A DNA stretch of 64,000 nt from a virus (IMGVR_UViG_637000268_000004:428-64427); one strand, 5' to 3'. Positions 1 to 64,000 are shown, numbered from the stretch's first letter. Translations and numbers: made by a program. The notes: generated by a model not told the origin, from the letters alone.

Positions 1-440
1 GGCATAGAGAACCTGTAAGGGGCTTCAGGTCTATTGAGCGTGTCGGTCTTCTTAACTTCTGGTACTAGCAGTTCGAGATCGATTGCCTCGTCAGGTTCGA
101 CGCGCAATTCTTCAATGGTCTTCCAGTCAGGGGTGATCCACTTACGCAGTTGGATATCTTCGTCTCTTAGGAAGCCTGAGATAACTGAAAGTTCAGCAGA
201 AAGTGCTCCCTTCAAGGAACGACGCTTGACCTCTAAGTCCCTTTCATGACGTGCTTTATCCAGCTGCGTAGCGTGAGCGAGCTGCTCTCGGAGACGTCGG
301 CCTGTTGTCCACACCGTCAGCAAGACACCAAAAAACGCTAAGCCCCCACCAATTAGGTGCTGAAACTTAGCTGGATCTTCCTTTAAACCCTGTCCAATTG
401 CCGACAGCACAACACCAACATTTGCAAAAAATTCGGTCAC
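1..440 (-). CDS. Hypothetical membrane-anchored cargo protein, runs off the window (start approximate)
   Basis: Hand translation gives an open frame (VTEFFANVGVVLSAIGQGLKEDPAKFQHLIGGGLAFFGVLLTVW...YRFSMP) with a hydrophobic segment; absent from the ORF track because it is truncated. Confidence 0.6.
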   Translation of the reverse strand, partial: MTEFFANVGVVLSAIGQGLKEDPAKFQHLIGGGLAFFGVLLTVWTTGRRLREQLAHATQLDKARHERDLEVKRRSLKGALSAELSVISGFLRDEDIQLRKWITPDWKTIEELRVEPDEAIDLELLVPEVKKTDTLNRPEAPYRFSM

Positions 441-623
441 GAAAAATCACTCCAATGAATTCTGAGGGTGAGCAACGAACCAAGCACCCTCTTCCCAATC
501 AAACCCATGCCAAGCGAGTCTGTCGACGCCATTGAACACAAACACGGTATCGTTGTAGTTCACGGCAATGCTCTCAAAAAGCCACCAAAATAGAGACATC
601 GCAAGTTAGGCCGCCCCAGAAAC

Positions 624-655
624 GAAAAAGCCCCGCTCGATGGCGGGGCTTTCGT
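624..655. terminator. Intrinsic terminator ending the P1 late operon (possibly bidirectional)
   Basis: aaaaagccccgc-tcgatg-gcggggcttt hairpin; the P2 copy has a compensatory stem change. Confidence 0.85.
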
Positions 656-674
656 CTTTGAGGTTATGCCAGCT

Positions 675-1073
675 TCATCGAAGCGACTTGAGCGCTCCGA
701 CGCCCGTGCCGACATAGAATAGCCACCGGATCATATCCCCGGCCCACTCCTGCATTTGCGGGGTTGGCAGATCTGCGACAGACCAAGTGAATCCGAAGAT
801 GCTGTCGAGAATGACTGCGCTCCACCATGCGGCCAAGGGTACGAGGAAGAGCGCAGCGAACAGCCAAAACCACGGAAAAGCGAGCTTGGCGCGATTGTAG
901 TCGGCCATGATCTGGGCTTCTTTCACGGCCTCACGGGCCAGCTCTACAGTCGTTTGGCTCCTGAGCTTCTCGCGGTCGTTTTGAAGCTCAGCGCGGCGCT
1001 CCAAATGGCTGATGGCTTTGTCCACCATACCGCCGAACCCCATGCGCATGAGGAATGCGATCAAGCCGGTCAT
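675..1073 (-). CDS. Holin-like membrane protein (3TM/GTA-holin-like)
   Basis: Start MTGLIAF overlaps the endolysin stop (ATGA); hydrophobic helices; conserved in P2. Confidence 0.65.
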   Translation of the reverse strand: MTGLIAFLMRMGFGGMVDKAISHLERRAELQNDREKLRSQTTVELAREAVKEAQIMADYNRAKLAFPWFWLFAALFLVPLAAWWSAVILDSIFGFTWSVADLPTPQMQEWAGDMIRWLFYVGTGVGALKSLR

Positions 1074-1879
1074 GCCGCAGCCTCCTGCGAGCGCAGGAAG
1101 TACAGAGCGGCGGTCACAGCAGCAATCAGAAGCACAGCGGCCAAGGCGTAGGCAACAGGGCCTTGAAGCTGTGTGAGGGCGATTGCGCCGCCGCCCAAAG
1201 CGCCGCCATTGGTCCACCCCTTACCAGACGTGATCAACTCCTTGACCGTGGCAGACAGGCTCCGTTCACCGTCTTCGGCGCGGGCCCCCGAACCATCCTC
1301 GCGATAGGACGGCGCGTGAATGACGGCAAGTTCACGATGGAGGTAGACAGCGCGATCGATCACGCCGGTGTCGCGCGCCTGAACGCCGAGGCTTTCCCCC
1401 ATCACCCGGCGTGTCCAGCCGCGGCCAAACGTGCCCCAGTGGCGCAGCTTCTTCAGCCAGGAGAACCGAGCCTGACAGATAGACTGGATCAACCCTTCGA
1501 CGTCCGCGCGGTCTACGGCTTCCATGGTGTTCACCCCGACAATCCCATCAGCCTTGACGCCCAGCTGGCGCTGCATGAACTTCACAGCGCGCGAAACACC
1601 GCTGTTTACCGCGAAGTCAAAGACGCAGTAGTCCAAGCCCCCGGGAAGCTCATCGCCACCCACCTTGTCCCAGTATTGGCTGCGATAGATCGCCTTCACT
1701 TCTTCCATGGTGATCAGTTTCACGCTGCGAGATGACAGCTGACGACGCCGCAGATCGGCATCATATGTGCGCTGGGTGACGCCCATATTCGTTGCTCCCC
1801 CCGGATCCTTGGGGTGGTTCACATAACCGCCTTCATGGGCCAGAACCCAATCAAGGCTTCGGTCGAAGTTCTTCTGCAT
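1070..1879 (-). CDS. Endolysin, glycoside hydrolase family 108 with peptidoglycan-binding region and hydrophobic C-terminus
   Basis: EGGYVNHPKDPGGATNMGVT GH108 motif; position in lysis cassette. Confidence 0.9.
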   Translation of the reverse strand: MQKNFDRSLDWVLAHEGGYVNHPKDPGGATNMGVTQRTYDADLRRRQLSSRSVKLITMEEVKAIYRSQYWDKVGGDELPGGLDYCVFDFAVNSGVSRAVKFMQRQLGVKADGIVGVNTMEAVDRADVEGLIQSICQARFSWLKKLRHWGTFGRGWTRRVMGESLGVQARDTGVIDRAVYLHRELAVIHAPSYREDGSGARAEDGERSLSATVKELITSGKGWTNGGALGGGAIALTQLQGPVAYALAAVLLIAAVTAALYFLRSQEAAA

Positions 1880-1880
1880 T

Positions 1881-2315
1881 CTAGCCTCCGCTGATCGTGA
1901 ATGTGTTGCTGGTGCGCCTGATCTCGCGTGCCCTGCCCTGCGTCGGATGGATGCGCCAGAGAGTGTTCACACGGTATTCCCCCGGTGGCAGGAGGAGCGG
2001 ATCCGCCCACGTCCACCAACAGAGGTCGAGCTTGTCCGGCAGCTGGTTTTCCGGCCGATAGTCATTGGCGCCCTGAAAGGTGCGATAGGTGGCCCAACCA
2101 TAGGATGCGCGCCCCATGATGGTAACGGTCCAGGCGGCCTTAAATGGCCGGTTGATCTCGCGATCAAACTGCATTTCCGGACACTCGCCGGATGCAGCGT
2201 CGGCAACGCGCACCTCCCCAGCCTGAAACCACCAGCTCGCGGGTAGCGCACTGGTCATAAGGCTCAGCGCAAGCACGGCGCCCCAAGCCCCGACGATAAA
2301 CTTGCCCCACGTCAT
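1881..2315 (-). CDS. Hypothetical lysis-cassette protein, N-terminal membrane/signal helix
   Basis: 144 aa ORF coupled to its neighbours; almost identical in P2. Confidence 0.75.
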   Translation of the reverse strand: MTWGKFIVGAWGAVLALSLMTSALPASWWFQAGEVRVADAASGECPEMQFDREINRPFKAAWTVTIMGRASYGWATYRTFQGANDYRPENQLPDKLDLCWWTWADPLLLPPGEYRVNTLWRIHPTQGRAREIRRTSNTFTISGG

Positions 2316-2608
2316 TTCTTGTTCCCCCGCAGAAGTCGGACGGCATCCTCAATGCCAAGAGACAGGATCTGTCGGGCGATATGCTCACCGGTCAGCGCGA
2401 TCAGAGCGCAAACTGCGTAGGTGTAGACCTCGCCATCAAGCTCCAGCCAATCCATAAGCGGCTCAGTGAACACCAGAGCGCAGCAGATCGCTGACGCGGT
2501 GGTGGTGATAGCCCCGAATAGGGTGATTTGGGGCGAGGCGCGCAGCTTCAGCAGGATTGCCGCCGCCATAGCCAGCCAGAATTCAATCGCAAACAGCAGG
2601 TCTTTCAC
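2312..2608 (-). CDS. Small multi-TM protein, holin candidate
   Basis: 98 aa, hydrophobic helices, basic C-terminus; identical protein in P2. Confidence 0.65.
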   Translation of the reverse strand: MKDLLFAIEFWLAMAAAILLKLRASPQITLFGAITTTASAICCALVFTEPLMDWLELDGEVYTYAVCALIALTGEHIARQILSLGIEDAVRLLRGNKK

Positions 2609-2614
2609 GGTTGC

Positions 2615-2962
2615 TCATCTCCATTTGTGGATAGTGACGGCCAGAACCATTGCCAGCCTGCGGATGCGCGAGACGCCAGCGGCGCGCAGCGCTTCGGAAA
2701 AGGGTGCAGCCGCGCTGACCCGCCCCCAACCGAGCCGGTGGAGGGCGTAATCATGCAGCGCAGCAGCTTTCAGATAGCGGGGATCGTGCCGGTCGAAGAT
2801 CCACCCGGCCCAGCGAGGAATCGAGACGTCAAAGGCAAAGCCCGGAGGCACGTAAATAAAGAGACCGGAGCCCTTGGCTCCAATCTCCCATGCGAGTTCA
2901 GTTGTGGTGAAGTATCCGTCCCCGTGGCGGATGTACCAGTTACTGCGGCCAATACCCGTCAT
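2615..2962 (-). CDS. DUF1353-like phage protein
   Basis: VPPGFAFDVSIPR...AAALHDY motif; identical in P2. Confidence 0.75.
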   Translation of the reverse strand: MTGIGRSNWYIRHGDGYFTTTELAWEIGAKGSGLFIYVPPGFAFDVSIPRWAGWIFDRHDPRYLKAAALHDYALHRLGWGRVSAAAPFSEALRAAGVSRIRRLAMVLAVTIHKWR

Positions 2963-3440
2963 TGGCGTAGTCTGCCGGGATGCCGCCTTGCGTGTCCTTC
3001 AGCGCCCAACTCGCGGCATAGACCTGTTCGATCCAGGCAGAGCCCAAGGACCACATTTCAAGCACCTGTGCGGGCGTCAGAACGTGGTCGGCGTTCTCAG
3101 CGTCCCTGAAGGTGGTCTGGTGTGTTGTATCGCCTTGGGAGAGTCGAAGCTGCGCAGCGAAGGCAAGGCCCTGCAGGTTGCGCGTGTCTTCGTCGCGCCC
3201 AGAGAGGGCCACAGGGCCGTGGCCGGTGACAGTGACAGTCGTGCCCGCTACGAGGCGTCGGGCGCGTTCGGCGTTTACATCATCGGTTGTTGGTGGGGGC
3301 GGCGCAGGGGGCGTGAACGCCTGCCCGTCCCAAAGATCCCCAATGCGCGCACCTCCCGCACCAACCCAGTTATACGCAAGTGGCGCATCGGCCTTTGCGA
3401 TGTTCACTACAACACCGTTTTCAATGATTGCGTATTTCAT
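2940..3440 (-). CDS. Tail fibre assembly/chaperone protein (DUF4376-like C-terminus)
   Basis: Directly downstream of the fibre gene; FRDAEN..HVLT motif; C-terminus shared with P2 41037-41669. Confidence 0.7.
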   Translation of the reverse strand: MKYAIIENGVVVNIAKADAPLAYNWVGAGGARIGDLWDGQAFTPPAPPPPTTDDVNAERARRLVAGTTVTVTGHGPVALSGRDEDTRNLQGLAFAAQLRLSQGDTTHQTTFRDAENADHVLTPAQVLEMWSLGSAWIEQVYAASWALKDTQGGIPADYANDGYWPQ

Positions 3441-3442
3441 GA

Positions 3443-4513
3443 TTACCAACTCCATACCCGAACACGACCATCGCCGCCGTCGCCGCCCCCGCCATCATTA
3501 GACGACGCGCCTCCACCTCCACCCGGTGATTGTCCGTCACCGCCCTTAGTGGATGCCGCGCCAGACCCATCCCCGCCATTACCCGCGAGTTGCGATACCC
3601 CTCCAGATCCAGCTTGCGAAGACCGTGATCCACCACCGCCACCGCCGCCAATAACAGCACCGCCTCCGTTGTACCCCATTGACCCAGATCCACCTGAAAA
3701 TCCACCCTGCCCCGGGGCCTCAGTCGATGTTACGTATACGGCTTGCGTACCCGACCCTGAAGCGCACTCATTACTGAACGGGCTGACACTTCCAGTCGTA
3801 CCAAGGCCACCACCCCTGCCAATCAAATGAGAGCCAAACGAGCTATCACCGCCAACCGACGCATCACCAGTTGAACCACTGGGCGCACCAGCACCCCCAG
3901 CGCCAATTGTTACGGTCTCGGTCGAGCCAAGAGATGATGCCAAGAACAAACCTAGGCTCCCCTCACCCCCACCTCCGCCGCCAGCATTTCCGCTTGATGT
4001 GATATTGCCGCCACCGCCGCCACCGCCAACAACCTCAACACGAACAAACGTGGCCCCATCTGGCTTTGTCCACGTACCGCTTGACGTGAACTCTTGGAAG
4101 TCCGCAGCACCACCGCCCCCCAGCTCCAGCCAATCCGTCCCGTCAACCGGGGTTGTTCCAGCGGGCGCAGTGGTCTTCTTGACGAATACGCTGCCCGTGT
4201 AAGACACGCTCTCGCCCACCGCGTACAGCGTACCAGCATCATAGTCGCCCCGATAGTTCGCCGCGCCCGATGCAATCAGTTCAGACTGTGCGGCTTCCGA
4301 GGCGCTACCCGCAGCCGCAGCAGCACTGCCAGACGCAGCACTGACACTGCCCGCGATTTCGGTGACCTTTTCTGAGACCCACGAAATGACAGTTGTTACC
4401 TCAGCAGCAAATGTGACCATCCAGGCAAAGAACGCATCCCCCCGCGCAGAGAAGGTAGAAGGCTGCTGACGCGATGGTGCATCTGGTGGCGGTGTGATCG
4501 TCGGATCGCTCAT
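3443..4513 (-). CDS. Tail fibre / receptor-binding protein with Gly-rich C-terminal domain
   Basis: N-terminus shared with the P2 fibre; FTSSGTWTKP...GGGGGGG...GGDGRVRV pattern typical of phage fibres. Confidence 0.8.
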   Translation of the reverse strand: MSDPTITPPPDAPSRQQPSTFSARGDAFFAWMVTFAAEVTTVISWVSEKVTEIAGSVSAASGSAAAAAGSASEAAQSELIASGAANYRGDYDAGTLYAVGESVSYTGSVFVKKTTAPAGTTPVDGTDWLELGGGGAADFQEFTSSGTWTKPDGATFVRVEVVGGGGGGGNITSSGNAGGGGGGEGSLGLFLASSLGSTETVTIGAGGAGAPSGSTGDASVGGDSSFGSHLIGRGGGLGTTGSVSPFSNECASGSGTQAVYVTSTEAPGQGGFSGGSGSMGYNGGGAVIGGGGGGGSRSSQAGSGGVSQLAGNGGDGSGAASTKGGDGQSPGGGGGASSNDGGGGDGGDGRVRVWSW

Positions 4514-5454
4514 GTGATACTCTCCAGTTCGAGAATGCCTTCCGAAACGCTCCCGATGCGGGGAACGACTTGAAAGGACTGGTAAAATCCGTAGACGGAA
4601 AACTCATTGGCCTTGTACGGCCCGTCGCTGCTGTAGACCGTCAATTTGGCGCGACGGCTTGCCAGACGACTTTTTAGGTAGGAAGCGCGCGAGGTCGGGA
4701 AGACAAATGCGACGGGCATTTCGTCTGCAAAGTCCTTCTCCAACAGCGACACCCGACCAAAATCAGAGTCGCGCTCTTTGCGGGAGAAGTCCTGGATCGA
4801 TAGCGGGATCTCATCAATCGTGACGCCGATCTCTTCTTTCCGGCCGATCACGATCTGCCCGACCTCTACGTCCTCTCCGGGTGCCTCCGCAGTAACCGTC
4901 ACTTCTGCACCCGCATAGGGCGGAATATCTGCGATGACCAAGCGGTCACTGAGGATGATCGGACTTGTGAGGTAGGTGTAGAGATCAACCACACTGTTCT
5001 CATCCTGCAGTGAGTATGTCTGATTGTAGACCTCGGCCCCACCACTGTCGCGAACAAGGACCGTCACCGACAGGGCGTAGAGCCCGAACAAAGCCACACT
5101 GTCGATCACGTTGGGCGCGGTTATCACCCACTGCGCGCTATTTGCCTGGACACTCGGGTCGCCGATATACTCATCGAAGACCCGCCAACGGTTGGTAGAG
5201 CGGATTTTCACCCATTTGGTGTTCCCCGTGTCGGTGGCAGGATCGACTGCGCCACCATGGCTGGGCCCCGAGGCAGAGACAGCGCGGTAAATGGCATGTT
5301 GCCCCTCTTCGACAATCACCTCTTCTGGGTTGTCCGGATCAGAGAACGGATAGTCAGTTGATGCATTCCAGACGGGCGCGTCAGTTTCGGGAACGGTCGA
5401 AGACACAAATGCGGCGTCGTCAATCGTCTCTGGCTCGATCATTCTCAGGCTCAT
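4510..5454 (-). CDS. Minor tail (distal tail/baseplate-like) protein
   Basis: Between tape measure and fibre; TAATG overlap with the TMP stop; conserved in P2. Confidence 0.7.
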   Translation of the reverse strand: MSLRMIEPETIDDAAFVSSTVPETDAPVWNASTDYPFSDPDNPEEVIVEEGQHAIYRAVSASGPSHGGAVDPATDTGNTKWVKIRSTNRWRVFDEYIGDPSVQANSAQWVITAPNVIDSVALFGLYALSVTVLVRDSGGAEVYNQTYSLQDENSVVDLYTYLTSPIILSDRLVIADIPPYAGAEVTVTAEAPGEDVEVGQIVIGRKEEIGVTIDEIPLSIQDFSRKERDSDFGRVSLLEKDFADEMPVAFVFPTSRASYLKSRLASRRAKLTVYSSDGPYKANEFSVYGFYQSFQVVPRIGSVSEGILELESIT

Positions 5455-8400
5455 TAAGTCCGCTCCTTCGGCACACCATCTCTGTCCCATTTGGTGTGCG
5501 TTCGCATCGACTTGCCTGTGTTGTAAGTCGTTGCGCGCGCATGGGATTCCAGAACTGCCAGCCGATCACCGATCTTGCGCAATTCCTGAACCACTGCGCT
5601 GCTATCCCCCTCGGCTTGGCCACCCGAACGGTTGGTGCGCGTGTGATCGATAACTGTCTCACGAGGATGCAGCATTGCGAGGAAGCCGCCCTTTCCATCA
5701 AGGCCGCCAACACGCGGTCCGCTGCCGGTGTAACCACCACCATCAAAGCTGGGAGTGTCTCCAGCGGCCAGCGCCCCATCTCGGAATGCGTTGATAAGCG
5801 CCTCGCCCTGCAGGCCCGTAGACTTCCAGAATTCGACACCCGCTGGATCTGCCGCACGGCCCAGCATAGAGCCATACAGTGCCTCAACCGGATCGACAGG
5901 CTGCGCTGCAGAGCCGATGTTGCCAAAGCCCGGTGTCACCCCCGTCCGAGCCTCGCCCGAGGTCATCAGATCGTACTGGATGCGGCCAGCCTTGACCTGT
6001 CCGGATTGCAGAAGGTCGCCGTAGAAGTCCAAGCCAGCCACATCGACATTCCGGCCAAAGACGTCTTGGTAAAGGCCGTTGATCTGCGCGGCTACGCCGT
6101 CAAGCACGCCCGCGCCTTTCTCGCTCAGAATGCCATTGGTGCGGTCAAAGCTTAACTGGTCGAAGGCGTCCGGCCCCATCCCCATCAGTCCGCCCGTACC
6201 CCCGATGCCCGAGACTGCAGAGAGCAGGGCCTGAGCAAGCGCATACATCGAGTCCTCGACCCGCAGCATGGCAGCCTCGACGCCAAGCATGGCAGTCTCC
6301 AAGCGCTCCATGGCCTCTTCCAGGTTGTCGGTGTTCTGGTCGATCCCGAGCAGTGGCCCATAGAGTTCCTCGATCGCGCGCTTCTGGTTTTCCAGTGCGC
6401 GGAGTTGCTGCTCTGCCTCTGTGAGCTGTTCCTCTGCGATTCCCTTCTGCTCATCCATGAGGGCGCTTGTTCTGGCGTAATCATAGGCGAAGTCCGCGTA
6501 TGTGCTGAAGAACTGCTCTGCCGGCGCGTTCAAGCCCTGCACGACCTCTCTCAGCCGCTGTGGGTCATCGATGCCGGCAGAAAGCTCCGCCTTCAGCCGT
6601 TCGCGCTGCAGGCGCTGCGCCTCACGCTCAAGCGGTGTGCGGGCGCCCAGCCCATCCGAGAGGATATCGAAGATGCCTTTGATCGAGTCACGCGCGCTTT
6701 GTGCCGATCGGATCTGCAGATCCATGATCCGCATCACGTTGTTGTACTCGACCAGTGCTGTGGCCTGCGCATCAGCGAGTTCATCCTCCGCCCCCAAGAC
6801 GTCACTGGAGAAGGAGCGCACCAGTGCAGAGATGCCGCTGGCAGCAAGCGAAGCAGAGCCATACAGCTCTTCCGAAAGCTGGCTCAGATTGGCGAACTCA
6901 CCGGACAGGTTAAGCAAACCAGCATATAGCGCCCTGCCCTCTTCTGTGCTGAGATCCTGCGCCTCGACCAGATCGCGGAAGGCCTCTTTGGTGGCCGGCA
7001 TGGCGACATTCAAGGCCTCGAATTGATCGGCCAGCAAGCCTGTGCGCGATGTCAGCAGCTCTTCCTGTGAATAGAAGTTGGTGAAGTAGCTGTTGACCGA
7101 AGCATTGAAGGTATCAAGGCCACCCGCTGCATCGATCAGTTGCCGCGCCAAGTCTGCGCCGTAGACCGAAGTCTCAAACATCGCCCCATTGAGCAGGTCC
7201 ATGGCCTGATTGGCCGAGGTGATCGAGGAAACAAGCGCATCCAGCGTGGCAGCGGCGTCTTCGCCTTCGCGGATTAGCCTGCCACCCATGGCCTCATTGA
7301 ACGACCCCAATGCCGCGTAGGAGAACTGATCGGCGACGGTATCGAAGATGCGCTGGATCTCAGCATTGCGCGCCGCCTCATCCAGCCCCTTGAGGCTGAC
7401 CTGGATCTGCGTGGACCAGCTGGAGAAATTATCAGCGGTGAGACCAAGCCGCGCACCGGCAGCCCCAATCGAGGTGGTGATGTCTTCAATGGACTTGCGG
7501 ATGGGCGCAGCCGTAGCCTCATCGGCCTCCTCAAAGGTGAGGCTGACCTTTTTGGAGAGCCCCCAGAAGCGGGACTTCTGCACCTTGTCGAACTCTTCAA
7601 CCAAGGTGCCCATATTATCGGCGGTCACGCGAAGGCCGTTATCCAAGTGCTTGGTTTTGGTGGTGAAGAAGCTCACCGCTGCGGCAACAGCGCCCAGAGC
7701 GGGCAGCGCCGCGCCCACTGCGCCCCAGCCGCCCACAGAACCGGTCACCAGACCACCCAGGTTCGCAAAACTGGACCCAAGGCCACCACCTGATAGCACG
7801 CCGCCAAGGCCCGAGGAAATTCCACTCACTGCACCGCTAAATGCACCACCACTGCCCAAACCGAGGACGTTGCCAAGCAGGCCACTACCGCCACCGGCCG
7901 CGGCCTGAGCGACCCCACCGGCCACGGCCCCGCCACCGCTGAACGCGGCCATGAACGGAACGACGATCTCGTTTTTCAGTGCCACTGAGATCATCTGCTT
8001 GAGCCAGTCTTCAAACCCGTTGAGGATAGCTTCGAGACCGTCGGTGAAGCCGTTGAACAGGCCATCCACGAGGCCGTCCGTTAGATCACCAACCAGCGGC
8101 AAGGAGTCTGCCAGTTCAACGTTGAGGTTGCGCATCGCGCGCGCCATTTCATCCTCGGACAAAACACCTTGGAACCTAGCCAGTTTTTCCAGCTCTTGCC
8201 GATAAGCCTCCATTGGGTCGAGAGATGCTTTGAGAGCCTTAAGCTCGTTTTCAAGCGCCTTGGTGGACTTGCCGCTGGCAGAGGACACCTTGTTCAGTGC
8301 ACGCTCTCTCTCGCGAGCGGCTTCGCGCTCTTTATCCAGCATGATATCCGCAGCCTGTCCCGAGCGGAAAACCCATCTCTCAGCCTCAATCGCCATCAGC

Positions 8401-9977
8401 TCAAAAACATTCGCACCTTGCGAGCGGGCGTTCCAATCGGTCTCTCGATTGAATAGCTCGGCCTCTTGGCGCGCTGCCTTGATCGACTTACCGGATTGCA
8501 GCGCTTCGATTTCCACGAACTTCGCCGCGTTAGAGAGCATGCCGCCGCCGATTGCAGACAGTGACGACATGATCGCTTGGATCTCAGAGTTGACACCCAT
8601 CATGGCGTCGGCCCAGCGTATCGTCTGAGAGGTGGCCTCCTCGGTGTCGGACACCGCCCTGCTGGATGCCGTAATGATGGCCTCCAGCTGAACTACTGCA
8701 TCTGTCAAAGCTGAAGGCAGCTTTTGTCCCTCAGGGTAGAACTCTCGAATGATATCTAGGGCTTCTTTAGACTCTCTTTGGATGTCCTCAAGCGCCTGTG
8801 CTCCACGAAGCTCGTCAAAGCCTGCCTTGATAGCGCGAATTTCTTCGGGCATCAGCCCGACGGCTTGAGCGGCGACATAAGCATCCTCTTCAAGTGCCTC
8901 GAAGTTCTCCTTGAATGTTTGGATCTGTTCAGAGGTGGCTCCGATCGACTTGTTTCGCTCCAACGCGGCAAGTGCATCTTCCATGGCAGAAATGGCAGAT
9001 GCAGCATCACTCAGGTTCGCAAAAAGATCAAAGTTCTCAGTTTGCAAACCATCCAGTGCGCGCTTTATCGAGACTCCAGAGAGATACTCGTAGGTCTCTT
9101 TGACGTCCGCAGCAAAGATGCCAAACTCTTCTATTAGCTCCAGAGTTCCACGACGCGCGGCGTCAGCATACAGCGTGTAATCGTCGAGCGCCCCAACAAG
9201 CTCGCCCATCGCTTCAGAATTCAGGCGAGACTGTTCCTCCATTTCCCTTGAAGCATCACCTACCTCGAGTAGCCCAACAGCCATTGGCCCCAGCACGCTG
9301 ATGAGGGTACCGGCTGCAATACCGGCAATCCCGAACATGGCGCCAATATCGGCAGCCTGAATTGCAGCCGCTCCGAGATAGTCGCCAGTAACAGATCCTT
9401 GTTGGCCCACCTGGCTCAGCTGAAGGCCAATCTGCCTCAGATCATGGCTTCGCTCCTTGGAAAACAGCCCAAGAAAGCCTCTCGTTGGCGTGGAAGCCTT
9501 ATCGGCCGCTGACGAAGTGCCCAAATATCGCTGCTCTGCCAGCTGCATGACGCGGTTTGCTTCTTGCTGCGTGACGATACCGGAACGCACAGCATTTTCA
9601 GCCTGCTGTACCGCAGCCTCATACCGTTTGGATGAAGCGTAGACAGGATCGAGCGTTGAGCGCAGCCGATCAAAGGATTTGGCTTGCCGATCCAATTGCC
9701 CTGCCCACAGCTTTGCAGAAGCCGAAGCCGAGTTGGACGCCCGTTCCACACCTGTCAGCGCATCGATTTGCTTCTGTGCTGCCGAAGCTGCTTTCTTGAA
9801 ACCATCATCCCAAGACCGCGCCATCCCCTCGGCGTGGCGCAATGCATCTCGGCTGGTCTCCTCAAACCCACCACGAAGATAACCGAGTGCCTTGCGCGCT
9901 CTCGCACTACCGGCCTCAAACGAGGCTGTTTCCATCGATGCTTCGGCATGTAGCGCGCCAACTGGGATTACAGACAT
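5454..9977 (-). CDS. Tail tape measure protein
   Basis: About 1500 aa, Ala/Glu/Gly-rich and helical, downstream of the tail chaperones. Confidence 0.9.
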   Translation of the reverse strand: MSVIPVGALHAEASMETASFEAGSARARKALGYLRGGFEETSRDALRHAEGMARSWDDGFKKAASAAQKQIDALTGVERASNSASASAKLWAGQLDRQAKSFDRLRSTLDPVYASSKRYEAAVQQAENAVRSGIVTQQEANRVMQLAEQRYLGTSSAADKASTPTRGFLGLFSKERSHDLRQIGLQLSQVGQQGSVTGDYLGAAAIQAADIGAMFGIAGIAAGTLISVLGPMAVGLLEVGDASREMEEQSRLNSEAMGELVGALDDYTLYADAARRGTLELIEEFGIFAADVKETYEYLSGVSIKRALDGLQTENFDLFANLSDAASAISAMEDALAALERNKSIGATSEQIQTFKENFEALEEDAYVAAQAVGLMPEEIRAIKAGFDELRGAQALEDIQRESKEALDIIREFYPEGQKLPSALTDAVVQLEAIITASSRAVSDTEEATSQTIRWADAMMGVNSEIQAIMSSLSAIGGGMLSNAAKFVEIEALQSGKSIKAARQEAELFNRETDWNARSQGANVFELMAIEAERWVFRSGQAADIMLDKEREAARERERALNKVSSASGKSTKALENELKALKASLDPMEAYRQELEKLARFQGVLSEDEMARAMRNLNVELADSLPLVGDLTDGLVDGLFNGFTDGLEAILNGFEDWLKQMISVALKNEIVVPFMAAFSGGGAVAGGVAQAAAGGGSGLLGNVLGLGSGGAFSGAVSGISSGLGGVLSGGGLGSSFANLGGLVTGSVGGWGAVGAALPALGAVAAAVSFFTTKTKHLDNGLRVTADNMGTLVEEFDKVQKSRFWGLSKKVSLTFEEADEATAAPIRKSIEDITTSIGAAGARLGLTADNFSSWSTQIQVSLKGLDEAARNAEIQRIFDTVADQFSYAALGSFNEAMGGRLIREGEDAAATLDALVSSITSANQAMDLLNGAMFETSVYGADLARQLIDAAGGLDTFNASVNSYFTNFYSQEELLTSRTGLLADQFEALNVAMPATKEAFRDLVEAQDLSTEEGRALYAGLLNLSGEFANLSQLSEELYGSASLAASGISALVRSFSSDVLGAEDELADAQATALVEYNNVMRIMDLQIRSAQSARDSIKGIFDILSDGLGARTPLEREAQRLQRERLKAELSAGIDDPQRLREVVQGLNAPAEQFFSTYADFAYDYARTSALMDEQKGIAEEQLTEAEQQLRALENQKRAIEELYGPLLGIDQNTDNLEEAMERLETAMLGVEAAMLRVEDSMYALAQALLSAVSGIGGTGGLMGMGPDAFDQLSFDRTNGILSEKGAGVLDGVAAQINGLYQDVFGRNVDVAGLDFYGDLLQSGQVKAGRIQYDLMTSGEARTGVTPGFGNIGSAAQPVDPVEALYGSMLGRAADPAGVEFWKSTGLQGEALINAFRDGALAAGDTPSFDGGGYTGSGPRVGGLDGKGGFLAMLHPRETVIDHTRTNRSGGQAEGDSSAVVQELRKIGDRLAVLESHARATTYNTGKSMRTHTKWDRDGVPKERT

Positions 9978-10057
9978 GAGGGTTGATCCAGTGAGAGAGA
10001 ACGTGGAAAGATCCTCTCGAATTGGATTCAAGAGGTTGTTATTGTGAGGAAAGTAAA

Positions 10058-10303
10058 TTGAACGGGGTTTTCAACGCGCTTGGAGTAATTACGATCGTTG
10101 TTGGAGGCGGGTTCGCCCTGTTCGCTCTTTCCAAACTAGAGTTAAGCTTGGCTCTTTTCGGCGCAGGCCTTATCGGCGGAGGCTTGGTCTTTTTAGCAGC
10201 CGCAGAAGTCATTTCCCTACTCAAGCAAATCAGGGATTCTGTCGCGCCTGAGCAGAGGTGCATTCTAAATGCTCCGAAGGCCAACGAGAATGAAAACACC
10301 TAA
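10058..10303 (+). CDS. Small membrane protein (moron) antisense to the tail operon
   Basis: TTG start after GAGGA; two hydrophobic helices; no homologue at the same slot in P2. Confidence 0.6.
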   Translation: MNGVFNALGVITIVVGGGFALFALSKLELSLALFGAGLIGGGLVFLAAAEVISLLKQIRDSVAPEQRCILNAPKANENENT

Positions 10304-10411
10304 AGATAGGCCGCCTGGTAGCGAGTTAAAGCCGACGGTTGAGTACTCTGTGCCGACGGTCGCGGCGGAAGTCATTCGACCTCAAGAGCTAGGGTGACAG
10401 CAACACTGGAA

Positions 10412-10866
10412 CTAACCCGCGAGTGCTGAAAGCGCTGCGCCCAGGTTGTCAGACAGTCTCTTTTGCTCCAGCGCCACGCCCGGATCTTCATCCGGTCTGT
10501 CATCATATGCCGGGGAGACCTTCATCGGCTCCCTGCCCCGCGCCAGTCCGTTGACGTAGGCAACACTCATCGCCCGCAGCTGGCTAGACTCCCAAGGCTC
10601 CAGGTATATGCCTGCCTCTTTCGAGAACGACCGGATCTCGGACCATTCAATCGGCTGCGCGCCCCCCATGTGGTCAAAGGTGCACCAGCCGATACCCTCT
10701 GGAGCCATGATGTCCAGAAGGTATTCGACCCCGGAGACATCGGGCAATGCGAGGTCGATCCCCTCTCTCTGCCAGAGCTTGAAGCGGCTGGTTTTCCATT
10801 CTTCAGGCCTTGCTGCAAGGAACCCGGCCTGGGCTGCGTAAAGCGTCAGCCGGCGGAGGCGTTTCC
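10412..10866 (-). CDS. Tail assembly chaperone, GT-like C-terminal extension (-1 frame)
   Basis: -1 frame is open from the slippery site GGGAAAC (10861-10867) to the stop at 10412. Confidence 0.75.
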
Positions 10867-11295
10867 CAAGTAGCCGCCGCGCTTAGCGGAGAACTCAGCG
10901 GCCTGTTCGGCAAATGACTTTTCGCCCTCCTGACCGTTGAATCGGTTCAGGCCAAAAAACCATTTCGCGTCACGCTTCGTAGCGGGCTTATCGCCATTGA
11001 AAACATTGTTGAAACCGACCACACGGGGAAGTAACCCTTCGACCAACTTATCGTGGATCTGGTCATACGAAACACCTTCGTCATCCGTATCACCTTCGGC
11101 GTCCTGCGAATTGGCGCGCGCCTTCTGAAGCTCGCGCATCGCTGCACGCACAGACGGAGCTTCAGAACCCAGAAGGATTACCTCACAAGGCTTGCCATCC
11201 TCAGTGAACAGTGGCGCCAAGGTGGCTGGGTCTTTCAGTTGCATAGCTGCGCCTTTTTCTGCGGCAGAAACGCTGTCGAACTTGTTGAAATCCAT
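10846..11295 (-). CDS. Tail assembly chaperone (lambda G-like)
   Basis: Between tail tube and TMP; ends with an in-frame G GGA AAC; identical protein in P2. Confidence 0.8.
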   Translation of the reverse strand: MDFNKFDSVSAAEKGAAMQLKDPATLAPLFTEDGKPCEVILLGSEAPSVRAAMRELQKARANSQDAEGDTDDEGVSYDQIHDKLVEGLLPRVVGFNNVFNGDKPATKRDAKWFFGLNRFNGQEGEKSFAEQAAEFSAKRGGYLGNASAG

Positions 11296-11393
11296 ATCAT
11301 CATCCTTTGGTTCAGTGGTTCAAACAGGCCGGGGGAACGAACCACCTTCCGCCCGGCCCTACCGTTCCTGAGAACGGATCAGCGCGCGGCAGG

Positions 11394-11843
11394 TTAGGCT
11401 GCGGCTTTCTTCAGGATCTCGTCAGGCATGATCTCAATCGAGGTGGTCGCCGTCACAACGTCATCGACACCGCCGATGCTCGGCTTGAACGACATGACCA
11501 GACCCACAAGGTAGTAGATCGTGCCATCTTGGAGTGTCACGGCGATGTAGACAGGATCATCGCTTTCGAGAGCGGTTTCCATTGCAGCTTGGCCGGCGTC
11601 GTCGGGGTCAAGCGCGAGGCTGGGGCTCAGGGTGCCGTTATTGAAGCTACCCTTGCCTTTCTTCGTCCCGCGGGTGGCCAGCGGGTTGTGAGTCACAAGT
11701 TGCCACTCCTTGCCGAACTCACCCACGTTCGTGATTTCACCAACGGAAGTGAAGGTGAGAGCGTCAAAGCCGGTGATGTCGTGAGTTGCGGGTGCAGCGG
11801 CCGAAATGCCGAGTGTCACCCCAGAGGCGGTCTGGTGCGCCAT
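11394..11843 (-). CDS. Major tail tube protein
   Basis: 149 aa; position after the tail terminator; identical in P2. Confidence 0.8.
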   Translation of the reverse strand: MAHQTASGVTLGISAAAPATHDITGFDALTFTSVGEITNVGEFGKEWQLVTHNPLATRGTKKGKGSFNNGTLSPSLALDPDDAGQAAMETALESDDPVYIAVTLQDGTIYYLVGLVMSFKPSIGGVDDVVTATTSIEIMPDEILKKAAA

Positions 11844-11903
11844 ATCAGTTTCCTTTCAGGATAGAGAGAAAGCGCCTAGGGGCGCGGATTTATAGGCCGA
11901 GGC

Positions 11904-12188
11904 CTATTCTTTCGGAACGACAGCCAATGGGGCGGAGAACTCAGCCATCACCTCGCCGTCGGACTCGACCGCTTCGGAGACTTTCCCCCGGTAGGTCACA
12001 CCGTTCTTCAGAGTGAACTCGAGAACATCACCCGGTTTGGGCAGCGGGCCTTTGAAAAGAGCGAAGGGATGCGTGGGCTTATTTTGCTCCATGGGCATGC
12101 GCTTCAGTTCGACACCTGTGACAACCATCGGTGCAGCGTCTTTGGATGCAGGTTTTGAGGCCGCCGAAGCGGTTTTCTTTGCGGTCAT
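11904..12188 (-). CDS. Hypothetical tail-region protein
   Basis: 94 aa, identical in P2. Confidence 0.65.
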   Translation of the reverse strand: MTAKKTASAASKPASKDAAPMVVTGVELKRMPMEQNKPTHPFALFKGPLPKPGDVLEFTLKNGVTYRGKVSEAVESDGEVMAEFSAPLAVVPKE

Positions 12189-12229
12189 TGAATGATCCTT
12201 TCGAGGGTGATTGAGGCTGTTTCAGCCAG

Positions 12230-12583
12230 TCAGTCGCGATACGTGATCGCGAATGTCAGAGAGACCCGGTGTGCAGCCGAGGCATCGCCGCTGTTGCTGT
12301 CTCGGATCGCAGTGAGAAGCGCACTGACGATCGGGCCGCCGCGGTACCCTTCCAGTACAGCCCGGACTTCACGCGACGCGCCGATAGCTTGATTATAGCT
12401 CGCGCCCCAGCAGTCGATCTGAGTGGAGCCTTGCATCAGCCCCTTGCTGTTCAAGGTGTGGTAGCGCTTCCCCGACATACGGGTCATAGTCACGCGTGGC
12501 ATGGTCTCCCCATCGCTGAAGAAGCCCCACTTCACCGGGCAACTCAGGGCGCCGGAGAGAGTTGAATACAGGTGCTCTTCCAT
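12230..12583 (-). CDS. Tail terminator / completion protein (DUF3168-like)
   Basis: Position; P...P.VT...S...QIDCW pattern. Confidence 0.75.
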   Translation of the reverse strand: MEEHLYSTLSGALSCPVKWGFFSDGETMPRVTMTRMSGKRYHTLNSKGLMQGSTQIDCWGASYNQAIGASREVRAVLEGYRGGPIVSALLTAIRDSNSGDASAAHRVSLTFAITYRD

Positions 12584-13038
12584 TAGAGGCCTCGCTTTGC
12601 GCGGCGCGCCAGGGTCGCCTCGATCTCTTCTCGCAACGACGCGGCCAGTCCCTCTAGGATCTGCCCACGGAACGCATCCCAGGAAGGTGTCAACATCGGT
12701 TGAGGTGAGACCGCACCAACGTACTTTCCGCTTTCGTGAAAGCGAGGCTCAGTGCCCAATTCCAGTAGATGCGCGTGAGGTGCGGAAGGAGTTGCGCCAA
12801 CATACATAGTCACCGCAGTGGTGCTGCTCTTGGCTTTTTGCAGGTTTCTCTTGAGCTTGGAGGAAACAGCGAATGCACTGTCGTCGGCGCCAGGCCATAG
12901 CCCGTTCGCCATATCTGCAACCGGCTGCAGCTCCTTTGACAGCGCGCGGCGTACAACGGCTTTCGATGTAGCCTTAGGCAGCGCAGCGAGCGCGTTATCG
13001 ACCTCTCTTAGGCCTTCGACCTTGAACAAAGACTTCAT
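12583..13038 (-). CDS. HK97 gp10-like tail-completion protein
   Basis: KVEGLRE..AL..L N-terminus and HLLE.GT...PQPML.P motif. Confidence 0.8.
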   Translation of the reverse strand: MKSLFKVEGLREVDNALAALPKATSKAVVRRALSKELQPVADMANGLWPGADDSAFAVSSKLKRNLQKAKSSTTAVTMYVGATPSAPHAHLLELGTEPRFHESGKYVGAVSPQPMLTPSWDAFRGQILEGLAASLREEIEATLARRAKRGL

Positions 13039-13050
13039 GTGCTGACATCC

Positions 13051-13443
13051 CTAGATGGGGTGCTCCGAGGTTTCGACACTCAAGAAAACCCATTTACTGT
13101 CCGAGATCGCGTCAACCTCAAGGACATTGTAACGCACGCCGGGGAGCGGATCCTGATCGTCGAGTCCTTCCGGAAGTCCTCGTTTCACCGTGCGCATACG
13201 GACGTTCTGAGCCAGAGACCGAGCGGTACCCAGTTTCCGGATCCGCACTCTGAAAACGGACCGACCCTGCAAGCGGGCCGCGTCGACACTCTCGGATCCT
13301 CTCATGAACATGAACTCAGCGCGGCAGGTTCGGATCTCGGTCCAAACATCGATCGTACCACCCAGACCATCGGGATGTCCGGGAACGCGACGGTCAAACG
13401 CAACAAGCTCTTTTAGCCTGCCGGCTCCAGCTCTATTCTTCAT
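13051..13443 (-). CDS. Head closure / head-tail adaptor
   Basis: AGRLKELVAFDR N-terminus; position. Confidence 0.75.
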   Translation of the reverse strand: MKNRAGAGRLKELVAFDRRVPGHPDGLGGTIDVWTEIRTCRAEFMFMRGSESVDAARLQGRSVFRVRIRKLGTARSLAQNVRMRTVKRGLPEGLDDQDPLPGVRYNVLEVDAISDSKWVFLSVETSEHPI

Positions 13444-13456
13444 GAGTCTCACCCTC

Positions 13457-14038
13457 TCACAAAGGAATGCGCCAGCGCGCCAAAAGAGCACCAACTGGTG
13501 CCGGCCAGCCACTATTCACATCTACCGGCATGATGGCCTCACGATGCTCATACCAAAGACCGACGATCATCTTGATGGCGACTTTCAACCCCGGCGGACA
13601 GGCGTTGGCACCACCGAACCCGGCGATGATCGAAATCCTGACAGGCCAGCTTGTATCTTTTAGCACTGGCATCTGCGTGCCGCTAACCAATGCCAACTGC
13701 GTCCGCTGCGAGGGTCGCGCATTCAGCTCATAGGCTCCTTCCGGCAAGGTCTGCTCCGCCCCGGACGCGTCCAGATAGGTGATGGTTACCGAACGAACCG
13801 GCTCTAGCGGAAGATCAAGTTTGACGGGAAAGCTTGGCAGCTCCAAAAGCCAAGTCTGTGTGATAATGGCCCGCCCAAGGATACCGGACGGGCCATCTAG
13901 GTAGTCCACTGCCGCCGCAATGAGACCCTCGAGCAGCTGATCATCTTCGGTGTCATCCGCCTCGACACGGCAGTGCCTTTTTGCCTCCTCGAGCGACACA
14001 GGAAGATCAGCCGCTGGCGTGGTAAGGGTCAGACGCAT
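13457..14038 (-). CDS. Head-tail connector (gp6-like)
   Basis: PVSLEEAKRHCRV...LKVAIKMIVGLWYEHRE motif. Confidence 0.85.
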   Translation of the reverse strand: MRLTLTTPAADLPVSLEEAKRHCRVEADDTEDDQLLEGLIAAAVDYLDGPSGILGRAIITQTWLLELPSFPVKLDLPLEPVRSVTITYLDASGAEQTLPEGAYELNARPSQRTQLALVSGTQMPVLKDTSWPVRISIIAGFGGANACPPGLKVAIKMIVGLWYEHREAIMPVDVNSGWPAPVGALLARWRIPL

Positions 14039-14041
14039 TCG

Positions 14042-14503
14042 TCAGGCCTTTTTTGCAGTGGATTTCTTGGTGGTATCCGATGAGGACCCTGACGCAGATT
14101 TGCTGGGTTTGGCAGAACCCCCTGAGGCCCCAACGGTGTCGGTTGATGTGGCGTCATCCGAACCAGACGCATCGGCAGCATCCGCTGCGCCAGGATCTCC
14201 GGTGACGGTCTCAAAGGCTGCGGGTGACGACTGATCGCCGCTTCCCGTTTCAATCACCACCGTACTGAGATCGATGCCCGACCCATTCCCAGCCTCTGTG
14301 CCAGATGCAACATCGACAACGGCATCGTCGCGATCCACCGGGCGCCCCAGCTCATCGGCGGTTTCGGTCTTCAAGGCACGTTTAGCGCCAGGAAGAACAG
14401 CAACACCACCCGCGATCAACTTGTCCGCCAACGCATCATCGAATCCGGCGATTTCGCCTGGTTGATACATGCGATAGGATTTCAGAAACTCGACAGACTT
14501 CAT
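14042..14503 (-). CDS. Hypothetical head-associated protein with low-complexity tail
   Basis: ORF coupled to both neighbours. Confidence 0.6.
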   Translation of the reverse strand: MKSVEFLKSYRMYQPGEIAGFDDALADKLIAGGVAVLPGAKRALKTETADELGRPVDRDDAVVDVASGTEAGNGSGIDLSTVVIETGSGDQSSPAAFETVTGDPGAADAADASGSDDATSTDTVGASGGSAKPSKSASGSSSDTTKKSTAKKA

Positions 14504-14961
14504 GCTGGCAAGCGGTCCGCACCGCCGAATACGAGGACGGATGACAACGCGGCCGTGTCAGTATTGGCCGCACTGAGATCGGGGGTGAAGTTCGCGCGAA
14601 CGTAGCGCCCCGCCCCCATGATAGCTGCATCGAGCTCGAGGGTGCCCGTGACGGCTCCACCACCGGAGGGGCCCGTTGCAACCACGGCGCTCGCAGCAGT
14701 GGTCACGGCTGTGGCACCGCTGAGATTCGGGTCGTTGCTGGACTCGATTTCGCAGGCAATCGACAGCGTCTCTCCCTCCGCGAGGGTCGCAGAGAACGGG
14801 ATGGCGAGTACGCAGCTTTGCGGGAAACCGATCTCGCCGCGATCAATGATGGCGCCCACCACTTCGACGTTGTCGCCTGCCCCGCCTGCCGTCGCTGCGA
14901 CGTTGGCGGTGGCGCGCATAACCGAAATCAGCGCGCCGATATTTCGAAATTGTGTGGTCAT
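14500..14961 (-). CDS. Putative capsid decoration/cement protein
   Basis: Directly after the capsid gene; beta-rich, with a ..RYVRA.. motif. Confidence 0.6.
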   Translation of the reverse strand: MTTQFRNIGALISVMRATANVAATAGGAGDNVEVVGAIIDRGEIGFPQSCVLAIPFSATLAEGETLSIACEIESSNDPNLSGATAVTTAASAVVATGPSGGGAVTGTLELDAAIMGAGRYVRANFTPDLSAANTDTAALSSVLVFGGADRLPA

Positions 14962-15024
14962 GACATGTCTCCTCAGTATGACCGAAGGGTAATGGCGGGC
15001 CCGACTGGGCCCACCGGCTCAGGA

Positions 15025-16344
15025 TCAGAGGCCGGGTGCCCAAGTGACGCCCGTAAGGACGGCCACGGCTGGCAGATGGCGCAGGCCAATGTCATGCTGC
15101 ATGATCATCCGCATCAGTGTCTCGTCGCGAGAGAACGCGGCCTGCATATTGCCCGCGGAGTCCTTGTAGGCCGCTTCGGTAGACATCGCGACTTCAATGC
15201 CCATGTGCTCACCAACAAGGATGTGACCCGGATGCGCCAGCATGATCTCGGACTCGTTGCCGCCTCCACCAAGGTTACTCGGGATCTCGGTGGTGATGTG
15301 CACCGGTTTCATGCGCAGCTGGCCATTGGCCATCTCCGGATAAACCTTGTTGCCATTGCCGTCGCGCAGGTTGGTCAGGAACATCGCAATTTGCGGCGAC
15401 ATGATCCAATGCGCCCCGGTCACAACGACATTGTTGTTCGCCAGAGCGAGCTCGAGGCGGCCGAGATCGTTATCCACCTTTTGCAGATCCGGCGCAGCGG
15501 TCATCGTCAGCACATGGGTCGCGGCGAAAGGCGTGCCCGTGTGCTGGAAACGAAGCCCCTTTGGCGCATAATCTGTTCCCGCACCGCGGAGGAAATGACG
15601 ATCCTGGATCTGCGCAGCATCGGCCAGTGCATCATCGCGCACCATTCGGTCGACGGCCGTGGAGGCCGTGCGCAGCAGGTCATTGGATATCGGGATGATC
15701 CCGCTCAGCTTCTTCGCCGACAGCTTCACCTGACCATACTCGTATCCGGTTGCCTTGATGTCCTGCTGCTCACCGCCATATTCGAAATTTGCTCCGCTCG
15801 CGCGGCGGTTGGTAGTCATATTCCCGTTCGGCATGGGAACAATACGCGGGCCCATCGCTGTAACGACGCTGAGCGGGCGCAACAGCTCGATCACCTCACT
15901 GGACACATCTTCCGGCACCAGAAATCCGCCGGCGGTGCCGGTGGACATGTTCTGGCTGGCAAAAAGACCGCTGTCTCCGCTCGCCTCGGCGATCTGCTGT
16001 GCAACATACTGGTTGCCGCCCGCCGCCGCGATCGTGCGCACCATGCGAGCGAACTGCAGGCCTGGCTCCTTCGGGGCTGCGGGTGCAGTCGGTACCCCAC
16101 CAGCTTCGGTGCCCGCAGCACCAGGCAGCGGCGCGGCCGGACGCGCGGCCTCAGCGCGGCGGCGCTCCACATCTTCAAGGCGGGTGAGCTCTGCCGTCAC
16201 CTTATCATCTTCGGCCTTCAGGGCATCGAATTGGGCAGTCTGATCCTCTGTCCATTCCTCCCCATCGCCGATTGACGCAACCAGCGCGTCCATACGGTCG
16301 ATGATACCCGCGCGGCGGGCTCGCAGTTCCAGGATCTTATCCAT
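15025..16344 (-). CDS. Major capsid protein (HK97 fold)
   Basis: GGFLVPED, KKLSGIIPISNDLL motifs and N-terminal coiled coil. Confidence 0.92.
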   Translation of the reverse strand: MDKILELRARRAGIIDRMDALVASIGDGEEWTEDQTAQFDALKAEDDKVTAELTRLEDVERRRAEAARPAAPLPGAAGTEAGGVPTAPAAPKEPGLQFARMVRTIAAAGGNQYVAQQIAEASGDSGLFASQNMSTGTAGGFLVPEDVSSEVIELLRPLSVVTAMGPRIVPMPNGNMTTNRRASGANFEYGGEQQDIKATGYEYGQVKLSAKKLSGIIPISNDLLRTASTAVDRMVRDDALADAAQIQDRHFLRGAGTDYAPKGLRFQHTGTPFAATHVLTMTAAPDLQKVDNDLGRLELALANNNVVVTGAHWIMSPQIAMFLTNLRDGNGNKVYPEMANGQLRMKPVHITTEIPSNLGGGGNESEIMLAHPGHILVGEHMGIEVAMSTEAAYKDSAGNMQAAFSRDETLMRMIMQHDIGLRHLPAVAVLTGVTWAPGL

Positions 16345-16346
16345 GG

Positions 16347-17294
16347 TCAGTTCCTCATTGCGGCGCGCCGCCGCGTTTCGATTTCAGCGGCCGCGTGCGC
16401 ACTGCGACCCGCTCCAGTTTTCCGGGTGCGCCCGGAACCTTCAGTCAGCACCCCCTCAAGTGTGCCAATGCGATCAGCCATGCCCGCCTCGATGGCGCGC
16501 GTGGCCGAGAGCATTGCGCCGCGGCCAAAATCGCTTCGCACGCGATCGGCCGAGACGCGGCGACCGGCGGCCACATCTGCGATGAACACCTCCTCTATGG
16601 CGTCGATGTCTTTCTGGATGGCCGTCCGGCCCTCTTCCGTGGACGGATCCGGACGTTTGTTCGGGGCATTGCTGCTGACGATCTCATAAGACCGGCGCCC
16701 CTGGTTATCCGCCGCCTCCTGCCGGGACAGCGACGCGACCACCCCGATCGAGCCGACCGCCGCAGAGCGATCCATCACGATCTCGCCAAATTGGCTGCAG
16801 AGCCAATAAGCCGCCGAGGCGCAGTTGCCGGTGACAAAGGCGGTGATCGGCTTTGTGGTGGCACGCAGCGTTTCAGACGCTTCGCCGAGCCCGGAGACCA
16901 CGCCGCCCGGGCTATCCACCACCACGACGATCCGATGCACATCGGTCGACGCCTGCGCCACGCGGATGTCCCGCATAAATGCGTTCAAGGAAGTTCCGTC
17001 GGAAGAAGCGTTAATCATCGATGCCCGTGGAAAAATCGGCCCGAACATCGGCACCACGGCGGATCCGTCGCGGACAGTGCTCATCCCAGCTCCCTCGAGG
17101 CGCGTTCCTACCGCCGCAACGGCCGACAAATTGCCTTCGAGGCGCGGAATGTGGCCGTCCTGCGCGATCCGCTTCAGCACGTCTTCATCAAGGGCGCGCA
17201 GCGCGATGGCTTCGATCGCATCGAGATAATCCGGCATGATCGCCCAGGGCTGCGCCCGAATGGCCGCAACCAGCGCCGTCAATTCCTGTTTCAT
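16347..17294 (-). CDS. S49 (SppA/ClpP-like) prohead protease
   Basis: VDSPGG, CASAAYW, VGSIGV motifs. Confidence 0.88.
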   Translation of the reverse strand: MKQELTALVAAIRAQPWAIMPDYLDAIEAIALRALDEDVLKRIAQDGHIPRLEGNLSAVAAVGTRLEGAGMSTVRDGSAVVPMFGPIFPRASMINASSDGTSLNAFMRDIRVAQASTDVHRIVVVVDSPGGVVSGLGEASETLRATTKPITAFVTGNCASAAYWLCSQFGEIVMDRSAAVGSIGVVASLSRQEAADNQGRRSYEIVSSNAPNKRPDPSTEEGRTAIQKDIDAIEEVFIADVAAGRRVSADRVRSDFGRGAMLSATRAIEAGMADRIGTLEGVLTEGSGRTRKTGAGRSAHAAAEIETRRRAAMRN

Positions 17295-18577
17295 GATTGG
17301 TCTCCGCTGGTGTCTTCGGTGCTGCCCGGCGCCGCAGATGCTCCGGCTACTTGCATGTTCGCCGGCATCCAGTAGTCCGTCCCCGCATTGCCTTCGATGT
17401 TGGGAAGGTTCTCGTAGCTGCGCAGTTCGTTGCCGTTCACCATGCCCATCTGGCGTTGCAGCCAATAAGCCTCCATCCTGCTCTTCAGGTCGCCTTTGAC
17501 TAGCTCGGCAGTGACATGCTCAAAGTAGAACCCGATCTTGGCAAAGGCCTTAGTCGCGGCCTGGGCAACCCGCGTGTAATGGGGGCCCAAGTGATAGATG
17601 ACGAACTCGAGGCTTTGTTGCTCGATGTTACCGAAGGTGGCGCGCGACAAATCAAAGATCAGGTGCGGCGGCACACCCCAGATTCGGGCGAGATCGACCA
17701 CCTGAAACTGTCGCGTTTCCAGATATTGGCTGGATTTCAAATCATGAGCCAAGAACTCGGCCTTTAGATCTTGATCGAGGACAGCAACCATATCGGCGTC
17801 TGGACCCGAATACATTTGGGTCCAGTCGGTCTTGATCCGATCCTTATCGGTAGGCCCAATGGCTTTCTCGCTGGTCAGCACCGTCGAAGGGCGCCCGCCC
17901 TTGTTCCAGAACCGAGCCGCGTGATCCGCTGTTGCAATTGCACCGCCCAAGGCATCACGTGCGTATTGCACGGGGTTGAGACCCTGAACCCCATCCCGAG
18001 AGAACCCGCCAACGTGAAAGATATCACGCGCCGGGAAACGCTCATGGCTTCCATCCGGCAAGGTGGCATCGAAAAAAAGGATCGATCCTTCGGCGCGATC
18101 GAAATATTCGACCGGCTGACACTGGCCGGGCTTCAGCCGGGTCACCGCCTTCACCTCGCCCCGAAAATCCCGGCTGACATAGCCGTAGAAATTCCCGGTC
18201 AACAGGATGTCCGCCAACAAGAGCTCAAAGAACGCATAGGCAGTCTGGTGACTGTTTGGACCCAGCCGAAACAACTGCGCCGCCGGGTTGCCTTCGGCCG
18301 ACATCCGCCCCCTGTCGGTCTTCTGGTAAAAATGCAGCGGCGTCATCGCAAAGACGCCGGTCAAGATCCGAAGCGCCTGCAAGGTGGCTGGAATGGTCAA
18401 GGCGGTGGTTTCGCTCACCGGCACGCCGGCCTTTGATCGACCGCCCGCAACGACAAAACCCTTCCATTGACGTTCGCTCGAAACCGAGGTGTCTGAAGCT
18501 GCAGACACCGGTGGTTCAGCGCGCACGGCTGGTTCAGCCAGCGTCGCCGCTGGCCGAAGGAAATCAAAAATTCCCAT
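17291..18577 (-). CDS. Portal protein
   Basis: GNFYG, LNPVQYAR, DLARIWGVPP motifs; between terL and protease. Confidence 0.92.
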   Translation of the reverse strand: MGIFDFLRPAATLAEPAVRAEPPVSAASDTSVSSERQWKGFVVAGGRSKAGVPVSETTALTIPATLQALRILTGVFAMTPLHFYQKTDRGRMSAEGNPAAQLFRLGPNSHQTAYAFFELLLADILLTGNFYGYVSRDFRGEVKAVTRLKPGQCQPVEYFDRAEGSILFFDATLPDGSHERFPARDIFHVGGFSRDGVQGLNPVQYARDALGGAIATADHAARFWNKGGRPSTVLTSEKAIGPTDKDRIKTDWTQMYSGPDADMVAVLDQDLKAEFLAHDLKSSQYLETRQFQVVDLARIWGVPPHLIFDLSRATFGNIEQQSLEFVIYHLGPHYTRVAQAATKAFAKIGFYFEHVTAELVKGDLKSRMEAYWLQRQMGMVNGNELRSYENLPNIEGNAGTDYWMPANMQVAGASAAPGSTEDTSGDQS

Positions 18578-18579
18578 TC

Positions 18580-20280
18580 TCACATCCCGTTGTAAACGAA
18601 GGTCTTGGACCCCGCCGCAACCGGATTGCGGCTCATCAAGGTAAAGGCGTTCATGCCGGCAATCAGGGGGTCGATCTTGGCCCGCCCCGCGGCCTCTTTG
18701 GTCATCCGCACGGCAGAACCGCGCTGTTCAACCTTGGCGTTGCCAAGCACCCACTCCATCATCGGTTGCCCGCTGTGCAACAGCGTGCCGTCTTTCAGCT
18801 TCCGCTCCATGCCCCAGATCGCCGGTGACAAGCGCCAGTCTTGACCGATGTTGCGTAGCTGATCTTCCGCGACACCGATCGACATCAATTCTTCGAGGAT
18901 CGCGTAGACCTGCACCGTATCCAGCCCGATTGCGGCCTCCTCCGGCAGCAACTGCGCCTCGAGAAGTTTGCCAACAATCCGCGCTGCGCCCTCGATATCT
19001 CCCGTTGGCTCGTCCTCACCCAGTAGAATAAGATCGCCAGCCTTGGCGAAATCACCCAGACGCGACGCAATCTCCTTACGCACCCGCAGCACTTCTGGAT
19101 GCGCCCAGGCGTGGAACCACATCAACCAATTTTTGGTCTCGATCTCGCGCCCGACCACGGCCAGCCCAAACAGGTCATCCAGACCGCCGCCGTCTAGCCC
19201 AACAACCGCTACGTCAGACCGGGCAATCAACTCATCAAGGCCGAACGTCTGCGGCCCTGCTTTCTTCCAATAGTGCGCGCCGGTCCATCCGCCACCGAGG
19301 CCGACGCCGATTTCGACGTTGAAGTGCTGAGAGGCCAACAGCTGCAGCTCTTTCGGCCCTTTTTCACGCGCCTTGACCAGCTGGTCCTGCAGGAAGGCCG
19401 GATCGACAGATCGGCCGAGGTGCGGATTGACCAGCGCCCAAGTCTCTTGCTTCTGCCAGCTTTTGGCCAGCTTTTTGGGCAACTCATAGAGCACGGCCAA
19501 CATCGGCGACTGCAACCGCCCGTCCCGCACGGCACGCGCGGTCTCGAGCTCAGCCTTGAACACGCCGGCGGGCTGTTCCTTTGATTGGGTAGTGATCTGC
19601 ATCACAAACCCTTCAGGCCGGGATGCCAATGCCCCCCGCAGTTCGAGAAAAACTCCGTCCGCCTTGCTCTTGCGGGCAAACTCGTGGGTTTCGTCAATCA
19701 TCGTATAGGTGGCCTTGCCACCGGTGATGACGTCCCCATCAGCGGCCTTTACCGAGATCTCCGCCTTGCTGACCAGATGCGTGATCATCCGGGCGTGATC
19801 TTGAATATGGAACCGCTTGTCCAGCTCCGGATCGGCCCGGATGATCCCCTTGATCTGTTTGAAGGAGATCTTGGCGATCGTCATCGTAGGGGCGATCAGC
19901 AGCAGCTCCGCTTCAGGCCGTTCATTCATGATGCAGGCGGTCAGGATGATCGCCGCCGCGATCGCCGACTTCCCGTTCTTCTTTGGGATCAGCAGGAAAA
20001 ATTCCCGCAGCATCCGCCGTTTCTTGACTGGGTCGTAGCTGCCGAAGATGGCACGCACCAGATCAAAGACCCACTGATCGCTGACCTCGCCGTAGGTAGG
20101 TTGCCCGATAAGATCGGGAACCCGAAGCCGTTTGAAGATCCGCAGCGCCCGCTCAGCTGGCTCGTCCCACAACGGAAGATCCGGGATCAGCGATTGCCGA
20201 TTGAGGATCCGCTCTTCCCAGTCCGGAACCGCCGTGGACCAAGCCGCCCGCTCAGCAGGATCAATGAACGCATCGAGCAT
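18580..20280 (-). CDS. terL: Terminase large subunit
   Basis: IPKKNGKS Walker A, IDETHE Walker B, GLDGG and KIDPLIA nuclease motifs. Confidence 0.93.
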   Translation of the reverse strand: MLDAFIDPAERAAWSTAVPDWEERILNRQSLIPDLPLWDEPAERALRIFKRLRVPDLIGQPTYGEVSDQWVFDLVRAIFGSYDPVKKRRMLREFFLLIPKKNGKSAIAAAIILTACIMNERPEAELLLIAPTMTIAKISFKQIKGIIRADPELDKRFHIQDHARMITHLVSKAEISVKAADGDVITGGKATYTMIDETHEFARKSKADGVFLELRGALASRPEGFVMQITTQSKEQPAGVFKAELETARAVRDGRLQSPMLAVLYELPKKLAKSWQKQETWALVNPHLGRSVDPAFLQDQLVKAREKGPKELQLLASQHFNVEIGVGLGGGWTGAHYWKKAGPQTFGLDELIARSDVAVVGLDGGGLDDLFGLAVVGREIETKNWLMWFHAWAHPEVLRVRKEIASRLGDFAKAGDLILLGEDEPTGDIEGAARIVGKLLEAQLLPEEAAIGLDTVQVYAILEELMSIGVAEDQLRNIGQDWRLSPAIWGMERKLKDGTLLHSGQPMMEWVLGNAKVEQRGSAVRMTKEAAGRAKIDPLIAGMNAFTLMSRNPVAAGSKTFVYNGM

Positions 20281-20290
20281 GGATCAAACC

Positions 20291-20821
20291 TCAGTTCGGG
20301 CGAAATCCGGGCAGATCGAGATCCGCGCCCCATTCGCTATCCTCAGCGCTTTCATGCGCCGCCTGTCGCGCGGCCTCTTTCTTACCGAGCTTTGTTTCTC
20401 GATCGGGCTTCGCAGCATCCTTGCTCGACTGAGCATCATCGAGGCGTCGGCTGGCCCCCATCAGGTCGTTCTTTTCCAGCATCTGCATCAAAAGCCGCTC
20501 GGCCCCGATGTTGCCTGCCTCGGCCGCCGCCCAGGTCCGCTCGAACCGCCGCGCCTCGAGCCGATCTCGCATTTTGTTCCGCTCACCGAGCTCGGATCTA
20601 AAATACCGCTTTAGCGTCGGCTCCGAGATCGCATTGCCCGTGCGCGGATCCACGATGCAGGAGGCAATTCGACCATTCGACCAGCCCAAGCCAAGTAACA
20701 TACTGACTTTACGTGCATTTTCCTCAGTCCTTTGGAACTTGGGACGTCCCCGCTTTCCTTTGGTGGAAAAGACAGGGTTCCCAAAGAGGTCAAAGGCGTC
20801 GGGATTTTCATTCTCGGCCAA
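20291..20821 (-). CDS. Terminase small subunit-like protein
   Basis: Between HNH and terL; HTH-like region; TTG start after GGAG (alternative ATG at 20836). Confidence 0.65.
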   Translation of the reverse strand: MAENENPDAFDLFGNPVFSTKGKRGRPKFQRTEENARKVSMLLGLGWSNGRIASCIVDPRTGNAISEPTLKRYFRSELGERNKMRDRLEARRFERTWAAAEAGNIGAERLLMQMLEKNDLMGASRRLDDAQSSKDAAKPDRETKLGKKEAARQAAHESAEDSEWGADLDLPGFRPN

Positions 20822-20876
20822 AAAAATTCTCCACATGAGATAGGCGCCGGTTTGGGTATTCCGCCCCCTGGAGGGA

Positions 20877-21242
20877 TCAGCCCCCCCCTATGCCCCCGGC
20901 GATCCGCTCGGCGGCCTCAGTGCGCTGTTTCTCCCTGTCGTGGCAGGGTTTGCACAGGCACTGCAGGTTATTGAGATCCCAGAACAGATCTGGATCCCCA
21001 TTGTGGCGACGAACGTGATCACCGATGAGCTTCGATGTGTCAGCCTCAATCGCCCCACACATCTGGCAGGTGAAGAGATCACGCTCGAAGCACTGCATCC
21101 GCAGCCTGCTCCAGCGTGCCGTGCTGTACCATTTCCGCCATGCATGTTGCTGTCGGCGCGTCGTGTCAAAGTCGGTCTTCAGGGCCGCAATGCGCGGTTT
21201 CAATCCCTGAAGTCTTGGCTCCAGTCTCTTCAGCTTAGGCAT
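20877..21242 (-). CDS. HNH endonuclease (packaging-associated)
   Basis: CQMC...DH..RH...NLQCLCKPCH. Confidence 0.9.
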   Translation of the reverse strand: MPKLKRLEPRLQGLKPRIAALKTDFDTTRRQQHAWRKWYSTARWSRLRMQCFERDLFTCQMCGAIEADTSKLIGDHVRRHNGDPDLFWDLNNLQCLCKPCHDREKQRTEAAERIAGGIGGG

Positions 21243-21265
21243 CAGCGCCTCGAACTATGATAGAG

Positions 21266-21294
21266 AAAGCCCGGCAGCGATGATCGCTCCGGGC
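21266..21294 (-). terminator. Terminator-like hairpin in the late-operon leader
   Basis: gcccgg-agcgat-loop-atcgct-ccgggc stem followed by a short TTTCTCT on the minus strand. Confidence 0.5.
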
Positions 21295-21430
21295 ACATTA
21301 CAGGCGGGTCACTCTGAGCGTTTTTAACCAGAGTCCGCCGCCCACCTTCCGGGGCGCTGCCGCGTATCGCGCGGGGACCTGCCGGAATGGGGCTATGGTT
21401 GGGGACGTTAGTCGCGGCTCTTAGTCCCAG

Positions 21431-22018
21431 TCAAGTGTTTCGCTGAATCGCAACAAGGTCATCTACCGATGTCGTCGTTAGCACCTCGCGCCCAAAGAGC
21501 TTGAAACTTACCTTGGCGCCATTGTCCGCGAGAACCTGGACTACTTCGCAATGGTGCCCGACGAAAGCGCCCGATTTGAACAGCGCAGCGTCACCACGTT
21601 GGATCGACTGGCGACGTCGACGCATACGCTCCTCTGCACGACGCGCCCGATCGGCGTCTTCATCAACCCGACGCATAGCATGAAGCGAACGCAGGTCGTT
21701 CGGGAGGATTACGCCCCACGCGCCATCTGCACGCGTGAGCGCGCCCTGTATGAACGGGCAAGACAGAACCTCATGCGGCTTAGCTTCGCCGGGAAAGCGA
21801 GCGAACACATAGCCCGGCAGGTAACGACGATGGTATTCACGCGCCTTTCCAGCTCTCGTAGTACGGCGCGTAGTGACCGGGTGAAAGCCATAGACACCAC
21901 GTCGACGAAGCCATGCCTCAGCCTGATCTTCCTTCTGCGGTAGCACAAACAGTGCATGCCACCGTACCGCACCAGGCATACACAGGACGCTGCCTGCCAC
22001 TGCCGAACGACCTGTCAT
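21431..22018 (-). CDS. NusG-family transcription antiterminator (late regulator position)
   Basis: WHALFV..QKE, YLPGYVFARF NGN motifs and C-terminal KOW (G.FVG...V...FGRE); start uncertain. Confidence 0.8.
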   Translation of the reverse strand: MTGRSAVAGSVLCMPGAVRWHALFVLPQKEDQAEAWLRRRGVYGFHPVTTRRTTRAGKAREYHRRYLPGYVFARFPGEAKPHEVLSCPFIQGALTRADGAWGVILPNDLRSLHAMRRVDEDADRARRAEERMRRRRQSIQRGDAALFKSGAFVGHHCEVVQVLADNGAKVSFKLFGREVLTTTSVDDLVAIQRNT

Positions 22019-22057
22019 GTTCACCCTCATCATCATTTTCACTGCCCTTTTTCGCCC

Positions 22058-22334
22058 GTTACGCTTTGACTTAAGTGTAACGCCACCGTAACGGCCTGCG
22101 TAACTCACCCAAGTCTCTGTTTATTAATGTCTTTTTGTTATCAGATAGATTTGAGTTCCGGCGTTACGATGAATATGTGCACACCGTTCGCGCGCCTGCC
22201 CGTCAGGGAGGCTCTCCCTGCAGCGTAACGCCGTAACCGCACTGAATTTTTTCATATATTCTGAATTATTTTCAATGCATTGCCTCCGTTACTTAAGGCG
22301 TTACGTTTGCGTTACGCTCGAGCTCAAACGTAAC
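22058..22334. repeat. Putative P1 replication origin: 11 GTAAC/GTTAC repeats with AT-rich patches
   Basis: Copies at 22058, 22077, 22088, 22100, 22163, 22225, 22233, 22288, 22300, 22311 and 22330; directly downstream of the helicase gene. Confidence 0.6.
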
Positions 22335-22348
22335 GCCCATCCAACCTA

Positions 22349-24223
22349 TCAGATGCCATCCTCCCCCTCGTTCGAGGCGGTTTCTTTGATATAGCCGGGG
22401 AGGAAACGCGCGGGCACAACGAGGCCCCTCTTGGGCCTACCATCAACTCTGACTGGCTTTGGCGCAGGAGCCACCTCAGGCATAGTATCCAGCGCTGCGC
22501 GGTGCCCACCGCCACGCCACCGCGTGTTCGCGAGCGCCTTGTTCAGCTGCGGGTTCTCACCGTTTGCCACGAAGAGGTCGCGCTGCCCGCGCTCGCCCGG
22601 CATGACCCTCAGCCCCAATCGAGCGAGGAGCTTGTTCTGGTATTCGCCCGACTTCACGTCCTGGAACTCCTGGATGGTCTGGATCAACTCGCTAACCGAA
22701 ATCATGCCACCGTGATCCTTGTGGATCATCGCTCCGAAGATCCACGTCAGCAGGCGCTCACCTTCGCCCTCCTCCTCAGCCTCGCGGGTTTCCTCGACAA
22801 GCGGGAGTGCCATGGCCAGAGCGCGCTCCATGCGCTTAGGATCGGCCTGATTTGTCTCAGGGTCCACCAGCGGCCTCTCGAACAGCATCAGGTCCCAGCC
22901 GGCAAGCAATGCGCCTACCGTGTCTCCTGCACGTGCCTGGGCGCCGAGGCTCTGCACAAGGCTGTTGTAAACCCGAAACGTGCTATCCCAACGCTGGGAC
23001 GCTAGGCTTAGCATGCGCCTCCAAACCCGGGGGCCAAGCTCCTTTGCCCTTCGTTCCAACTTGTCGAGCTCGACCGCGTCATGCGCCGGATCTGAAGACT
23101 TCTCTCTAACCTTCAGAGGAACAACGACAAACCGGGATCTGTCCTGTGGCGTCATCGATCCTGGAATGATCGAGCCCAGAAGGCCCGCTCCGTAGATCTC
23201 AAAGCGAATGCCAGTATGGTCAGAGGTCCCTCGCTCCACCCGCGCGCCATGCGCATCGGACATCAGACGAAACAGAGCGATTACATCTTCGATGTCGCCG
23301 GTCCCGGTGCCCTCGGCCTCATCAAAGATCCGCGCAATCGCCATCCGGTTGGTTGTCTGCCTGATCGAGGCCGATGACCCGCTGCTCTTCACACCTGTCG
23401 ACATCCCACCTAGCAGCGAAGATATCACCTCGAGCAACGTTGTTTTACCGGCACCAGAACGCCCACGGATCCACATATGGCTGCGCCATCGGGGGTACTG
23501 GCCTAGTGCCGCCTGACCAATCCAACCTATCACCAGATCCACGGCATCTGGAGACACCCAGTTCCACCCATCGCGAAGCGCCATCCGGATGATGTTCATC
23601 TCTTCTGCAGTGGCCGCGACCCCATCCGGGAGGCCCAGCGTCGGCACTGCGGGATAGAGGTCACTACCGATCATGCGCCCGACAACCTCTTCTTCCGATG
23701 AGGTCTCGACCGTTTCGCCGAGGTGGACAACCGGATGCACAGATCCGCCACGCCAAGTCCCGAAATGGCGGACCGGTTTCGATGGATCATAAAGCGGCAT
23801 TTCGGCACAGGCCTGCATGAGCTTGTCAGCCGCATTTGCAGGGTTGAAATCTGTATCCTTGCGCGCGTCCGGCGGAGCGATATCTTTCAGGTGCCGTTTC
23901 GGCGTTGTGCTGCCAGCCAGCAATGACACCAGATTGGCACGCTGACTCAAAGCGCCTGCGGTCAAATCGATTCTCTCACCGCGGGCATTGAGGAAATAGT
24001 ACTTTCCCGCAGACATACCGAGCGGCTGCACGGGGAATCCTTCTGGCAAGATCGATGACGGCTTGCCGCTGCCCTGCTTACCACCACGCCCCGCCCTACC
24101 CGCTCCAGCGCCCGATTTTCCAATTGGTCCTCTCGGTTTCTGAGGTGGCGGACCATCATCCATCGGAGCGATCACTTCTTCATTTTCGAAATCCGCTTGC
24201 AGCGCATCGCTATCCTGCGTCAT
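22349..24223 (-). CDS. P-loop ATPase/helicase-like replication protein
   Basis: GRSGAGKTT Walker A and FDEAE Walker B; follows the primase-like gene. Confidence 0.75.
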   Translation of the reverse strand: MTQDSDALQADFENEEVIAPMDDGPPPQKPRGPIGKSGAGAGRAGRGGKQGSGKPSSILPEGFPVQPLGMSAGKYYFLNARGERIDLTAGALSQRANLVSLLAGSTTPKRHLKDIAPPDARKDTDFNPANAADKLMQACAEMPLYDPSKPVRHFGTWRGGSVHPVVHLGETVETSSEEEVVGRMIGSDLYPAVPTLGLPDGVAATAEEMNIIRMALRDGWNWVSPDAVDLVIGWIGQAALGQYPRWRSHMWIRGRSGAGKTTLLEVISSLLGGMSTGVKSSGSSASIRQTTNRMAIARIFDEAEGTGTGDIEDVIALFRLMSDAHGARVERGTSDHTGIRFEIYGAGLLGSIIPGSMTPQDRSRFVVVPLKVREKSSDPAHDAVELDKLERRAKELGPRVWRRMLSLASQRWDSTFRVYNSLVQSLGAQARAGDTVGALLAGWDLMLFERPLVDPETNQADPKRMERALAMALPLVEETREAEEEGEGERLLTWIFGAMIHKDHGGMISVSELIQTIQEFQDVKSGEYQNKLLARLGLRVMPGERGQRDLFVANGENPQLNKALANTRWRGGGHRAALDTMPEVAPAPKPVRVDGRPKRGLVVPARFLPGYIKETASNEGEDGI

Positions 24224-24252
24224 GCCTGCCCTCCTTTCCTGCAATTGGCCCG

Positions 24253-24534
24253 TTAGGACTCTTTTGATTGACTAAACTCGTGCGCGAGCGTCGCTGCCCG
24301 AAACAGCGACAGGCACCATTCCTCCAGCTCACGCGCGAGCCCATCGTCGCCATCGCTGCCGGCCGTGACTGCGCGCTGACCGGACACGCCGGCCTTCCAC
24401 GCGAGCCAACGCGACATTGCCGCCAGCTCGCTGGCATCAAGATCTGGACGCCGTGAGGCGTAGAATTCCTCTGCAGTCTCGCTGATATGTTCGGCCTGTC
24501 TGGCATCATCGGGACACAGGAATTCGATCTGCAT
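24253..24534 (-). CDS. Hypothetical protein
   Basis: ORF filling the gap in the replication operon. Confidence 0.55.
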   Translation of the reverse strand: MQIEFLCPDDARQAEHISETAEEFYASRRPDLDASELAAMSRWLAWKAGVSGQRAVTAGSDGDDGLARELEEWCLSLFRAATLAHEFSQSKES

Positions 24535-24537
24535 GGG

Positions 24538-25380
24538 TTACACTCCACCCTTCGCAGCGGAGCCGATCCGCACGATCGACGCCCGTAAGCCGGGGCGAAC
24601 GTGCATCGAGCGCTTCAGACCACTTTCGAGCTTCTGCCGAGTGCCAGTCCTGTCATCTTCCTGAAGGAACACGAGGCGCTTCACCCAATGCGGCGCGACG
24701 AATGAGGTATCATCTGACAGATCAGGCAGGCCCGAGTATCGAACACCCTTCTGCCGCTGCATCTTGCCGGACATCACCTTGAGATCCACAACAGCCCAAT
24801 AGGCCGCATCCTCTAGCCCGGATGGGCGTGACGCATAGGCGCGCAGGGCCGCTTCCAGGCTACGTGCTACTACCAGAGCCGTGGCTGCCTCTGGCCAAAC
24901 CAGCGGCAGGAATCCCCCTTTACAGGATCCGCGCACGATCTCTGCAGGCATATGGTCCCCGTCCATTTGAATGCTTGCGCGCCCATGCGGCGGCTTTGGA
25001 TCAACCCAAATTTGGTTGACGCCAAGCAGCTGGCCTGCCTCAGAGAAGATCCCGCCGAGGACACAAGGCCCGCGATGTAGCTCATGGTATAGGCCTCCGG
25101 ATTTCTTCATGTACGGATGGTCAAGCACGAACCGGAGATTTGCAGGAATTTCATCCAACTGGATGCCCTGCGAGGCAAGATAGGCAGCAACGACGCCGCG
25201 CGATCCGGGGATTGACTTACGCCACAGGCTGCGCGCATCGGCCACCGCCTGGCGGCGATACGGGTCGTTCAGCGTTCCTGCGACCACCGACTGCGATCGC
25301 GGCCGATCCGAAATCGGGATGACCGGCGTGATCGTGTCGAATGGATCTCCTGTGTCCACTAGATCAAACCCATCTTTCAC
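24538..25380 (-). CDS. Primase-like (Toprim) protein, apparently degenerate
   Basis: AR.LW...AYL..G...LRF..HPY...G.....W pattern present; canonical EG.E and DxD motifs appear altered. Confidence 0.65.
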   Translation of the reverse strand: MKDGFDLVDTGDPFDTITPVIPISDRPRSQSVVAGTLNDPYRRQAVADARSLWRKSIPGSRGVVAAYLASQGIQLDEIPANLRFVLDHPYMKKSGGLYHELHRGPCVLGGIFSEAGQLLGVNQIWVDPKPPHGRASIQMDGDHMPAEIVRGSCKGGFLPLVWPEAATALVVARSLEAALRAYASRPSGLEDAAYWAVVDLKVMSGKMQRQKGVRYSGLPDLSDDTSFVAPHWVKRLVFLQEDDRTGTRQKLESGLKRSMHVRPGLRASIVRIGSAAKGGV

Positions 25381-25856
25381 GGTTTCACCTTATAGAAAGT
25401 TCCGGCCGGATCGGCCCTTTCCAAAAACTTGCGCCGATCCGCATCCGCCATGACTTCCCAGAAGGCGACGAACAGACGCTTCCGAGCCGCCTCGGACAGC
25501 TGCGTGCGTTCCAGACGGCGGATGCCCGCAGCGACATACGCCTCCAGTTCAGCAGGGTGTGCGATATCGGCCCAAAACCTTGCGTCGCCGCGCAGATCAC
25601 CGAACACATCAAGCTCCGGCATGCCTGCGCCGGCACCATCCAGCCAGGACACCAAGAGGGTCGCAACCTTACGGACATCCTCAGGCTGCACCGCCTTTAG
25701 CAGCACGCACAGCTCCACGAGCAGAGATCCTCGACGCTCACTCTGGGACTCCTCCGGTTTGCCCTCACAGCATTTGGCGTCCTGCACATTCAACGGACCG
25801 CCCTCAGCATGGGGCGATTTGCGTTTCCACCGAAACCACCCGCGATCATCCCTCAT
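25377..25856 (-). CDS. Hypothetical phage protein (start uncertain, about 25793-25856)
   Basis: Coupled to the primase start; A.FWA..A.P.ELEAY pattern. Confidence 0.55.
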   Translation of the reverse strand: MRDDRGWFRWKRKSPHAEGGPLNVQDAKCCEGKPEESQSERRGSLLVELCVLLKAVQPEDVRKVATLLVSWLDGAGAGMPELDVFGDLRGDARFWADIAHPAELEAYVAAGIRRLERTQLSEAARKRLFVAFWEVMADADRRKFLERADPAGTFYKVKP

Positions 25857-26727
25857 CTCCCTCAGAAGGAAGATATGAGCCAATCTCGCCGCTGCGCGCC
25901 GATTGGCGCAGGAGAGCCTTGAACGATTTTGCCGCGAGCGCGTAGTCAGACCATTTCGCAAACTCAGGTCTCTCGCGCATCACGCCGATCCGGTCCCGTA
26001 CACTGACCAGATTTGCTTTCGACACGAAGGCCTCGAGGTTCAGCTCACACATCTCAGGTTCATCCCAGAGGGTGGCAAACCAGGGCCGCAGAATACGGGC
26101 TTGATACAGCTGCGGATCCTCGGCGCATGCGGATCCGGATAATGCCCGCAATGCCCGCGTCACGATCGATGCACCATTCTTTTGTGACGTGTATCCCCGC
26201 ACCAGCCCGATGGCATAGATCTCACGGGCCTCGCGGTTGCGAGCAGACTTATTGTACGGCATGAGCCGGCAGCCGCTGGCGCTCACAGCGGCATCAGCGA
26301 TCCGCGCCGATGTATCACCCGCCGCAAGCCCAGCTTTGAACAGATGGAACGCCGAGACATTGGTCCGAGCCGAATTGATCGCCGCGAAACAGGATGCCTG
26401 CTCAGGCGGCGCAATATTCGCGACCATTGCCGGAACGCGTACCAGCCCCCTCATGGCGGCAGCATGCACGCGGTGCTGACCATCGATGATCGCAAACCTA
26501 TCACAGCCCTCGCCGCTGGGGGCAACAGTGATCGGAGTAAACTTGGACCAATCGAACTTGATCGCTATTTTTCGGATAACACTCCAGTTCTTTGCCCCAA
26601 GCGGACGCTGGTAGAGGTCATTCACGACAAGATCGGAGATCTCTAACCAGCGCAATTCCGGCTCGGATACGGGCGCTTTCACCTGGACCGGTGGCTGTTC
26701 TGATACATCGATTGGTCGAAGTGTCAT
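25846..26727 (-). CDS. ParB/Srx N-terminal domain protein
   Basis: L.V...YQR...FAIIDGQHR motif. Confidence 0.8.
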   Translation of the reverse strand: MTLRPIDVSEQPPVQVKAPVSEPELRWLEISDLVVNDLYQRPLGAKNWSVIRKIAIKFDWSKFTPITVAPSGEGCDRFAIIDGQHRVHAAAMRGLVRVPAMVANIAPPEQASCFAAINSARTNVSAFHLFKAGLAAGDTSARIADAAVSASGCRLMPYNKSARNREAREIYAIGLVRGYTSQKNGASIVTRALRALSGSACAEDPQLYQARILRPWFATLWDEPEMCELNLEAFVSKANLVSVRDRIGVMRERPEFAKWSDYALAAKSFKALLRQSARSGEIGSYLPSEGDEG

Positions 26728-27002
26728 GCGTCATCTCCATCTGTCGAAAGATCTGCTTCAAGCTCATCGAAGCGATGCGCCAAACGGCGCAGTTGCGTCC
26801 CCATCCCGCGCTGCACGAATCCGGTGAACATCGGGCGCATAAACTTGGCTTCGGTCGCCTCACCCGCGATGAGGGCAAAAGTCTTTCCGTTCTCAGGATG
26901 ATCACAGAGCTCAAACAGGATATGCCCGACGCGGAACTTTTCCCGATCAAAGGTCTTGGGATCCGGATGCCGCGAACGGCTGCGTGAGCTATGTGCGCTC
27001 AT
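26724..27002 (-). CDS. Hypothetical protein
   Basis: ATGA-coupled to the ParB-like gene. Confidence 0.6.
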   Translation of the reverse strand: MSAHSSRSRSRHPDPKTFDREKFRVGHILFELCDHPENGKTFALIAGEATEAKFMRPMFTGFVQRGMGTQLRRLAHRFDELEADLSTDGDDA

Positions 27003-27168
27003 GCGACTGCCCCCTGAAAAAGGGGCGCGTAATTGCATTCGCCATCACGCGCCCAGGTTCCGCAGGGAGGAGTTGTGGGGGCTGCATGCAGGTCACCTGC
27101 CCCTCCATCGGTGGTGTCCTCGGCAAGGAGCTCGCCGACACCTGCTGCATTAACTTCCGAGCGATAGG

Positions 27169-27645
27169 TCACTGCACATCCCCCGCAATCGATCGACGGA
27201 TTGACGCCACGCCAGCATTCAATTCGTTGAGCATCGCATCATAGGCGGCGATGGCCCGGCCACTCTGCTCGTGTACATCCGCAGCTTCTTTCCGGGCGCG
27301 CTGGATGGTTTCGCGGCTGGGCTTCTGTTCGGCACGAGCGACCGCTTCAACCATCTCGGTGCTTTCGCGCAGCATCTCGAGGTGATGCGCAAGGATCTCC
27401 TCGGCGCCGGTCGCGTCCTCGCATTCCCGGTTCAAGAGGTTCACGAAGGATCGATCCCCCGTGGCCTTGGTCAGTGCCAGCACACAGAGAAAGCTGATAT
27501 CGAGGTGCCCGTTTTGCACCTTTGACAGGGTTCCGGCCGCGATCCCCTCTCCAGTCTCCGCTTCGATCGCGGCACAGGCCGCCGGGATGCCGCCTGCCCG
27601 CTTGATCAGCGCCTTGGCCATATGTGCAGAAAGCTTCTTATCCAT
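27169..27645 (-). CDS. CII-like phage regulatory protein
   Basis: Directly after cro; LIKRAGG..AA...GTLSK HTH pattern. Confidence 0.6.
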   Translation of the reverse strand: MDKKLSAHMAKALIKRAGGIPAACAAIEAETGEGIAAGTLSKVQNGHLDISFLCVLALTKATGDRSFVNLLNRECEDATGAEEILAHHLEMLRESTEMVEAVARAEQKPSRETIQRARKEAADVHEQSGRAIAAYDAMLNELNAGVASIRRSIAGDVQ

Positions 27646-27720
27646 CGGAAACTCTTATTCCTTGGGGTTTTGGGGTTCCGCGCCGAAACTGACGGCATGG
27701 AAAGCTGTGATACTCAACGA

Positions 27721-27939
27721 TCAGGAGCCTGCGTGTACTCTTGCGATGTCCTCGAAATCGACCTTCAATCCTCGCCGTCTGGCGCTGTTCATAATCCGAA
27801 GGTGGTACTTCGCGGGAATACTCCCTCTTGCCGCCCAACGCTGCACGACGATCGGCTGCACATCAGCATCCTTGGCCAACTCTCCGCGAGACGGCCATCG
27901 ATCAATCAATTCGGCGACGCTCGAAACTCTTCCATCCAT
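27721..27939 (-). CDS. Cro-like HTH protein
   Basis: 72 aa, ID.WP...LA...V..W..RGSIP; divergent from the repressor. Confidence 0.8.
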   Translation of the reverse strand: MDGRVSSVAELIDRWPSRGELAKDADVQPIVVQRWAARGSIPAKYHLRIMNSARRRGLKVDFEDIARVHAGS

Positions 27940-27972
27940 GACTTGATGTAGCCCCTATCGTGTATGGCACGA

Positions 27973-28040
27973 AACATAATGACCATTTCGGTCATTCGTC
28001 AACTGTCCTTTTTGGTGATTGAAAATGAACAGCTTGGTCA
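27973..28040. promoter_or_regulatory. OR-like operator cluster and cro promoter
   Basis: TGACC-N5-GGTCA at 27980-27994 (perfect 7-bp arms), degenerate copies at 28004-28018 and 28026-28040; minus-strand TTGACG-N18-TATGTT. Confidence 0.7.
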
Positions 28041-28054
28041 CGATAACAAGTGTC

Positions 28055-28372
28055 ATGAGCGCCAACCGCAGTCAGACAACCGGAAAGACAAGCTTTTCCA
28101 ACGAGATGCGCCCCGAGCGGATCGGCTATCGTCTGGGACTACTCAGGCGCGCACTCGGCCTTCAGCCAGCTGAGATTGCAGACCTACTAGGGATTGAGCG
28201 CACCTATTGGTCGCGCACAGAAGGCGGAAAGCGCGCTGCATCAAAAGAACTTGCTGCGCTACTGGTTGAGCGCTTCGGAGTTACGATGGACTTCGTGATT
28301 TTGGGTCAATGGGGCGGCCTTCCCTTGGACCTCGCCACTAAAATGCGAAACATCGAAAACCAAGACTCCTGA
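28055..28372 (+). CDS. XRE-family repressor (cI position), no S24 peptidase domain
   Basis: RLGLLRRALGLQPAEIADLLGIERTYWSRTEGG HTH; about 105 aa; start uncertain (28019/28055/28106). Confidence 0.8.
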   Translation: MSANRSQTTGKTSFSNEMRPERIGYRLGLLRRALGLQPAEIADLLGIERTYWSRTEGGKRAASKELAALLVERFGVTMDFVILGQWGGLPLDLATKMRNIENQDS

Positions 28373-28552
28373 AAATAAAACTCATCAACTGTCCTACCCG
28401 TAACCACCGCCAAGCGAGACGCGAAGAAAAGCTTGGGGTTTGAAATCCAGTAAATCACTCAGATTTCCCTCAAAATACAACCATAGCACGATAGAAGCAC
28501 TACGCGCTCTGCCTATGTCAAAATCAATCTTAGCTCATTGAAAATATTCAAC

Positions 28553-29221
28553 ATGCCAGAGAAAAGTCATCAGAGGTATGTGACTTGGCTAGAGCGCCGG
28601 GTTACCGAGCACTGCTATACCCATCAAGTGAGTCTCAATGACGCTTCGAAGAGAACCGGGAACAGCAGAAGCTTTCTGTCCAGCCTCTTCAAACGGCAAA
28701 GCGACATAGGGATCGGCCGATTTTTCAGAATATGTGAGGCACTGTCAATCAAACCCGACGCTCAGCTCCTCGATATCGCCGAAGGCAACGCCCCCTCCAT
28801 CGATGAGGTAACGGATCTTGTAGCCCTCCGAACAAACAGCCCACTACCTACAACAATTCTTGATTTTATAGTCATCTACGCAGTTCCCGAGCCTGACGAC
28901 ACTACCCTCTCACTCCTACACCTCGGTGAAAAAAGCCTCGCAGCACGCGTATTGCCGATCCAATCGAACGACATGCTTCAAAGGGCGGTGGATAATTTTC
29001 CCGCCGCCGATCGCAAGAAGCTTGTCACTTCTTACCAACTCGCTGGGAAAGGTACCTGCCTTATTTCGATTGAAACCCTTGCAACACACGTGCACGGCCA
29101 GCCCGAAGTAAACGAACTCATGTATAAGCGCCTGCTATTCCCGGTCAAAGATTTCAATGGCAAACCAGCCGTCGGCGTCTATGCAATACCAGCGTCTAGT
29201 CGCGCCAACTCCAGCACTTGA
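28553..29221 (+). CDS. XRE-HTH plus putative PAS-like sensor domain regulator
   Basis: N-terminal XRE HTH (SLNDASKRTGNSRSFLSSLF...FRICEAL); C-terminal YKRLLFPVKDFNGKPAVGV resembles PAS_5/DUF1457-type ends. Confidence 0.65.
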   Translation: MPEKSHQRYVTWLERRVTEHCYTHQVSLNDASKRTGNSRSFLSSLFKRQSDIGIGRFFRICEALSIKPDAQLLDIAEGNAPSIDEVTDLVALRTNSPLPTTILDFIVIYAVPEPDDTTLSLLHLGEKSLAARVLPIQSNDMLQRAVDNFPAADRKKLVTSYQLAGKGTCLISIETLATHVHGQPEVNELMYKRLLFPVKDFNGKPAVGVYAIPASSRANSST

Positions 29222-29859
29222 TCACGCCGCGAGAAGCAGCAAGCCTCGTGACTACCCCTGCCTTCTGGGAAGGGCTGAGACCAAACCTGAGCCTGCGGAA
29301 TGCAGGACATCAAGCCCAATTGAAACCCAAAGCCACGACGCAAATCCCGATCCTTTAAAAACGCATAGAAGGTCTGAACACGAAAACTGAGTGCAGCGTG
29401 ATAAAGCACCACTCGCCCAAAATCCTCTAACACCCTCAATTCCCGAAGTTTGGGATGAAAATAGAGGTCCCCAAAATATGCCAACTCTCCACCAAGACTG
29501 AGGTCAACAAGAGGCGACACCGAAGAAATCACATCAGCGCCATCATCGCGCGGATACTGCCTCTTTAGACTGCGCCTCCAGTAACTTGATATCGGCTCCC
29601 CATTCAGTACCTCCCTCTTTACACCTGCAGCCCCCATGACGTCGCCCTCGAGAGCCAATGACACCCAAAAGCATGAATCACGGGTGAAATCGTTCCATGC
29701 AAACGATAGCGATGGAGTTAGGTATGGCTTCCCTACAGCCTCAAGTCGCCGAGCGGCATCCTCAAAATCGTGAGTAACAGCTAATTCACACCCCCTGGAG
29801 CGCAACCGATCCATCCTGGCATTAATCGCCGAAACCAAGCTAAACACATGCTCAGTCAT
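29179..29859 (-). CDS. GNAT / acyl-synthase (LuxI/N-acyl amino acid synthase fold-like) protein
   Basis: ATG at 29859 after GGAGAGG; FWVSL..EGDVMGAAGVK, YFGDLYFHPKLR and FYAFL...RGFG segments fit the acyltransferase fold pattern. Confidence 0.55.
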   Translation of the reverse strand: MTEHVFSLVSAINARMDRLRSRGCELAVTHDFEDAARRLEAVGKPYLTPSLSFAWNDFTRDSCFWVSLALEGDVMGAAGVKREVLNGEPISSYWRRSLKRQYPRDDGADVISSVSPLVDLSLGGELAYFGDLYFHPKLRELRVLEDFGRVVLYHAALSFRVQTFYAFLKDRDLRRGFGFQLGLMSCIPQAQVWSQPFPEGRGSHEACCFSRRDQVLELARLDAGIA

Positions 29860-29956
29860 TAAATTTTCCGCCTCTCCGTCAATACTTGCCCTTATACAGC
29901 ATCGCATTGAGTCTGACACTCGCAGGATACTGTGAGACCATACTGGACTCTCATTA

Positions 29957-30009
29957 TGACCTTTTTGGTCATTTTTGTTATTGACGATGACCATATTGGT
30001 CACTAGCCT
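29957..30009 (+). promoter_or_regulatory. OL-like operators and PL-like promoter
   Basis: Perfect TGACC-N5-GGTCA at 29957-29971 and 29988-30002; TTGACG(29981)-N17-TAGCCT. Confidence 0.75.
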
Positions 30010-30037
30010 CGCGTCCATACAGACGGAGAGCAGCAAC

Positions 30038-30295
30038 ATGAATGACCTCACAAAGAGTGCATTTCGCATCCTCAGCACCCCCGAGGACCACAGTGAAACT
30101 CCCGAAGTGTTTCAAACCGCTTGGGCAGAACTGAAAGCGCAACGCGGTCAGGACATGCGCACCTCAAACCTTCCCGGCTCTCTGCACGATGTTCGCCCCT
30201 CTCGCAGCATCATTGAGACCGTCAGAGAGATCGCGCACCGCAAGGGGTACAAACTCGCACGACCCCGCCCTGTGCCGGGAGATCGCCGCGCATGA
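30038..30295 (+). CDS. Hypothetical protein, first gene of the early-left operon
   Basis: ATG after GGAGAG, directly downstream of the PL-like promoter. Confidence 0.65.
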   Translation: MNDLTKSAFRILSTPEDHSETPEVFQTAWAELKAQRGQDMRTSNLPGSLHDVRPSRSIIETVREIAHRKGYKLARPRPVPGDRRA

Positions 30296-30594
30296 CGCCG
30301 TGCCCTATCGCCACTTTCGCCCGCACGCTATTGGCGCTGCCAGCCAATGAACGGCGTGACAGCTTTGCCACCGCCGTGATCGAGGCAGGCGGCACCTACC
30401 CGATCGATCTGGCAGCGTGCACGCCATTTGAGGTGCAGCTCGCAGGCTATTCCGCTCTCGCACACAGCGAGGATGCCGCAATCTGCGCCTGGGCGGAGGA
30501 GGTGCTCAAGAATGCCGATCTGGTCGAGGATGATGGGTTTCTTACCATACACCCCCGACTGCAGCAGGGGCCTGTGCCCGCAGGTCCCTGCTGA
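30292..30594 (+). CDS. Hypothetical protein
   Basis: ATGA-coupled to the previous gene. Confidence 0.6.
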   Translation: MTPCPIATFARTLLALPANERRDSFATAVIEAGGTYPIDLAACTPFEVQLAGYSALAHSEDAAICAWAEEVLKNADLVEDDGFLTIHPRLQQGPVPAGPC

Positions 30595-30717
30595 GGCAGC
30601 CCGGCCGGGAGCGTTCGAGCAGGCTCCCGGCCAACCATTCCAGTTATGTCCGGGCGCGGCACGCAAATTCCATCACTCACGCGAAACCGAGCCGCGCCCA
30701 GAAGTCAGGAGACTCTC

Positions 30718-30906
30718 ATGGCAGAGGAAAGAGTAATCGCCGCCTATGAAGCGGCCACCGAAACCGGATGGGCTATTGTCGATGCCAGAGGTTGCACCCG
30801 GCCCGCCAACGCCGAAGAAGCCCAGCGGTTTCACCAAGTGCCAAGTTTTCAAGAACTTGCAGCTGCCCGCCGCCTGTACCCGGGCTCAAAAGGAGCATCC
30901 AGATGA
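30718..30906 (+). CDS. Hypothetical protein
   Basis: ATG after AGGAG; coupled to the next gene. Confidence 0.55.
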   Translation: MAEERVIAAYEAATETGWAIVDARGCTRPANAEEAQRFHQVPSFQELAAARRLYPGSKGASR

Positions 30907-31607
30907 ATTTTGACTTCGATCTTCCTGCAAAGGCACTTTTTCGCGCGATGCCGATTTGCCGTGAAAACACCCGCTTCAATATTGATGGCGTGCTGATCGA
31001 TCCAGACCCGAATGGCGGCGCCTGGCTTGTCGCTACCGATGGTAAAGGCATGCTTGTCCAGTATGATCCTGACACGAAGGTTCCTGAAAAATGCGTTGTG
31101 AAGGTGAGTGCCGCGTGGCTGACTGAGACCCGCTTCGATTACGACATGAGCTTAATCGGCGATCTCAACGATATTCACTGGTGCGATACGCGTCTTGAGT
31201 TTTCAAAAGACACGATGACGGCGATGAGCAGCGACTTCGACATCGCTCACTGCCTAGCCGAGGCGGGGCCTGATGTATTCTGCCAGATCCGATACAACCC
31301 GATTTCCTTTCCCGATTGGCGCAAGGCTCTGGATACGTCCGCCAATACGTCCGAACTTGCACGCCCAGTGGAACGCCAGACCGCGCTCGATACCGGATAC
31401 CTCACGGATTTGATTGGATGGTCTCGTGGGTTTCAGGTCAACCCCGCCCCAGCTGGACACGCGAGACTGATCTCTTTCGTGGGCGAGCCCAATACCTTTG
31501 CCGTACTGATGCCAATGGTCGCGGATGCGACGGATCCGCTGCCGCCGCTCCTGGAACGGGCCGGGCGCGCGGACCTGATCCAAGGCCCCCAGCGCGCGGC
31601 CGAATAG
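30903..31607 (+). CDS. DNA polymerase III beta-clamp-like phage protein
   Basis: TRFNIDGVLI...LVATDGK resembles the clamp R..L.GV...lVATDG motif. Confidence 0.55.
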   Translation: MNFDFDLPAKALFRAMPICRENTRFNIDGVLIDPDPNGGAWLVATDGKGMLVQYDPDTKVPEKCVVKVSAAWLTETRFDYDMSLIGDLNDIHWCDTRLEFSKDTMTAMSSDFDIAHCLAEAGPDVFCQIRYNPISFPDWRKALDTSANTSELARPVERQTALDTGYLTDLIGWSRGFQVNPAPAGHARLISFVGEPNTFAVLMPMVADATDPLPPLLERAGRADLIQGPQRAAE

Positions 31608-31798
31608 GACTGCCGGATTCCCGGCTCAGAGGTGGAGAGGGACCAGCTGCGGGGGGACGACCACACAAACGTCAAAGGTCCGCAGCCTGTGTCAAGGAAC
31701 AGGCCACCACGTGCGAACCGTGGGCTGTAAATCTGAGAGAGTGAGCGGGCGCTCTTTAAATACCCCCGACCAATTCAGTCGCACTTCAGGAGGCTACT

Positions 31799-32155
31799 TT
31801 GGTCGAGTTCATTGGGAAACAATACGTAAGCGACGACGGCGCGGAGACGCTGGCCGATTTGCGCGTCGGTTCTACGCTGAAGCCGCAAGGGACTGCCCCT
31901 ATTTCGATGCTTGCCCGTGTGCCCAGCGATGAATGTGGTTGCCCGGAAGAGCTATGGCGCCTCGACGGCATCGACCTCCTTTTCCACTTCGAGGAAGACG
32001 GCCAGAGCGAGGCCCTCCTCTTCGCCGGCGACTGGGAAATGGAAACCACCCTTCAGGCACGATCCCTCGATGATCTGCGCGCCAAATCCTTTCAGTGGTT
32101 CGCGGATGTGATGGATTTCGCGGCCGAGCCCGAAACATCTGGAGCCTCTTCATGA
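31799..32155 (+). CDS. Hypothetical protein
   Basis: RBS AGGAGG; ATGA-coupled to ParB. Confidence 0.55.
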   Translation: MVEFIGKQYVSDDGAETLADLRVGSTLKPQGTAPISMLARVPSDECGCPEELWRLDGIDLLFHFEEDGQSEALLFAGDWEMETTLQARSLDDLRAKSFQWFADVMDFAAEPETSGASS

Positions 32156-34023
32156 CCAAGCACAGCCCTCTGAACCATCCCGACGCCCCGCTGCAATACC
32201 TCCCGTTGTCCGAGCTTTACTTGCACGACATGAACCCGCGCCAGGACACGCCTGACGACGACGTCGCAGCGATGGCGGATTCAATCACCGTGAACGGTCT
32301 CTTGCAGAACCTTCTGGGCTATCGCGACCCCGCAAACTCCGGCGTCGGCATTGTTGCGGGTGGCCGTCGCCTGCGCGGGTTGATCCACCTAGGCAAGAAC
32401 GGCGCGCAGATGCTGGACAGCAAAGCACCTGACCTGTCGGCCATTCCCGTTCAGGTCACCGATGATGCGTTCCTCGCCCGGGCATGGGCCGGCACGGAAT
32501 CCGCAACGCAAAAACCCTTACACCCGGCGGATGAGATCCGGGCTTATGCTGCATTGGCGGATCAGGGAAACTCGGCCGAGATGATCGCGCGCACATTTGC
32601 CCAGACCGTGCGGCACGTGAAGGGGCGCCTCGCCTTGGCCCACCTTTGCACAGCGACGATCGAGGCACTGCGCCGGGGCGACATCACGCTTGATGTTGCC
32701 AAGGCCCTCACCCTCGCCCGTGATCCAGAGCAGGAGCTGGAAGTCCTGCAAGGCGCGCTCGACGGCAAAAGACAGGAGTGGTGGGTCAAGCAGCAACTGA
32801 CCGACAGCAAAGTTCGCGCGAGCAATTACAAGGCTGCGTATGTCGGTCGGGACGGCTATGTCGCCGCCGGCGGGCGCATGCGCGATGACCTATTCGATGA
32901 TGAATCCTATCTCGAGGATCCGGATATCCTGGACGCCCTCTTCGAAAAGAAACTTGCCGACATCGCCGAGGGTATCAAGGTGCAATTCGGCTGGAACTGG
33001 GTCAAACCACACTCGGAGTCTCACATCCCATATTCACTCACGTCAAACCTGACGCAGGTGGCTGGGAAAAAGACGCCACTGTCAATGAAAGAGCAGAACG
33101 AACAGGCCGAGCTGCAGGACAAGGAATTCCGCGAGACGCTGACACCTGCAGAGGCGAAGCGCCTGAATGAGTTAGAGTCAAAGGCGAAGCCCTTCTGGGA
33201 AGAAGCGACTCGCGCGAAATGCGGAATATACGTCTATGTCGATCACCGCGGAAAACTGTGCATTGACGGCGCGTACAAGGATCAAAAGAGCACCAAGAAA
33301 AACACCAGACCTGGTGATGCCGGCGCGGAAACCGACATTCCAAGCCCAAAGCTGACGCAGGCCGGCGTCGAAGATCTTCGCAGGATCCAGCTATTGGCCT
33401 TGCAGACAGCCACCTTGGGCAAGACAGAGCTGGTTCTGGATCTCTTCGCGTGGCAGCTCGAATGCGGCTACGCGACCTACAGTGGCCTGTTCAATATCTC
33501 CCTGACCGATCCGCAGATCGAACCTGAGGCGGAAGGCGCATGGACCGTAGACGACGCGCTTTCCGATGGCAGCAATCAGCGGGAGCTCGGGAGAACGCAG
33601 GGCAACTATGCCGAAAGCTTCAAGACCTTCCAAGCCAAGGGCAAAAAGCACCGCAACACGGTGCTGACCCGTCACCTGATCCGGACAATCAACGGCCAAA
33701 CCGTTAACGCGCTTGGAACGTCCCTCTTGGCCCCAATGGTCGAACCTGACATCCGTTCGGTCTGGACACCGGACGCCCCCACCTACTTCAGCCGGATCAG
33801 CAAGGCAGCGCTCGAAAGCCTCTGGCAGGATCTGGTGCTAGAGGGTCGACCCGAAGCCGACGCCGCAGACTTCAATGCCATGAGGAAGTCCGATAAGATT
33901 GAGAACCTGCATCGCTTGTTCAATGACGCTGACTTTCGCAAAGCTCTTCAGCTGGGGCCCGAGGCCGAGCATCGGATTGCGACCTGGCTGCCCCCGGAGA
34001 TGGAAACCGAGGCCGCACAATGA
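32152..34023 (+). CDS. Long ParB/RepB/Spo0J-family protein
   Basis: MNPR...SI...GLLQNL...VAGGRRL CTPase-like box, LHPADE, HTH. Confidence 0.85.
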   Translation: MTKHSPLNHPDAPLQYLPLSELYLHDMNPRQDTPDDDVAAMADSITVNGLLQNLLGYRDPANSGVGIVAGGRRLRGLIHLGKNGAQMLDSKAPDLSAIPVQVTDDAFLARAWAGTESATQKPLHPADEIRAYAALADQGNSAEMIARTFAQTVRHVKGRLALAHLCTATIEALRRGDITLDVAKALTLARDPEQELEVLQGALDGKRQEWWVKQQLTDSKVRASNYKAAYVGRDGYVAAGGRMRDDLFDDESYLEDPDILDALFEKKLADIAEGIKVQFGWNWVKPHSESHIPYSLTSNLTQVAGKKTPLSMKEQNEQAELQDKEFRETLTPAEAKRLNELESKAKPFWEEATRAKCGIYVYVDHRGKLCIDGAYKDQKSTKKNTRPGDAGAETDIPSPKLTQAGVEDLRRIQLLALQTATLGKTELVLDLFAWQLECGYATYSGLFNISLTDPQIEPEAEGAWTVDDALSDGSNQRELGRTQGNYAESFKTFQAKGKKHRNTVLTRHLIRTINGQTVNALGTSLLAPMVEPDIRSVWTPDAPTYFSRISKAALESLWQDLVLEGRPEADAADFNAMRKSDKIENLHRLFNDADFRKALQLGPEAEHRIATWLPPEMETEAAQ

Positions 34024-34379
34024 ACGCTCTCGATCGCATAATAGCTGAACGCCAGCGGCAGATCTCTGTCGAAGGCTGGAACCAGGCTCATGACGACGCC
34101 CACACCGGTGGAGAACTTGCGACTGCAGCCTTTTTGTATCTTAGCCACGGCACCGTTCACGACACCGTGTTGCGTGCCGATGGGGCCCCGAAGGGTTGGC
34201 CATGGGAACGCGATTGGTGGAAACCCCGGGATCGCCTGCGCAACCTTGAGCGTGCCGGCGCTCTGTTTCTGGCTGAGATCGAGCGCAGGAAGCGAGCGAG
34301 CCTCCCGGCACAATCGATCGAGCATGCTCTGTCGATCACTCTCAACAGGCTGGAAGACGTGTTGAAACAGGAGGGTTGA
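34020..34379 (+). CDS. Conserved phage hypothetical protein
   Basis: ERQRQ..VEGW...HDD...WPW...WKP...L.RAGAL..AEIER pattern. Confidence 0.7.
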   Translation: MNALDRIIAERQRQISVEGWNQAHDDAHTGGELATAAFLYLSHGTVHDTVLRADGAPKGWPWERDWWKPRDRLRNLERAGALFLAEIERRKRASLPAQSIEHALSITLNRLEDVLKQEG

Positions 34380-34380
34380 G

Positions 34381-34632
34381 ATGCCTGTACAGCAGCTATT
34401 CGTTAAAGAGGCGGACATCGCCAAGATGCTAGGCCATGACGTCAAATGGCTGCGCTCAAACAGCGATACACTCGAGCGTCAGTACGGCTTTCCCAAGATT
34501 GATCCTGCCATTGGCATGCGTCATCGTGAGGCAGTTGAGGAATGGGCGCGAGAACGCAACACAAGAACTGCGGCAGCGCGCTCCGGGCGGTTGACGGAAA
34601 GCAACCATACGGAGAACACCGATGCGTTTTAG
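34381..34632 (+). CDS. Excisionase-like winged-HTH protein
   Basis: Small DNA-binding-like ORF overlapping the integrase start; FP.ID..IG.R motif. Confidence 0.65.
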   Translation: MPVQQLFVKEADIAKMLGHDVKWLRSNSDTLERQYGFPKIDPAIGMRHREAVEEWARERNTRTAAARSGRLTESNHTENTDAF

Positions 34633-35854
34633 AGACTCGCTCTGGGACGACAGTGAACCGGCTTACGCGCCGTTCCTGAAGTACCGAAAAGACAGGGACC
34701 GCTATTTCTGGCGGCCCACCAGTAAATATCTCGATGCGGGGTACAGCATCAAAACCTATGATCTTGGGGGATCGCAAGGCGACGGGCTTGATCTAGAGCG
34801 CGCCGCTCAGTGCCGTGCCCTAACTCGAGAAATGCTTCAATGGTTCGATGGGGAGAAGCAGGGCCGCAAGCCAGGAACATGGGGATGGTTGATTGCTCGC
34901 TATCTTTCGGACGAGTTCAGCTCGTATCATGACGTTCTGCCGCAAACCCAGGACAAGTATCGTCAGATGATGGGATACATCGAGCAAGCCATCGGGAATG
35001 TCCTGATCGAAGAAACCGACTTCGAGCGCATGATGCGGTGGAAAAAAGCGATGCAAGACAAGGGCCGTTCCACTCACTACATCAAAAAGTGGTTCACCCA
35101 CTGGAGGCTGGTTGTCTCTCACGGGATCAAGATCGGGGACGATCACTGCTCCAAGATCAAAGCCATCCGTGAGGAGGTCCGGATCCAGAACCCTCCCCGT
35201 CGGTCAACTTACGCGACCCGAGAACAGATCGAGGCAATTGTTGCGCAAGCAGATCGTATGGGGCGCCCGTACCTATCGCTAGCGATCTTGATGCGGTTCG
35301 AGTTCATCCTGCGCGGCGTCGACGTTCACGGCCAATGGGTGAAGGCAAAAGACCAGCAAGGAGGCGTTCGCGACGGTGGACAAATCTGGGTCGACGGCCT
35401 GACATGGGATATGTTCGACCGGGACCTGACCTCCTTCACCAAAGTGATCAGCAAAACCCGCAAAAGCCTGACAGAGCCATACACCTTCAGCCTGAAGCAC
35501 ACCCCAGAAATCCGAGAACGCCTTTTGGCAATCCCCAAGGATCAGCGCACCGGCCCGGTAATCAAACTGAGCTCCGGGAAGCCGCCCAAAAACGGTGTCA
35601 TTTCGCGAAGCTTCAAAGAGGTTCTCCGGCAGGTCAATCAAGCTCGCAAGCGCTCCGACCTCGAGCCCTTCCCTGATGAGCTACAGATCCGGGACACGCG
35701 AGCCGGCGGCATCACCGAAGCCATGTCTCTGGTCGACCCTACAACCCTCCAGCACGCTGCTCAGCACACCCAGGGCGCCACTACCGCGATCTACACCCGC
35801 GATCGCTCAGGATCGGCAAACAACGTTGTCAAGATTCGAGCAAATCGCGGCTGA
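34622..35854 (+). CDS. int: Tyrosine integrase
   Basis: Box I LR, IRDTR, H(TQGATT)AIY catalytic residues; adjacent to att. Confidence 0.85.
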   Translation: MRFRDSLWDDSEPAYAPFLKYRKDRDRYFWRPTSKYLDAGYSIKTYDLGGSQGDGLDLERAAQCRALTREMLQWFDGEKQGRKPGTWGWLIARYLSDEFSSYHDVLPQTQDKYRQMMGYIEQAIGNVLIEETDFERMMRWKKAMQDKGRSTHYIKKWFTHWRLVVSHGIKIGDDHCSKIKAIREEVRIQNPPRRSTYATREQIEAIVAQADRMGRPYLSLAILMRFEFILRGVDVHGQWVKAKDQQGGVRDGGQIWVDGLTWDMFDRDLTSFTKVISKTRKSLTEPYTFSLKHTPEIRERLLAIPKDQRTGPVIKLSSGKPPKNGVISRSFKEVLRQVNQARKRSDLEPFPDELQIRDTRAGGITEAMSLVDPTTLQHAAQHTQGATTAIYTRDRSGSANNVVKIRANRG

Positions 35855-35863
35855 GAACGCAAC

Positions 35864-35893
35864 GTGTACCAACTCGTGTACCGGAAGTGTACC
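35864..35893 (+). repeat. Three GTGTACC direct repeats, putative integrase arm sites
   Basis: Copies at 35864, 35876 and 35887 between int and the att core. Confidence 0.55.
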
Positions 35894-35945
35894 AAGCTAA
35901 TCTCACACTGATCTTCAATTTGGAAAAAGTCTATTCTCTTCATGG

Positions 35946-35999
35946 TGGTACGGGCGGCGGGATTCGAACCCGCACGGCTTACGCCTGGGGATTTTAAGT
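35946..35999 (-). tRNA. 3' half of tRNA-Leu(TAA) only; att core at the P1/P2 junction
   Basis: Minus strand ACTTAAAATCCCCAGGCGTAAGCCGTGCGGGTTCGAATCCCGCCGCCCGTACCA has anticodon loop, long variable arm, T arm and CCA; the 5' acceptor/D arm is missing. Confidence 0.85.
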
Positions 36000-36094
36000 T
36001 CTATTTGAACCATCTAAAATCAAAGCCTTACCCAAATTCACTCACACGGACATTTCGAAAACAAAGCAAGAATGTGTGAGTCGGGCTTTGTAGG

Positions 36095-36289
36095 TCAATT
36101 CTGACCACTCGCACGAAAGACGACGCGCGCGCCGTGCTGGAGCGTTACCTCCAAATCTCGCGAGGTACTTGCAACCGTTCGCCGGTAAACCACTTCGGCG
36201 ACCGCAAAGCTCTCGAAGTGCTCATCTGAGACAATTCGATCCTTAGCGTCTCTGATTACCACGCGGTGATCGACGTGAATTTTCCCCAC
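36095..36289 (-). CDS. Hypothetical protein
   Basis: GTG start after AAGGAG. Confidence 0.5.
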   Translation of the reverse strand: MGKIHVDHRVVIRDAKDRIVSDEHFESFAVAEVVYRRTVASTSRDLEVTLQHGARVVFRASGQN

Positions 36290-36300
36290 TACTCGCTCCT

Positions 36301-36555
36301 TCAAGAACTCGGCTCGAACCGGCCGCACATTGGGTCGCCGCCATCAAAGGCTGGCTGGACCCACCTCATACCGACAGCTGCCGCAGTAGCCTCATGTTCG
36401 ATTACACAGAGACATAATTCTTCGAGGTCAAAACCTTTTTCAGCCACACTATGACGGAGCAGATCCTCGTCGTTGATTACGACAGATCCAAGCGCGGCTC
36501 GGACGTCTCCGACCGTCTCCAGGCATTTATCCCCTAGCCAAGCCGTCACGCACAT
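36301..36555 (-). CDS. Hypothetical protein
   Basis: ATG after AAGGAG. Confidence 0.55.
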   Translation of the reverse strand: MCVTAWLGDKCLETVGDVRAALGSVVINDEDLLRHSVAEKGFDLEELCLCVIEHEATAAAVGMRWVQPAFDGGDPMCGRFEPSS

Positions 36556-36575
36556 AGACTCGCTCCTTTTCTGGA

Positions 36576-37217
36576 TCACTCTCCAACGATATCCGGGGCG
36601 CGGTGGCCCGCGTCCCATTCCTTCTGCCAGGCGTAGTATGCCGCCCGGCTGATCGTCGGCCCATCGAGTTCCTTCATCGCCTTCCAGACCGTGTTGCCGC
36701 GCTCACCAGCGGCAAGCATTTCCTCTGCCTTGGCAACCCGCTCCGGCGTCATAGCCTTTGGTCGGCCACCCACGTCGCCGCGCTCTTTCGCCCGCTCGAT
36801 CCCGGCCTTGGTGCGCTCCACGATCAGGTCTCGCTCCAGTTCGGCGAAGACGGCCAGAAGGTGGATCATAGCCTTGCCCATAGGGCCCGTGGTGTCGATC
36901 CGCTCCGTCAGGCTGACGAAGGTAACGCCGCGGTCTGACAGCAGCTTGAGCGTATCCAGCACGCCGCCAAGGGTCCGCCCAAGGCGGTCCAGCTTCCAGA
37001 CGACCAGCTCCGTCCCTTCATATTGGGCATACCTCAGCGCCCTCATGAACTGGGGTCGCTTCATGGTGCCGCCGCTGGCCCGGTCCACAAAGATCAATTC
37101 CTCTGGGACGCCGTACCGCTTCAGCTCATGGATCTGCATATCCGGGTTTTGGTCGGCAGTGGAGACGCGAGCGTATCCGATCTTGCGTGTCGGCTGGTTC
37201 TCGGATTCGGACGCCAC
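36576..37217 (-). CDS. Small serine recombinase (resolvase/invertase family)
   Basis: GYARVST, LVVWKLDRLGR, ERTKAG...G..GGRP motifs. Confidence 0.93.
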   Translation of the reverse strand: MASESENQPTRKIGYARVSTADQNPDMQIHELKRYGVPEELIFVDRASGGTMKRPQFMRALRYAQYEGTELVVWKLDRLGRTLGGVLDTLKLLSDRGVTFVSLTERIDTTGPMGKAMIHLLAVFAELERDLIVERTKAGIERAKERGDVGGRPKAMTPERVAKAEEMLAAGERGNTVWKAMKELDGPTISRAAYYAWQKEWDAGHRAPDIVGE

Positions 37218-37231
37218 TTTCTTACTACCTC

Positions 37232-37303
37232 GCGTAAAATTTTCACGCCTAATCTGGACTAACTATCTAGACAGGTCAACTGCAGCGCGATACAGTCCAG
37301 AAA
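37232..37303. promoter_or_regulatory. Divergent promoter region with putative recombinase-binding repeats
   Basis: GTCYAGAWW at 37251-37259 (-), 37264-37272 (-) and 37295-37303 (+); near-palindrome at 37232-37248. Confidence 0.45.
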
Positions 37304-37348
37304 CATAGTCTTGTTACCAGTTCCGCGCCGCCTGAAAAGGAGCCTTAA

Positions 37349-37864
37349 ATGCCAAGATCAGAGATTTGCAAAAACTGCTGCCCGAATGGCGGAGCCCTCT
37401 TTGACCTGAAGTACGGAGAGTTCGAAGACTTCGACACGGGCGAAGTCATGGCCGAGCCAGGCTACCGGAAAATTTGCAGGAACTGCGGGTACGCAAAGAA
37501 GGTTCGCAAACGGAAGCCTCGCCCGACCATCGACCAGATCTGCCAAATGCAAAGCCCGGAAGGCTTGCGCAATTGCAAGGATCTGGGCCGCTTCCACTAC
37601 TTTGCAGAGGCGGGAGTGTGGAAGAAGCTGCAAAGCGTTTGCGACCGATACGCAGAGCTTGCGCGGGAAAGAGGCATCACCAAGTATCCTCTTTTCCTGC
37701 ACTGGCGATACAACCGTCACGATGCTGAAGCCCTTTACAAGGAAATCAGCAAGTCAAGGTCCAATGCGAGGCAGGTGCGGATCCGCATCAGCCAACTGCA
37801 GGACCTTTTGGAGCGCGCTGAGGTGGCGCTCAAGAATGACTTTCAGATGAAGGCCGCAGCGTGA
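37349..37864 (+). CDS. Hypothetical protein with N-terminal CxxC...CxxC zinc ribbon
   Basis: ATG after AAGGAG; CKNC and CRNC pairs. Confidence 0.65.
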   Translation: MPRSEICKNCCPNGGALFDLKYGEFEDFDTGEVMAEPGYRKICRNCGYAKKVRKRKPRPTIDQICQMQSPEGLRNCKDLGRFHYFAEAGVWKKLQSVCDRYAELARERGITKYPLFLHWRYNRHDAEALYKEISKSRSNARQVRIRISQLQDLLERAEVALKNDFQMKAAA

Positions 37865-38124
37865 TGAGCAGTGCCGCCCACGATGCCGTCGAATCCCAGG
37901 CGACCATGAAGCGCAGGAAGAAACATAGGCGCGAGAAAGTTTGGTTCATGAAAGGCGCAGCCTGGGCGGTCGATAGGTCTTACCACCTGCCGATCACTGA
38001 CGAAGGCATGCGGCACTTCATGTGGGGAGCCGACTGCGTGAGAGAGGGCAGAATGGCGATCAACGACATCAGCTCTTTTCACCAGCATATCGAAGCGCTC
38101 CAGTCCGGCCATATCCCCGCTTAA
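37861..38124 (+). CDS. Hypothetical protein
   Basis: Coupled to the previous gene. Confidence 0.55.
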   Translation: MMSSAAHDAVESQATMKRRKKHRREKVWFMKGAAWAVDRSYHLPITDEGMRHFMWGADCVREGRMAINDISSFHQHIEALQSGHIPA

Positions 38125-38163
38125 CCCAATCATGAAATCCGTTGCACTAGCAGGACCAACCCA

Positions 38164-38373
38164 ATGAAACCTGATCACGTCCAAAATAAAGCGGTTAAAC
38201 CGTCCTGGCGGCAGCTGTGGCGCGAGATCCGGTGCTGCATCGTCGGGCACCAGTTCTATGTGCCGCGCGGCGGCGGCTATCCCGGCATGCCACAGTCCCA
38301 CTGCTACCGTTGCGGTGCGCCTTGCTCCTACGGGTACAAGGGCACCGATTGGGTAGACCCCAAGAAATCCTAA
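38164..38373 (+). CDS. Small Cys/His prophage protein (DUF1660-like)
   Basis: C.IVGH.F...C.RCG pattern. Confidence 0.55.
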   Translation: MKPDHVQNKAVKPSWRQLWREIRCCIVGHQFYVPRGGGYPGMPQSHCYRCGAPCSYGYKGTDWVDPKKS

Positions 38374-38390
38374 AAACCCCCGGAGGCCAC

Positions 38391-38672
38391 ATGACACCAG
38401 CAGAACGCTTTGAAAAATTGAGCGACGATTACCCGATGCCGTGGCAACTCGTCTGCCAGTATGTCGCTGGGGACTACATCCCGGAGCGCATCCTGGACCG
38501 TGATGGAAACAAGGTCATGGATTGCAAATGGGGAGCGGCCACAGAGGCCGGGAAGCACCTCTACGCTTGCCTTGTGGAGGCGTCGCATGACCGCGTGAAA
38601 TTCGGCAATCCGTGGAACTGTATGGACGCCAACCAAATCCGCGCGCTGACCGCGAAATTTGAACACTCCTGA
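38391..38672 (+). CDS. Hypothetical protein
   Basis: ATG after GGAGG. Confidence 0.6.
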   Translation: MTPAERFEKLSDDYPMPWQLVCQYVAGDYIPERILDRDGNKVMDCKWGAATEAGKHLYACLVEASHDRVKFGNPWNCMDANQIRALTAKFEHS

Positions 38673-38720
38673 AATCCCCCCTCTGTGCATCAGCGCACGA
38701 TCAAGAGCGGATCAAGAAAC

Positions 38721-38750
38721 GAAAAAGCCCCGGCATTCACCGGGGCTCTC
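38721..38750. terminator. Terminator between the P2 late operon and the cargo operon
   Basis: aaaaagccccgg-cattca-ccggggct; homologous to 624-655. Confidence 0.85.
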
Positions 38751-38771
38751 GTCTTTGAGGTTGTGCCAGAT

Positions 38772-39170
38772 TCACCGAAGCGACTTAAGCGCTCCGACAC
38801 CTGTGCCGACATAGAATAGCCAACGGATCATATCCCCGGCCCACTCCTGCATTTGCGGGGTTGGCAGATCTGCGACAGACCAGGTGAAGCCGAAGATGCT
38901 GTCGAGAATGACTGCGTTCCACCATGCGGCCAAGGGTACGAGGAAGAGCGCAGCGAACAGCCAGAACCACGGAAAGGCAAGCTTGGCGCGATTGTAGTCG
39001 GCCATGACCTGGGCTTCTTTCACGGCCTCACGGGCCAGCTCTACAGTCGTTTGGCTTCTGAGCTTCTCGCGGTCATTTTGCAGCTCCGCGCGGCGCTCCA
39101 AATGGCTGATGGCTTTGTCCACCATACCGCCGAACCCCATGCGCATGAGGAATGCGATCAAGCCCGTCAT
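38772..39170 (-). CDS. Holin-like membrane protein
   Basis: Paralogue of 675-1073. Confidence 0.65.
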   Translation of the reverse strand: MTGLIAFLMRMGFGGMVDKAISHLERRAELQNDREKLRSQTTVELAREAVKEAQVMADYNRAKLAFPWFWLFAALFLVPLAAWWNAVILDSIFGFTWSVADLPTPQMQEWAGDMIRWLFYVGTGVGALKSLR

Positions 39171-39976
39171 GCCGCAGCCTCCTGCGACCGCAGGAAGTAC
39201 AGAGCGACGGTCACAGCGGCAATCAGCAGCGCAGCGGCCACGGCATAGGCAACAGGGCCTTGAAGCTGTGTGAGGGCGATTGCGCCGCCACCCAAAGCGC
39301 CGCCATTGGTCCACCCCTTGCCAGACGTGATTAGCTCCTTGACCGTGGCAGACAGGCTCCGTTCACCGTCTTCGGCGCGGGCTCCCGAACCATCCTCGCG
39401 ATAGGACGGCGCGTGAATGACGGCAAGTTCGCGATGGAGGTAGACAGCGCGATCGATCACGCCGGTGTCGCGCGCCTGAACGCCGAGGCTTTCCCCCATC
39501 ACCCGGCGTGTCCAGCCGCGGCCAAACGTGCCCCAGTGGCGCAGCTTCTTCAGCCAGGAGAACCGAGCCTGACAGATAGACTGGATCAACCCTTCGACGT
39601 CCGCGCGGTCTACGGCTTCCATGGTGTTCACGCCGACAATCCCATCAGCCTTGACGCCCAGCTGGCGCTGCATGAACTTCACTGCGCGCGAAACACCGCT
39701 ATTTACCGCGAAGTCAAAGACGCAGTAGTCCAAGCCCCCGGGAAGCTCATCGCCACCCACCTTGTCCCAGTATTGGCTGCGATAGATCGCCTTCACCTCT
39801 TCCATGGTGATCAGTTTGACGCTGCGAGATGAGAGCTGACGACGACGCAGATCGGCATCATATGTGCGCTGAGTGACGCCCATATTCGTGGCTCCCCCCG
39901 GATCCTTGGGATGGTTCACATAACCGCCTTCATGGGCCAGAACCCAATCAAGGCTTCGGTCGAAGTTCTTCTGCAT
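39167..39976 (-). CDS. Endolysin, GH108
   Basis: Near-identical to 1070-1879. Confidence 0.9.
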   Translation of the reverse strand: MQKNFDRSLDWVLAHEGGYVNHPKDPGGATNMGVTQRTYDADLRRRQLSSRSVKLITMEEVKAIYRSQYWDKVGGDELPGGLDYCVFDFAVNSGVSRAVKFMQRQLGVKADGIVGVNTMEAVDRADVEGLIQSICQARFSWLKKLRHWGTFGRGWTRRVMGESLGVQARDTGVIDRAVYLHRELAVIHAPSYREDGSGARAEDGERSLSATVKELITSGKGWTNGGALGGGAIALTQLQGPVAYAVAAALLIAAVTVALYFLRSQEAAA

Positions 39977-39977
39977 T

Positions 39978-40412
39978 CTAGCCTCCGCTGATCGTGAATG
40001 TGTTGCTGGTGCGCCTGATCTCGCGCGCCCTGCCCTGTGTCGGATGGATGCGCCAGAGAGTGTTCACACGGTATTCCCCCGGTGGCAGGTGAAGCGGATC
40101 CGCCCACGTCCACCAGCAAAGATCGAGCTTGTCCGGAAGCTGGTTTTCCGGCCGATAGTCATTGGCGCCCTGAAAGGTGCGATAGGTGGCCCAGCCATAG
40201 GAGGCGCGCCCCATGATGGTAACGGTCCAGGCGGCCTTGAATGGCCGGTTGATCTCGCGATCAAACTGCATTTCCGGACACTCACCGGATGAAGCGTCGG
40301 CAACGCGCACTTCCCCAGCCTGAAACCACCAGCTCGCGGGTAGCGCACTGGTCATAAGGCTCAGCGCAAGCACGGCGCCCCAAGCCCCGACGATAAACTT
40401 GCCCCACGTCAT
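39978..40412 (-). CDS. Hypothetical lysis-cassette protein
   Basis: Paralogue of 1881-2315. Confidence 0.75.
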   Translation of the reverse strand: MTWGKFIVGAWGAVLALSLMTSALPASWWFQAGEVRVADASSGECPEMQFDREINRPFKAAWTVTIMGRASYGWATYRTFQGANDYRPENQLPDKLDLCWWTWADPLHLPPGEYRVNTLWRIHPTQGRAREIRRTSNTFTISGG

Positions 40413-40705
40413 TTCTTGTTCCCCCGCAGAAGTCGGACGGCATCCTCAATGCCGAGGGAAAGGATCTGTCGGGCGATATGCTCACCGGTCAGCGCGATCA
40501 GGGCGCAAACTGCGTAGGTGTAGACCTCGCCATCAAGCTCCAGCCAATCCATAAGCGGCTCAGTGAACACCAGAGCGCAGCAGATCGCTGACGCGGTGGT
40601 GGTGATAGCCCCGAAAAGGGTTATTTGGGGCGAGGCGCGCAGCTTCAGCAGAATTGCCGCCGCCATAGCCAACCAGAATTCAATCGCAAACAGCAGGTCT
40701 TTCAC
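40409..40705 (-). CDS. Small multi-TM protein, holin candidate
   Basis: Identical protein to 2312-2608. Confidence 0.65.
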   Translation of the reverse strand: MKDLLFAIEFWLAMAAAILLKLRASPQITLFGAITTTASAICCALVFTEPLMDWLELDGEVYTYAVCALIALTGEHIARQILSLGIEDAVRLLRGNKK

Positions 40706-40711
40706 GGTTGC

Positions 40712-41059
40712 TCATCTCCATTTGTGGATAGTGACGGCCAGAACCATTGCCAGCCTGCGGATGCGCGAGACGCCAGCGGCGCGCAGCGCTTCGGAAAAGG
40801 GTGCAGCCGCGCTGACCCGCCCCCAACCGAGCCGGTGGAGGGCGTAATCATGCAGCGCAGCAGCTTTCAGATAGCGGGGATCGTGCCGGTCGAAGATCCA
40901 CCCGGCCCAGCGAGGAATCGAGACGTCAAAGGCAAAGCCCGGAGGCACGTAAATAAAGAGACCGGAGCCCTTGGCTCCAATCTCCCATGCGAGTTCAGTT
41001 GTGGTGAAGTATCCGTCCCCGTGGCGGATGTACCAGTTACTGCGGCCAATACCCGTCAT
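40712..41059 (-). CDS. DUF1353-like phage protein
   Basis: Identical to 2615-2962. Confidence 0.75.
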   Translation of the reverse strand: MTGIGRSNWYIRHGDGYFTTTELAWEIGAKGSGLFIYVPPGFAFDVSIPRWAGWIFDRHDPRYLKAAALHDYALHRLGWGRVSAAAPFSEALRAAGVSRIRRLAMVLAVTIHKWR

Positions 41060-41669
41060 TGGCGTAGTCTGCCGGGATGCCGCCTTGCGTGTCCTTCAGC
41101 GCCCAACTCGCGGCATAGACCTGTTCGATCCATGCAGAGCCCAAGGACCACATTTCCAGTACCTGCGCGGGCGTCAGAACGTGATCGACGTTCTCGGCGT
41201 CCCTGAAAGTGGTCTGGTGCGTGGTATTGCCATCTGCCAACCGAAGCTGTGCCGCGAAAGCGAGACCCTGAAGGTTCCGTGTATCTTCGTCGCGCCCCGA
41301 AAGGGCCACAGGGCCGTTACCGGTCACGGTCACTTTCGTGCCAGCGACCAGACGTCGAGCACGTTCTGCGTTTACCCTTGCTCGCATTTTTTGGCGTTCG
41401 GCTGCGACCTCTTCGGGTGTCTTTGCCCGCACCGTCCAGCCAAGAACCCATTGCCCTTCTACAAGCTCAGGAGTCTCTGACAGAACTGCCGTTTCGTCCA
41501 TCGCTTGGGTGGGTCGCTCTGCGATCAAGACCGGGAGCATGCCATACTCTGCCAGCTTGAAGCTGGGAAGGGTGAGCGGCAGGCTCAAGCGAGGGTTGTC
41601 GCGACGAAGGTCTTCGAGGGAATAAGGGTATTGAATCAAGACGCCGTCTCGAACCAAAGCGTAAGTCAT
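41037..41669 (-). CDS. Tail fibre assembly/chaperone protein (DUF4376-like C-terminus)
   Basis: C-terminus shared with P1, N-terminus different. Confidence 0.7.
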   Translation of the reverse strand: MTYALVRDGVLIQYPYSLEDLRRDNPRLSLPLTLPSFKLAEYGMLPVLIAERPTQAMDETAVLSETPELVEGQWVLGWTVRAKTPEEVAAERQKMRARVNAERARRLVAGTKVTVTGNGPVALSGRDEDTRNLQGLAFAAQLRLADGNTTHQTTFRDAENVDHVLTPAQVLEMWSLGSAWIEQVYAASWALKDTQGGIPADYANDGYWPQ

Positions 41670-43183
41670 GAGTAAGTGTCTCCTCGCTTCGTGCCGTAAA
41701 AGACGACACCTCCATCATAAGTGGTGAAGTCTATCAGATCCGAGTCGCCACCTGACGCAACTGTAGGGGTGACGCCGCCCGGCCACTGTATCGTCGGGTA
41801 GGTCAAAGTGAAATCAACGTCGACATCAGCGGAGTACTGAAACATCGAGTTGTTGGCGTCCCCCGCAACGAACATTTTTGTACCATCTGGTTTGAAAACT
41901 GCGTGTTTCATCGCAGTGTCTTGAGCGGACACGGAAAACGAAACCCCAGAGTAGGTCGCCGTAGACAAGTCCCATGCTGTCGACAAGTTGTACTGAATTA
42001 CAGAACTGGAGTTCTGTAAAAATATCTTCGTTCCGTCGCTTGAGATGGACATGTTCACAGCGAAACTTACAGACGGCGCAGTGAAGTCAAAATTGACGCT
42101 GTCGTAGCTAGCCGTAGACAAGTCCCACGCAGTAGAGAGCGTGAACTGAGAAATCCCCTCATTCGGACCGTACCCCTGCACGTACATCTTTGTACCATCG
42201 GGGTTAAACGCCAAGCCTTGAGGTTGTGTCACCGGTGACGGCACAAGGTACGAAACACTATCGTAACTTCCCGTGGATAAGTCCCACGCTGTTGACAGAG
42301 TGTATTGGTAGACCCTGTCACTGTTGAAATCGAGGACGAACATTTTCGTCCCGTCTGAACTAAACTCTACGCCTTCAACTACTCCCACCTGCGAAGTCAC
42401 ATTGAATGAGGCACTGTCGTAACTGGCGGTGGATAAATCCCAAGCTGTTGACAGACTATATTGGTATATGGAGTCCGGGGTGCTGCCGTCACTGACGAAC
42501 ATCTTTGTGCCGTCTGGCCTGAAGGTTATTGATTTTGGTTCAGTTCCCTGTGCCCCTACCGAAAAAGAAACACCGTCGTACGTCGCTGATGTCAGAGCGA
42601 AACCGACGTTCTCGGAACCACCTGTCAGCTTCAGGGTAAAGTTTTTGACGGTACCCGTCACAGGCGGATTAACAAAAGACAACGTCGTGTCGCCAGTGAG
42701 GGTCAAGTCGAAGAAATCAGCAGCTGACAAATCCAAAGCGGGAGACGTCCCGGTTAAAGTCAAGGCTTTGCTTGTAACTGCGGCGTTCCCGACCTCAAGC
42801 CAATCGGTACCATCAACCGGCGTAGTCCCAGCAGGCGCAGTGGTCTTTTTGACAAATTCGCTACCCGTGTAGGACACACTTTCGCCAACCGCGTATAGCG
42901 AACCGGCGTCATAGTCGCCTTGGTAATTCGCTGCACCCGATGCGGTCAGAGCAGACTGCGCGGCTTGCGAGGCGCTTGTAGACGCCGCAGCCGCACTATC
43001 AGACGCTGCGGTTGCGCTGCCCGCGATTTCGGTGACCTTTTCCGAGACCCACGAAATGACAGTTGTTACCTCAGCAGCAAATGTGACCAACCAGGCAAAG
43101 AACGCATCTCCCCGCGCGGAGAAGGTAGACGGCTGCTGACGAGATGGTGCATCTGGCGGCGGTGTGATCGTCGGATCGCTCAT
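41666..43183 (-). CDS. Tail fibre / receptor-binding protein with beta-propeller repeats
   Basis: N-terminus shared with the P1 fibre; 5x DGTK and 4x STAWDLST repeats. Confidence 0.85.
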   Translation of the reverse strand: MSDPTITPPPDAPSRQQPSTFSARGDAFFAWLVTFAAEVTTVISWVSEKVTEIAGSATAASDSAAAASTSASQAAQSALTASGAANYQGDYDAGSLYAVGESVSYTGSEFVKKTTAPAGTTPVDGTDWLEVGNAAVTSKALTLTGTSPALDLSAADFFDLTLTGDTTLSFVNPPVTGTVKNFTLKLTGGSENVGFALTSATYDGVSFSVGAQGTEPKSITFRPDGTKMFVSDGSTPDSIYQYSLSTAWDLSTASYDSASFNVTSQVGVVEGVEFSSDGTKMFVLDFNSDRVYQYTLSTAWDLSTGSYDSVSYLVPSPVTQPQGLAFNPDGTKMYVQGYGPNEGISQFTLSTAWDLSTASYDSVNFDFTAPSVSFAVNMSISSDGTKIFLQNSSSVIQYNLSTAWDLSTATYSGVSFSVSAQDTAMKHAVFKPDGTKMFVAGDANNSMFQYSADVDVDFTLTYPTIQWPGGVTPTVASGGDSDLIDFTTYDGGVVFYGTKRGDTYS

Positions 43184-44124
43184 GTGATACTCTCCAGTTC
43201 GAGAATGCCCTCAGACTCGCTCCCGATGCGGGGAACGACCTGAAAGGACTGGTAAAATCCGTAGACGGAAAACTCATTGGCCTTGTACGGCCCATCGCTG
43301 CTGTAGACCGTCAGTTTGGCGCGGCGGCTTGCCAGACGGCTTTTCAGGTAGGAAGCGCGCGAGGTCGGAAAGACAAATGCGACGGGCATTTCGTCTGCAA
43401 AGTCTTTCTCCAACAGCGACACCCGACCAAAATCAGGGTCGCGCTCTTTGCGGGAGAAGTCCTGGATCGATAGCGGGATCTCATCAATCGTGACGCCGAT
43501 CTCTTCTTTTCGGCCGATCACGATCTGCCCGACCTCTACGTCCTCTCCAGATGCCTCCGCAGTGACAGTCACCTTTGCACCCGCGTAGGGCGGAATATCT
43601 GTGATGACCAAGCGGTCACTGAGGATAATCGGGCTGGTGAGGTAGGTGTAGAGATCAACCACACCACTCTCATCCTGCAGCGAGTATGTCTGATTGTAGA
43701 CCTCGGCCCCACCACTGTCGCGAACAAGGACCGTCACCGACAGGGCGTAGAGCCCGAACAAAGACACACTGTCGATGACTTTGGGCGCGGTTATCACCCA
43801 TTGCGCGCTATTTGCCTGCACGCTCGGATCGCCGATATACTCATCGAAGACCCGCCAACGGTTGGTAGAGCGGATTTTCACCCATTTGGTGTTCCCCGTG
43901 TCGGTGGCAGGATCGACTGCGCCACCATGGCTGGGCCCCGAGGGAGCGACAGCGCGGTAAATGGCATGCTGCCCTACTTCGACAATCACCTCTTCTGGGT
44001 TGTCCGGATCAGAGAACGGATAGTCAGTTGATGCATCCCAGACGGGCGCGTCAGTTTCGGGAACGGTCGAGGACACAAATGCGGCGTCGTCAATCGTCTC
44101 TGGCTCGATCATTCTAAAACTCAT
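43180..44124 (-). CDS. Minor tail (distal tail/baseplate-like) protein
   Basis: Paralogue of 4510-5454. Confidence 0.7.
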   Translation of the reverse strand: MSFRMIEPETIDDAAFVSSTVPETDAPVWDASTDYPFSDPDNPEEVIVEVGQHAIYRAVAPSGPSHGGAVDPATDTGNTKWVKIRSTNRWRVFDEYIGDPSVQANSAQWVITAPKVIDSVSLFGLYALSVTVLVRDSGGAEVYNQTYSLQDESGVVDLYTYLTSPIILSDRLVITDIPPYAGAKVTVTAEASGEDVEVGQIVIGRKEEIGVTIDEIPLSIQDFSRKERDPDFGRVSLLEKDFADEMPVAFVFPTSRASYLKSRLASRRAKLTVYSSDGPYKANEFSVYGFYQSFQVVPRIGSESEGILELESIT

Positions 44125-47100
44125 TCGGTTCGCTCCTTCGGAACACCGTCTCTGTCCCATTTGGTCTGCGTCCGCATCGCCTTGCCCGTGTTGTAAGTCG
44201 TTGCGCGCGCATGGGATTCCAGCACCGCCAGCCGTTCACCGATTTTCCGCAATTCCTGAACCACTGCGCTGCTATCCCCCTCGGCTTGGCCACCCGAACG
44301 GTTGGTGCGCGTGTGATCGATAACTGTCTCACGAGGATGCAGCATTGCGAGGAAGCCGCCCTTTCCATCGATACCGCCAACACGCGGTCCGCTGCCGGTG
44401 TAACCACCACCATCGAAGCTGGGAGTGTCTCCAGCGGCCAGCGCCCCATCTCGGAAGGCGTTGATAAGCGCCTCGCCCTGCAGGCCTGTAGACTTCCAGA
44501 ATTCGACACCCGCTGGATCTGCCGCGCGGCCCAGCATCGAGCCATACAGTGCCTCAACCGGATCAACAGGCTGCGCTGCAGAGCCGATGTTGCCAAAGCC
44601 CGGTGTCACCCCCGTCTGGGCCTCGCCCGAGGTCATCAGATCGTACTGGATGCGGCCCGCCTTGACCTGTCCGGATTGCAGAAGGTCGCCGTAAAAGTCC
44701 AAGCCAGACACATCGACATTTCGGCCAAAGACATCTTGGTAAAGGCCGTTGATCTGCGCGGCAACGCCGTCAAGCACTCCCGCGCCTTTCTCGCTCAGAA
44801 TGCCATTGGTGCGGTCAAAGCTGAACTGGTCGAAGGCGTCCCGGCCCAGGCCCATCAGCCCGCCCGTACCCCCGATGCCCGAGACTGCGGAGAGCAGGGC
44901 CTGAGCAAGCGCATACATCGAGTCCTCGACACGCAGCATGGCAGCCTCGACGCCAAGCATGGCGGTCTCCAAGCGCTCCATGGCCTCTTCCAGGTTGTCG
45001 GTGTTCTGGTCTATCCCGAGCAGTGGCCCATAGAGTTCCTCGATCGCGCGCTTCTGGTTCTCCAGTACCCGGAGTTGCTGCTCTGCCTCTGTGAGCTGTT
45101 CCTCTGCGATGCCCTTCTGCTCATCCATGAGGGCGCTTGTTCTGGCGTAATCATAGGCGAAGTCCGCGTATGTGCTGAAGAACTGCTCTGCGGGCGCGTT
45201 CAAGCCCTGCACGACCTCTCTCAGCCGCTGTGGGTCATCGATCCCGGCAGAAAGCTCCGTCTTCAGCCGTTCGCGCTGCAGGCGCTGCGCCTCAAGCTCA
45301 AGCGGTGTGCGGGCGCCCAGCCCATCCGAGAGGATATCGAAGATGCCTTTGATCGAGTCACGCGCGCTTTGTGCCGATCGGATCTGCAGATCCATGATCC
45401 GCATAACGTTGTTGTACTCGACCAGTGCTGTGGCCTGCGCATCAGCGAGTTCATCCTCCGCCCCCAAGACGTCACTGGAGAAGGAGCGCACCAGCGCAGA
45501 GATGCCGCTGGCAGCAAGCGAAGCAGAGCCATACAGCTCTTCCGAAAGCTGGCTCAGATTGGCGAACTCACCGGACAGGTTAAGCAAACCTGCATAAAGC
45601 ACCCTGCCCTCTTCTGTGCTGAGATCCTGCGCCTCGACCAGATCGCGGAAGGCCTCTTTGGTGGCCGGCATGGCGACATTCAAGGCCTCGAATTGATCTG
45701 CCAACAAGCCTGTGCGCGATGTCAGCTGCTCTTCTTGGCTATAGAAGTTGGTGAAGTAGCTGTTCACAGATGCATTGAAGGTATCAAGGCCACCGGCTGC
45801 ATCGATCAGTTGCCGCGCCATATCTGCGCCGTAGACCGAGGTCTCAAACATCGCCCCATTGAGCAGTTCCATGGCCTGATTGGCCGAGGTGATCGAGGAC
45901 ACAAGCGCATCCAGCGTGGCCGCGGCGTCTTCGCCTTCGCGGATCAGCCTGCCACCCATGGCCTCATTGAACGACCCCAATGCCGCGTAGGAGAACTGAT
46001 CGGCGACGGTATCGAAGATGCGCTGGATCTCAGCATTGCGCGCCGCCTCATCCAGCCCCTTGAGGCTGACCTGGATCTGCGTGGACCAGCTTGAGAAATT
46101 ATCAGCAGTGAGACCAAGCTGCGCACCGGCAGCGCCAATTGAGGTGGTGATGTCTTCAATGGACTTGCGGATGGGCGCAGCCGTAGCCTCATCTGCCTCC
46201 TCAAAGGTGAGGCTGACCTTTTTGGAGAGCCCCCAGAAGCGGGACTTCTGCACCTTGTCGAACTCTTCAACCAAGGTGCCCATATTATCGGCGGTCACGC
46301 GAAGGCCGTTATCCAAGTGCTTGGTTTTGGTGGTGAAGAAGCTCACCGCTGCAGCAACAGCGCCCAGAGCGGGTAGCGCCGCGCCTACTGCGCCCCAGCC
46401 GCCCACCGAACCGGTCACCAGACCACCCAGGTTCGCAAAACTGGACCCAAGGCCACCACCTGACAGCACGCCGCCAAGGCCCGAGGAAATTCCACTCACA
46501 GCACCGCTGAACGCACCACCACTGCCCAGTCCAAGGACGTTGCCAAGCAGGCCACTACCGCCCCCGGCTGCGGCCTGGGCGACCCCACCGGCCACGGCTC
46601 CGCCACCGCTGAACGCGGCCATGAACGGAACGACGATCTCGTTTTTCAGTGCCACCGAGATCATCTGCTTGAGCCAGTTCTCGAAGGTATCCAAGATGCC
46701 GTCGAGACCGTCGGTGAAGCCGTTGAAAAGGCCATCCACGAGGCCGTCTGTCAGATCACCGACAAGCGGCAATGAGTCGGCCAGTTCGACATTCAGATCG
46801 CGCATCGCACGCGCCATTTCATCCTCGGACAAAATACCTTGGAACTTAGCCAGTTTTTCCAGCTCTTGCCGATAAGCCTCCATTGGGTCGAGAGATGCTT
46901 TGAGAGCCTTAAGCTCGTTTTCAAGCGCCTTGGTGGACTTGCCGCTGGCAGAGGACACCTTGTTCAGTGCACGCTCTCTCTCGCGAGCGGCTTCGCGCTC
47001 TTTATCCAGCATGATATCCGCAGCCTGTCCCGAGCGGAAAACCCATCTCTCTGCCTCAATCGCCATCAGCTCAAAAACATTCGCACCTTGCGAGCGGGCG

Positions 47101-48647
47101 TTCCAATCGGTCTCTCGATTGAATAGCTCGGCCTCTTGGCGCGCTGCCTTGATCGACTTACCGGCTTGCAGCGCTTCGATTTCCACGAATTTCGCCGCGT
47201 TAGAGAGCATGCCGCCGCCGATTGCAGACAGTGACGACATGATCGCTTGGATCTCAGAGTTGACACCCATCATGGCGTCGGCCCAGCGTATCGTCTGAGA
47301 GGTGGCCTCCTCGGTGTCGGACACAGCCCTGCTAGATGCCGTAATGATGGCCTCCAGCTGAACTACTGCATCTGTCAAAGCTGAAGGCAGCTTTTGTCCC
47401 TCAGGGTAGAACTCTCGAATGATATCTAGGGCTTCTTTGGACTCTCTTTGGATGTCCTCAAGCGCTTGTGCTCCACGAAGCTCGTCAAAGCCTGCCTTGA
47501 TAGCGCGAATTTCTTCGGGCATGAGCCCGACGGCTTGAGCGGCTACATAAGCATCCTCTTCAAGTGCCTCGAAGTTCTCCTTGAATGTTTGGATCTGTTC
47601 AGAGGTGGCTCCGATCGACTTGTTTCGCTCCAACGCGGCAAGTGCATCTTCCATGGCAGAAATGGCAGATGCAGCATCACTCAGGTTCGCAAAAAGATCA
47701 AAGTTCTCAGTTTGCAAACCATCCAGTGCGCGCTTTATCGAGACCCCAGAGAGATACTCGTAGGTCTCTTTGACGTCCTCAGCAAAGATGCCAAACTCTT
47801 CTATTAGCTCCAGAGTTCCACGACGCGCGGCGTCAGCATACAGCGTGTAATCGTCGAGCGCCCCAACAAGCTCGCCCATCGCTTCAGAATTCAGGCGAGA
47901 CTGTTCCTCCATTTCCCTTGAAGCATCACCTACCTCGAGTAGCCCAACAGCCATTGGCCCCAGCACGCTGATCAGGGTACCGGCTGCAATACCGGCAATA
48001 CCGAACATGGCGCCAATATCGGCAGCCTGAATTGCTGCGGCTCCGAGATAGTCACCAGTAACAGATCCTTGTTGGCCCACCTGGCTCAGCTGAAGGCCAA
48101 TCTGCCTCAGATCATGGCTTCGTTCCTTGGAAAACAGCCCAAGAAAGCCTCTCGTTGGCGTGGAAGCCTTATCGGCCGCTGACGACGTGCCCAAATATCG
48201 CTGCTCTGCCAGCTGCAGCACGCGGTTTGCTTCTTGCTGCGTGACAAGGCCGGAACGCACAGCGTTTTCAGCCTGCTCTACCGCAGCCTCATATCGCTTG
48301 GATGAGGCGTAGACAGGATCGAGCGTTGAGCGCAGCCGATCAAAGGATTTGGCTTGCCGATCTAATTGCCCTGCCCACAGCTTTGCAGAAGCCGAAGCCG
48401 AGTTGGACGCCCGCTCCACACCTGTCAGCGCATCGATTTGCTTCTGTGCCGCAGAAGCTGCTTTCTTGAAACCATCATCCCAAGACCGCGCCATCCCTTC
48501 GGCGTGACGCAATGCATCTCGGCTGGTCTCTTCGAAACCAGTACGCAGATAACCAAGTGCCTTGCGCGCCCGAGCACTACCGGCCTCAAAAGAGGCGGTT
48601 TCCAACGATGCTTCGGCGCGCAGGGCGCCAACTGGGATTGCAGACAT
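44121..48647 (-). CDS. Tail tape measure protein
   Basis: Near-identical to the P1 TMP. Confidence 0.9.
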   Translation of the reverse strand: MSAIPVGALRAEASLETASFEAGSARARKALGYLRTGFEETSRDALRHAEGMARSWDDGFKKAASAAQKQIDALTGVERASNSASASAKLWAGQLDRQAKSFDRLRSTLDPVYASSKRYEAAVEQAENAVRSGLVTQQEANRVLQLAEQRYLGTSSAADKASTPTRGFLGLFSKERSHDLRQIGLQLSQVGQQGSVTGDYLGAAAIQAADIGAMFGIAGIAAGTLISVLGPMAVGLLEVGDASREMEEQSRLNSEAMGELVGALDDYTLYADAARRGTLELIEEFGIFAEDVKETYEYLSGVSIKRALDGLQTENFDLFANLSDAASAISAMEDALAALERNKSIGATSEQIQTFKENFEALEEDAYVAAQAVGLMPEEIRAIKAGFDELRGAQALEDIQRESKEALDIIREFYPEGQKLPSALTDAVVQLEAIITASSRAVSDTEEATSQTIRWADAMMGVNSEIQAIMSSLSAIGGGMLSNAAKFVEIEALQAGKSIKAARQEAELFNRETDWNARSQGANVFELMAIEAERWVFRSGQAADIMLDKEREAARERERALNKVSSASGKSTKALENELKALKASLDPMEAYRQELEKLAKFQGILSEDEMARAMRDLNVELADSLPLVGDLTDGLVDGLFNGFTDGLDGILDTFENWLKQMISVALKNEIVVPFMAAFSGGGAVAGGVAQAAAGGGSGLLGNVLGLGSGGAFSGAVSGISSGLGGVLSGGGLGSSFANLGGLVTGSVGGWGAVGAALPALGAVAAAVSFFTTKTKHLDNGLRVTADNMGTLVEEFDKVQKSRFWGLSKKVSLTFEEADEATAAPIRKSIEDITTSIGAAGAQLGLTADNFSSWSTQIQVSLKGLDEAARNAEIQRIFDTVADQFSYAALGSFNEAMGGRLIREGEDAAATLDALVSSITSANQAMELLNGAMFETSVYGADMARQLIDAAGGLDTFNASVNSYFTNFYSQEEQLTSRTGLLADQFEALNVAMPATKEAFRDLVEAQDLSTEEGRVLYAGLLNLSGEFANLSQLSEELYGSASLAASGISALVRSFSSDVLGAEDELADAQATALVEYNNVMRIMDLQIRSAQSARDSIKGIFDILSDGLGARTPLELEAQRLQRERLKTELSAGIDDPQRLREVVQGLNAPAEQFFSTYADFAYDYARTSALMDEQKGIAEEQLTEAEQQLRVLENQKRAIEELYGPLLGIDQNTDNLEEAMERLETAMLGVEAAMLRVEDSMYALAQALLSAVSGIGGTGGLMGLGRDAFDQFSFDRTNGILSEKGAGVLDGVAAQINGLYQDVFGRNVDVSGLDFYGDLLQSGQVKAGRIQYDLMTSGEAQTGVTPGFGNIGSAAQPVDPVEALYGSMLGRAADPAGVEFWKSTGLQGEALINAFRDGALAAGDTPSFDGGGYTGSGPRVGGIDGKGGFLAMLHPRETVIDHTRTNRSGGQAEGDSSAVVQELRKIGERLAVLESHARATTYNTGKAMRTQTKWDRDGVPKERTE

Positions 48648-48714
48648 ATGCTTGCTCCAGTGAGGGGAAACGTGAATGATCCCCATGAATTGGATTCAGG
48701 AGGACTTTGAGGTG

Positions 48715-49014
48715 ATGAGGTTTTTGGTTGTAGCTGCGGGACTAATCGCATTTCAGGCGCCTGCCGCAGGGGCGCGAGGCTTCGATGTTCCGCATAGGGA
48801 TTGTATCAATCTCTTGGATGAGATTTACGACCTGCCCGCAGCTCTGGATAAGGTTTACGAGGCTCACTCAAGGCTACTGACGAAAGAGCAGAACCCCTCT
48901 CCAGAACTTGAAAAGATTGCAACGCACCTGAAAGAGATGCGCCGAACTCATATAAAAGAATGGAAGGGCATTCCCGAAGAGCTTCGGGCCTACTGCGAAG
49001 GATTGAAGTTCTAG
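48715..49014 (+). CDS. Small exported protein (moron)
   Basis: Signal-peptide-like MRFLVVAAGLIAFQAPAAGA; two Cys; antisense to the tail operon. Confidence 0.65.
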   Translation: MRFLVVAAGLIAFQAPAAGARGFDVPHRDCINLLDEIYDLPAALDKVYEAHSRLLTKEQNPSPELEKIATHLKEMRRTHIKEWKGIPEELRAYCEGLKF

Positions 49015-49054
49015 CCCGCCCCTTGCGGGGCGAGCAGCCTGCAAAAAGCGTTTA

Positions 49055-50005
49055 CTACAAATCTTCTTTACGTGCGGCGACAACCTCTCGGAAAACCATC
49101 AATGGTGTCATGCCATGCGCCGCTTTTGGTCTGCCGAGAAGAGTTCTGAATGCCGGCGCCAGATTTTCAAAAAGCTTCATGACCATTTCTTCGCCGTCGG
49201 GCGAAACATCTCGAGCGCTTTGAGAGCCTAAAGTTGGCTCCGCGTCGAGAATTCCCAACATTGCCCAATCGCCAGGAACATCTGTACCATGTTTAAGCGC
49301 GATTTCCGACGGTGGCGTAGCGAGCCCTGAGGTGTCCATAGTGCACCAAACCCTGTTACCGTTTGCGTCTAAAACTTCAGCTTGGGCAGTATGTGGCAGC
49401 GTGGGTGCCATGTCCTTGAAGAGATCAAGGCTGAATTGTGCTTCTGCAAGGGCCTCTTTGGCGATTCGGACACTTGCTCTCATCTCCGGTGTTTCTTTTA
49501 CACCTTTAGGCAATTTTGGAATTGTAGGAAGGCTCTCTTGGATCTTTCCCTGCACGGACTTCATCGACCAAAGCCCCGCCACCATCTGAAGATCGAAGAT
49601 CGATAACTTGCCTTTCACCAGAACGAGTTGCCCCAAGCAGGCGTCAGACAATCCTCGTTGAATTAGGCCTTTTTCATCTAGCGTGTCGAGGAGGGCCCGA
49701 GCATTTGACCACATTGGGTCATAAACGCGCTGAATCTCTTCTGCGTGAGACCGGCGGGTGATCTCCTTGGTGTCGTTCTTGGCAGACAGGACCCCAGGAA
49801 GGCCGCCGGTCACAGCTAGAGCGGCGTCGCTGTCTCTTCCCTCTTCAGCTGATTTTCCGGTGGAGACTGACTGTAAGTGCCCGGCTGGATCGAATTGGGC
49901 CAATAGCGATGCGATGCGACGTCCATCGTGATACAAAAAGTCAAAGACGGAATCGGTGATCTGACTTCCGCGCGCCTCGCTTGATGTCTCTTTTTGCTTC
50001 GTCAT
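49055..50005 (-). CDS. Moron protein (DUF6414-like)
   Basis: DFLYHD..RIASLLAQF N-terminus and LLGRP..HGMTPL.VFRE C-terminus. Confidence 0.65.
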   Translation of the reverse strand: MTKQKETSSEARGSQITDSVFDFLYHDGRRIASLLAQFDPAGHLQSVSTGKSAEEGRDSDAALAVTGGLPGVLSAKNDTKEITRRSHAEEIQRVYDPMWSNARALLDTLDEKGLIQRGLSDACLGQLVLVKGKLSIFDLQMVAGLWSMKSVQGKIQESLPTIPKLPKGVKETPEMRASVRIAKEALAEAQFSLDLFKDMAPTLPHTAQAEVLDANGNRVWCTMDTSGLATPPSEIALKHGTDVPGDWAMLGILDAEPTLGSQSARDVSPDGEEMVMKLFENLAPAFRTLLGRPKAAHGMTPLMVFREVVAARKEDL

Positions 50006-50075
50006 GTTTTCGATCAACCTCCTTGCTTTCCTCAAGGAGCTCTTCGCGGCGGTTCAAAATCCTGTTTTTCAACAT
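49941..50075 (-). CDS. Small basic/charged protein overlapping the DUF6414-like start
   Basis: 44 aa ending ...GARKSDHRFRL; overlaps the next gene by 65 nt in another frame. Confidence 0.45.
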   Translation of the reverse strand: MLKNRILNRREELLEESKEVDRKHDEAKRDIKRGARKSDHRFRL

Positions 50076-50198
50076 CTTAAATCTACCCAAAATGCAGGCC
50101 TTTGTTTCTGGCTTTTCCTTAGCTTTTTGCATGGCCCGGCCTCGTAAAATCGGCTCCTGGAAAGCAGAACTTTAGGGACGTGACACTCACATGTCGAG

Positions 50199-50656
50199 TC
50201 ACGACCCCGCCATTGCAGACAGAGCCGCGCCCACTTTGTCCGAAAGCTTCTTGCGCTCCATCGCAACGCCAGGATCGTTATCCGGCCTGTCGTCATAGGC
50301 TGGAGAAACCTGCATAGGCCTCTGGCCTCGCGCCATACCGGCGACATATGACACGCTCATCGCGCGGACCTGCTTGGCCTCCCACGGCTCAAGATTAAGG
50401 CCCGACTCTTTCGAGAAGGCCCGGATCTCGGACCAAGCGACCGGCTCAGCACCACCCATCTGATCGAAGGAGCACCAGCCAAGGCCCTCCTGCGCCATCA
50501 TGTCCAGAAGGTATTCGACCCCGGATATATCAGGCAATGCGAAGTCGATGCCCTCTCTCTGCCAGAGCTTGAAGCGGCTGGTTTTCCATTCTTCAGGCCT
50601 TGCTGCAAGGAAACCGGCCTGGGCTGCATAGAGCGTCAGCCGGCGGAGGCGTTTCC
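50199..50656 (-). CDS. Tail assembly chaperone GT-like extension (-1 frame)
   Basis: Slippery GGGAAAC at 50651-50657; -1 frame open. Confidence 0.75.
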
Positions 50657-51085
50657 CAAGTAGCCGCCGCGCTTAGCGGAGAACTCAGCAGCCTGTTCAG
50701 CAAATGACTTTTCGCCTTCCTGACCATTAAAGCGATTCAGGCCAAAGAACCATTTCGCGTCACGCTTCGTAGCGGGTTTGTCACCGTTGAAAACATTGTT
50801 GAAACCGACCACACGGGGAAGCAATCCTTCGACCAACTTATCGTGGATCTGGTCATACGATACACCTTCGTCATCCGTATCACCTTCGGCGTCCTGCGAA
50901 TTGGCGCGCGCCTTCTGAAGCTCGCGCATCGCTGCACGAACAGACGGAGCTTCAGAACCCAGAAGGATTACCTCACAAGGCTTGCCATCCTCAGTGAACA
51001 GTGGCGCCAAGGTGGCCGGGTCTTTCAGTTGCATAGCTGCGCCTTTTTCTGCGGCAGAAACGCTGTCGAACTTGTTGAAATCCAT
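50636..51085 (-). CDS. Tail assembly chaperone (G-like)
   Basis: Identical protein to 10846-11295. Confidence 0.8.
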   Translation of the reverse strand: MDFNKFDSVSAAEKGAAMQLKDPATLAPLFTEDGKPCEVILLGSEAPSVRAAMRELQKARANSQDAEGDTDDEGVSYDQIHDKLVEGLLPRVVGFNNVFNGDKPATKRDAKWFFGLNRFNGQEGEKSFAEQAAEFSAKRGGYLGNASAG

Positions 51086-51183
51086 ATCATCATCCTTTGG
51101 TTCAGTGGTTCAAACAGGCCGGGGGAACGAACCACCTTCCGCCCGGCCCTACCGTTCCTGAGAACGGATCAGCGCGCGGCAGG

Positions 51184-51633
51184 TTAGGCTGCGGCCTTCT
51201 TCAGGATCTCGTCGGGCATGATCTCAATCGAGGTAGTCGCCGTCACAACGTCATCGACACCGCCGATGCTCGGCTTGAACGACATGACCAGACCCACAAG
51301 GTAGTAGATCGTGCCATCTTGGAGTGTCACGGCGATGTAGACAGGATCATCGCTTTCGAGAGCGGTTTCCATTGCAGCTTGGCCCGCGTCGTCGGGGTCA
51401 AGCGCGAGGCTGGGGCTCAGGGTGCCGTTATTGAAGCTACCCTTGCCTTTCTTCGTGCCGCGGGTGGCCAGCGGGTTGTGAGTCACAAGTTGCCACTCCT
51501 TGCCGAACTCACCCACGTTCGTGATTTCACCAACGGAAGTGAAGGTGAGAGCGTCAAAGCCGGTGATGTCGTGAGTTGCGGGTGCAGCGGCCGAAATGCC
51601 GAGTGTCACCCCAGAGGCGGTCTGGTGCGCCAT
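51184..51633 (-). CDS. Major tail tube protein
   Basis: Identical to 11394-11843. Confidence 0.8.
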   Translation of the reverse strand: MAHQTASGVTLGISAAAPATHDITGFDALTFTSVGEITNVGEFGKEWQLVTHNPLATRGTKKGKGSFNNGTLSPSLALDPDDAGQAAMETALESDDPVYIAVTLQDGTIYYLVGLVMSFKPSIGGVDDVVTATTSIEIMPDEILKKAAA

Positions 51634-51693
51634 ATCAGTTTCCTTTCAGGATAGAGAGAAAGCGCCTAGGGGCGCGGATTTATAGGCCGAGGC

Positions 51694-51978
51694 CTATTCT
51701 TTCGGAACGACAGCCAATGGGGCGGAGAACTCAGCCATCACCTCGCCGTCGGACTCGACCGCTTCGGAGACTTTCCCCCGGTAGGTCACGCCGTTCTTCA
51801 GAGTGAACTCGAGAACATCACCCGGTTTGGGCAGCGGGCCTTTGAAAAGAGCGAAGGGATGCGTGGGCTTATTTTGCTCCATGGGCATGCGCTTCAGTTC
51901 GACACCTGTGACAACCATCGGTGCAGCGTCTTTGGATGCAGGTTTTGAGGCCGCCGAAGCGGTTTTCTTTGCGGTCAT
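51694..51978 (-). CDS. Hypothetical tail-region protein
   Basis: Identical to 11904-12188. Confidence 0.65.
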   Translation of the reverse strand: MTAKKTASAASKPASKDAAPMVVTGVELKRMPMEQNKPTHPFALFKGPLPKPGDVLEFTLKNGVTYRGKVSEAVESDGEVMAEFSAPLAVVPKE

Positions 51979-52019
51979 TGAATGATCCTTTCGAGGGTGA
52001 TTGAGGCTGTTTCAGCCAG

Positions 52020-52373
52020 TCAGTCGCGATAAGTGATCGCGAATGTCAGAGAGACCCGGTGTGCAGCCGAGGCATCGCCGCTGTTGCTGTCTCGGATCGC
52101 AGTGAGAAGCGCACTGACGATCGGGCCGCCGCGGTATCCTTCCAGTAAAGCCCGGACTTCACGAGACGCGCCGATAGCTTGATTATAGGTCGCGCCCCAG
52201 CAGTCGATCTGAGTGGAGCCTTGCATCAGCCCCTTGCTGTTCAGGGTGTGGTAGCGCTTCCCCGACATACGGGTCATGGTCACGCGTGGCATGGTCTCCC
52301 CATCGCTGAAGAAGCCCCACTTCACCGGGCAACTCAGGGCGTCGGAGAGAGTTGAATACAGGTGCTCTTCCAT
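52020..52373 (-). CDS. Tail terminator (DUF3168-like)
   Basis: Paralogue of 12230-12583. Confidence 0.75.
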   Translation of the reverse strand: MEEHLYSTLSDALSCPVKWGFFSDGETMPRVTMTRMSGKRYHTLNSKGLMQGSTQIDCWGATYNQAIGASREVRALLEGYRGGPIVSALLTAIRDSNSGDASAAHRVSLTFAITYRD

Positions 52374-52828
52374 TAGAAGCCTCGCTTTGCGCGGCGCGCC
52401 AGGGTCGCCTCGATCTCTTCTCGCAAGGACGCGGCCAGTCCCTCTAGGATCTGCCCACGGAATGCATCCCAGGAAGGTGTCAACATCGGTCGAGGCGAGA
52501 CCGCACCAACGTACTTTCCGCTTTCGTGAAAGCGAGGCTCTGTGCCAAATTCCAGTAGATGCGAGTGAGGTGCGGAAGGAGTTGCGCCAACATACATAGT
52601 CACCGCAGTGGTGCTGCTTTTGGCTTTTTGCAGGTTTCTCTTGAGCTTGGAGGAAACAGCGAATGCACTGTCGTCGGCGCCAGGCCATAGCCCGTTCGCC
52701 ATATCTGCGACCGGCTGCAGCTCCTTCGACAGCGCGCGGCGCACAACCGCCTTGGAGGTGGCCTTGGGCAGCGCCGCCAGTGCATTGTCGATCTCTCGAA
52801 GCCCCTCGACCTTGAATGACGCCTTCAT
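52373..52828 (-). CDS. HK97 gp10-like protein
   Basis: Paralogue of 12583-13038; last gene of the shared block. Confidence 0.8.
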   Translation of the reverse strand: MKASFKVEGLREIDNALAALPKATSKAVVRRALSKELQPVADMANGLWPGADDSAFAVSSKLKRNLQKAKSSTTAVTMYVGATPSAPHSHLLEFGTEPRFHESGKYVGAVSPRPMLTPSWDAFRGQILEGLAASLREEIEATLARRAKRGF

Positions 52829-53163
52829 GTGCCACTCTCGCAGATGAAATCTAGATACTGGCGCGGCTTTTCCCGGTTCGGCTCCACCGCGCGGATGTTG
52901 TAAACAGTGCCCTTACCGATATCCCGCAACTGCCACCGAGTGGTGCCATCGGTGCCGATAACCGCCGTGGATACCGACTTACGCACGGTGGCGACGATGG
53001 CCTGCGTGCCAGACAGCCGCCCAGCCTGAACCTTCTCCCCACCGCGCAGGTAGGTGAATTCGGCGCGGGTGCTGAAGCGCTCAATCGGCTCTTTGTCTTT
53101 CCCACCGAAGCTGTCACCGCCGCCGACAAGCTCGTCAAAGGCCACGCGCTCGATCAGCCTCAT
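52825..53163 (-). CDS. Head closure / adaptor
   Basis: RLIERVAFDE N-terminus; position. Confidence 0.75.
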   Translation of the reverse strand: MRLIERVAFDELVGGGDSFGGKDKEPIERFSTRAEFTYLRGGEKVQAGRLSGTQAIVATVRKSVSTAVIGTDGTTRWQLRDIGKGTVYNIRAVEPNREKPRQYLDFICESGT

Positions 53164-53735
53164 CAGATCGCCACCCAGCGATAGGGCCGGATTAGCGCCT
53201 CGACACCCATCGGCAGCGCCTCGCTCGGCTCCGTGGTGCGGGTCTCGTACCATGTGGCTGCCAGCGCCTTGACTGCCAGTTTCAGGTTCGCCGGCACATC
53301 GGCCGCCGCACCAAACCCGCAGGTGAATTGCACGGTGATCGGCGCCGGGTTGCCGCTCTCCAGCGTCGGTAGGCCGAAATCATCGGACAGGTGAACCAGC
53401 GTGCCGGTCGCGACCGGAAGCCGGTCGACATGCTCCGCCGCAACCGTCTGCTCGGCCCCTTCCGCATCCGCGTAACTGATCGCCACGGCGGAAACATCCG
53501 GCACCGGCAGGCACATTTCGCGCGCCCAGGACGCACGCTGCACCTGCCACGTCTGCGTGACCATGGCCCGCCCCAGAACGCCGCGGAAGCCGTCAAGATA
53601 CGCAACAGCCGCGTCCCGCAGGCCGGTCAGAAGGGCATCATCGTCGGCGAAATCGACGGTTGCCTGTGCCTTCACCTCGTCCAGCGTGACGGGGCTTTCG
53701 GCCGGGGGCGCGGTGAGAATGGGGCGGAACTTCAC
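53163..53735 (-). CDS. Head-tail connector (gp6-like)
   Basis: PVTLDEVKAQ...LKLAVKALAATWYETR. Confidence 0.85.
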   Translation of the reverse strand: MKFRPILTAPPAESPVTLDEVKAQATVDFADDDALLTGLRDAAVAYLDGFRGVLGRAMVTQTWQVQRASWAREMCLPVPDVSAVAISYADAEGAEQTVAAEHVDRLPVATGTLVHLSDDFGLPTLESGNPAPITVQFTCGFGAAADVPANLKLAVKALAATWYETRTTEPSEALPMGVEALIRPYRWVAI

Positions 53736-53914
53736 TTGCCGCGCGCCTTGTTCTTCGGCACAGCGCGGGCCTTGTTCAGGACTTCCGGCGCCTTCTTACG
53801 CAGGACGCCGTTGACAACGAGGTGAGCCACGTCAGAAGGCTTCGCCTCGCGAGTGTCACCCTCCTCATAGAACTTATCGCCTTGGTGGCGGCGCATGACT
53901 TCATACTTTTCCAT
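53732..53914 (-). CDS. Small basic head-associated hypothetical protein
   Basis: ATG after AAGGAG, between capsid and connector. Confidence 0.6.
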   Translation of the reverse strand: MEKYEVMRRHQGDKFYEEGDTREAKPSDVAHLVVNGVLRKKAPEVLNKARAVPKNKARGK

Positions 53915-53976
53915 GACGGTCTCCTTTCGGCTCATAGAGAGGGCGAGCTTCCCCGCCCTCCTTGATCAGCCGACGC

Positions 53977-55188
53977 TTAGGCCACGTAGCCCAGATCGCC
54001 GTAGATAAACGCTTCGGGGCGGAATATCGCCAGCGCCAGACGCTCCTCGGCCAGGATGGTGACGAGGTTCTTGGTGAAGTCGTCATTCTCGTAGCCGGTT
54101 TCGACCGTCGCATCCCAGCGGTCGAAGATCTGAGCACCCATGTTGAACGCACCGGTCAGGAACTTGTCCACGGTGATCGCCTGTGTAGCCACAACCGGCA
54201 GGCCCCAGAGGGTCGGCGCGATGGTGCCTTGCGGCTTGCCGATGATGTAGTTGGCGTTGCCGTCCTTGGTCAGCTCGATCCGTGCCCAGTCGGTCGGGTG
54301 CATCACGTGTCCCGTTGCCGGGTATTCAGCCAGAGCCGCTTGCAGCATGGCGAGGCGCATCTTGTCGATTGCGGTCTCGGATGCCGGCGCAAACGCCGCC
54401 GAATAGGCTGTGGCGTTGGTGATCAGGCCGGACAGGTTCTGGCCGGTGCCGTCACCGTTCAAAAGCTGGTTTTCTTCCGCCAGCGCCAGGCCGAACAGCA
54501 GGCGCTGGTCGATCATCGAGCGCAGGGCGGAAACATCATCCAGCGCCTGGCGCGATGCCTTCATCCAGTGCGCGATCACCTTGGCAGTGGTGGTTTTCAC
54601 GTCCAGCTTGATATCTGAGGACGGCTTTGCAGCGCCTTCGGCCACCGGAGCCGCGTTGTTGTTGAAACCGGTCTCCTGCACGTACTCGATGGTGTTGCCA
54701 TCCATGCGGCCCTGCGCCAGCAGATCGCGGATGGTCAGGCGGCGCTGCGGCAAGCCCTGGATGCCCGGCAGGCGGGTCGGGGCTACACCATCGCCAACGG
54801 CGCCATCTGTGTCAGTGGTCGCCAGGGTCAGGGTCGCCTTGGTTTCCAGCTTCGCCTTGCTGTGACGGTCAAAGCCGCCGTCCTTGAACGACTTGAAGCC
54901 CTCGCTCTCAACGAAGCGCTGTCCCAGCGACTTTTCGCCGTCGCTACCTTCGCCGCCCGCGCCGCGCGCCAGCTTTTGCTCCAGCGCGTCCAGAGACGCT
55001 TTGAAGCCGTTCATTTCGGTCAGGGCCTCGTCGGCCTTTTCCTTCAGGTCGTTCGCCAACTTTTCGCCGCTCTGAGCTTTGCCCAGGGCTTCCTCGGCAA
55101 TGGCCTTGACGGCATCAACGCTCTTGGCGTGGTCGGCTTTGATTTCGGCAGCGAGTTCCGCCACCGACCTGGTGTTTTCTTCAGCCAT
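53977..55188 (-). CDS. Major capsid protein (HK97 family)
   Basis: IAHWMKASRQALDD, EENQLLNGDG, AEERLALA motifs. Confidence 0.95.
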   Translation of the reverse strand: MAEENTRSVAELAAEIKADHAKSVDAVKAIAEEALGKAQSGEKLANDLKEKADEALTEMNGFKASLDALEQKLARGAGGEGSDGEKSLGQRFVESEGFKSFKDGGFDRHSKAKLETKATLTLATTDTDGAVGDGVAPTRLPGIQGLPQRRLTIRDLLAQGRMDGNTIEYVQETGFNNNAAPVAEGAAKPSSDIKLDVKTTTAKVIAHWMKASRQALDDVSALRSMIDQRLLFGLALAEENQLLNGDGTGQNLSGLITNATAYSAAFAPASETAIDKMRLAMLQAALAEYPATGHVMHPTDWARIELTKDGNANYIIGKPQGTIAPTLWGLPVVATQAITVDKFLTGAFNMGAQIFDRWDATVETGYENDDFTKNLVTILAEERLALAIFRPEAFIYGDLGYVA

Positions 55189-55212
55189 GATAGGCTCCTA
55201 TGTCAGGTGGGT

Positions 55213-55899
55213 TTATGCCCGCAGTGCTTCAAGCAATGCACGGGCTTCAGTTGCCGCTGCCGGTTCCCCCGGCCCTTTCAGGTGGATGCGTGCGGCACGC
55301 TCCGCCTGTGAGTTCGAAAGCCCCAAGCTCCCCTTGAGCAGCGTTTCAAACTCTCGCTCAGTGAGCCGATCCCCGGCTTTGAGCTTTTCCGTGATTTCGT
55401 GAGCGGCCTTGGCCGCCTTCACGCTGGTGATCGTCGCGCTCTCGTTGGCTCCGATAGAGACAATCGAGACCTCGAACAGATCCAGCTTTTCGAGATACCA
55501 GACGCCATTGTCATCATCGACCCGGAAGCCGCCCGGGGTGATCCGGTAGCCGATGGACAGGCCGTCGATATCGCCCGCCTTGAGCAGAGCAGCCGCCTCG
55601 CGGCCACGCTGGACGCCCATATTCAAGCGCCCGCGGATCAGCAGGCCGGTTTCATCTTCCTCGGCCTCCAGCAACTTACCGATGGGCTGCGAGGGGTCAT
55701 GCTGCCATAACAGCTTGGGCATGGTGCCTTTGGCCTTGTGCTCTGCCAGGCTGTCAGCGAAAGCCCCCGCCACCACCACATCGCCATAGCTGTCAGGCTC
55801 GCCGCCGAAAGTGCTGCCGTAGCCCTCGAATTCGCCGGTTTCCTCGTCCAGTGCCTTGATCGAAAGGATCGGAGCCGCCGCCTTATGCATCATCGTCAT
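55213..55899 (-). CDS. HK97-type prohead protease
   Basis: FEGYGS, LLWQHD, GLSIGY, EVSIVS..AN. Confidence 0.92.
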   Translation of the reverse strand: MTMMHKAAAPILSIKALDEETGEFEGYGSTFGGEPDSYGDVVVAGAFADSLAEHKAKGTMPKLLWQHDPSQPIGKLLEAEEDETGLLIRGRLNMGVQRGREAAALLKAGDIDGLSIGYRITPGGFRVDDDNGVWYLEKLDLFEVSIVSIGANESATITSVKAAKAAHEITEKLKAGDRLTEREFETLLKGSLGLSNSQAERAARIHLKGPGEPAAATEARALLEALRA

Positions 55900-57106
55900 T
55901 TCCAGCCTCCAATTGCTTGCCTACCTCGGTGATCGGCACGTTCTGCATCTGCATTCGCGGCACCTCGCCGCCCGCCACCGGGGGCTTGTTCTCCAGCGCG
56001 CGCACCTCATTGATGGTCAGCCAGCCGTTCTGCAGGCCAGACTGGTAGAAATCGGCGCGCGACTTGCTGTCTCCGCGAAGCAGCCCTTCCAGGTTGAATT
56101 CGATCATCAGCCCGCGCGCCCGTTCAGCAGGGGTCAGGAGCTGTTTCATCAGCGCCTGCTCAATCCGCTTGATGCGGCGGCGAAGGGTGAACTTCTGAAA
56201 CGCAAGGGTTTGCTGCTCCAAGCCAGTTCCCCAACTCGTGCTTTTCTCTGTGTGCCCAACCATATGCGGCGGCACGCCGAAAAACCGGCAGATTTCCTCC
56301 ACCGAGAAGCGTCGGCTTTCCAGCATTTGCGCATCATCGGGGTTGATCGTGAATGGCACCCAATTGGTGCCACCCTCCAGAACAATTGGGCGCCCGGAGT
56401 TCTGCGCCCCCACCATGTCGTCAACCAAAGTGGATTTGGCCCGGGCCCGCTGCTCATCAGTCAGCCAATTGTCAAATTTCAACGCGCCAGAGGGGCGCAT
56501 CCCGTTCTTGAACGTCTCACCCGCTGCTCGGTCAACCGCACGTGCCAAGCCGAAAGCATTGCGAGCGAATTGTAGGGTAGACATGCCGCCAAGCGGCGAA
56601 CCTCCAAAACCGCGAACGTGCAGCACAGCGCCGTCAAGCTCCCGATGGGTTTTGCCATCTTCCGACCAACGATATTCGATTTCACCGGTCGGCAGACGGC
56701 GAACCCTCATCAGATCTGGCGCGACAGGCACTAGGCCGACGATCTTGCCATTTTCCCGCAAGATATGCGCGTAGGCGTTGCCCCACAGCTCCAGAGACGC
56801 CGCCATAAATTCCCAGAAGTCCAGCGCTGTCTGATCATAGTTCGGGCTGTCATGCAGCAGTCGGTAAACGACGTGCGAGCGGTCAACGGTGCGCGTTTGG
56901 CCGTTCCGGCGATACACCATCAACGGAAGCGAGCCGATTGTTCCCGCAATCAAGTTGGTGCAGGCCCAAACCGTCGAAATTCCGAGCGCGCTATGCCCGG
57001 TGACGATCTCCCCCGCATCACTGGCACGATGAAGTCCCATCTGGTGAGCATCAGTCAGCCCAAAGCGGCGAATGATCATGGATTTCAAGCGATCTCGCAG
57101 ACCCAT
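55883..57106 (-). CDS. Portal protein (HK97 family)
   Basis: LWGNAY, EICRFFGVPP, INEVRALEN. Confidence 0.95.
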   Translation of the reverse strand: MGLRDRLKSMIIRRFGLTDAHQMGLHRASDAGEIVTGHSALGISTVWACTNLIAGTIGSLPLMVYRRNGQTRTVDRSHVVYRLLHDSPNYDQTALDFWEFMAASLELWGNAYAHILRENGKIVGLVPVAPDLMRVRRLPTGEIEYRWSEDGKTHRELDGAVLHVRGFGGSPLGGMSTLQFARNAFGLARAVDRAAGETFKNGMRPSGALKFDNWLTDEQRARAKSTLVDDMVGAQNSGRPIVLEGGTNWVPFTINPDDAQMLESRRFSVEEICRFFGVPPHMVGHTEKSTSWGTGLEQQTLAFQKFTLRRRIKRIEQALMKQLLTPAERARGLMIEFNLEGLLRGDSKSRADFYQSGLQNGWLTINEVRALENKPPVAGGEVPRMQMQNVPITEVGKQLEAGNDDDA

Positions 57107-58888
57107 TTAGCCGCCCCCAAGTGAAGCAAAATAGTCGTCCAATCCGGACTTCGTTTTCATCGCCGCGGTGGCTGACCCTACGGCCATCGCTAGGGTGACA
57201 ACCCCATCGATCCGGCCCCGCGAACGTGATTTGTCGAACATCCGGTTGCCGAAACCATCCTCGCGGATGATCGCGTTGCGCGCGCAGATGCTGGTGAGCT
57301 TGTTGCGATCGATCTTGACCGTGCCTTTCAGCATGTGGTCCTCAAGCTGTGTGATCGAAGTCGGCATACAGAGGAACTTTCCGTCGAAGCTGACGTTCGT
57401 GCCTTGCTTATGCCTGACAATTTTCAGGCCGCTGCCCGGCTTGTCGTCGCCTTCTTCGATCCAATACGCGAAACCCGCCTTATCGAAGGCCTCGCAGAGC
57501 TTTTCCATGTGGGCGCTGTCGATAGCCATCTGCACCACTGAGTGGCGTCCACAAAAGTCGATAATCTTCGCCGCAATGAACGTGTAGTCGATTACGCGCC
57601 CCGGCGTGACTTCTATCAGGTCCGCCGCTTCCAACTCGCGATAAGGGATCGCATCTGCCGTTGATCGCTCTTCGATCTCAAATTCACGAGTCCAATACCA
57701 TGATTTGACATCGATCCTTTCGCCCTCCCACGCCACCGCGAGCGCGGTGAGGTCGTTCTTCTCGGAGAGGTCGAGCGCCAAATGCGCCCGGCGGCCGATC
57801 ATCTTCGCATCATCGACCTTGCCCTGCACTTCCTTCCATGCCTGCTCAGAGGTCCAGAACCCTGCAGAGCCTACCGGGATTCCGAAATACAGGCGCTTTG
57901 TGGTCAGCTGCGTGCTGATCTGCTGTTTCGCCGTCACTACCAGCTTGCGCACGTTGTCCACCGGATAGGTGATGCCCAGGGCGGGCAACGCCTTAACCCA
58001 GCAGCTTTCGTCTTCCAGCGGGTCGTCGCCCTCGTCCACCCGCGCGATATATGCAAACACGCTGTCGTCAGTGAAGTCGCCGGTCACCACCTTCTGGCAA
58101 AACTCGCTGTAGTCCGTCCCCACCTGCTGGTCTGCGCTTGGGGTGTTCGTTCCAAGCATCAGTATGCTGTCACCGTGTTTCTTGGTGACTGCGGCCCGCC
58201 ACATCTCAATCGCCTTGCCGCTTTTCATCTCGTGGATCTCATCGCCAGCCACAAGGATCGGCTTTGGCCCCGAAACGCTGTCATTGTTCGCGATGGGCCG
58301 CATGAATGATCCGCTGTCGGGATGCTCGACGCTGTAGGCAAGGTCGCCGGTGCCGCGGATCACAAACGCCGCGTCTTCCAGCGTCATGCCGCCTTTGCCT
58401 GGGATCGGCGCCCGAAGCATCGCCACCGCATCGCGGAACATAACCCGCGCCGTGTCCTTCGTTTCCCCGATGCAGTAGACCTCGGCCCGCTTCCGGCCAT
58501 AGAACCCGCTGAGATAGATACCTACAGCCGCCATGAGCGGCGATTTCGCTTGCCCCTTGCCGGTTTCCAGCCACACGAACCGGAACCGGATGAAACCTTC
58601 CGCTGTTCGCCAGCCGAAAATCGACCCTACCACGAACAAGTGCCAGGGCAGCAGCTTGAATGGCTCGCCCTCCTTGGCCCCTTCGGTGATCGACAACATG
58701 GCCGGAAAGAACCGAATGGCCCGCTCGGCCTGCTCAATATCCCACTGCAACCCGCGCGCCGGGCCATGCTTCAGATCATCTAGGTGCCGCTGGCATTGCG
58801 CCCGCACGAATGCGCCCGCTACGATCTTTCCCGAAACCACATCCCGCGCGTATCGCGTGGTCTGGTCAATGCGCTCCGAGGAACTCAT
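57107..58888 (-). CDS. terL: Terminase large subunit
   Basis: TGKGQAKS Walker A, GDEIHE Walker B, LDLS and RIDGVV nuclease motifs. Confidence 0.93.
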   Translation of the reverse strand: MSSSERIDQTTRYARDVVSGKIVAGAFVRAQCQRHLDDLKHGPARGLQWDIEQAERAIRFFPAMLSITEGAKEGEPFKLLPWHLFVVGSIFGWRTAEGFIRFRFVWLETGKGQAKSPLMAAVGIYLSGFYGRKRAEVYCIGETKDTARVMFRDAVAMLRAPIPGKGGMTLEDAAFVIRGTGDLAYSVEHPDSGSFMRPIANNDSVSGPKPILVAGDEIHEMKSGKAIEMWRAAVTKKHGDSILMLGTNTPSADQQVGTDYSEFCQKVVTGDFTDDSVFAYIARVDEGDDPLEDESCWVKALPALGITYPVDNVRKLVVTAKQQISTQLTTKRLYFGIPVGSAGFWTSEQAWKEVQGKVDDAKMIGRRAHLALDLSEKNDLTALAVAWEGERIDVKSWYWTREFEIEERSTADAIPYRELEAADLIEVTPGRVIDYTFIAAKIIDFCGRHSVVQMAIDSAHMEKLCEAFDKAGFAYWIEEGDDKPGSGLKIVRHKQGTNVSFDGKFLCMPTSITQLEDHMLKGTVKIDRNKLTSICARNAIIREDGFGNRMFDKSRSRGRIDGVVTLAMAVGSATAAMKTKSGLDDYFASLGGG

Positions 58889-59273
58889 CTGCTGCCGTCT
58901 TTTCCGGTGTCTTCTTCGGCGCCTCTGCTTTTGCGCCTACGCTCTCAGGCGTCAGCGTGAGCGCCTTTTCCAGCTTGCCGATCTGCTCGGCCATGTTCTT
59001 CACTTGCGACCAGAGCATGTTCACGTACTGCCCGCCGTCGCCACTCTCCCGCACCGGCCCCTGCGCCACAGCCAGCGGCTGATAATGCAGATATTCGGCA
59101 GTCATGCGCACCAGCCGGTCCAGTGTCCGCGCACGCGCCCGGTTCCAAAGCCCACGAGCCTCAAGGTCGGCCTTGTATTCCTCCCAGAGCACTTTGGCCT
59201 GCTCAGCCATCGGCCCGCCCTCGTCGTGACCGGCGAAAACATCGTCATATCGGGGGCGCTGGATGCGGGTCAT
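58866..59273 (-). CDS. terS: Terminase small subunit (P27-like)
   Basis: W..Y..DL...L..LTP.S pattern directly upstream of terL. Confidence 0.75.
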   Translation of the reverse strand: MTRIQRPRYDDVFAGHDEGGPMAEQAKVLWEEYKADLEARGLWNRARARTLDRLVRMTAEYLHYQPLAVAQGPVRESGDGGQYVNMLWSQVKNMAEQIGKLEKALTLTPESVGAKAEAPKKTPEKTAADEFLGAH

Positions 59274-59431
59274 GGGACACCCCTACTTTCGGGAGCAGAT
59301 ATTGCGCACGGAGGACCGGCGATAGGTTTCCAGTGTGGAGGCCTGAACTTTGGACCTCCCCCCCCCTACCCTCAGAACGGCGCGGGAGCGGCCAAAACCA
59401 GCCCGCCACAAGGGCGAAACGCTATGGCTCG

Positions 59432-59761
59432 TCACCACTCCTGCCCCACACGCTCCTTGGCCTGAGCGATCAGCTCAGCGTCTCCTGCGTGTGCGGCCTC
59501 GATCGATGCGCAGTGGGTGGAGTGACAACCAGAGCAGACCAGCGCCAGGTTCGTCAATTCGTAGGCGAGATCAGGACGGAGGCGCCATGGACGGAGGTGA
59601 TCCACCACAGCAGTACGTTTACCTGTCTTGCCCCGGAGGCTCGCCGGTATCGGCTGGTTGCACATACGGCACTTGCCGCCTTGCTGTGCATAGAGAGTAG
59701 CTGCGAAACGGTCACGGGCTGCGCTGCCCTTGCGGCCAGAGAATGGGTGCCTCTCGCTCAT
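59432..59761 (-). CDS. HNH endonuclease
   Basis: CRMC...VVDH...NLALVCSGCH. Confidence 0.9.
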   Translation of the reverse strand: MSERHPFSGRKGSAARDRFAATLYAQQGGKCRMCNQPIPASLRGKTGKRTAVVDHLRPWRLRPDLAYELTNLALVCSGCHSTHCASIEAAHAGDAELIAQAKERVGQEW

Positions 59762-59863
59762 TCGCACCCCGTCTGTTGTGGAGATTGCCGGGCATCCCGC
59801 CCGATTGGTTCTATTTGTGCAACTGAGCAGCGCCCTTTCCGGTATCCTGCCGGTGGGCGATGT

Positions 59864-59998
59864 TCACTTTTGTGCGGTTTTGGCCTTGCGAACAGCGTCA
59901 TCCAGCTTTGCGATCCGCATCGGGCGCGGGTCATCTTGCCAGCCGTCCGGCTCCTTGACTGCAAAACGCGCTAGGGCATCAAGGTACTTGCGTTCCAT
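59864..59998 (-). CDS. Small hypothetical protein (44 aa)
   Basis: Hand-translated MERKYLDALARFAVKEP...; plausible RBS. Confidence 0.35.
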   Translation of the reverse strand: MERKYLDALARFAVKEPDGWQDDPRPMRIAKLDDAVRKAKTAQK

Positions 59999-60306
59999 GT
60001 CCGTGCTCCAGTTCAAGTTCCCGCCGCCCTGCATTCAGCAGGATAATGCCATGACCCCTCTACACCTTGCTGTTGACGCTCTAGCGCATGCAGGGCTTTG
60101 ACCAGTGGCGGGTGATACTGGGGAGGAATGGTGTGAGGGTGTGAGGGTGTGGTCTAAGGATGCTGCGGCGCGAAAGCCGGTTCAAGCATAGGAATTGCAG
60201 CAGCACGCGCCCTTTCCTCAGTTCCGAAACCGGGGGCGCGTGGACGGGCCGACCGGAGCGATCCTGGTGCGACCTTGCGAAGAGAATACCACATCTTGGG
60301 ATTGCA

Positions 60307-60876
60307 TCAAGAGGCAGCTCGCACATCCAGCGGATCAATCTTCACGCGCGTCAGGCGACCGAGGATCTCGATCTGCGCCTCGATCATCGGGTATGAGTCG
60401 TGTGCAGCCTCAACCATCCGGGTGAACTTCACCAGTCGCTCAGCGAAGGGGCCAGCCAGAACGTCGAGCGCCTCCCCCGGCTGAAACTGGCACATTGCAG
60501 CGCGATCGCGGCTTTCGATGATCCGTTCTGCATCAGCGTTCTCTGATTTCACCTTGGCGATGAAGGGTTTTACATGGTGCAAGACTTCTTGGGCCGGCAC
60601 AGCCATGAGGGAAGCGCTCAACCCTCGGCATTGGATCGCGCGGGTAAACATGGACGCAGGGATCTCTGCGAAGATGTATCCCGGCAGATACGCGCTTGTG
60701 ATCGGTTCGGCGTGGCGCTTCTTGCCGACCCGCTTAAACTCGATCCTGCGGGGGGCGTGGGCCTCGATGCCCAACGCGCGCAGCTGGCGCTCCACCGCGA
60801 ACTCTCCGCGCTCTTTTTCGGCGCCGGGTTCGGGTGCGATGTGCCGGGTGGTCGTTCTGCCCAGATACCACGTCAT
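60307..60876 (-). CDS. NusG-family transcription antiterminator
   Basis: WYL...E..V...L, YLPGYIF, KOW GPFA...ILGR. Confidence 0.85.
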   Translation of the reverse strand: MTWYLGRTTTRHIAPEPGAEKERGEFAVERQLRALGIEAHAPRRIEFKRVGKKRHAEPITSAYLPGYIFAEIPASMFTRAIQCRGLSASLMAVPAQEVLHHVKPFIAKVKSENADAERIIESRDRAAMCQFQPGEALDVLAGPFAERLVKFTRMVEAAHDSYPMIEAQIEILGRLTRVKIDPLDVRAAS

Positions 60877-60898
60877 TTTGCCTGTCTCCTGCCTTTGG

Positions 60899-61153
60899 TT
60901 ATTTGCTGAGGTCTACGGGTTCCGGATTGAACAGGAACTCGCGCGTGCATCCAGTGAGAGCGCAGAGAGCGTCGATGTATTCATCCGGTGGTCTGGTGCC
61001 ACGCGCGCGAAGGCTCGATACTGCGGCGCAGCTCTTGCCGATGCTTGCTGACCACTCAGTGAACGTGACCTGACCAACAACGAGGGCGACCTCGACGCGC
61101 TCCCAGAACTCTGGGGGCATGCGGTCTTTCAGGGGGCGTCCTCTCATAGCCAT
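60899..61153 (-). CDS. Small HTH-like protein
   Basis: FTEWSASIGKSCAAVSSL...LCALTG...LF resembles an XRE HTH. Confidence 0.55.
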   Translation of the reverse strand: MAMRGRPLKDRMPPEFWERVEVALVVGQVTFTEWSASIGKSCAAVSSLRARGTRPPDEYIDALCALTGCTREFLFNPEPVDLSK

Positions 61154-61629
61154 CAGAAAGGCACCTCGTCGTCATCGATGCTCTGACTGTCAGAGCCGTA
61201 TCCGCTGCCCTGAGTTCCATCGGAGTCGTATCCACCGCCGTAGCCGCTATTTTCATAGCCGGACTGCTGAGTTCCTCCAGCCCCGTCCAGCATGGTTAGC
61301 GTGGAGCCAAAGCCATGCAACACGATCTCGGTTGAATAGCGGTCCTGACCGCTCTGGTCCTGCCACTTGCGGGTTTGTAGCTGGCCTTCGACATAAACCC
61401 TTGACCCTTTGCGCAGGTATTGCTCGGCCACGCGCACCAGACCTTCATTAAAGATCGCAACGGAGTGCCATTCGGTCTTTTCGCGGCGCTCGCCCGTGTT
61501 GCGGTCTTTCCAAGATTCGGAGGTCGCGATGCGGAGGTTGCAGACCTCGCCTCCGCTCTGGAAGGTCCGGACTTCCGGATCGCGGCCAAGGTTGCCTATC
61601 AGCATAACTTTGTTCAGCGATCCAGCCAT
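61153..61629 (-). CDS. ssb: Single-stranded DNA-binding protein
   Basis: [16 protein letters not shown]...EGQLQTRKW...DDEVPF. Confidence 0.97.
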
Positions 61630-61850
61630 CAATCGGCCTCCTTAGACGTTAGTTCGGGATATGCCGCGTCCAGAGACGCGCGATTCCAGCGAAGGCCACG
61701 GGAATAGATGTACGAGCCAAGTGCTGCCTGGCTCATTTCAAGTTTGGCCGCCACCTTGGGAAGGCTGCTGTCGATATGAGCGTGGATAGCGCGCATCTTC
61801 TCCAGTTCGTGGCGGCGAAGGATCTCGGGCCATGTCTCCGGGGCGCTCAT
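61629..61850 (-). CDS. Hypothetical HTH-like protein
   Basis: Coupled ORF in the replication operon. Confidence 0.55.
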
Positions 61851-62623
61851 GACGGGTCACCCATCATGCAATCGCCTCGCAGGGCGATATCTACAGCAGC
61901 CTCGCGATCTTTCCTCGACTGGCGCGGGAACATCTCGTCAACCATGGCCTGAATGCGGGCGCGTTCCTCGTTTGTTGGCGGACGGCGCTTCGGTTCCGGG
62001 TCTGGCGCGGGTTGAGACAGGGCGGCGATCATGTGGCGGCGAGGACTGGCCTTAGCCTCACACAGTCGCTCCAATTCGGCCCACGATGGGAACCACTTCC
62101 ACGAATGCTGCAAAAGCGCGTGACGGACCACATCAGCGGGGTATTGCGCCAAACGAGAGGAATATGCGGTGAGCTGAAGTTCTGCCGCGATACCGTCAGT
62201 GCCGCGCCCCGCTGTGAGAACCGAAAGCTCGGCCAGCCAGCGCTCAATCTGCGGAATAGGCGCAGGCGTCTGAAACTTCTTCAGATCTTCAATCGCAGCC
62301 TCGCGCTGAGCCGTGGTCCCGTGAATGCGGCAGCCGACTGCAACCTCGTAGCTGGGGAGATACTCGCCATTGGGGCCAGTCGGATAACGGCCCTCAAATT
62401 TGACCTCCAAATTGACGCCGTGCGACCGCGCCCGCGAGACCGCCGCCTTGTCCATGTCCGCCGGGGTATGCTTGGCCAGCCATTCGGCGATTTCGGATGA
62501 ATTTTGGCGCGACGTCGCGACAGCGGTTGCGCCACGTTTGCCGCCAACCGCGTCGAGACTTTCTTCCGCCAGCGTCTGTCCGGTCTGTCCAATAGGCATG
62601 AAAGTCATCTGCGATCTCCTCAA
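61847..62623 (-). CDS. Replication accessory protein (helicase-loader position); true start probably near 62460-62520
   Basis: Follows and overlaps the initiator; L..YPADV...W.WFPSWAEL pattern. Confidence 0.55.
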   Translation of the reverse strand: MRRSQMTFMPIGQTGQTLAEESLDAVGGKRGATAVATSRQNSSEIAEWLAKHTPADMDKAAVSRARSHGVNLEVKFEGRYPTGPNGEYLPSYEVAVGCRIHGTTAQREAAIEDLKKFQTPAPIPQIERWLAELSVLTAGRGTDGIAAELQLTAYSSRLAQYPADVVRHALLQHSWKWFPSWAELERLCEAKASPRRHMIAALSQPAPDPEPKRRPPTNEERARIQAMVDEMFPRQSRKDREAAVDIALRGDCMMGDPS

Positions 62624-63146
62624 TCTCGGCCTCGGTCAAATTCAATGAAAGGGCGTATTCTCGGTCTTCGTCACTGGGGCACCAGTCCTCGGGCAGCCGT
62701 GCCTTGACTGGCTTTTTCGGATTTTCCGGCTGGGGAACTACAAGGGGTAATGACGGTTCATTGATGGTTACTGACGGTTTGGGTGCATCTGGTGCGGGGG
62801 TAGACCCGCATTTCGTGCGGGGGGGGGGTGCATCTGGTGCGGGGTGCATTTCGTGCGGGGGTGCATCTGGTGCGGGGGGTGGCGTAGGTGTTGGGCGGAC
62901 GAAATAGAGGTTGGACCCATTCCGCCCGGCCCCCGGTATGATCTCCACATAGCCCTGCGCCTGGAGTTTCCTGATGTTCGTCTGCACCGCTCGCTCCCCG
63001 AGCCCTGTGCGCTGGCACAGGCGGGTGATTGATGGATAGCAGCGGCCCTCGTCGTCAGCATGATCAGCGAGTGCGAGCATGATGAGACGCTCTGTGGCTC
63101 CCAGTGTTTCGCTTTCGAAAACGGCTGACATGATGCGGATGCTCAT
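62394..63146 (-). CDS. Replication initiator (O-like, N-terminal HTH_36-type domain)
   Basis: RLIMLALADHADDEGRCYPSI..L...TG..R.V; internal iterons. Confidence 0.85.
   Translation of the reverse strand: MSIRIMSAVFESETLGATERLIMLALADHADDEGRCYPSITRLCQRTGLGERAVQTNIRKLQAQGYVEIIPGAGRNGSNLYFVRPTPTPPPAPDAPPHEMHPAPDAPPPRTKCGSTPAPDAPKPSVTINEPSLPLVVPQPENPKKPVKARLPEDWCPSDEDREYALSLNLTEAEIEEIADDFHAYWTDRTDAGGRKSRRGWRQTWRNRCRDVAPKFIRNRRMAGQAYPGGHGQGGGLAGAVARRQFGGQI
62781..62879 (+). repeat. Five iteron-like repeats (GCATYTSGTGCGGGG) inside the initiator gene; putative P2 origin
   Basis: gggtgcatctggtgcgggg x3 and gcatttcgtgcgggg x2; includes a G10 tract at 62819-62828. Confidence 0.75.
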
Positions 63147-63499
63147 GGCTGGCCTCCAATCTCGATATAAACCGCCCCGCCCTTCTCGACGGGGCCAAAC
63201 TCTGTCGGGAACACGCAGCGAAACCCCACGTCATCAACCTTCATCGCGTCGGCAATCCCATCGATGGCAGCCTTCATGGTGGCTGGCAGATTGTGGGTGT
63301 CGCGGCGGCGGCGATCAGGCGGGCAGAAACGAAACGTGAGAACCGCAGCTGGGTCTCTCGGCCACTTGGCTTCCAATGCTAGTGCCCATGCCTCCTTGCG
63401 CTGTGTGCGCTTGGCTGCGGCCCTCACCATGTGGCTGGCCTTCTCATTGTCCCAGAGGGCGCGGCGGGGCCAAGAGAGGCGAATGGTGGTGGACTTCAT
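63143..63499 (-). CDS. RusA-like Holliday junction resolvase
   Basis: F.PPDRRRRD..N...K..IDGIADA..VDD. Confidence 0.75.
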   Translation of the reverse strand: MKSTTIRLSWPRRALWDNEKASHMVRAAAKRTQRKEAWALALEAKWPRDPAAVLTFRFCPPDRRRRDTHNLPATMKAAIDGIADAMKVDDVGFRCVFPTEFGPVEKGGAVYIEIGGQP

Positions 63500-64000
63500 G
63501 CGGCCGCCCCCTGAAACTTGTCGACCTCGTTCCCGAACACGTCCCAGCCTGTCCGCTCTTGGCGGCTGAAAAGCTCTAGCCTAGGAACATCACCGCAAAG
63601 GGCCTCAGCTGCTGCGAAAGCCTCCTCTGGCTTTCGAGAATGCTCGCGCAAGGGCCCTTCGATTACCGATCGAACGTTTCTCGCGGTCTTTGGATTCCCA
63701 ACGGTGCCGATCAGGAAGGGTTCACCGGCACAACGAAGGATATAGCCCGTGCCGAAGGCTTGCTTACCGCCGGAGGTCTTCTTTGACCAATGGCCTGCGG
63801 TCTTGGATTGGAACCCCCATGCCTCCATGACCTCGAAAGCCTTATCCAGCAGCGGGTTGGTGGCCCAAAGCCACAAAACGCAGCTTTCAGCCGCTAGATG
63901 ACCGACCTGCATTCCCTTGATGTCGTCCAGGCCGATGCAATCATATTTCGCGCTTGCGTTCTTGTGGTCTCCTTTTGCCGACCAATTCTCATAAGACCAC
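63496..64000 (-). CDS. MT-A70-family N6-adenine methyltransferase (5' end outside the window)
   Basis: Frame open to the edge (WSYENWS..KNASAKYDC); LWLWAT, AWGF, GTGY..R..E..LIG, REHSRKPE. Confidence 0.88.
   Translation of the reverse strand, partial: WSYENWSAKGDHKNASAKYDCIGLDDIKGMQVGHLAAESCVLWLWATNPLLDKAFEVMEAWGFQSKTAGHWSKKTSGGKQAFGTGYILRCAGEPFLIGTVGNPKTARNVRSVIEGPLREHSRKPEEAFAAAEALCGDVPRLELFSRQERTGWDVFGNEVDKFQGAAA

Follow-up and report, generated by a model that had tools for sequence, protein, structure and literature searches.

Organization of the tandem prophages

The window analysed here is a stretch of 64,000 nucleotides (IMGVR_UViG_637000268_000004:428-64427), and positions are counted from its first letter, so that negative numbers and numbers above 64,000 lie outside it. 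In this marine roseobacter two distinct temperate phages, P1 and P2, occupy the 3′ half of the only tRNA-Leu(UAA) gene in a head-to-tail arrangement. The att core consists of 54 nt of this 3′ half, and its direct copies at -1634, 35946 and 74427 delimit P1 (37,580 bp) and P2 (38,481 bp). The attL of P1 (-1634..-1581) is outside the window, and P1 begins just to the right of it at about -1580. The middle copy, attM (35946..35999, minus strand), runs from the anticodon loop to CCA and doubles as the attR of P1 and the attL of P2. It has three mismatches to attL and attR, located in the variable-arm loop and the T-loop, and the cloverleaf is preserved. The attR of P2 (74427-74480, outside the window) lies within an intact tRNA-Leu(taa) gene. 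Each phage brought its own integrase and, as part of attP, a copy of the tRNA stretch between anticodon loop and CCA.

Both phages have full gene sets between the att copies, each with a tyrosine integrase adjoining its att. The P1 integrase (34622..35854, plus strand) is a divergent tyrosine recombinase of 410 aa that matches phrog_1 (E 8e-14) and has an Atlas feature score of 0.99 against the tyrosine-integrase clusters. The P2 integrase (73258-74304) also has an Atlas score of 0.99, and its PF00589 match of 23.4 bits is below the cut-off. The two are divergent, with no BLASTP similarity to one another, and Pfam and NCBIfam at curated cut-offs miss both. The integrase-side arm of P1 contains three GTGTACC repeats, which in P1 are confined to that arm. 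A candidate arm motif of P2, TGTGTGAGTCGGG, is present in both P2 arms, with one copy at ~36073.

At its inner end (1..617, minus strand), the cargo arm of P1 encodes ORFs of 288 and 198 aa without PHROG, Pfam or PADLOC matches. After the shared genes described below, the P1 head and packaging module (13051..21242, minus strand) comprises head closure, adaptor, S49 protease, portal, putative TerS and HNH genes, assigned from PHROGs and Pfam, with the PF05065 capsid at 15025-16344 and TerL at 18580-20280 (both minus). The regulatory and replication region (21431..34632; PHROGs and Pfam) contains primase-type replication genes, ParB-like genes and a leftward early operon. It includes a NusG-like late regulator (21431-22108) and the immunity region (~27170-30080).

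P2 starts with its distal arm and cargo (36000..38714), in which a stretch of 208 nt (36094-36301) is common to P2 and a third prophage, P3 (see below). The cargo encodes a Hin/Gin-type serine invertase (36576-37217) and three further ORFs with no family matches. The head and packaging module of P2 (52825..59767, minus strand) contains head closure, adaptor, S78 protease, portal, P27-type TerS and HNH genes, with the PF05065 capsid at 53977-55188 and TerL at 57107-58888 (both minus). It is followed by a NusG-like late regulator and replication region (60307..64000, minus strand) including a methyltransferase, SSB (61153-61632), a replication initiator (62394-63146) and RusA (63143-63499), the last three also on the minus strand. 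Beyond the window, P2 continues up to 74426 with a CI-like repressor, HicB, an exonuclease, a methyltransferase, the integrase and a Sak4-like annealase (68090-69067).

The initial annotation had described the heads of the two phages as unrelated, but BLASTP detects similarity between the portals (28% identity, E 1e-33), head–tail adaptors (40%, E 7e-35), TerL (24%) and HNH proteins (26%), and both capsids are assigned to PF05065. The head-closure proteins are just 44% identical over 62 aa. Solely the capsid, protease, small terminase and integrase pairs gave no BLASTP match between P1 and P2. The proteases are of different types as had been stated, S49 in P1 and S78/HK97-type in P2. Judged by sequence, the two heads are distant homologues. 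P1 and P2 do not exclude one another, since their immunity regions, replicons, head genes and fibre tips are different.

An empty attB is present in a sister strain (GCA_029455205.1, locus L020), in which the tRNA-Leu(taa) gene is identical and intact and the flanks, 98.0–98.6% identical and collinear, abut at this gene. Contig SRR9438286_121 from an independent short-read assembly corresponds to window positions 12889-36239 at 100% identity and crosses the junction between P1 integrase, att and P2; that assembly is interrupted only within the repeats. The region is very probably a tandem double lysogen of two apparently intact HK97-like siphovirus prophages that share a mobile tail and lysis module derived from a phage pool.

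The shared tail-plus-lysis block

Comparison of the window with itself by BLASTN gives exactly three collinear direct-repeat blocks of 94.4–95.6% identity, all on the minus strand. Block A (618-3278 and 38715-41375) is 95.6% identical, gapless and offset by 38097. Block B (4118-10035 and 42788-48703) is 95.1% identical with two 1-nt gaps and an offset of 38670, and block C (10416-13042 and 50206-52832) is 94.4% identical with an offset of 39790. These blocks bear out the match of 620-13038 to 38714-52828 reported in the initial annotation, and its three offsets (38097, about 38670 and 39790) agree with ours. In total ~11.2 kb is shared at ~95% nucleotide identity, with the beginning of the tail-completion gene as one limit and the late-operon terminator as the other. 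A sliding-identity alignment, proposed earlier as a check, gives 100-nt bins that vary from 68 to 100% and 21 exact runs of 100–460 nt. The longest exact run, 460 nt at 2576-3035, encloses the stretch 2580-3035 that had been judged identical by eye. Of 15 shared proteins, five are 100% identical, in line with the earlier mention of several identical proteins, and a further six are 94–99% identical. The description of the module as near-identical therefore fits its proteins but not its DNA, which is patchy in its similarity.

Block A includes the late-operon terminator hairpin (626-653 in P1, 38723-38750 in P2). In P1 it encodes a 132/180-aa protein, a GH108 endolysin (1070-1879, minus strand; PHROG endolysin match), proteins of 144 and 98 aa at the holin position and a DUF1353 protein (2615-2962, minus strand); Pfam families seen on relatives were also used for the assignments, and a PHROG chaperone match falls within the block. 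The P2 copy contains the lysis genes and DUF1353 protein as in P1.

Between blocks A and B each phage has its own receptor-binding cassette (3279..4117 in P1, 41376..42787 in P2, both minus strand), formed by the N-terminal part of a DUF4376 protein and the C-terminal domain of the fibre. The P1 cassette has no BLASTN match in P2. The DUF4376 gene (PF14301) is at 2940-3455 in P1 and 41037-41669 in P2, both minus, and the C-terminal ~115 aa of its product are shared. The fibre genes (3443-4513 in P1, 41666-43183 in P2, both minus) share the first ~130 aa. The P1 fibre ends in a Gly-rich domain (PF21722, Gly_rich_2), whereas that of P2 has C-terminal repeats of ~52 aa resembling β-propeller blades; its gene contains four 46-nt repeats spaced by 153–159 nt, and matches to SGL/lactonase propellers are weak.

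Block B encodes the N-terminal anchor of the fibre, the distal tail protein (314/326 aa; 4510-5490 in P1, minus strand; phrog_6278) and the tape measure protein (1525 aa at 5454-10031 in P1, minus strand, with PHROG tape-measure matches; 1521 aa in P2). These last two proteins are 94.5% and 96.7% identical between the phages. An insert found in P2 and not in P1 (48704..50205, minus strand) separates the tape measure gene from the chaperone genes. A moron within it codes for a DUF6414-like protein of 326 aa (49055-50035, minus strand; phrog_9699, with a weak PF19952 match), and toxin–antitoxin genes occupy this slot in relatives.

Block C, assigned through PHROG matches, encodes in both copies chaperones, the major tail protein, the tail terminator and the tail-completion protein. 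In P1 these are two chaperone-like genes (10412-10747 and 10846-11295), the major tail protein (11394-11843), a 94-aa protein, the terminator (12230-12583) and the tail-completion/Neck1 protein (12583-13038), with coordinates on the minus strand. Three block C proteins match at 100%, and identity is 95–100% for the tail tube, terminator, tail-completion and chaperone proteins. Homology drops in the chaperone-like gene at 10412-10747 (111 aa; 68–79% nucleotide and 73% amino acid identity), beside the P2 insert; this is the fading that had been noticed in a gp10-like gene.

Origin of the shared block

A third prophage of the same host, P3, overlooked in the initial annotation, is inserted at tRNA-Val and carries the distal half of the module with an L017-type head and a fibre of the P2 type (94.7%). 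P3 and the loci L014, L016 and L017-L019 carry the module with other heads, fibres, endolysins and toxin–antitoxin morons. The metagenomic relatives are external contigs in which the block is joined to different heads, fibres, lysis genes and morons, so that the module is paired with at least three head types. A megablast search of 50,697 phage records gave no match to the module, and the distal tail protein has at best ~31% amino acid identity to isolated phages; P1 and P2 are therefore undescribed among isolates. The shared block is very probably a mobile module of a recombining roseobacter phage pool and not the outcome of duplication, mis-assembly or homogenization in situ.

The last of these would take the form of gene conversion among the co-resident P1, P2 and P3, by which the tail and lysis genes evolve in concert. 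Recombination functions are encoded, and P3 has 13 differences within the 460-nt tract that is exact between P1 and P2. Identity in the lysis block is 96.9–97.4% among the three resident copies and ~91% between these and the two external copies. A Sawyer-type run test identifies a P1–P2 run of 50 concordant polymorphic sites (p ~0.0005), but external pairs show runs of equal significance. There is phylogenetic incongruence along the module: the closest pair alternates, each of the three site partitions is frequent (28/41/29 and 63/79/112), and concordance runs reach significance in many pairs. In the tape-measure/distal-tail block, moreover, the external L016 is as near to each resident (95.7–96.2%) as the residents are to one another (96.0–96.5%), and the similarity is therefore ascribed to the recombining pool. 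The module copies differ by 3–5% overall, above the 1.4–2% by which the host flanks diverge from the empty-site sister strain, which argues that most of this divergence is older than co-residence. With identical tracts of at most 460 nt, the resident copies appear to have exchanged sequence rarely or long ago, and concerted evolution is considered unlikely as the cause of the similarity.

Two large and similar blocks ~38 kb apart resemble duplicated or mis-joined contigs, and the initial annotation had itself listed mis-assembly among the outcomes that would refute its reading. The copies, however, are ~5% apart and differ by their fibres and an insert, and the heads, replicons and integrases differ as well. 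Three proper att copies lie at the tRNA; mis-assembly is excluded by the empty site of the sister strain and by the independent contig, which spans the junction. An artefact, or a recent segmental duplication of a single prophage, was rejected on these grounds as having almost no likelihood. It is also very unlikely that one or both prophages are defective remnants from which no viable hybrid or mixed particle could arise. The divergence of the integrases beyond the curated cut-offs and the mismatched att arms of a hybrid would fit decay, but uninterrupted ORFs are present for all expected functions, the sizes of 37.6 and 38.5 kb are typical and the att sites are intact. If the host is Silicibacter/Ruegeria sp. 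TM1040, as IMG taxon 637000268 and the replicon sizes would suggest, the three intact elements agree in number with the three mitomycin-C-inducible prophages reported for TM1040 (PMC5488378).

Predicted hybrid phages and related systems

The two copies of the module form direct repeats 38–40 kb apart, and therefore a single homologous crossover would give two products. The first, whose geometry the initial annotation had correctly deduced, would be a unit-length circle of 38,097, 38,670 or 39,790 bp that joins the P1 body (head, replicon, immunity, integrase and middle att) to the cargo and lysis genes of P2, with or without the P2 fibre. The fibre would be included for most crossovers, as had been proposed, since blocks B and C make up 76% of the homologous length. 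The second product, missed previously, would be the reciprocal hybrid prophage retained in the chromosome. RecA, named earlier as the agent, is a possible host route but not a necessary one, as P2 has its own genes for a Sak4-like annealase, SSB, an exonuclease and RusA; after induction the crossover could be catalysed by the Sak4-like annealase with SSB. The exact runs of 100–460 nt are of sufficient length to support strand exchange. Mismatch repair is expected to lower RecA-dependent exchange at 5% divergence.

The predicted hybrid would have a complete gene set and a size of 101.4–105.9% of P1. By analogy with lambda, the 39,790-bp class (~106% of P1) may approach the packaging limit. The attP of any hybrid circle would consist of attM with the integrase-side arm of P1 and the distal arm of P2, which lacks the GTGTACC repeats. 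Because these arms are mismatched, it is uncertain whether the hybrid could integrate or its reciprocal in the chromosome could excise, and lysogeny by the hybrid may fail. Anatomy and boundaries of the prophages, their empty site and the population context of the module are shown by the sequences, whereas a useful rate of crossover and the ability of hybrids to be packaged and to integrate are inferred. Co-induction would in addition pool near-identical tail parts, and phenotypic mixing between P1 and P2 is plausible given the 95–100% identity of the tail tube, terminator, tail-completion and chaperone proteins, provided that the head-closure protein of one phage would take the tail of the other.

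It is tempting, if doubtful, to propose that the block is kept in three heteroimmune prophages for its payoff: an interchangeable tail pool with two fibre types on co-induction, and frequent unit-length hybrids with swapped fibre and cargo through the tandem geometry and the Sak4–SSB functions of P2 and P3. If so, the arrangement would be a built-in device for host-range diversification and not a passive by-product of mosaicism. The pair is an ordinary, if clean, case of phage mosaicism, in which the shared block could give rise to a hybrid phage.

Tandem lysogens and recombinant hybrids are classical concepts. HK97-like and lambdoid siphoviruses show modular mosaicism, and as in those mosaics the transitions here are abrupt and coincide with the borders of genes or domains (where head genes meet tail genes, in the middle of the tape measure, between the N-terminal anchor and the tip of the fibre, and at the operon terminator). 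Tandem dilysogens of lambda release phage through general recombination. As in these dilysogens, and in the hybrid phages formed by homologous recombination between the co-resident SPbeta and phi3Ts genomes of Bacillus subtilis (bioRxiv 10.1101/2020.05.06.055103), homologous blocks of collinear temperate phages would serve for crossover, and one exchange would be enough to give a unit-length recombinant genome. In those systems, however, hybrids were observed by experiment and homology is at least 99% over long stretches, whereas here it is ~95% and hybrids are predicted.

Heterologous prophages in tandem at one tRNA attB are known from Mycobacterium abscessus (prophiT36-2a/2b; PMC9934374), and tandem prophages of E. 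coli have been viewed as having a ‘shared att’ (PMC8112680). The present pair similarly comprises two phages at one tRNA-derived site with three att copies, own integrases, unrelated repressors and partial nucleotide similarity. It differs in its marine roseobacter host, in the use of tRNA-Leu(UAA) with a crossover at the anticodon loop, in integrases without BLASTP similarity, in a shared segment that amounts to the entire tail-plus-lysis operon block, and in lacking integration-dependent immunity. Finally, relaxed recombination has been described for phage annealases such as Sak4 (PMC5928155; PMC5499656), and P2 resembles such phages in its Sak4-like annealase and SSB.

Tandem integration at one tRNA-Leu(UAA) gene

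P1 and P2 are a tandem double lysogen at one tRNA-Leu(UAA). The window corresponds to C1:1713796-1777795 on the chromosome (C1) of a three-replicon genome, and a probe spanning the junction between the P1 integrase and P2 detects a 54-nt direct repeat at -1634..-1581, 35946..35999 and 74427..74480 (negative positions and those above 64,000 lie in the flanks). The rightmost copy sits within an intact tRNA-Leu(taa) gene, and the repeat is the stretch of the tRNA from the anticodon loop to CCA. These three positions give lengths, att to att, of 37,580 bp for P1 and 38,481 bp for P2. Between the middle copy (attM, between the two prophages) and the outer copies there are three differences, in the variable-arm loop and the T-loop; as all three lie in loops, the tRNA cloverleaf is kept. 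The differences fit a tRNA half brought by P1, with crossover in the anticodon loop.

A tyrosine integrase gene adjoins the right-hand att of its own prophage in both P1 (34622-35854) and P2 (73258-74304; L002:9258-10304 in the region right of the window). Both proteins are divergent. The sole family match of the P1 integrase is phrog_1 and the PF00589 match of the P2 integrase falls under the cut-off; language-model features place both at 0.99 to tyrosine-integrase clusters. Both are missed at the curated cut-offs of Pfam and NCBIfam. They show no BLASTP similarity to each other, and searching both against the PDB by sequence returned nothing informative. Two integrases dissimilar by BLASTP target one and the same stretch of tRNA-Leu(UAA), 54 nt long, and the end points in the anticodon loop and at CCA are identical for both.

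A sister strain (GCA_029455205.1) carries the empty site, its flanks (98.0-98.6% identical) meeting at an identical tRNA-Leu gene. The chromosome contig of this strain (JAROYT010000011.1) is 122,681 bp shorter than C1, which is near the combined length of P1 and P2 (~76.0 kb) and P3, a third prophage of the same genome (~40.7 kb). The length difference suggests that the sister strain may lack all three prophages.

Two other origins of the arrangement were rejected. Both mis-assembly, which the initial annotation had raised against the duplication, and tandem duplication of one prophage are at odds with copies that are ~5% different and carry distinct cassettes. In addition, a separate short-read assembly reproduces the junction. 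A Logan contig of SRR9438286 is 100% identical to window 12889-36239. It begins 154 nt within the shared block, covers all P1-specific DNA together with the integrase and the middle att, and ends 240 nt into P2; a second contig of this run corresponds to 52679-59859. Both contigs end where the repeats grow too alike to resolve. Exact-protein look-ups with both capsids and the P1 integrase matched nothing beyond this 100%-identical short-read assembly, whose contigs support the junction but are not independent strains, and that with the P2 integrase recorded no match.

A shared tail and lysis module between diverged heads

Comparing the P1 and P2 halves of the window by BLASTN gives exactly three collinear direct-repeat blocks. 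Block A, the lysis end, pairs 618-3278 with 38715-41375 (95.6%, no gaps, offset 38097). Block B, from the fibre anchor to the tape measure, pairs 4118-10035 with 42788-48703 (95.1%, two 1-nt gaps, offset 38670), and block C, from the chaperones to tail completion, pairs 10416-13042 with 50206-52832 (94.4%, offset 39790). The offsets agree with those read from the sequence in the initial annotation, and the segment 2580-3035, which had looked identical by eye, falls within an exact run of 460 nt (2576-3035), the longest of 21 such runs of at least 100 nt. Identity is uneven, ranging from 68 to 100% per 100-nt bin, and at a mean of 95% the 460-nt run is not explainable by uniform divergence. The module had been described as near-identical, with several identical proteins. 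This holds for 11 of the 15 shared products, but the DNA is only ~95% identical. Five are 100% identical (the 98-aa protein, the DUF1353 protein, the 149-aa chaperone-like protein, the major tail protein and the 94-aa protein) and another six lie at 94-99%: endolysin 98.9%, tail terminator 97.4%, tape measure 96.7%, post-endolysin protein 95.6%, tail-completion protein 95.4% and distal tail protein 94.5%.

From PHROG and Pfam scans, together with precomputed Pfam matches on relatives, the shared block is identified as the distal part of a siphovirus late operon. The order is tail-completion/Neck1, tail terminator, major tail protein, two chaperone-like genes, a 1525-aa tape measure, a 314/326-aa distal tail protein, fibre, DUF4376 protein, DUF1353 protein, two small proteins in the holin position, a GH108 endolysin and a 132/180-aa protein. 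Both edges are functional borders. On the head side (13042/52832) the module ends where the tail-completion gene starts, at the physical head–tail joint, and the opposite edge (618/38715) lies just beyond a G+C-rich hairpin and T run (626-653 / 38723-38750) whose stems carry compensatory changes between the two copies. The module is interrupted internally at two places. One is the receptor-binding cassette. Both prophages have in common the N-terminal ~130 aa of the fibre and the C-terminal ~115 aa of the DUF4376 protein; in the stretch between these parts P1 has a Gly-rich domain (PF21722) and P2 has a domain of ~52-aa repeats resembling propeller blades. The other is an insert found only in P2 (48704-50205), with a DUF6414-like gene.

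This insert occupies a hot spot for morons, flanked by the tail chaperone genes on one side and the tape measure gene on the other. Contigs of external relatives carry toxin–antitoxin morons in the same slot (L014:1768-2830, L016:1322-1917 and L017:4634-5108), namely HigB/HicB, HigB-like plus an HTH protein, and BrnT. The DUF6414-like moron and the cargo ORFs have no match in PADLOC, Pfam or NCBIfam.

Beyond the joint, the gene order is alike in both prophages (HNH–TerS–TerL–portal–protease–capsid–adaptor–closure). The heads had been called unrelated; judged by gene order and protein comparison they are diverged relatives. Capsid, protease and TerS give no BLASTP match between P1 and P2, and the proteases are of different type (S49 in P1, S78 in P2), but portal (28%, E 1e-33), adaptor (40%, E 7e-35), head closure (44% over 62 aa), TerL (24%) and HNH (26%) retain similarity and both capsids belong to PF05065. 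The replicons, which had been called unrelated too, differ in type: P1 has a primase/ParB-like replicon and P2 an O-like initiator with SSB and Sak4. Within the window P2 encodes SSB, the replication initiator and RusA, and beyond it (64001-74426) a CI-like repressor, HicB, a Sak4-like annealase, an exonuclease, a methyltransferase and the integrase.

The third copy and the origin of the module

A genome-wide BLAST search locates a third copy of the module, inverted, at C1:861471-869288. This is part of P3 (C1:832105-872758), an intact-looking 40.6-kb prophage at tRNA-Val(cac) with a 47-nt att repeat at its ends; an IMG/VR contig of IMG taxon 637000268 matches it at 100% identity. A large part of the early region, a fibre of the P2 type, the lysis genes and a terminal segment of 208 nt are common to P3 and P2, each at 82-98%; with P1, P3 shares the lysis genes, the distal tape measure and tail genes. 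The P3 head and proximal tail represent a third type, resembling the metagenomic locus L017. The P3 tape measure gene (L004:9581-13936) is chimeric: the N-terminal ~590 aa are L017-like and the C-terminal 867 aa are 94% identical to P1, which places a recombination joint inside the gene. As P3 is inverted and lies ~0.85 Mb away, recombination in the chromosome between it and P1 or P2 would invert this segment.

Distal tail proteins of this family are few, 25 at E<=1e-10, and the closest with a name is from Pseudophaeobacter. Clustering at 90% puts 14 proteins together, among them copies from a Rhodobacteraceae single-cell genome and several metagenomes. On these external contigs the module is joined to different fibres, a different type of endolysin and different heads. 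Module DNA has no megablast match among 50,697 phage records, and module proteins reach at most ~31% identity to phages (of Vibrio, Salicola and Caulobacter). A DNA search of 40 related species genomes gave short weak matches only, the module being absent at this level from those sampled, and no relative was found for the distal tail protein among genome contigs.

The likeness of the resident copies could stem from a pool of phages or from homogenisation in situ. In the lysis block the residents are 96.9-97.4% identical mutually and ~91% to outside copies (n=2). In the tape-measure/distal-tail block the identity of the external copy L016 to the residents P1, P2 and P3 is 95.7-96.2%, and that among the residents themselves is 96.0-96.5%. 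Informative sites back all three groupings (28/41/29 and 63/79/112), and the closest pair alternates along the module. A Sawyer-type run test detects a P1–P2 concordant run of 50 polymorphic sites over the 460-nt tract (p ~0.0005), and is significant too for many pairs with outside copies. The module copies have diverged by 3-5%, more than the 1.4-2% that separates the host flanks from those of the sister strain with the empty site. The simplest reading of these comparisons is that the phages came in with ~95% similar modules from a freely recombining pool, and that since arrival there would have been occasional short exchange at most.

Predicted hybrids and other genes

The initial annotation proposed that recombination between the repeats would release a chimeric phage from a 38–40 kb circle. 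The geometry is right, and release itself is a prediction. Depending on the block, a single exchange between the repeated copies yields a circle of 38,097, 38,670 or 39,790 bp (101.4, 102.9 or 105.9% of P1), predicted to contain the P1 proximal tail, head, packaging, replicon, immunity and int, the middle att, and the P2 cargo and lysis genes. For most crossovers the fibre would come from P2: blocks B and C make up 76% of the homologous length, and an exchange in either also gives the circle the P2 fibre tip. The reciprocal hybrid left in the chromosome would have the P2 body and the P1 left arm (36.3-38.0 kb). RecA could readily use the exact tracts, which are 100-460 nt long, though 5% divergence should lower the rate. 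After induction, the P2 Sak4-like annealase, with SSB, exonuclease and RusA, could perform the exchange. Phage annealases reportedly tolerate divergence (PMC5499656, PMC5928155).

The att arms may limit such hybrids. The arms of P2 attP share TGTGTGAGTC(GGG), which is found twice in the int-side arm and once in the distal arm together with an inverted partial copy; a shared word of this length arose in 0 of 200 shuffles. In P1 the int-side arm has three copies of GTGTACC, a motif that neither distal arm contains. The candidate arm-type integrase sites from the motif search lie at window 35855-35945 and 36040-36085 and at L002:10304-10426. Since the hybrid attP is the middle att, the P1 integrase would be paired with a foreign distal arm, and excision of the reciprocal resident hybrid would need the P2 integrase to act on a P1 arm. 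Integration of the hybrid or excision of its reciprocal may therefore be impaired. Phenotypic mixing on co-induction is plausible, as the tail-side partners are 95-100% identical and both head-closure proteins must already dock on nearly the same tail top.

Tandem dilysogens of lambda classically release phage through general recombination. In M. abscessus two different phages with partly shared sequence lie in tandem at one tRNA attB (PMC9934374). The shared-att account of tandem prophages is the traditional view (PMC8112680), and experiments have demonstrated that hybrid phages form where the genomes of phages sharing a cell are homologous (bioRxiv 10.1101/2020.05.06.055103). As both tandem prophages and hybrids are already described, the P1/P2 locus is a well-resolved case of a known kind and adds no new mechanism conceptually. 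It is a very clean natural case, in that the prophages are heteroimmune, have dissimilar integrases, occupy the same sublocation in one tRNA gene and share a module whose edges match the head–tail interface and an operon terminator. The empty-site sister strain could be used as an indicator host. Flanking genes and replicons point to a host of the Roseobacter group, the nearest named replicons being those of Tritonibacter mobilis (~84.6%), and IMG taxon 637000268 is presumably Silicibacter/Ruegeria sp. TM1040. According to PMC5488378, TM1040 has three mitomycin-C-inducible prophages. If the identity is true, these prophages are already known to be inducible, and the strain would be a convenient roseobacter model for the rates of hybrids and mixed particles and for the role of annealase versus RecA.

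A NusG-like/antiterminator-family gene is located directly 5' of the HNH–terminase late operon in both P1 (21431-22108) and P2 (60307-60876). The two belong to phrog_6386, with a weak PF02357 match on the P1 copy, and are 25% identical. The P1 immunity region (28538-30078) has two convergent ORFs of 227 aa (weak HTH_3 match) and 299 aa that are without a PHROG, Pfam or PADLOC family and differ from the LuxI/LuxR modules reported in Phaeobacter inhibens prophages (bioRxiv 10.64898/2026.07.02.736140). The P2 cargo beside the att includes a Hin/Gin-type serine invertase (36576-37217; phrog_125, E 4e-59), with no convincing inverted repeats bounding an invertible segment within 8 kb. The external contig L014 carries a resolvase fragment at the position matching this invertase.
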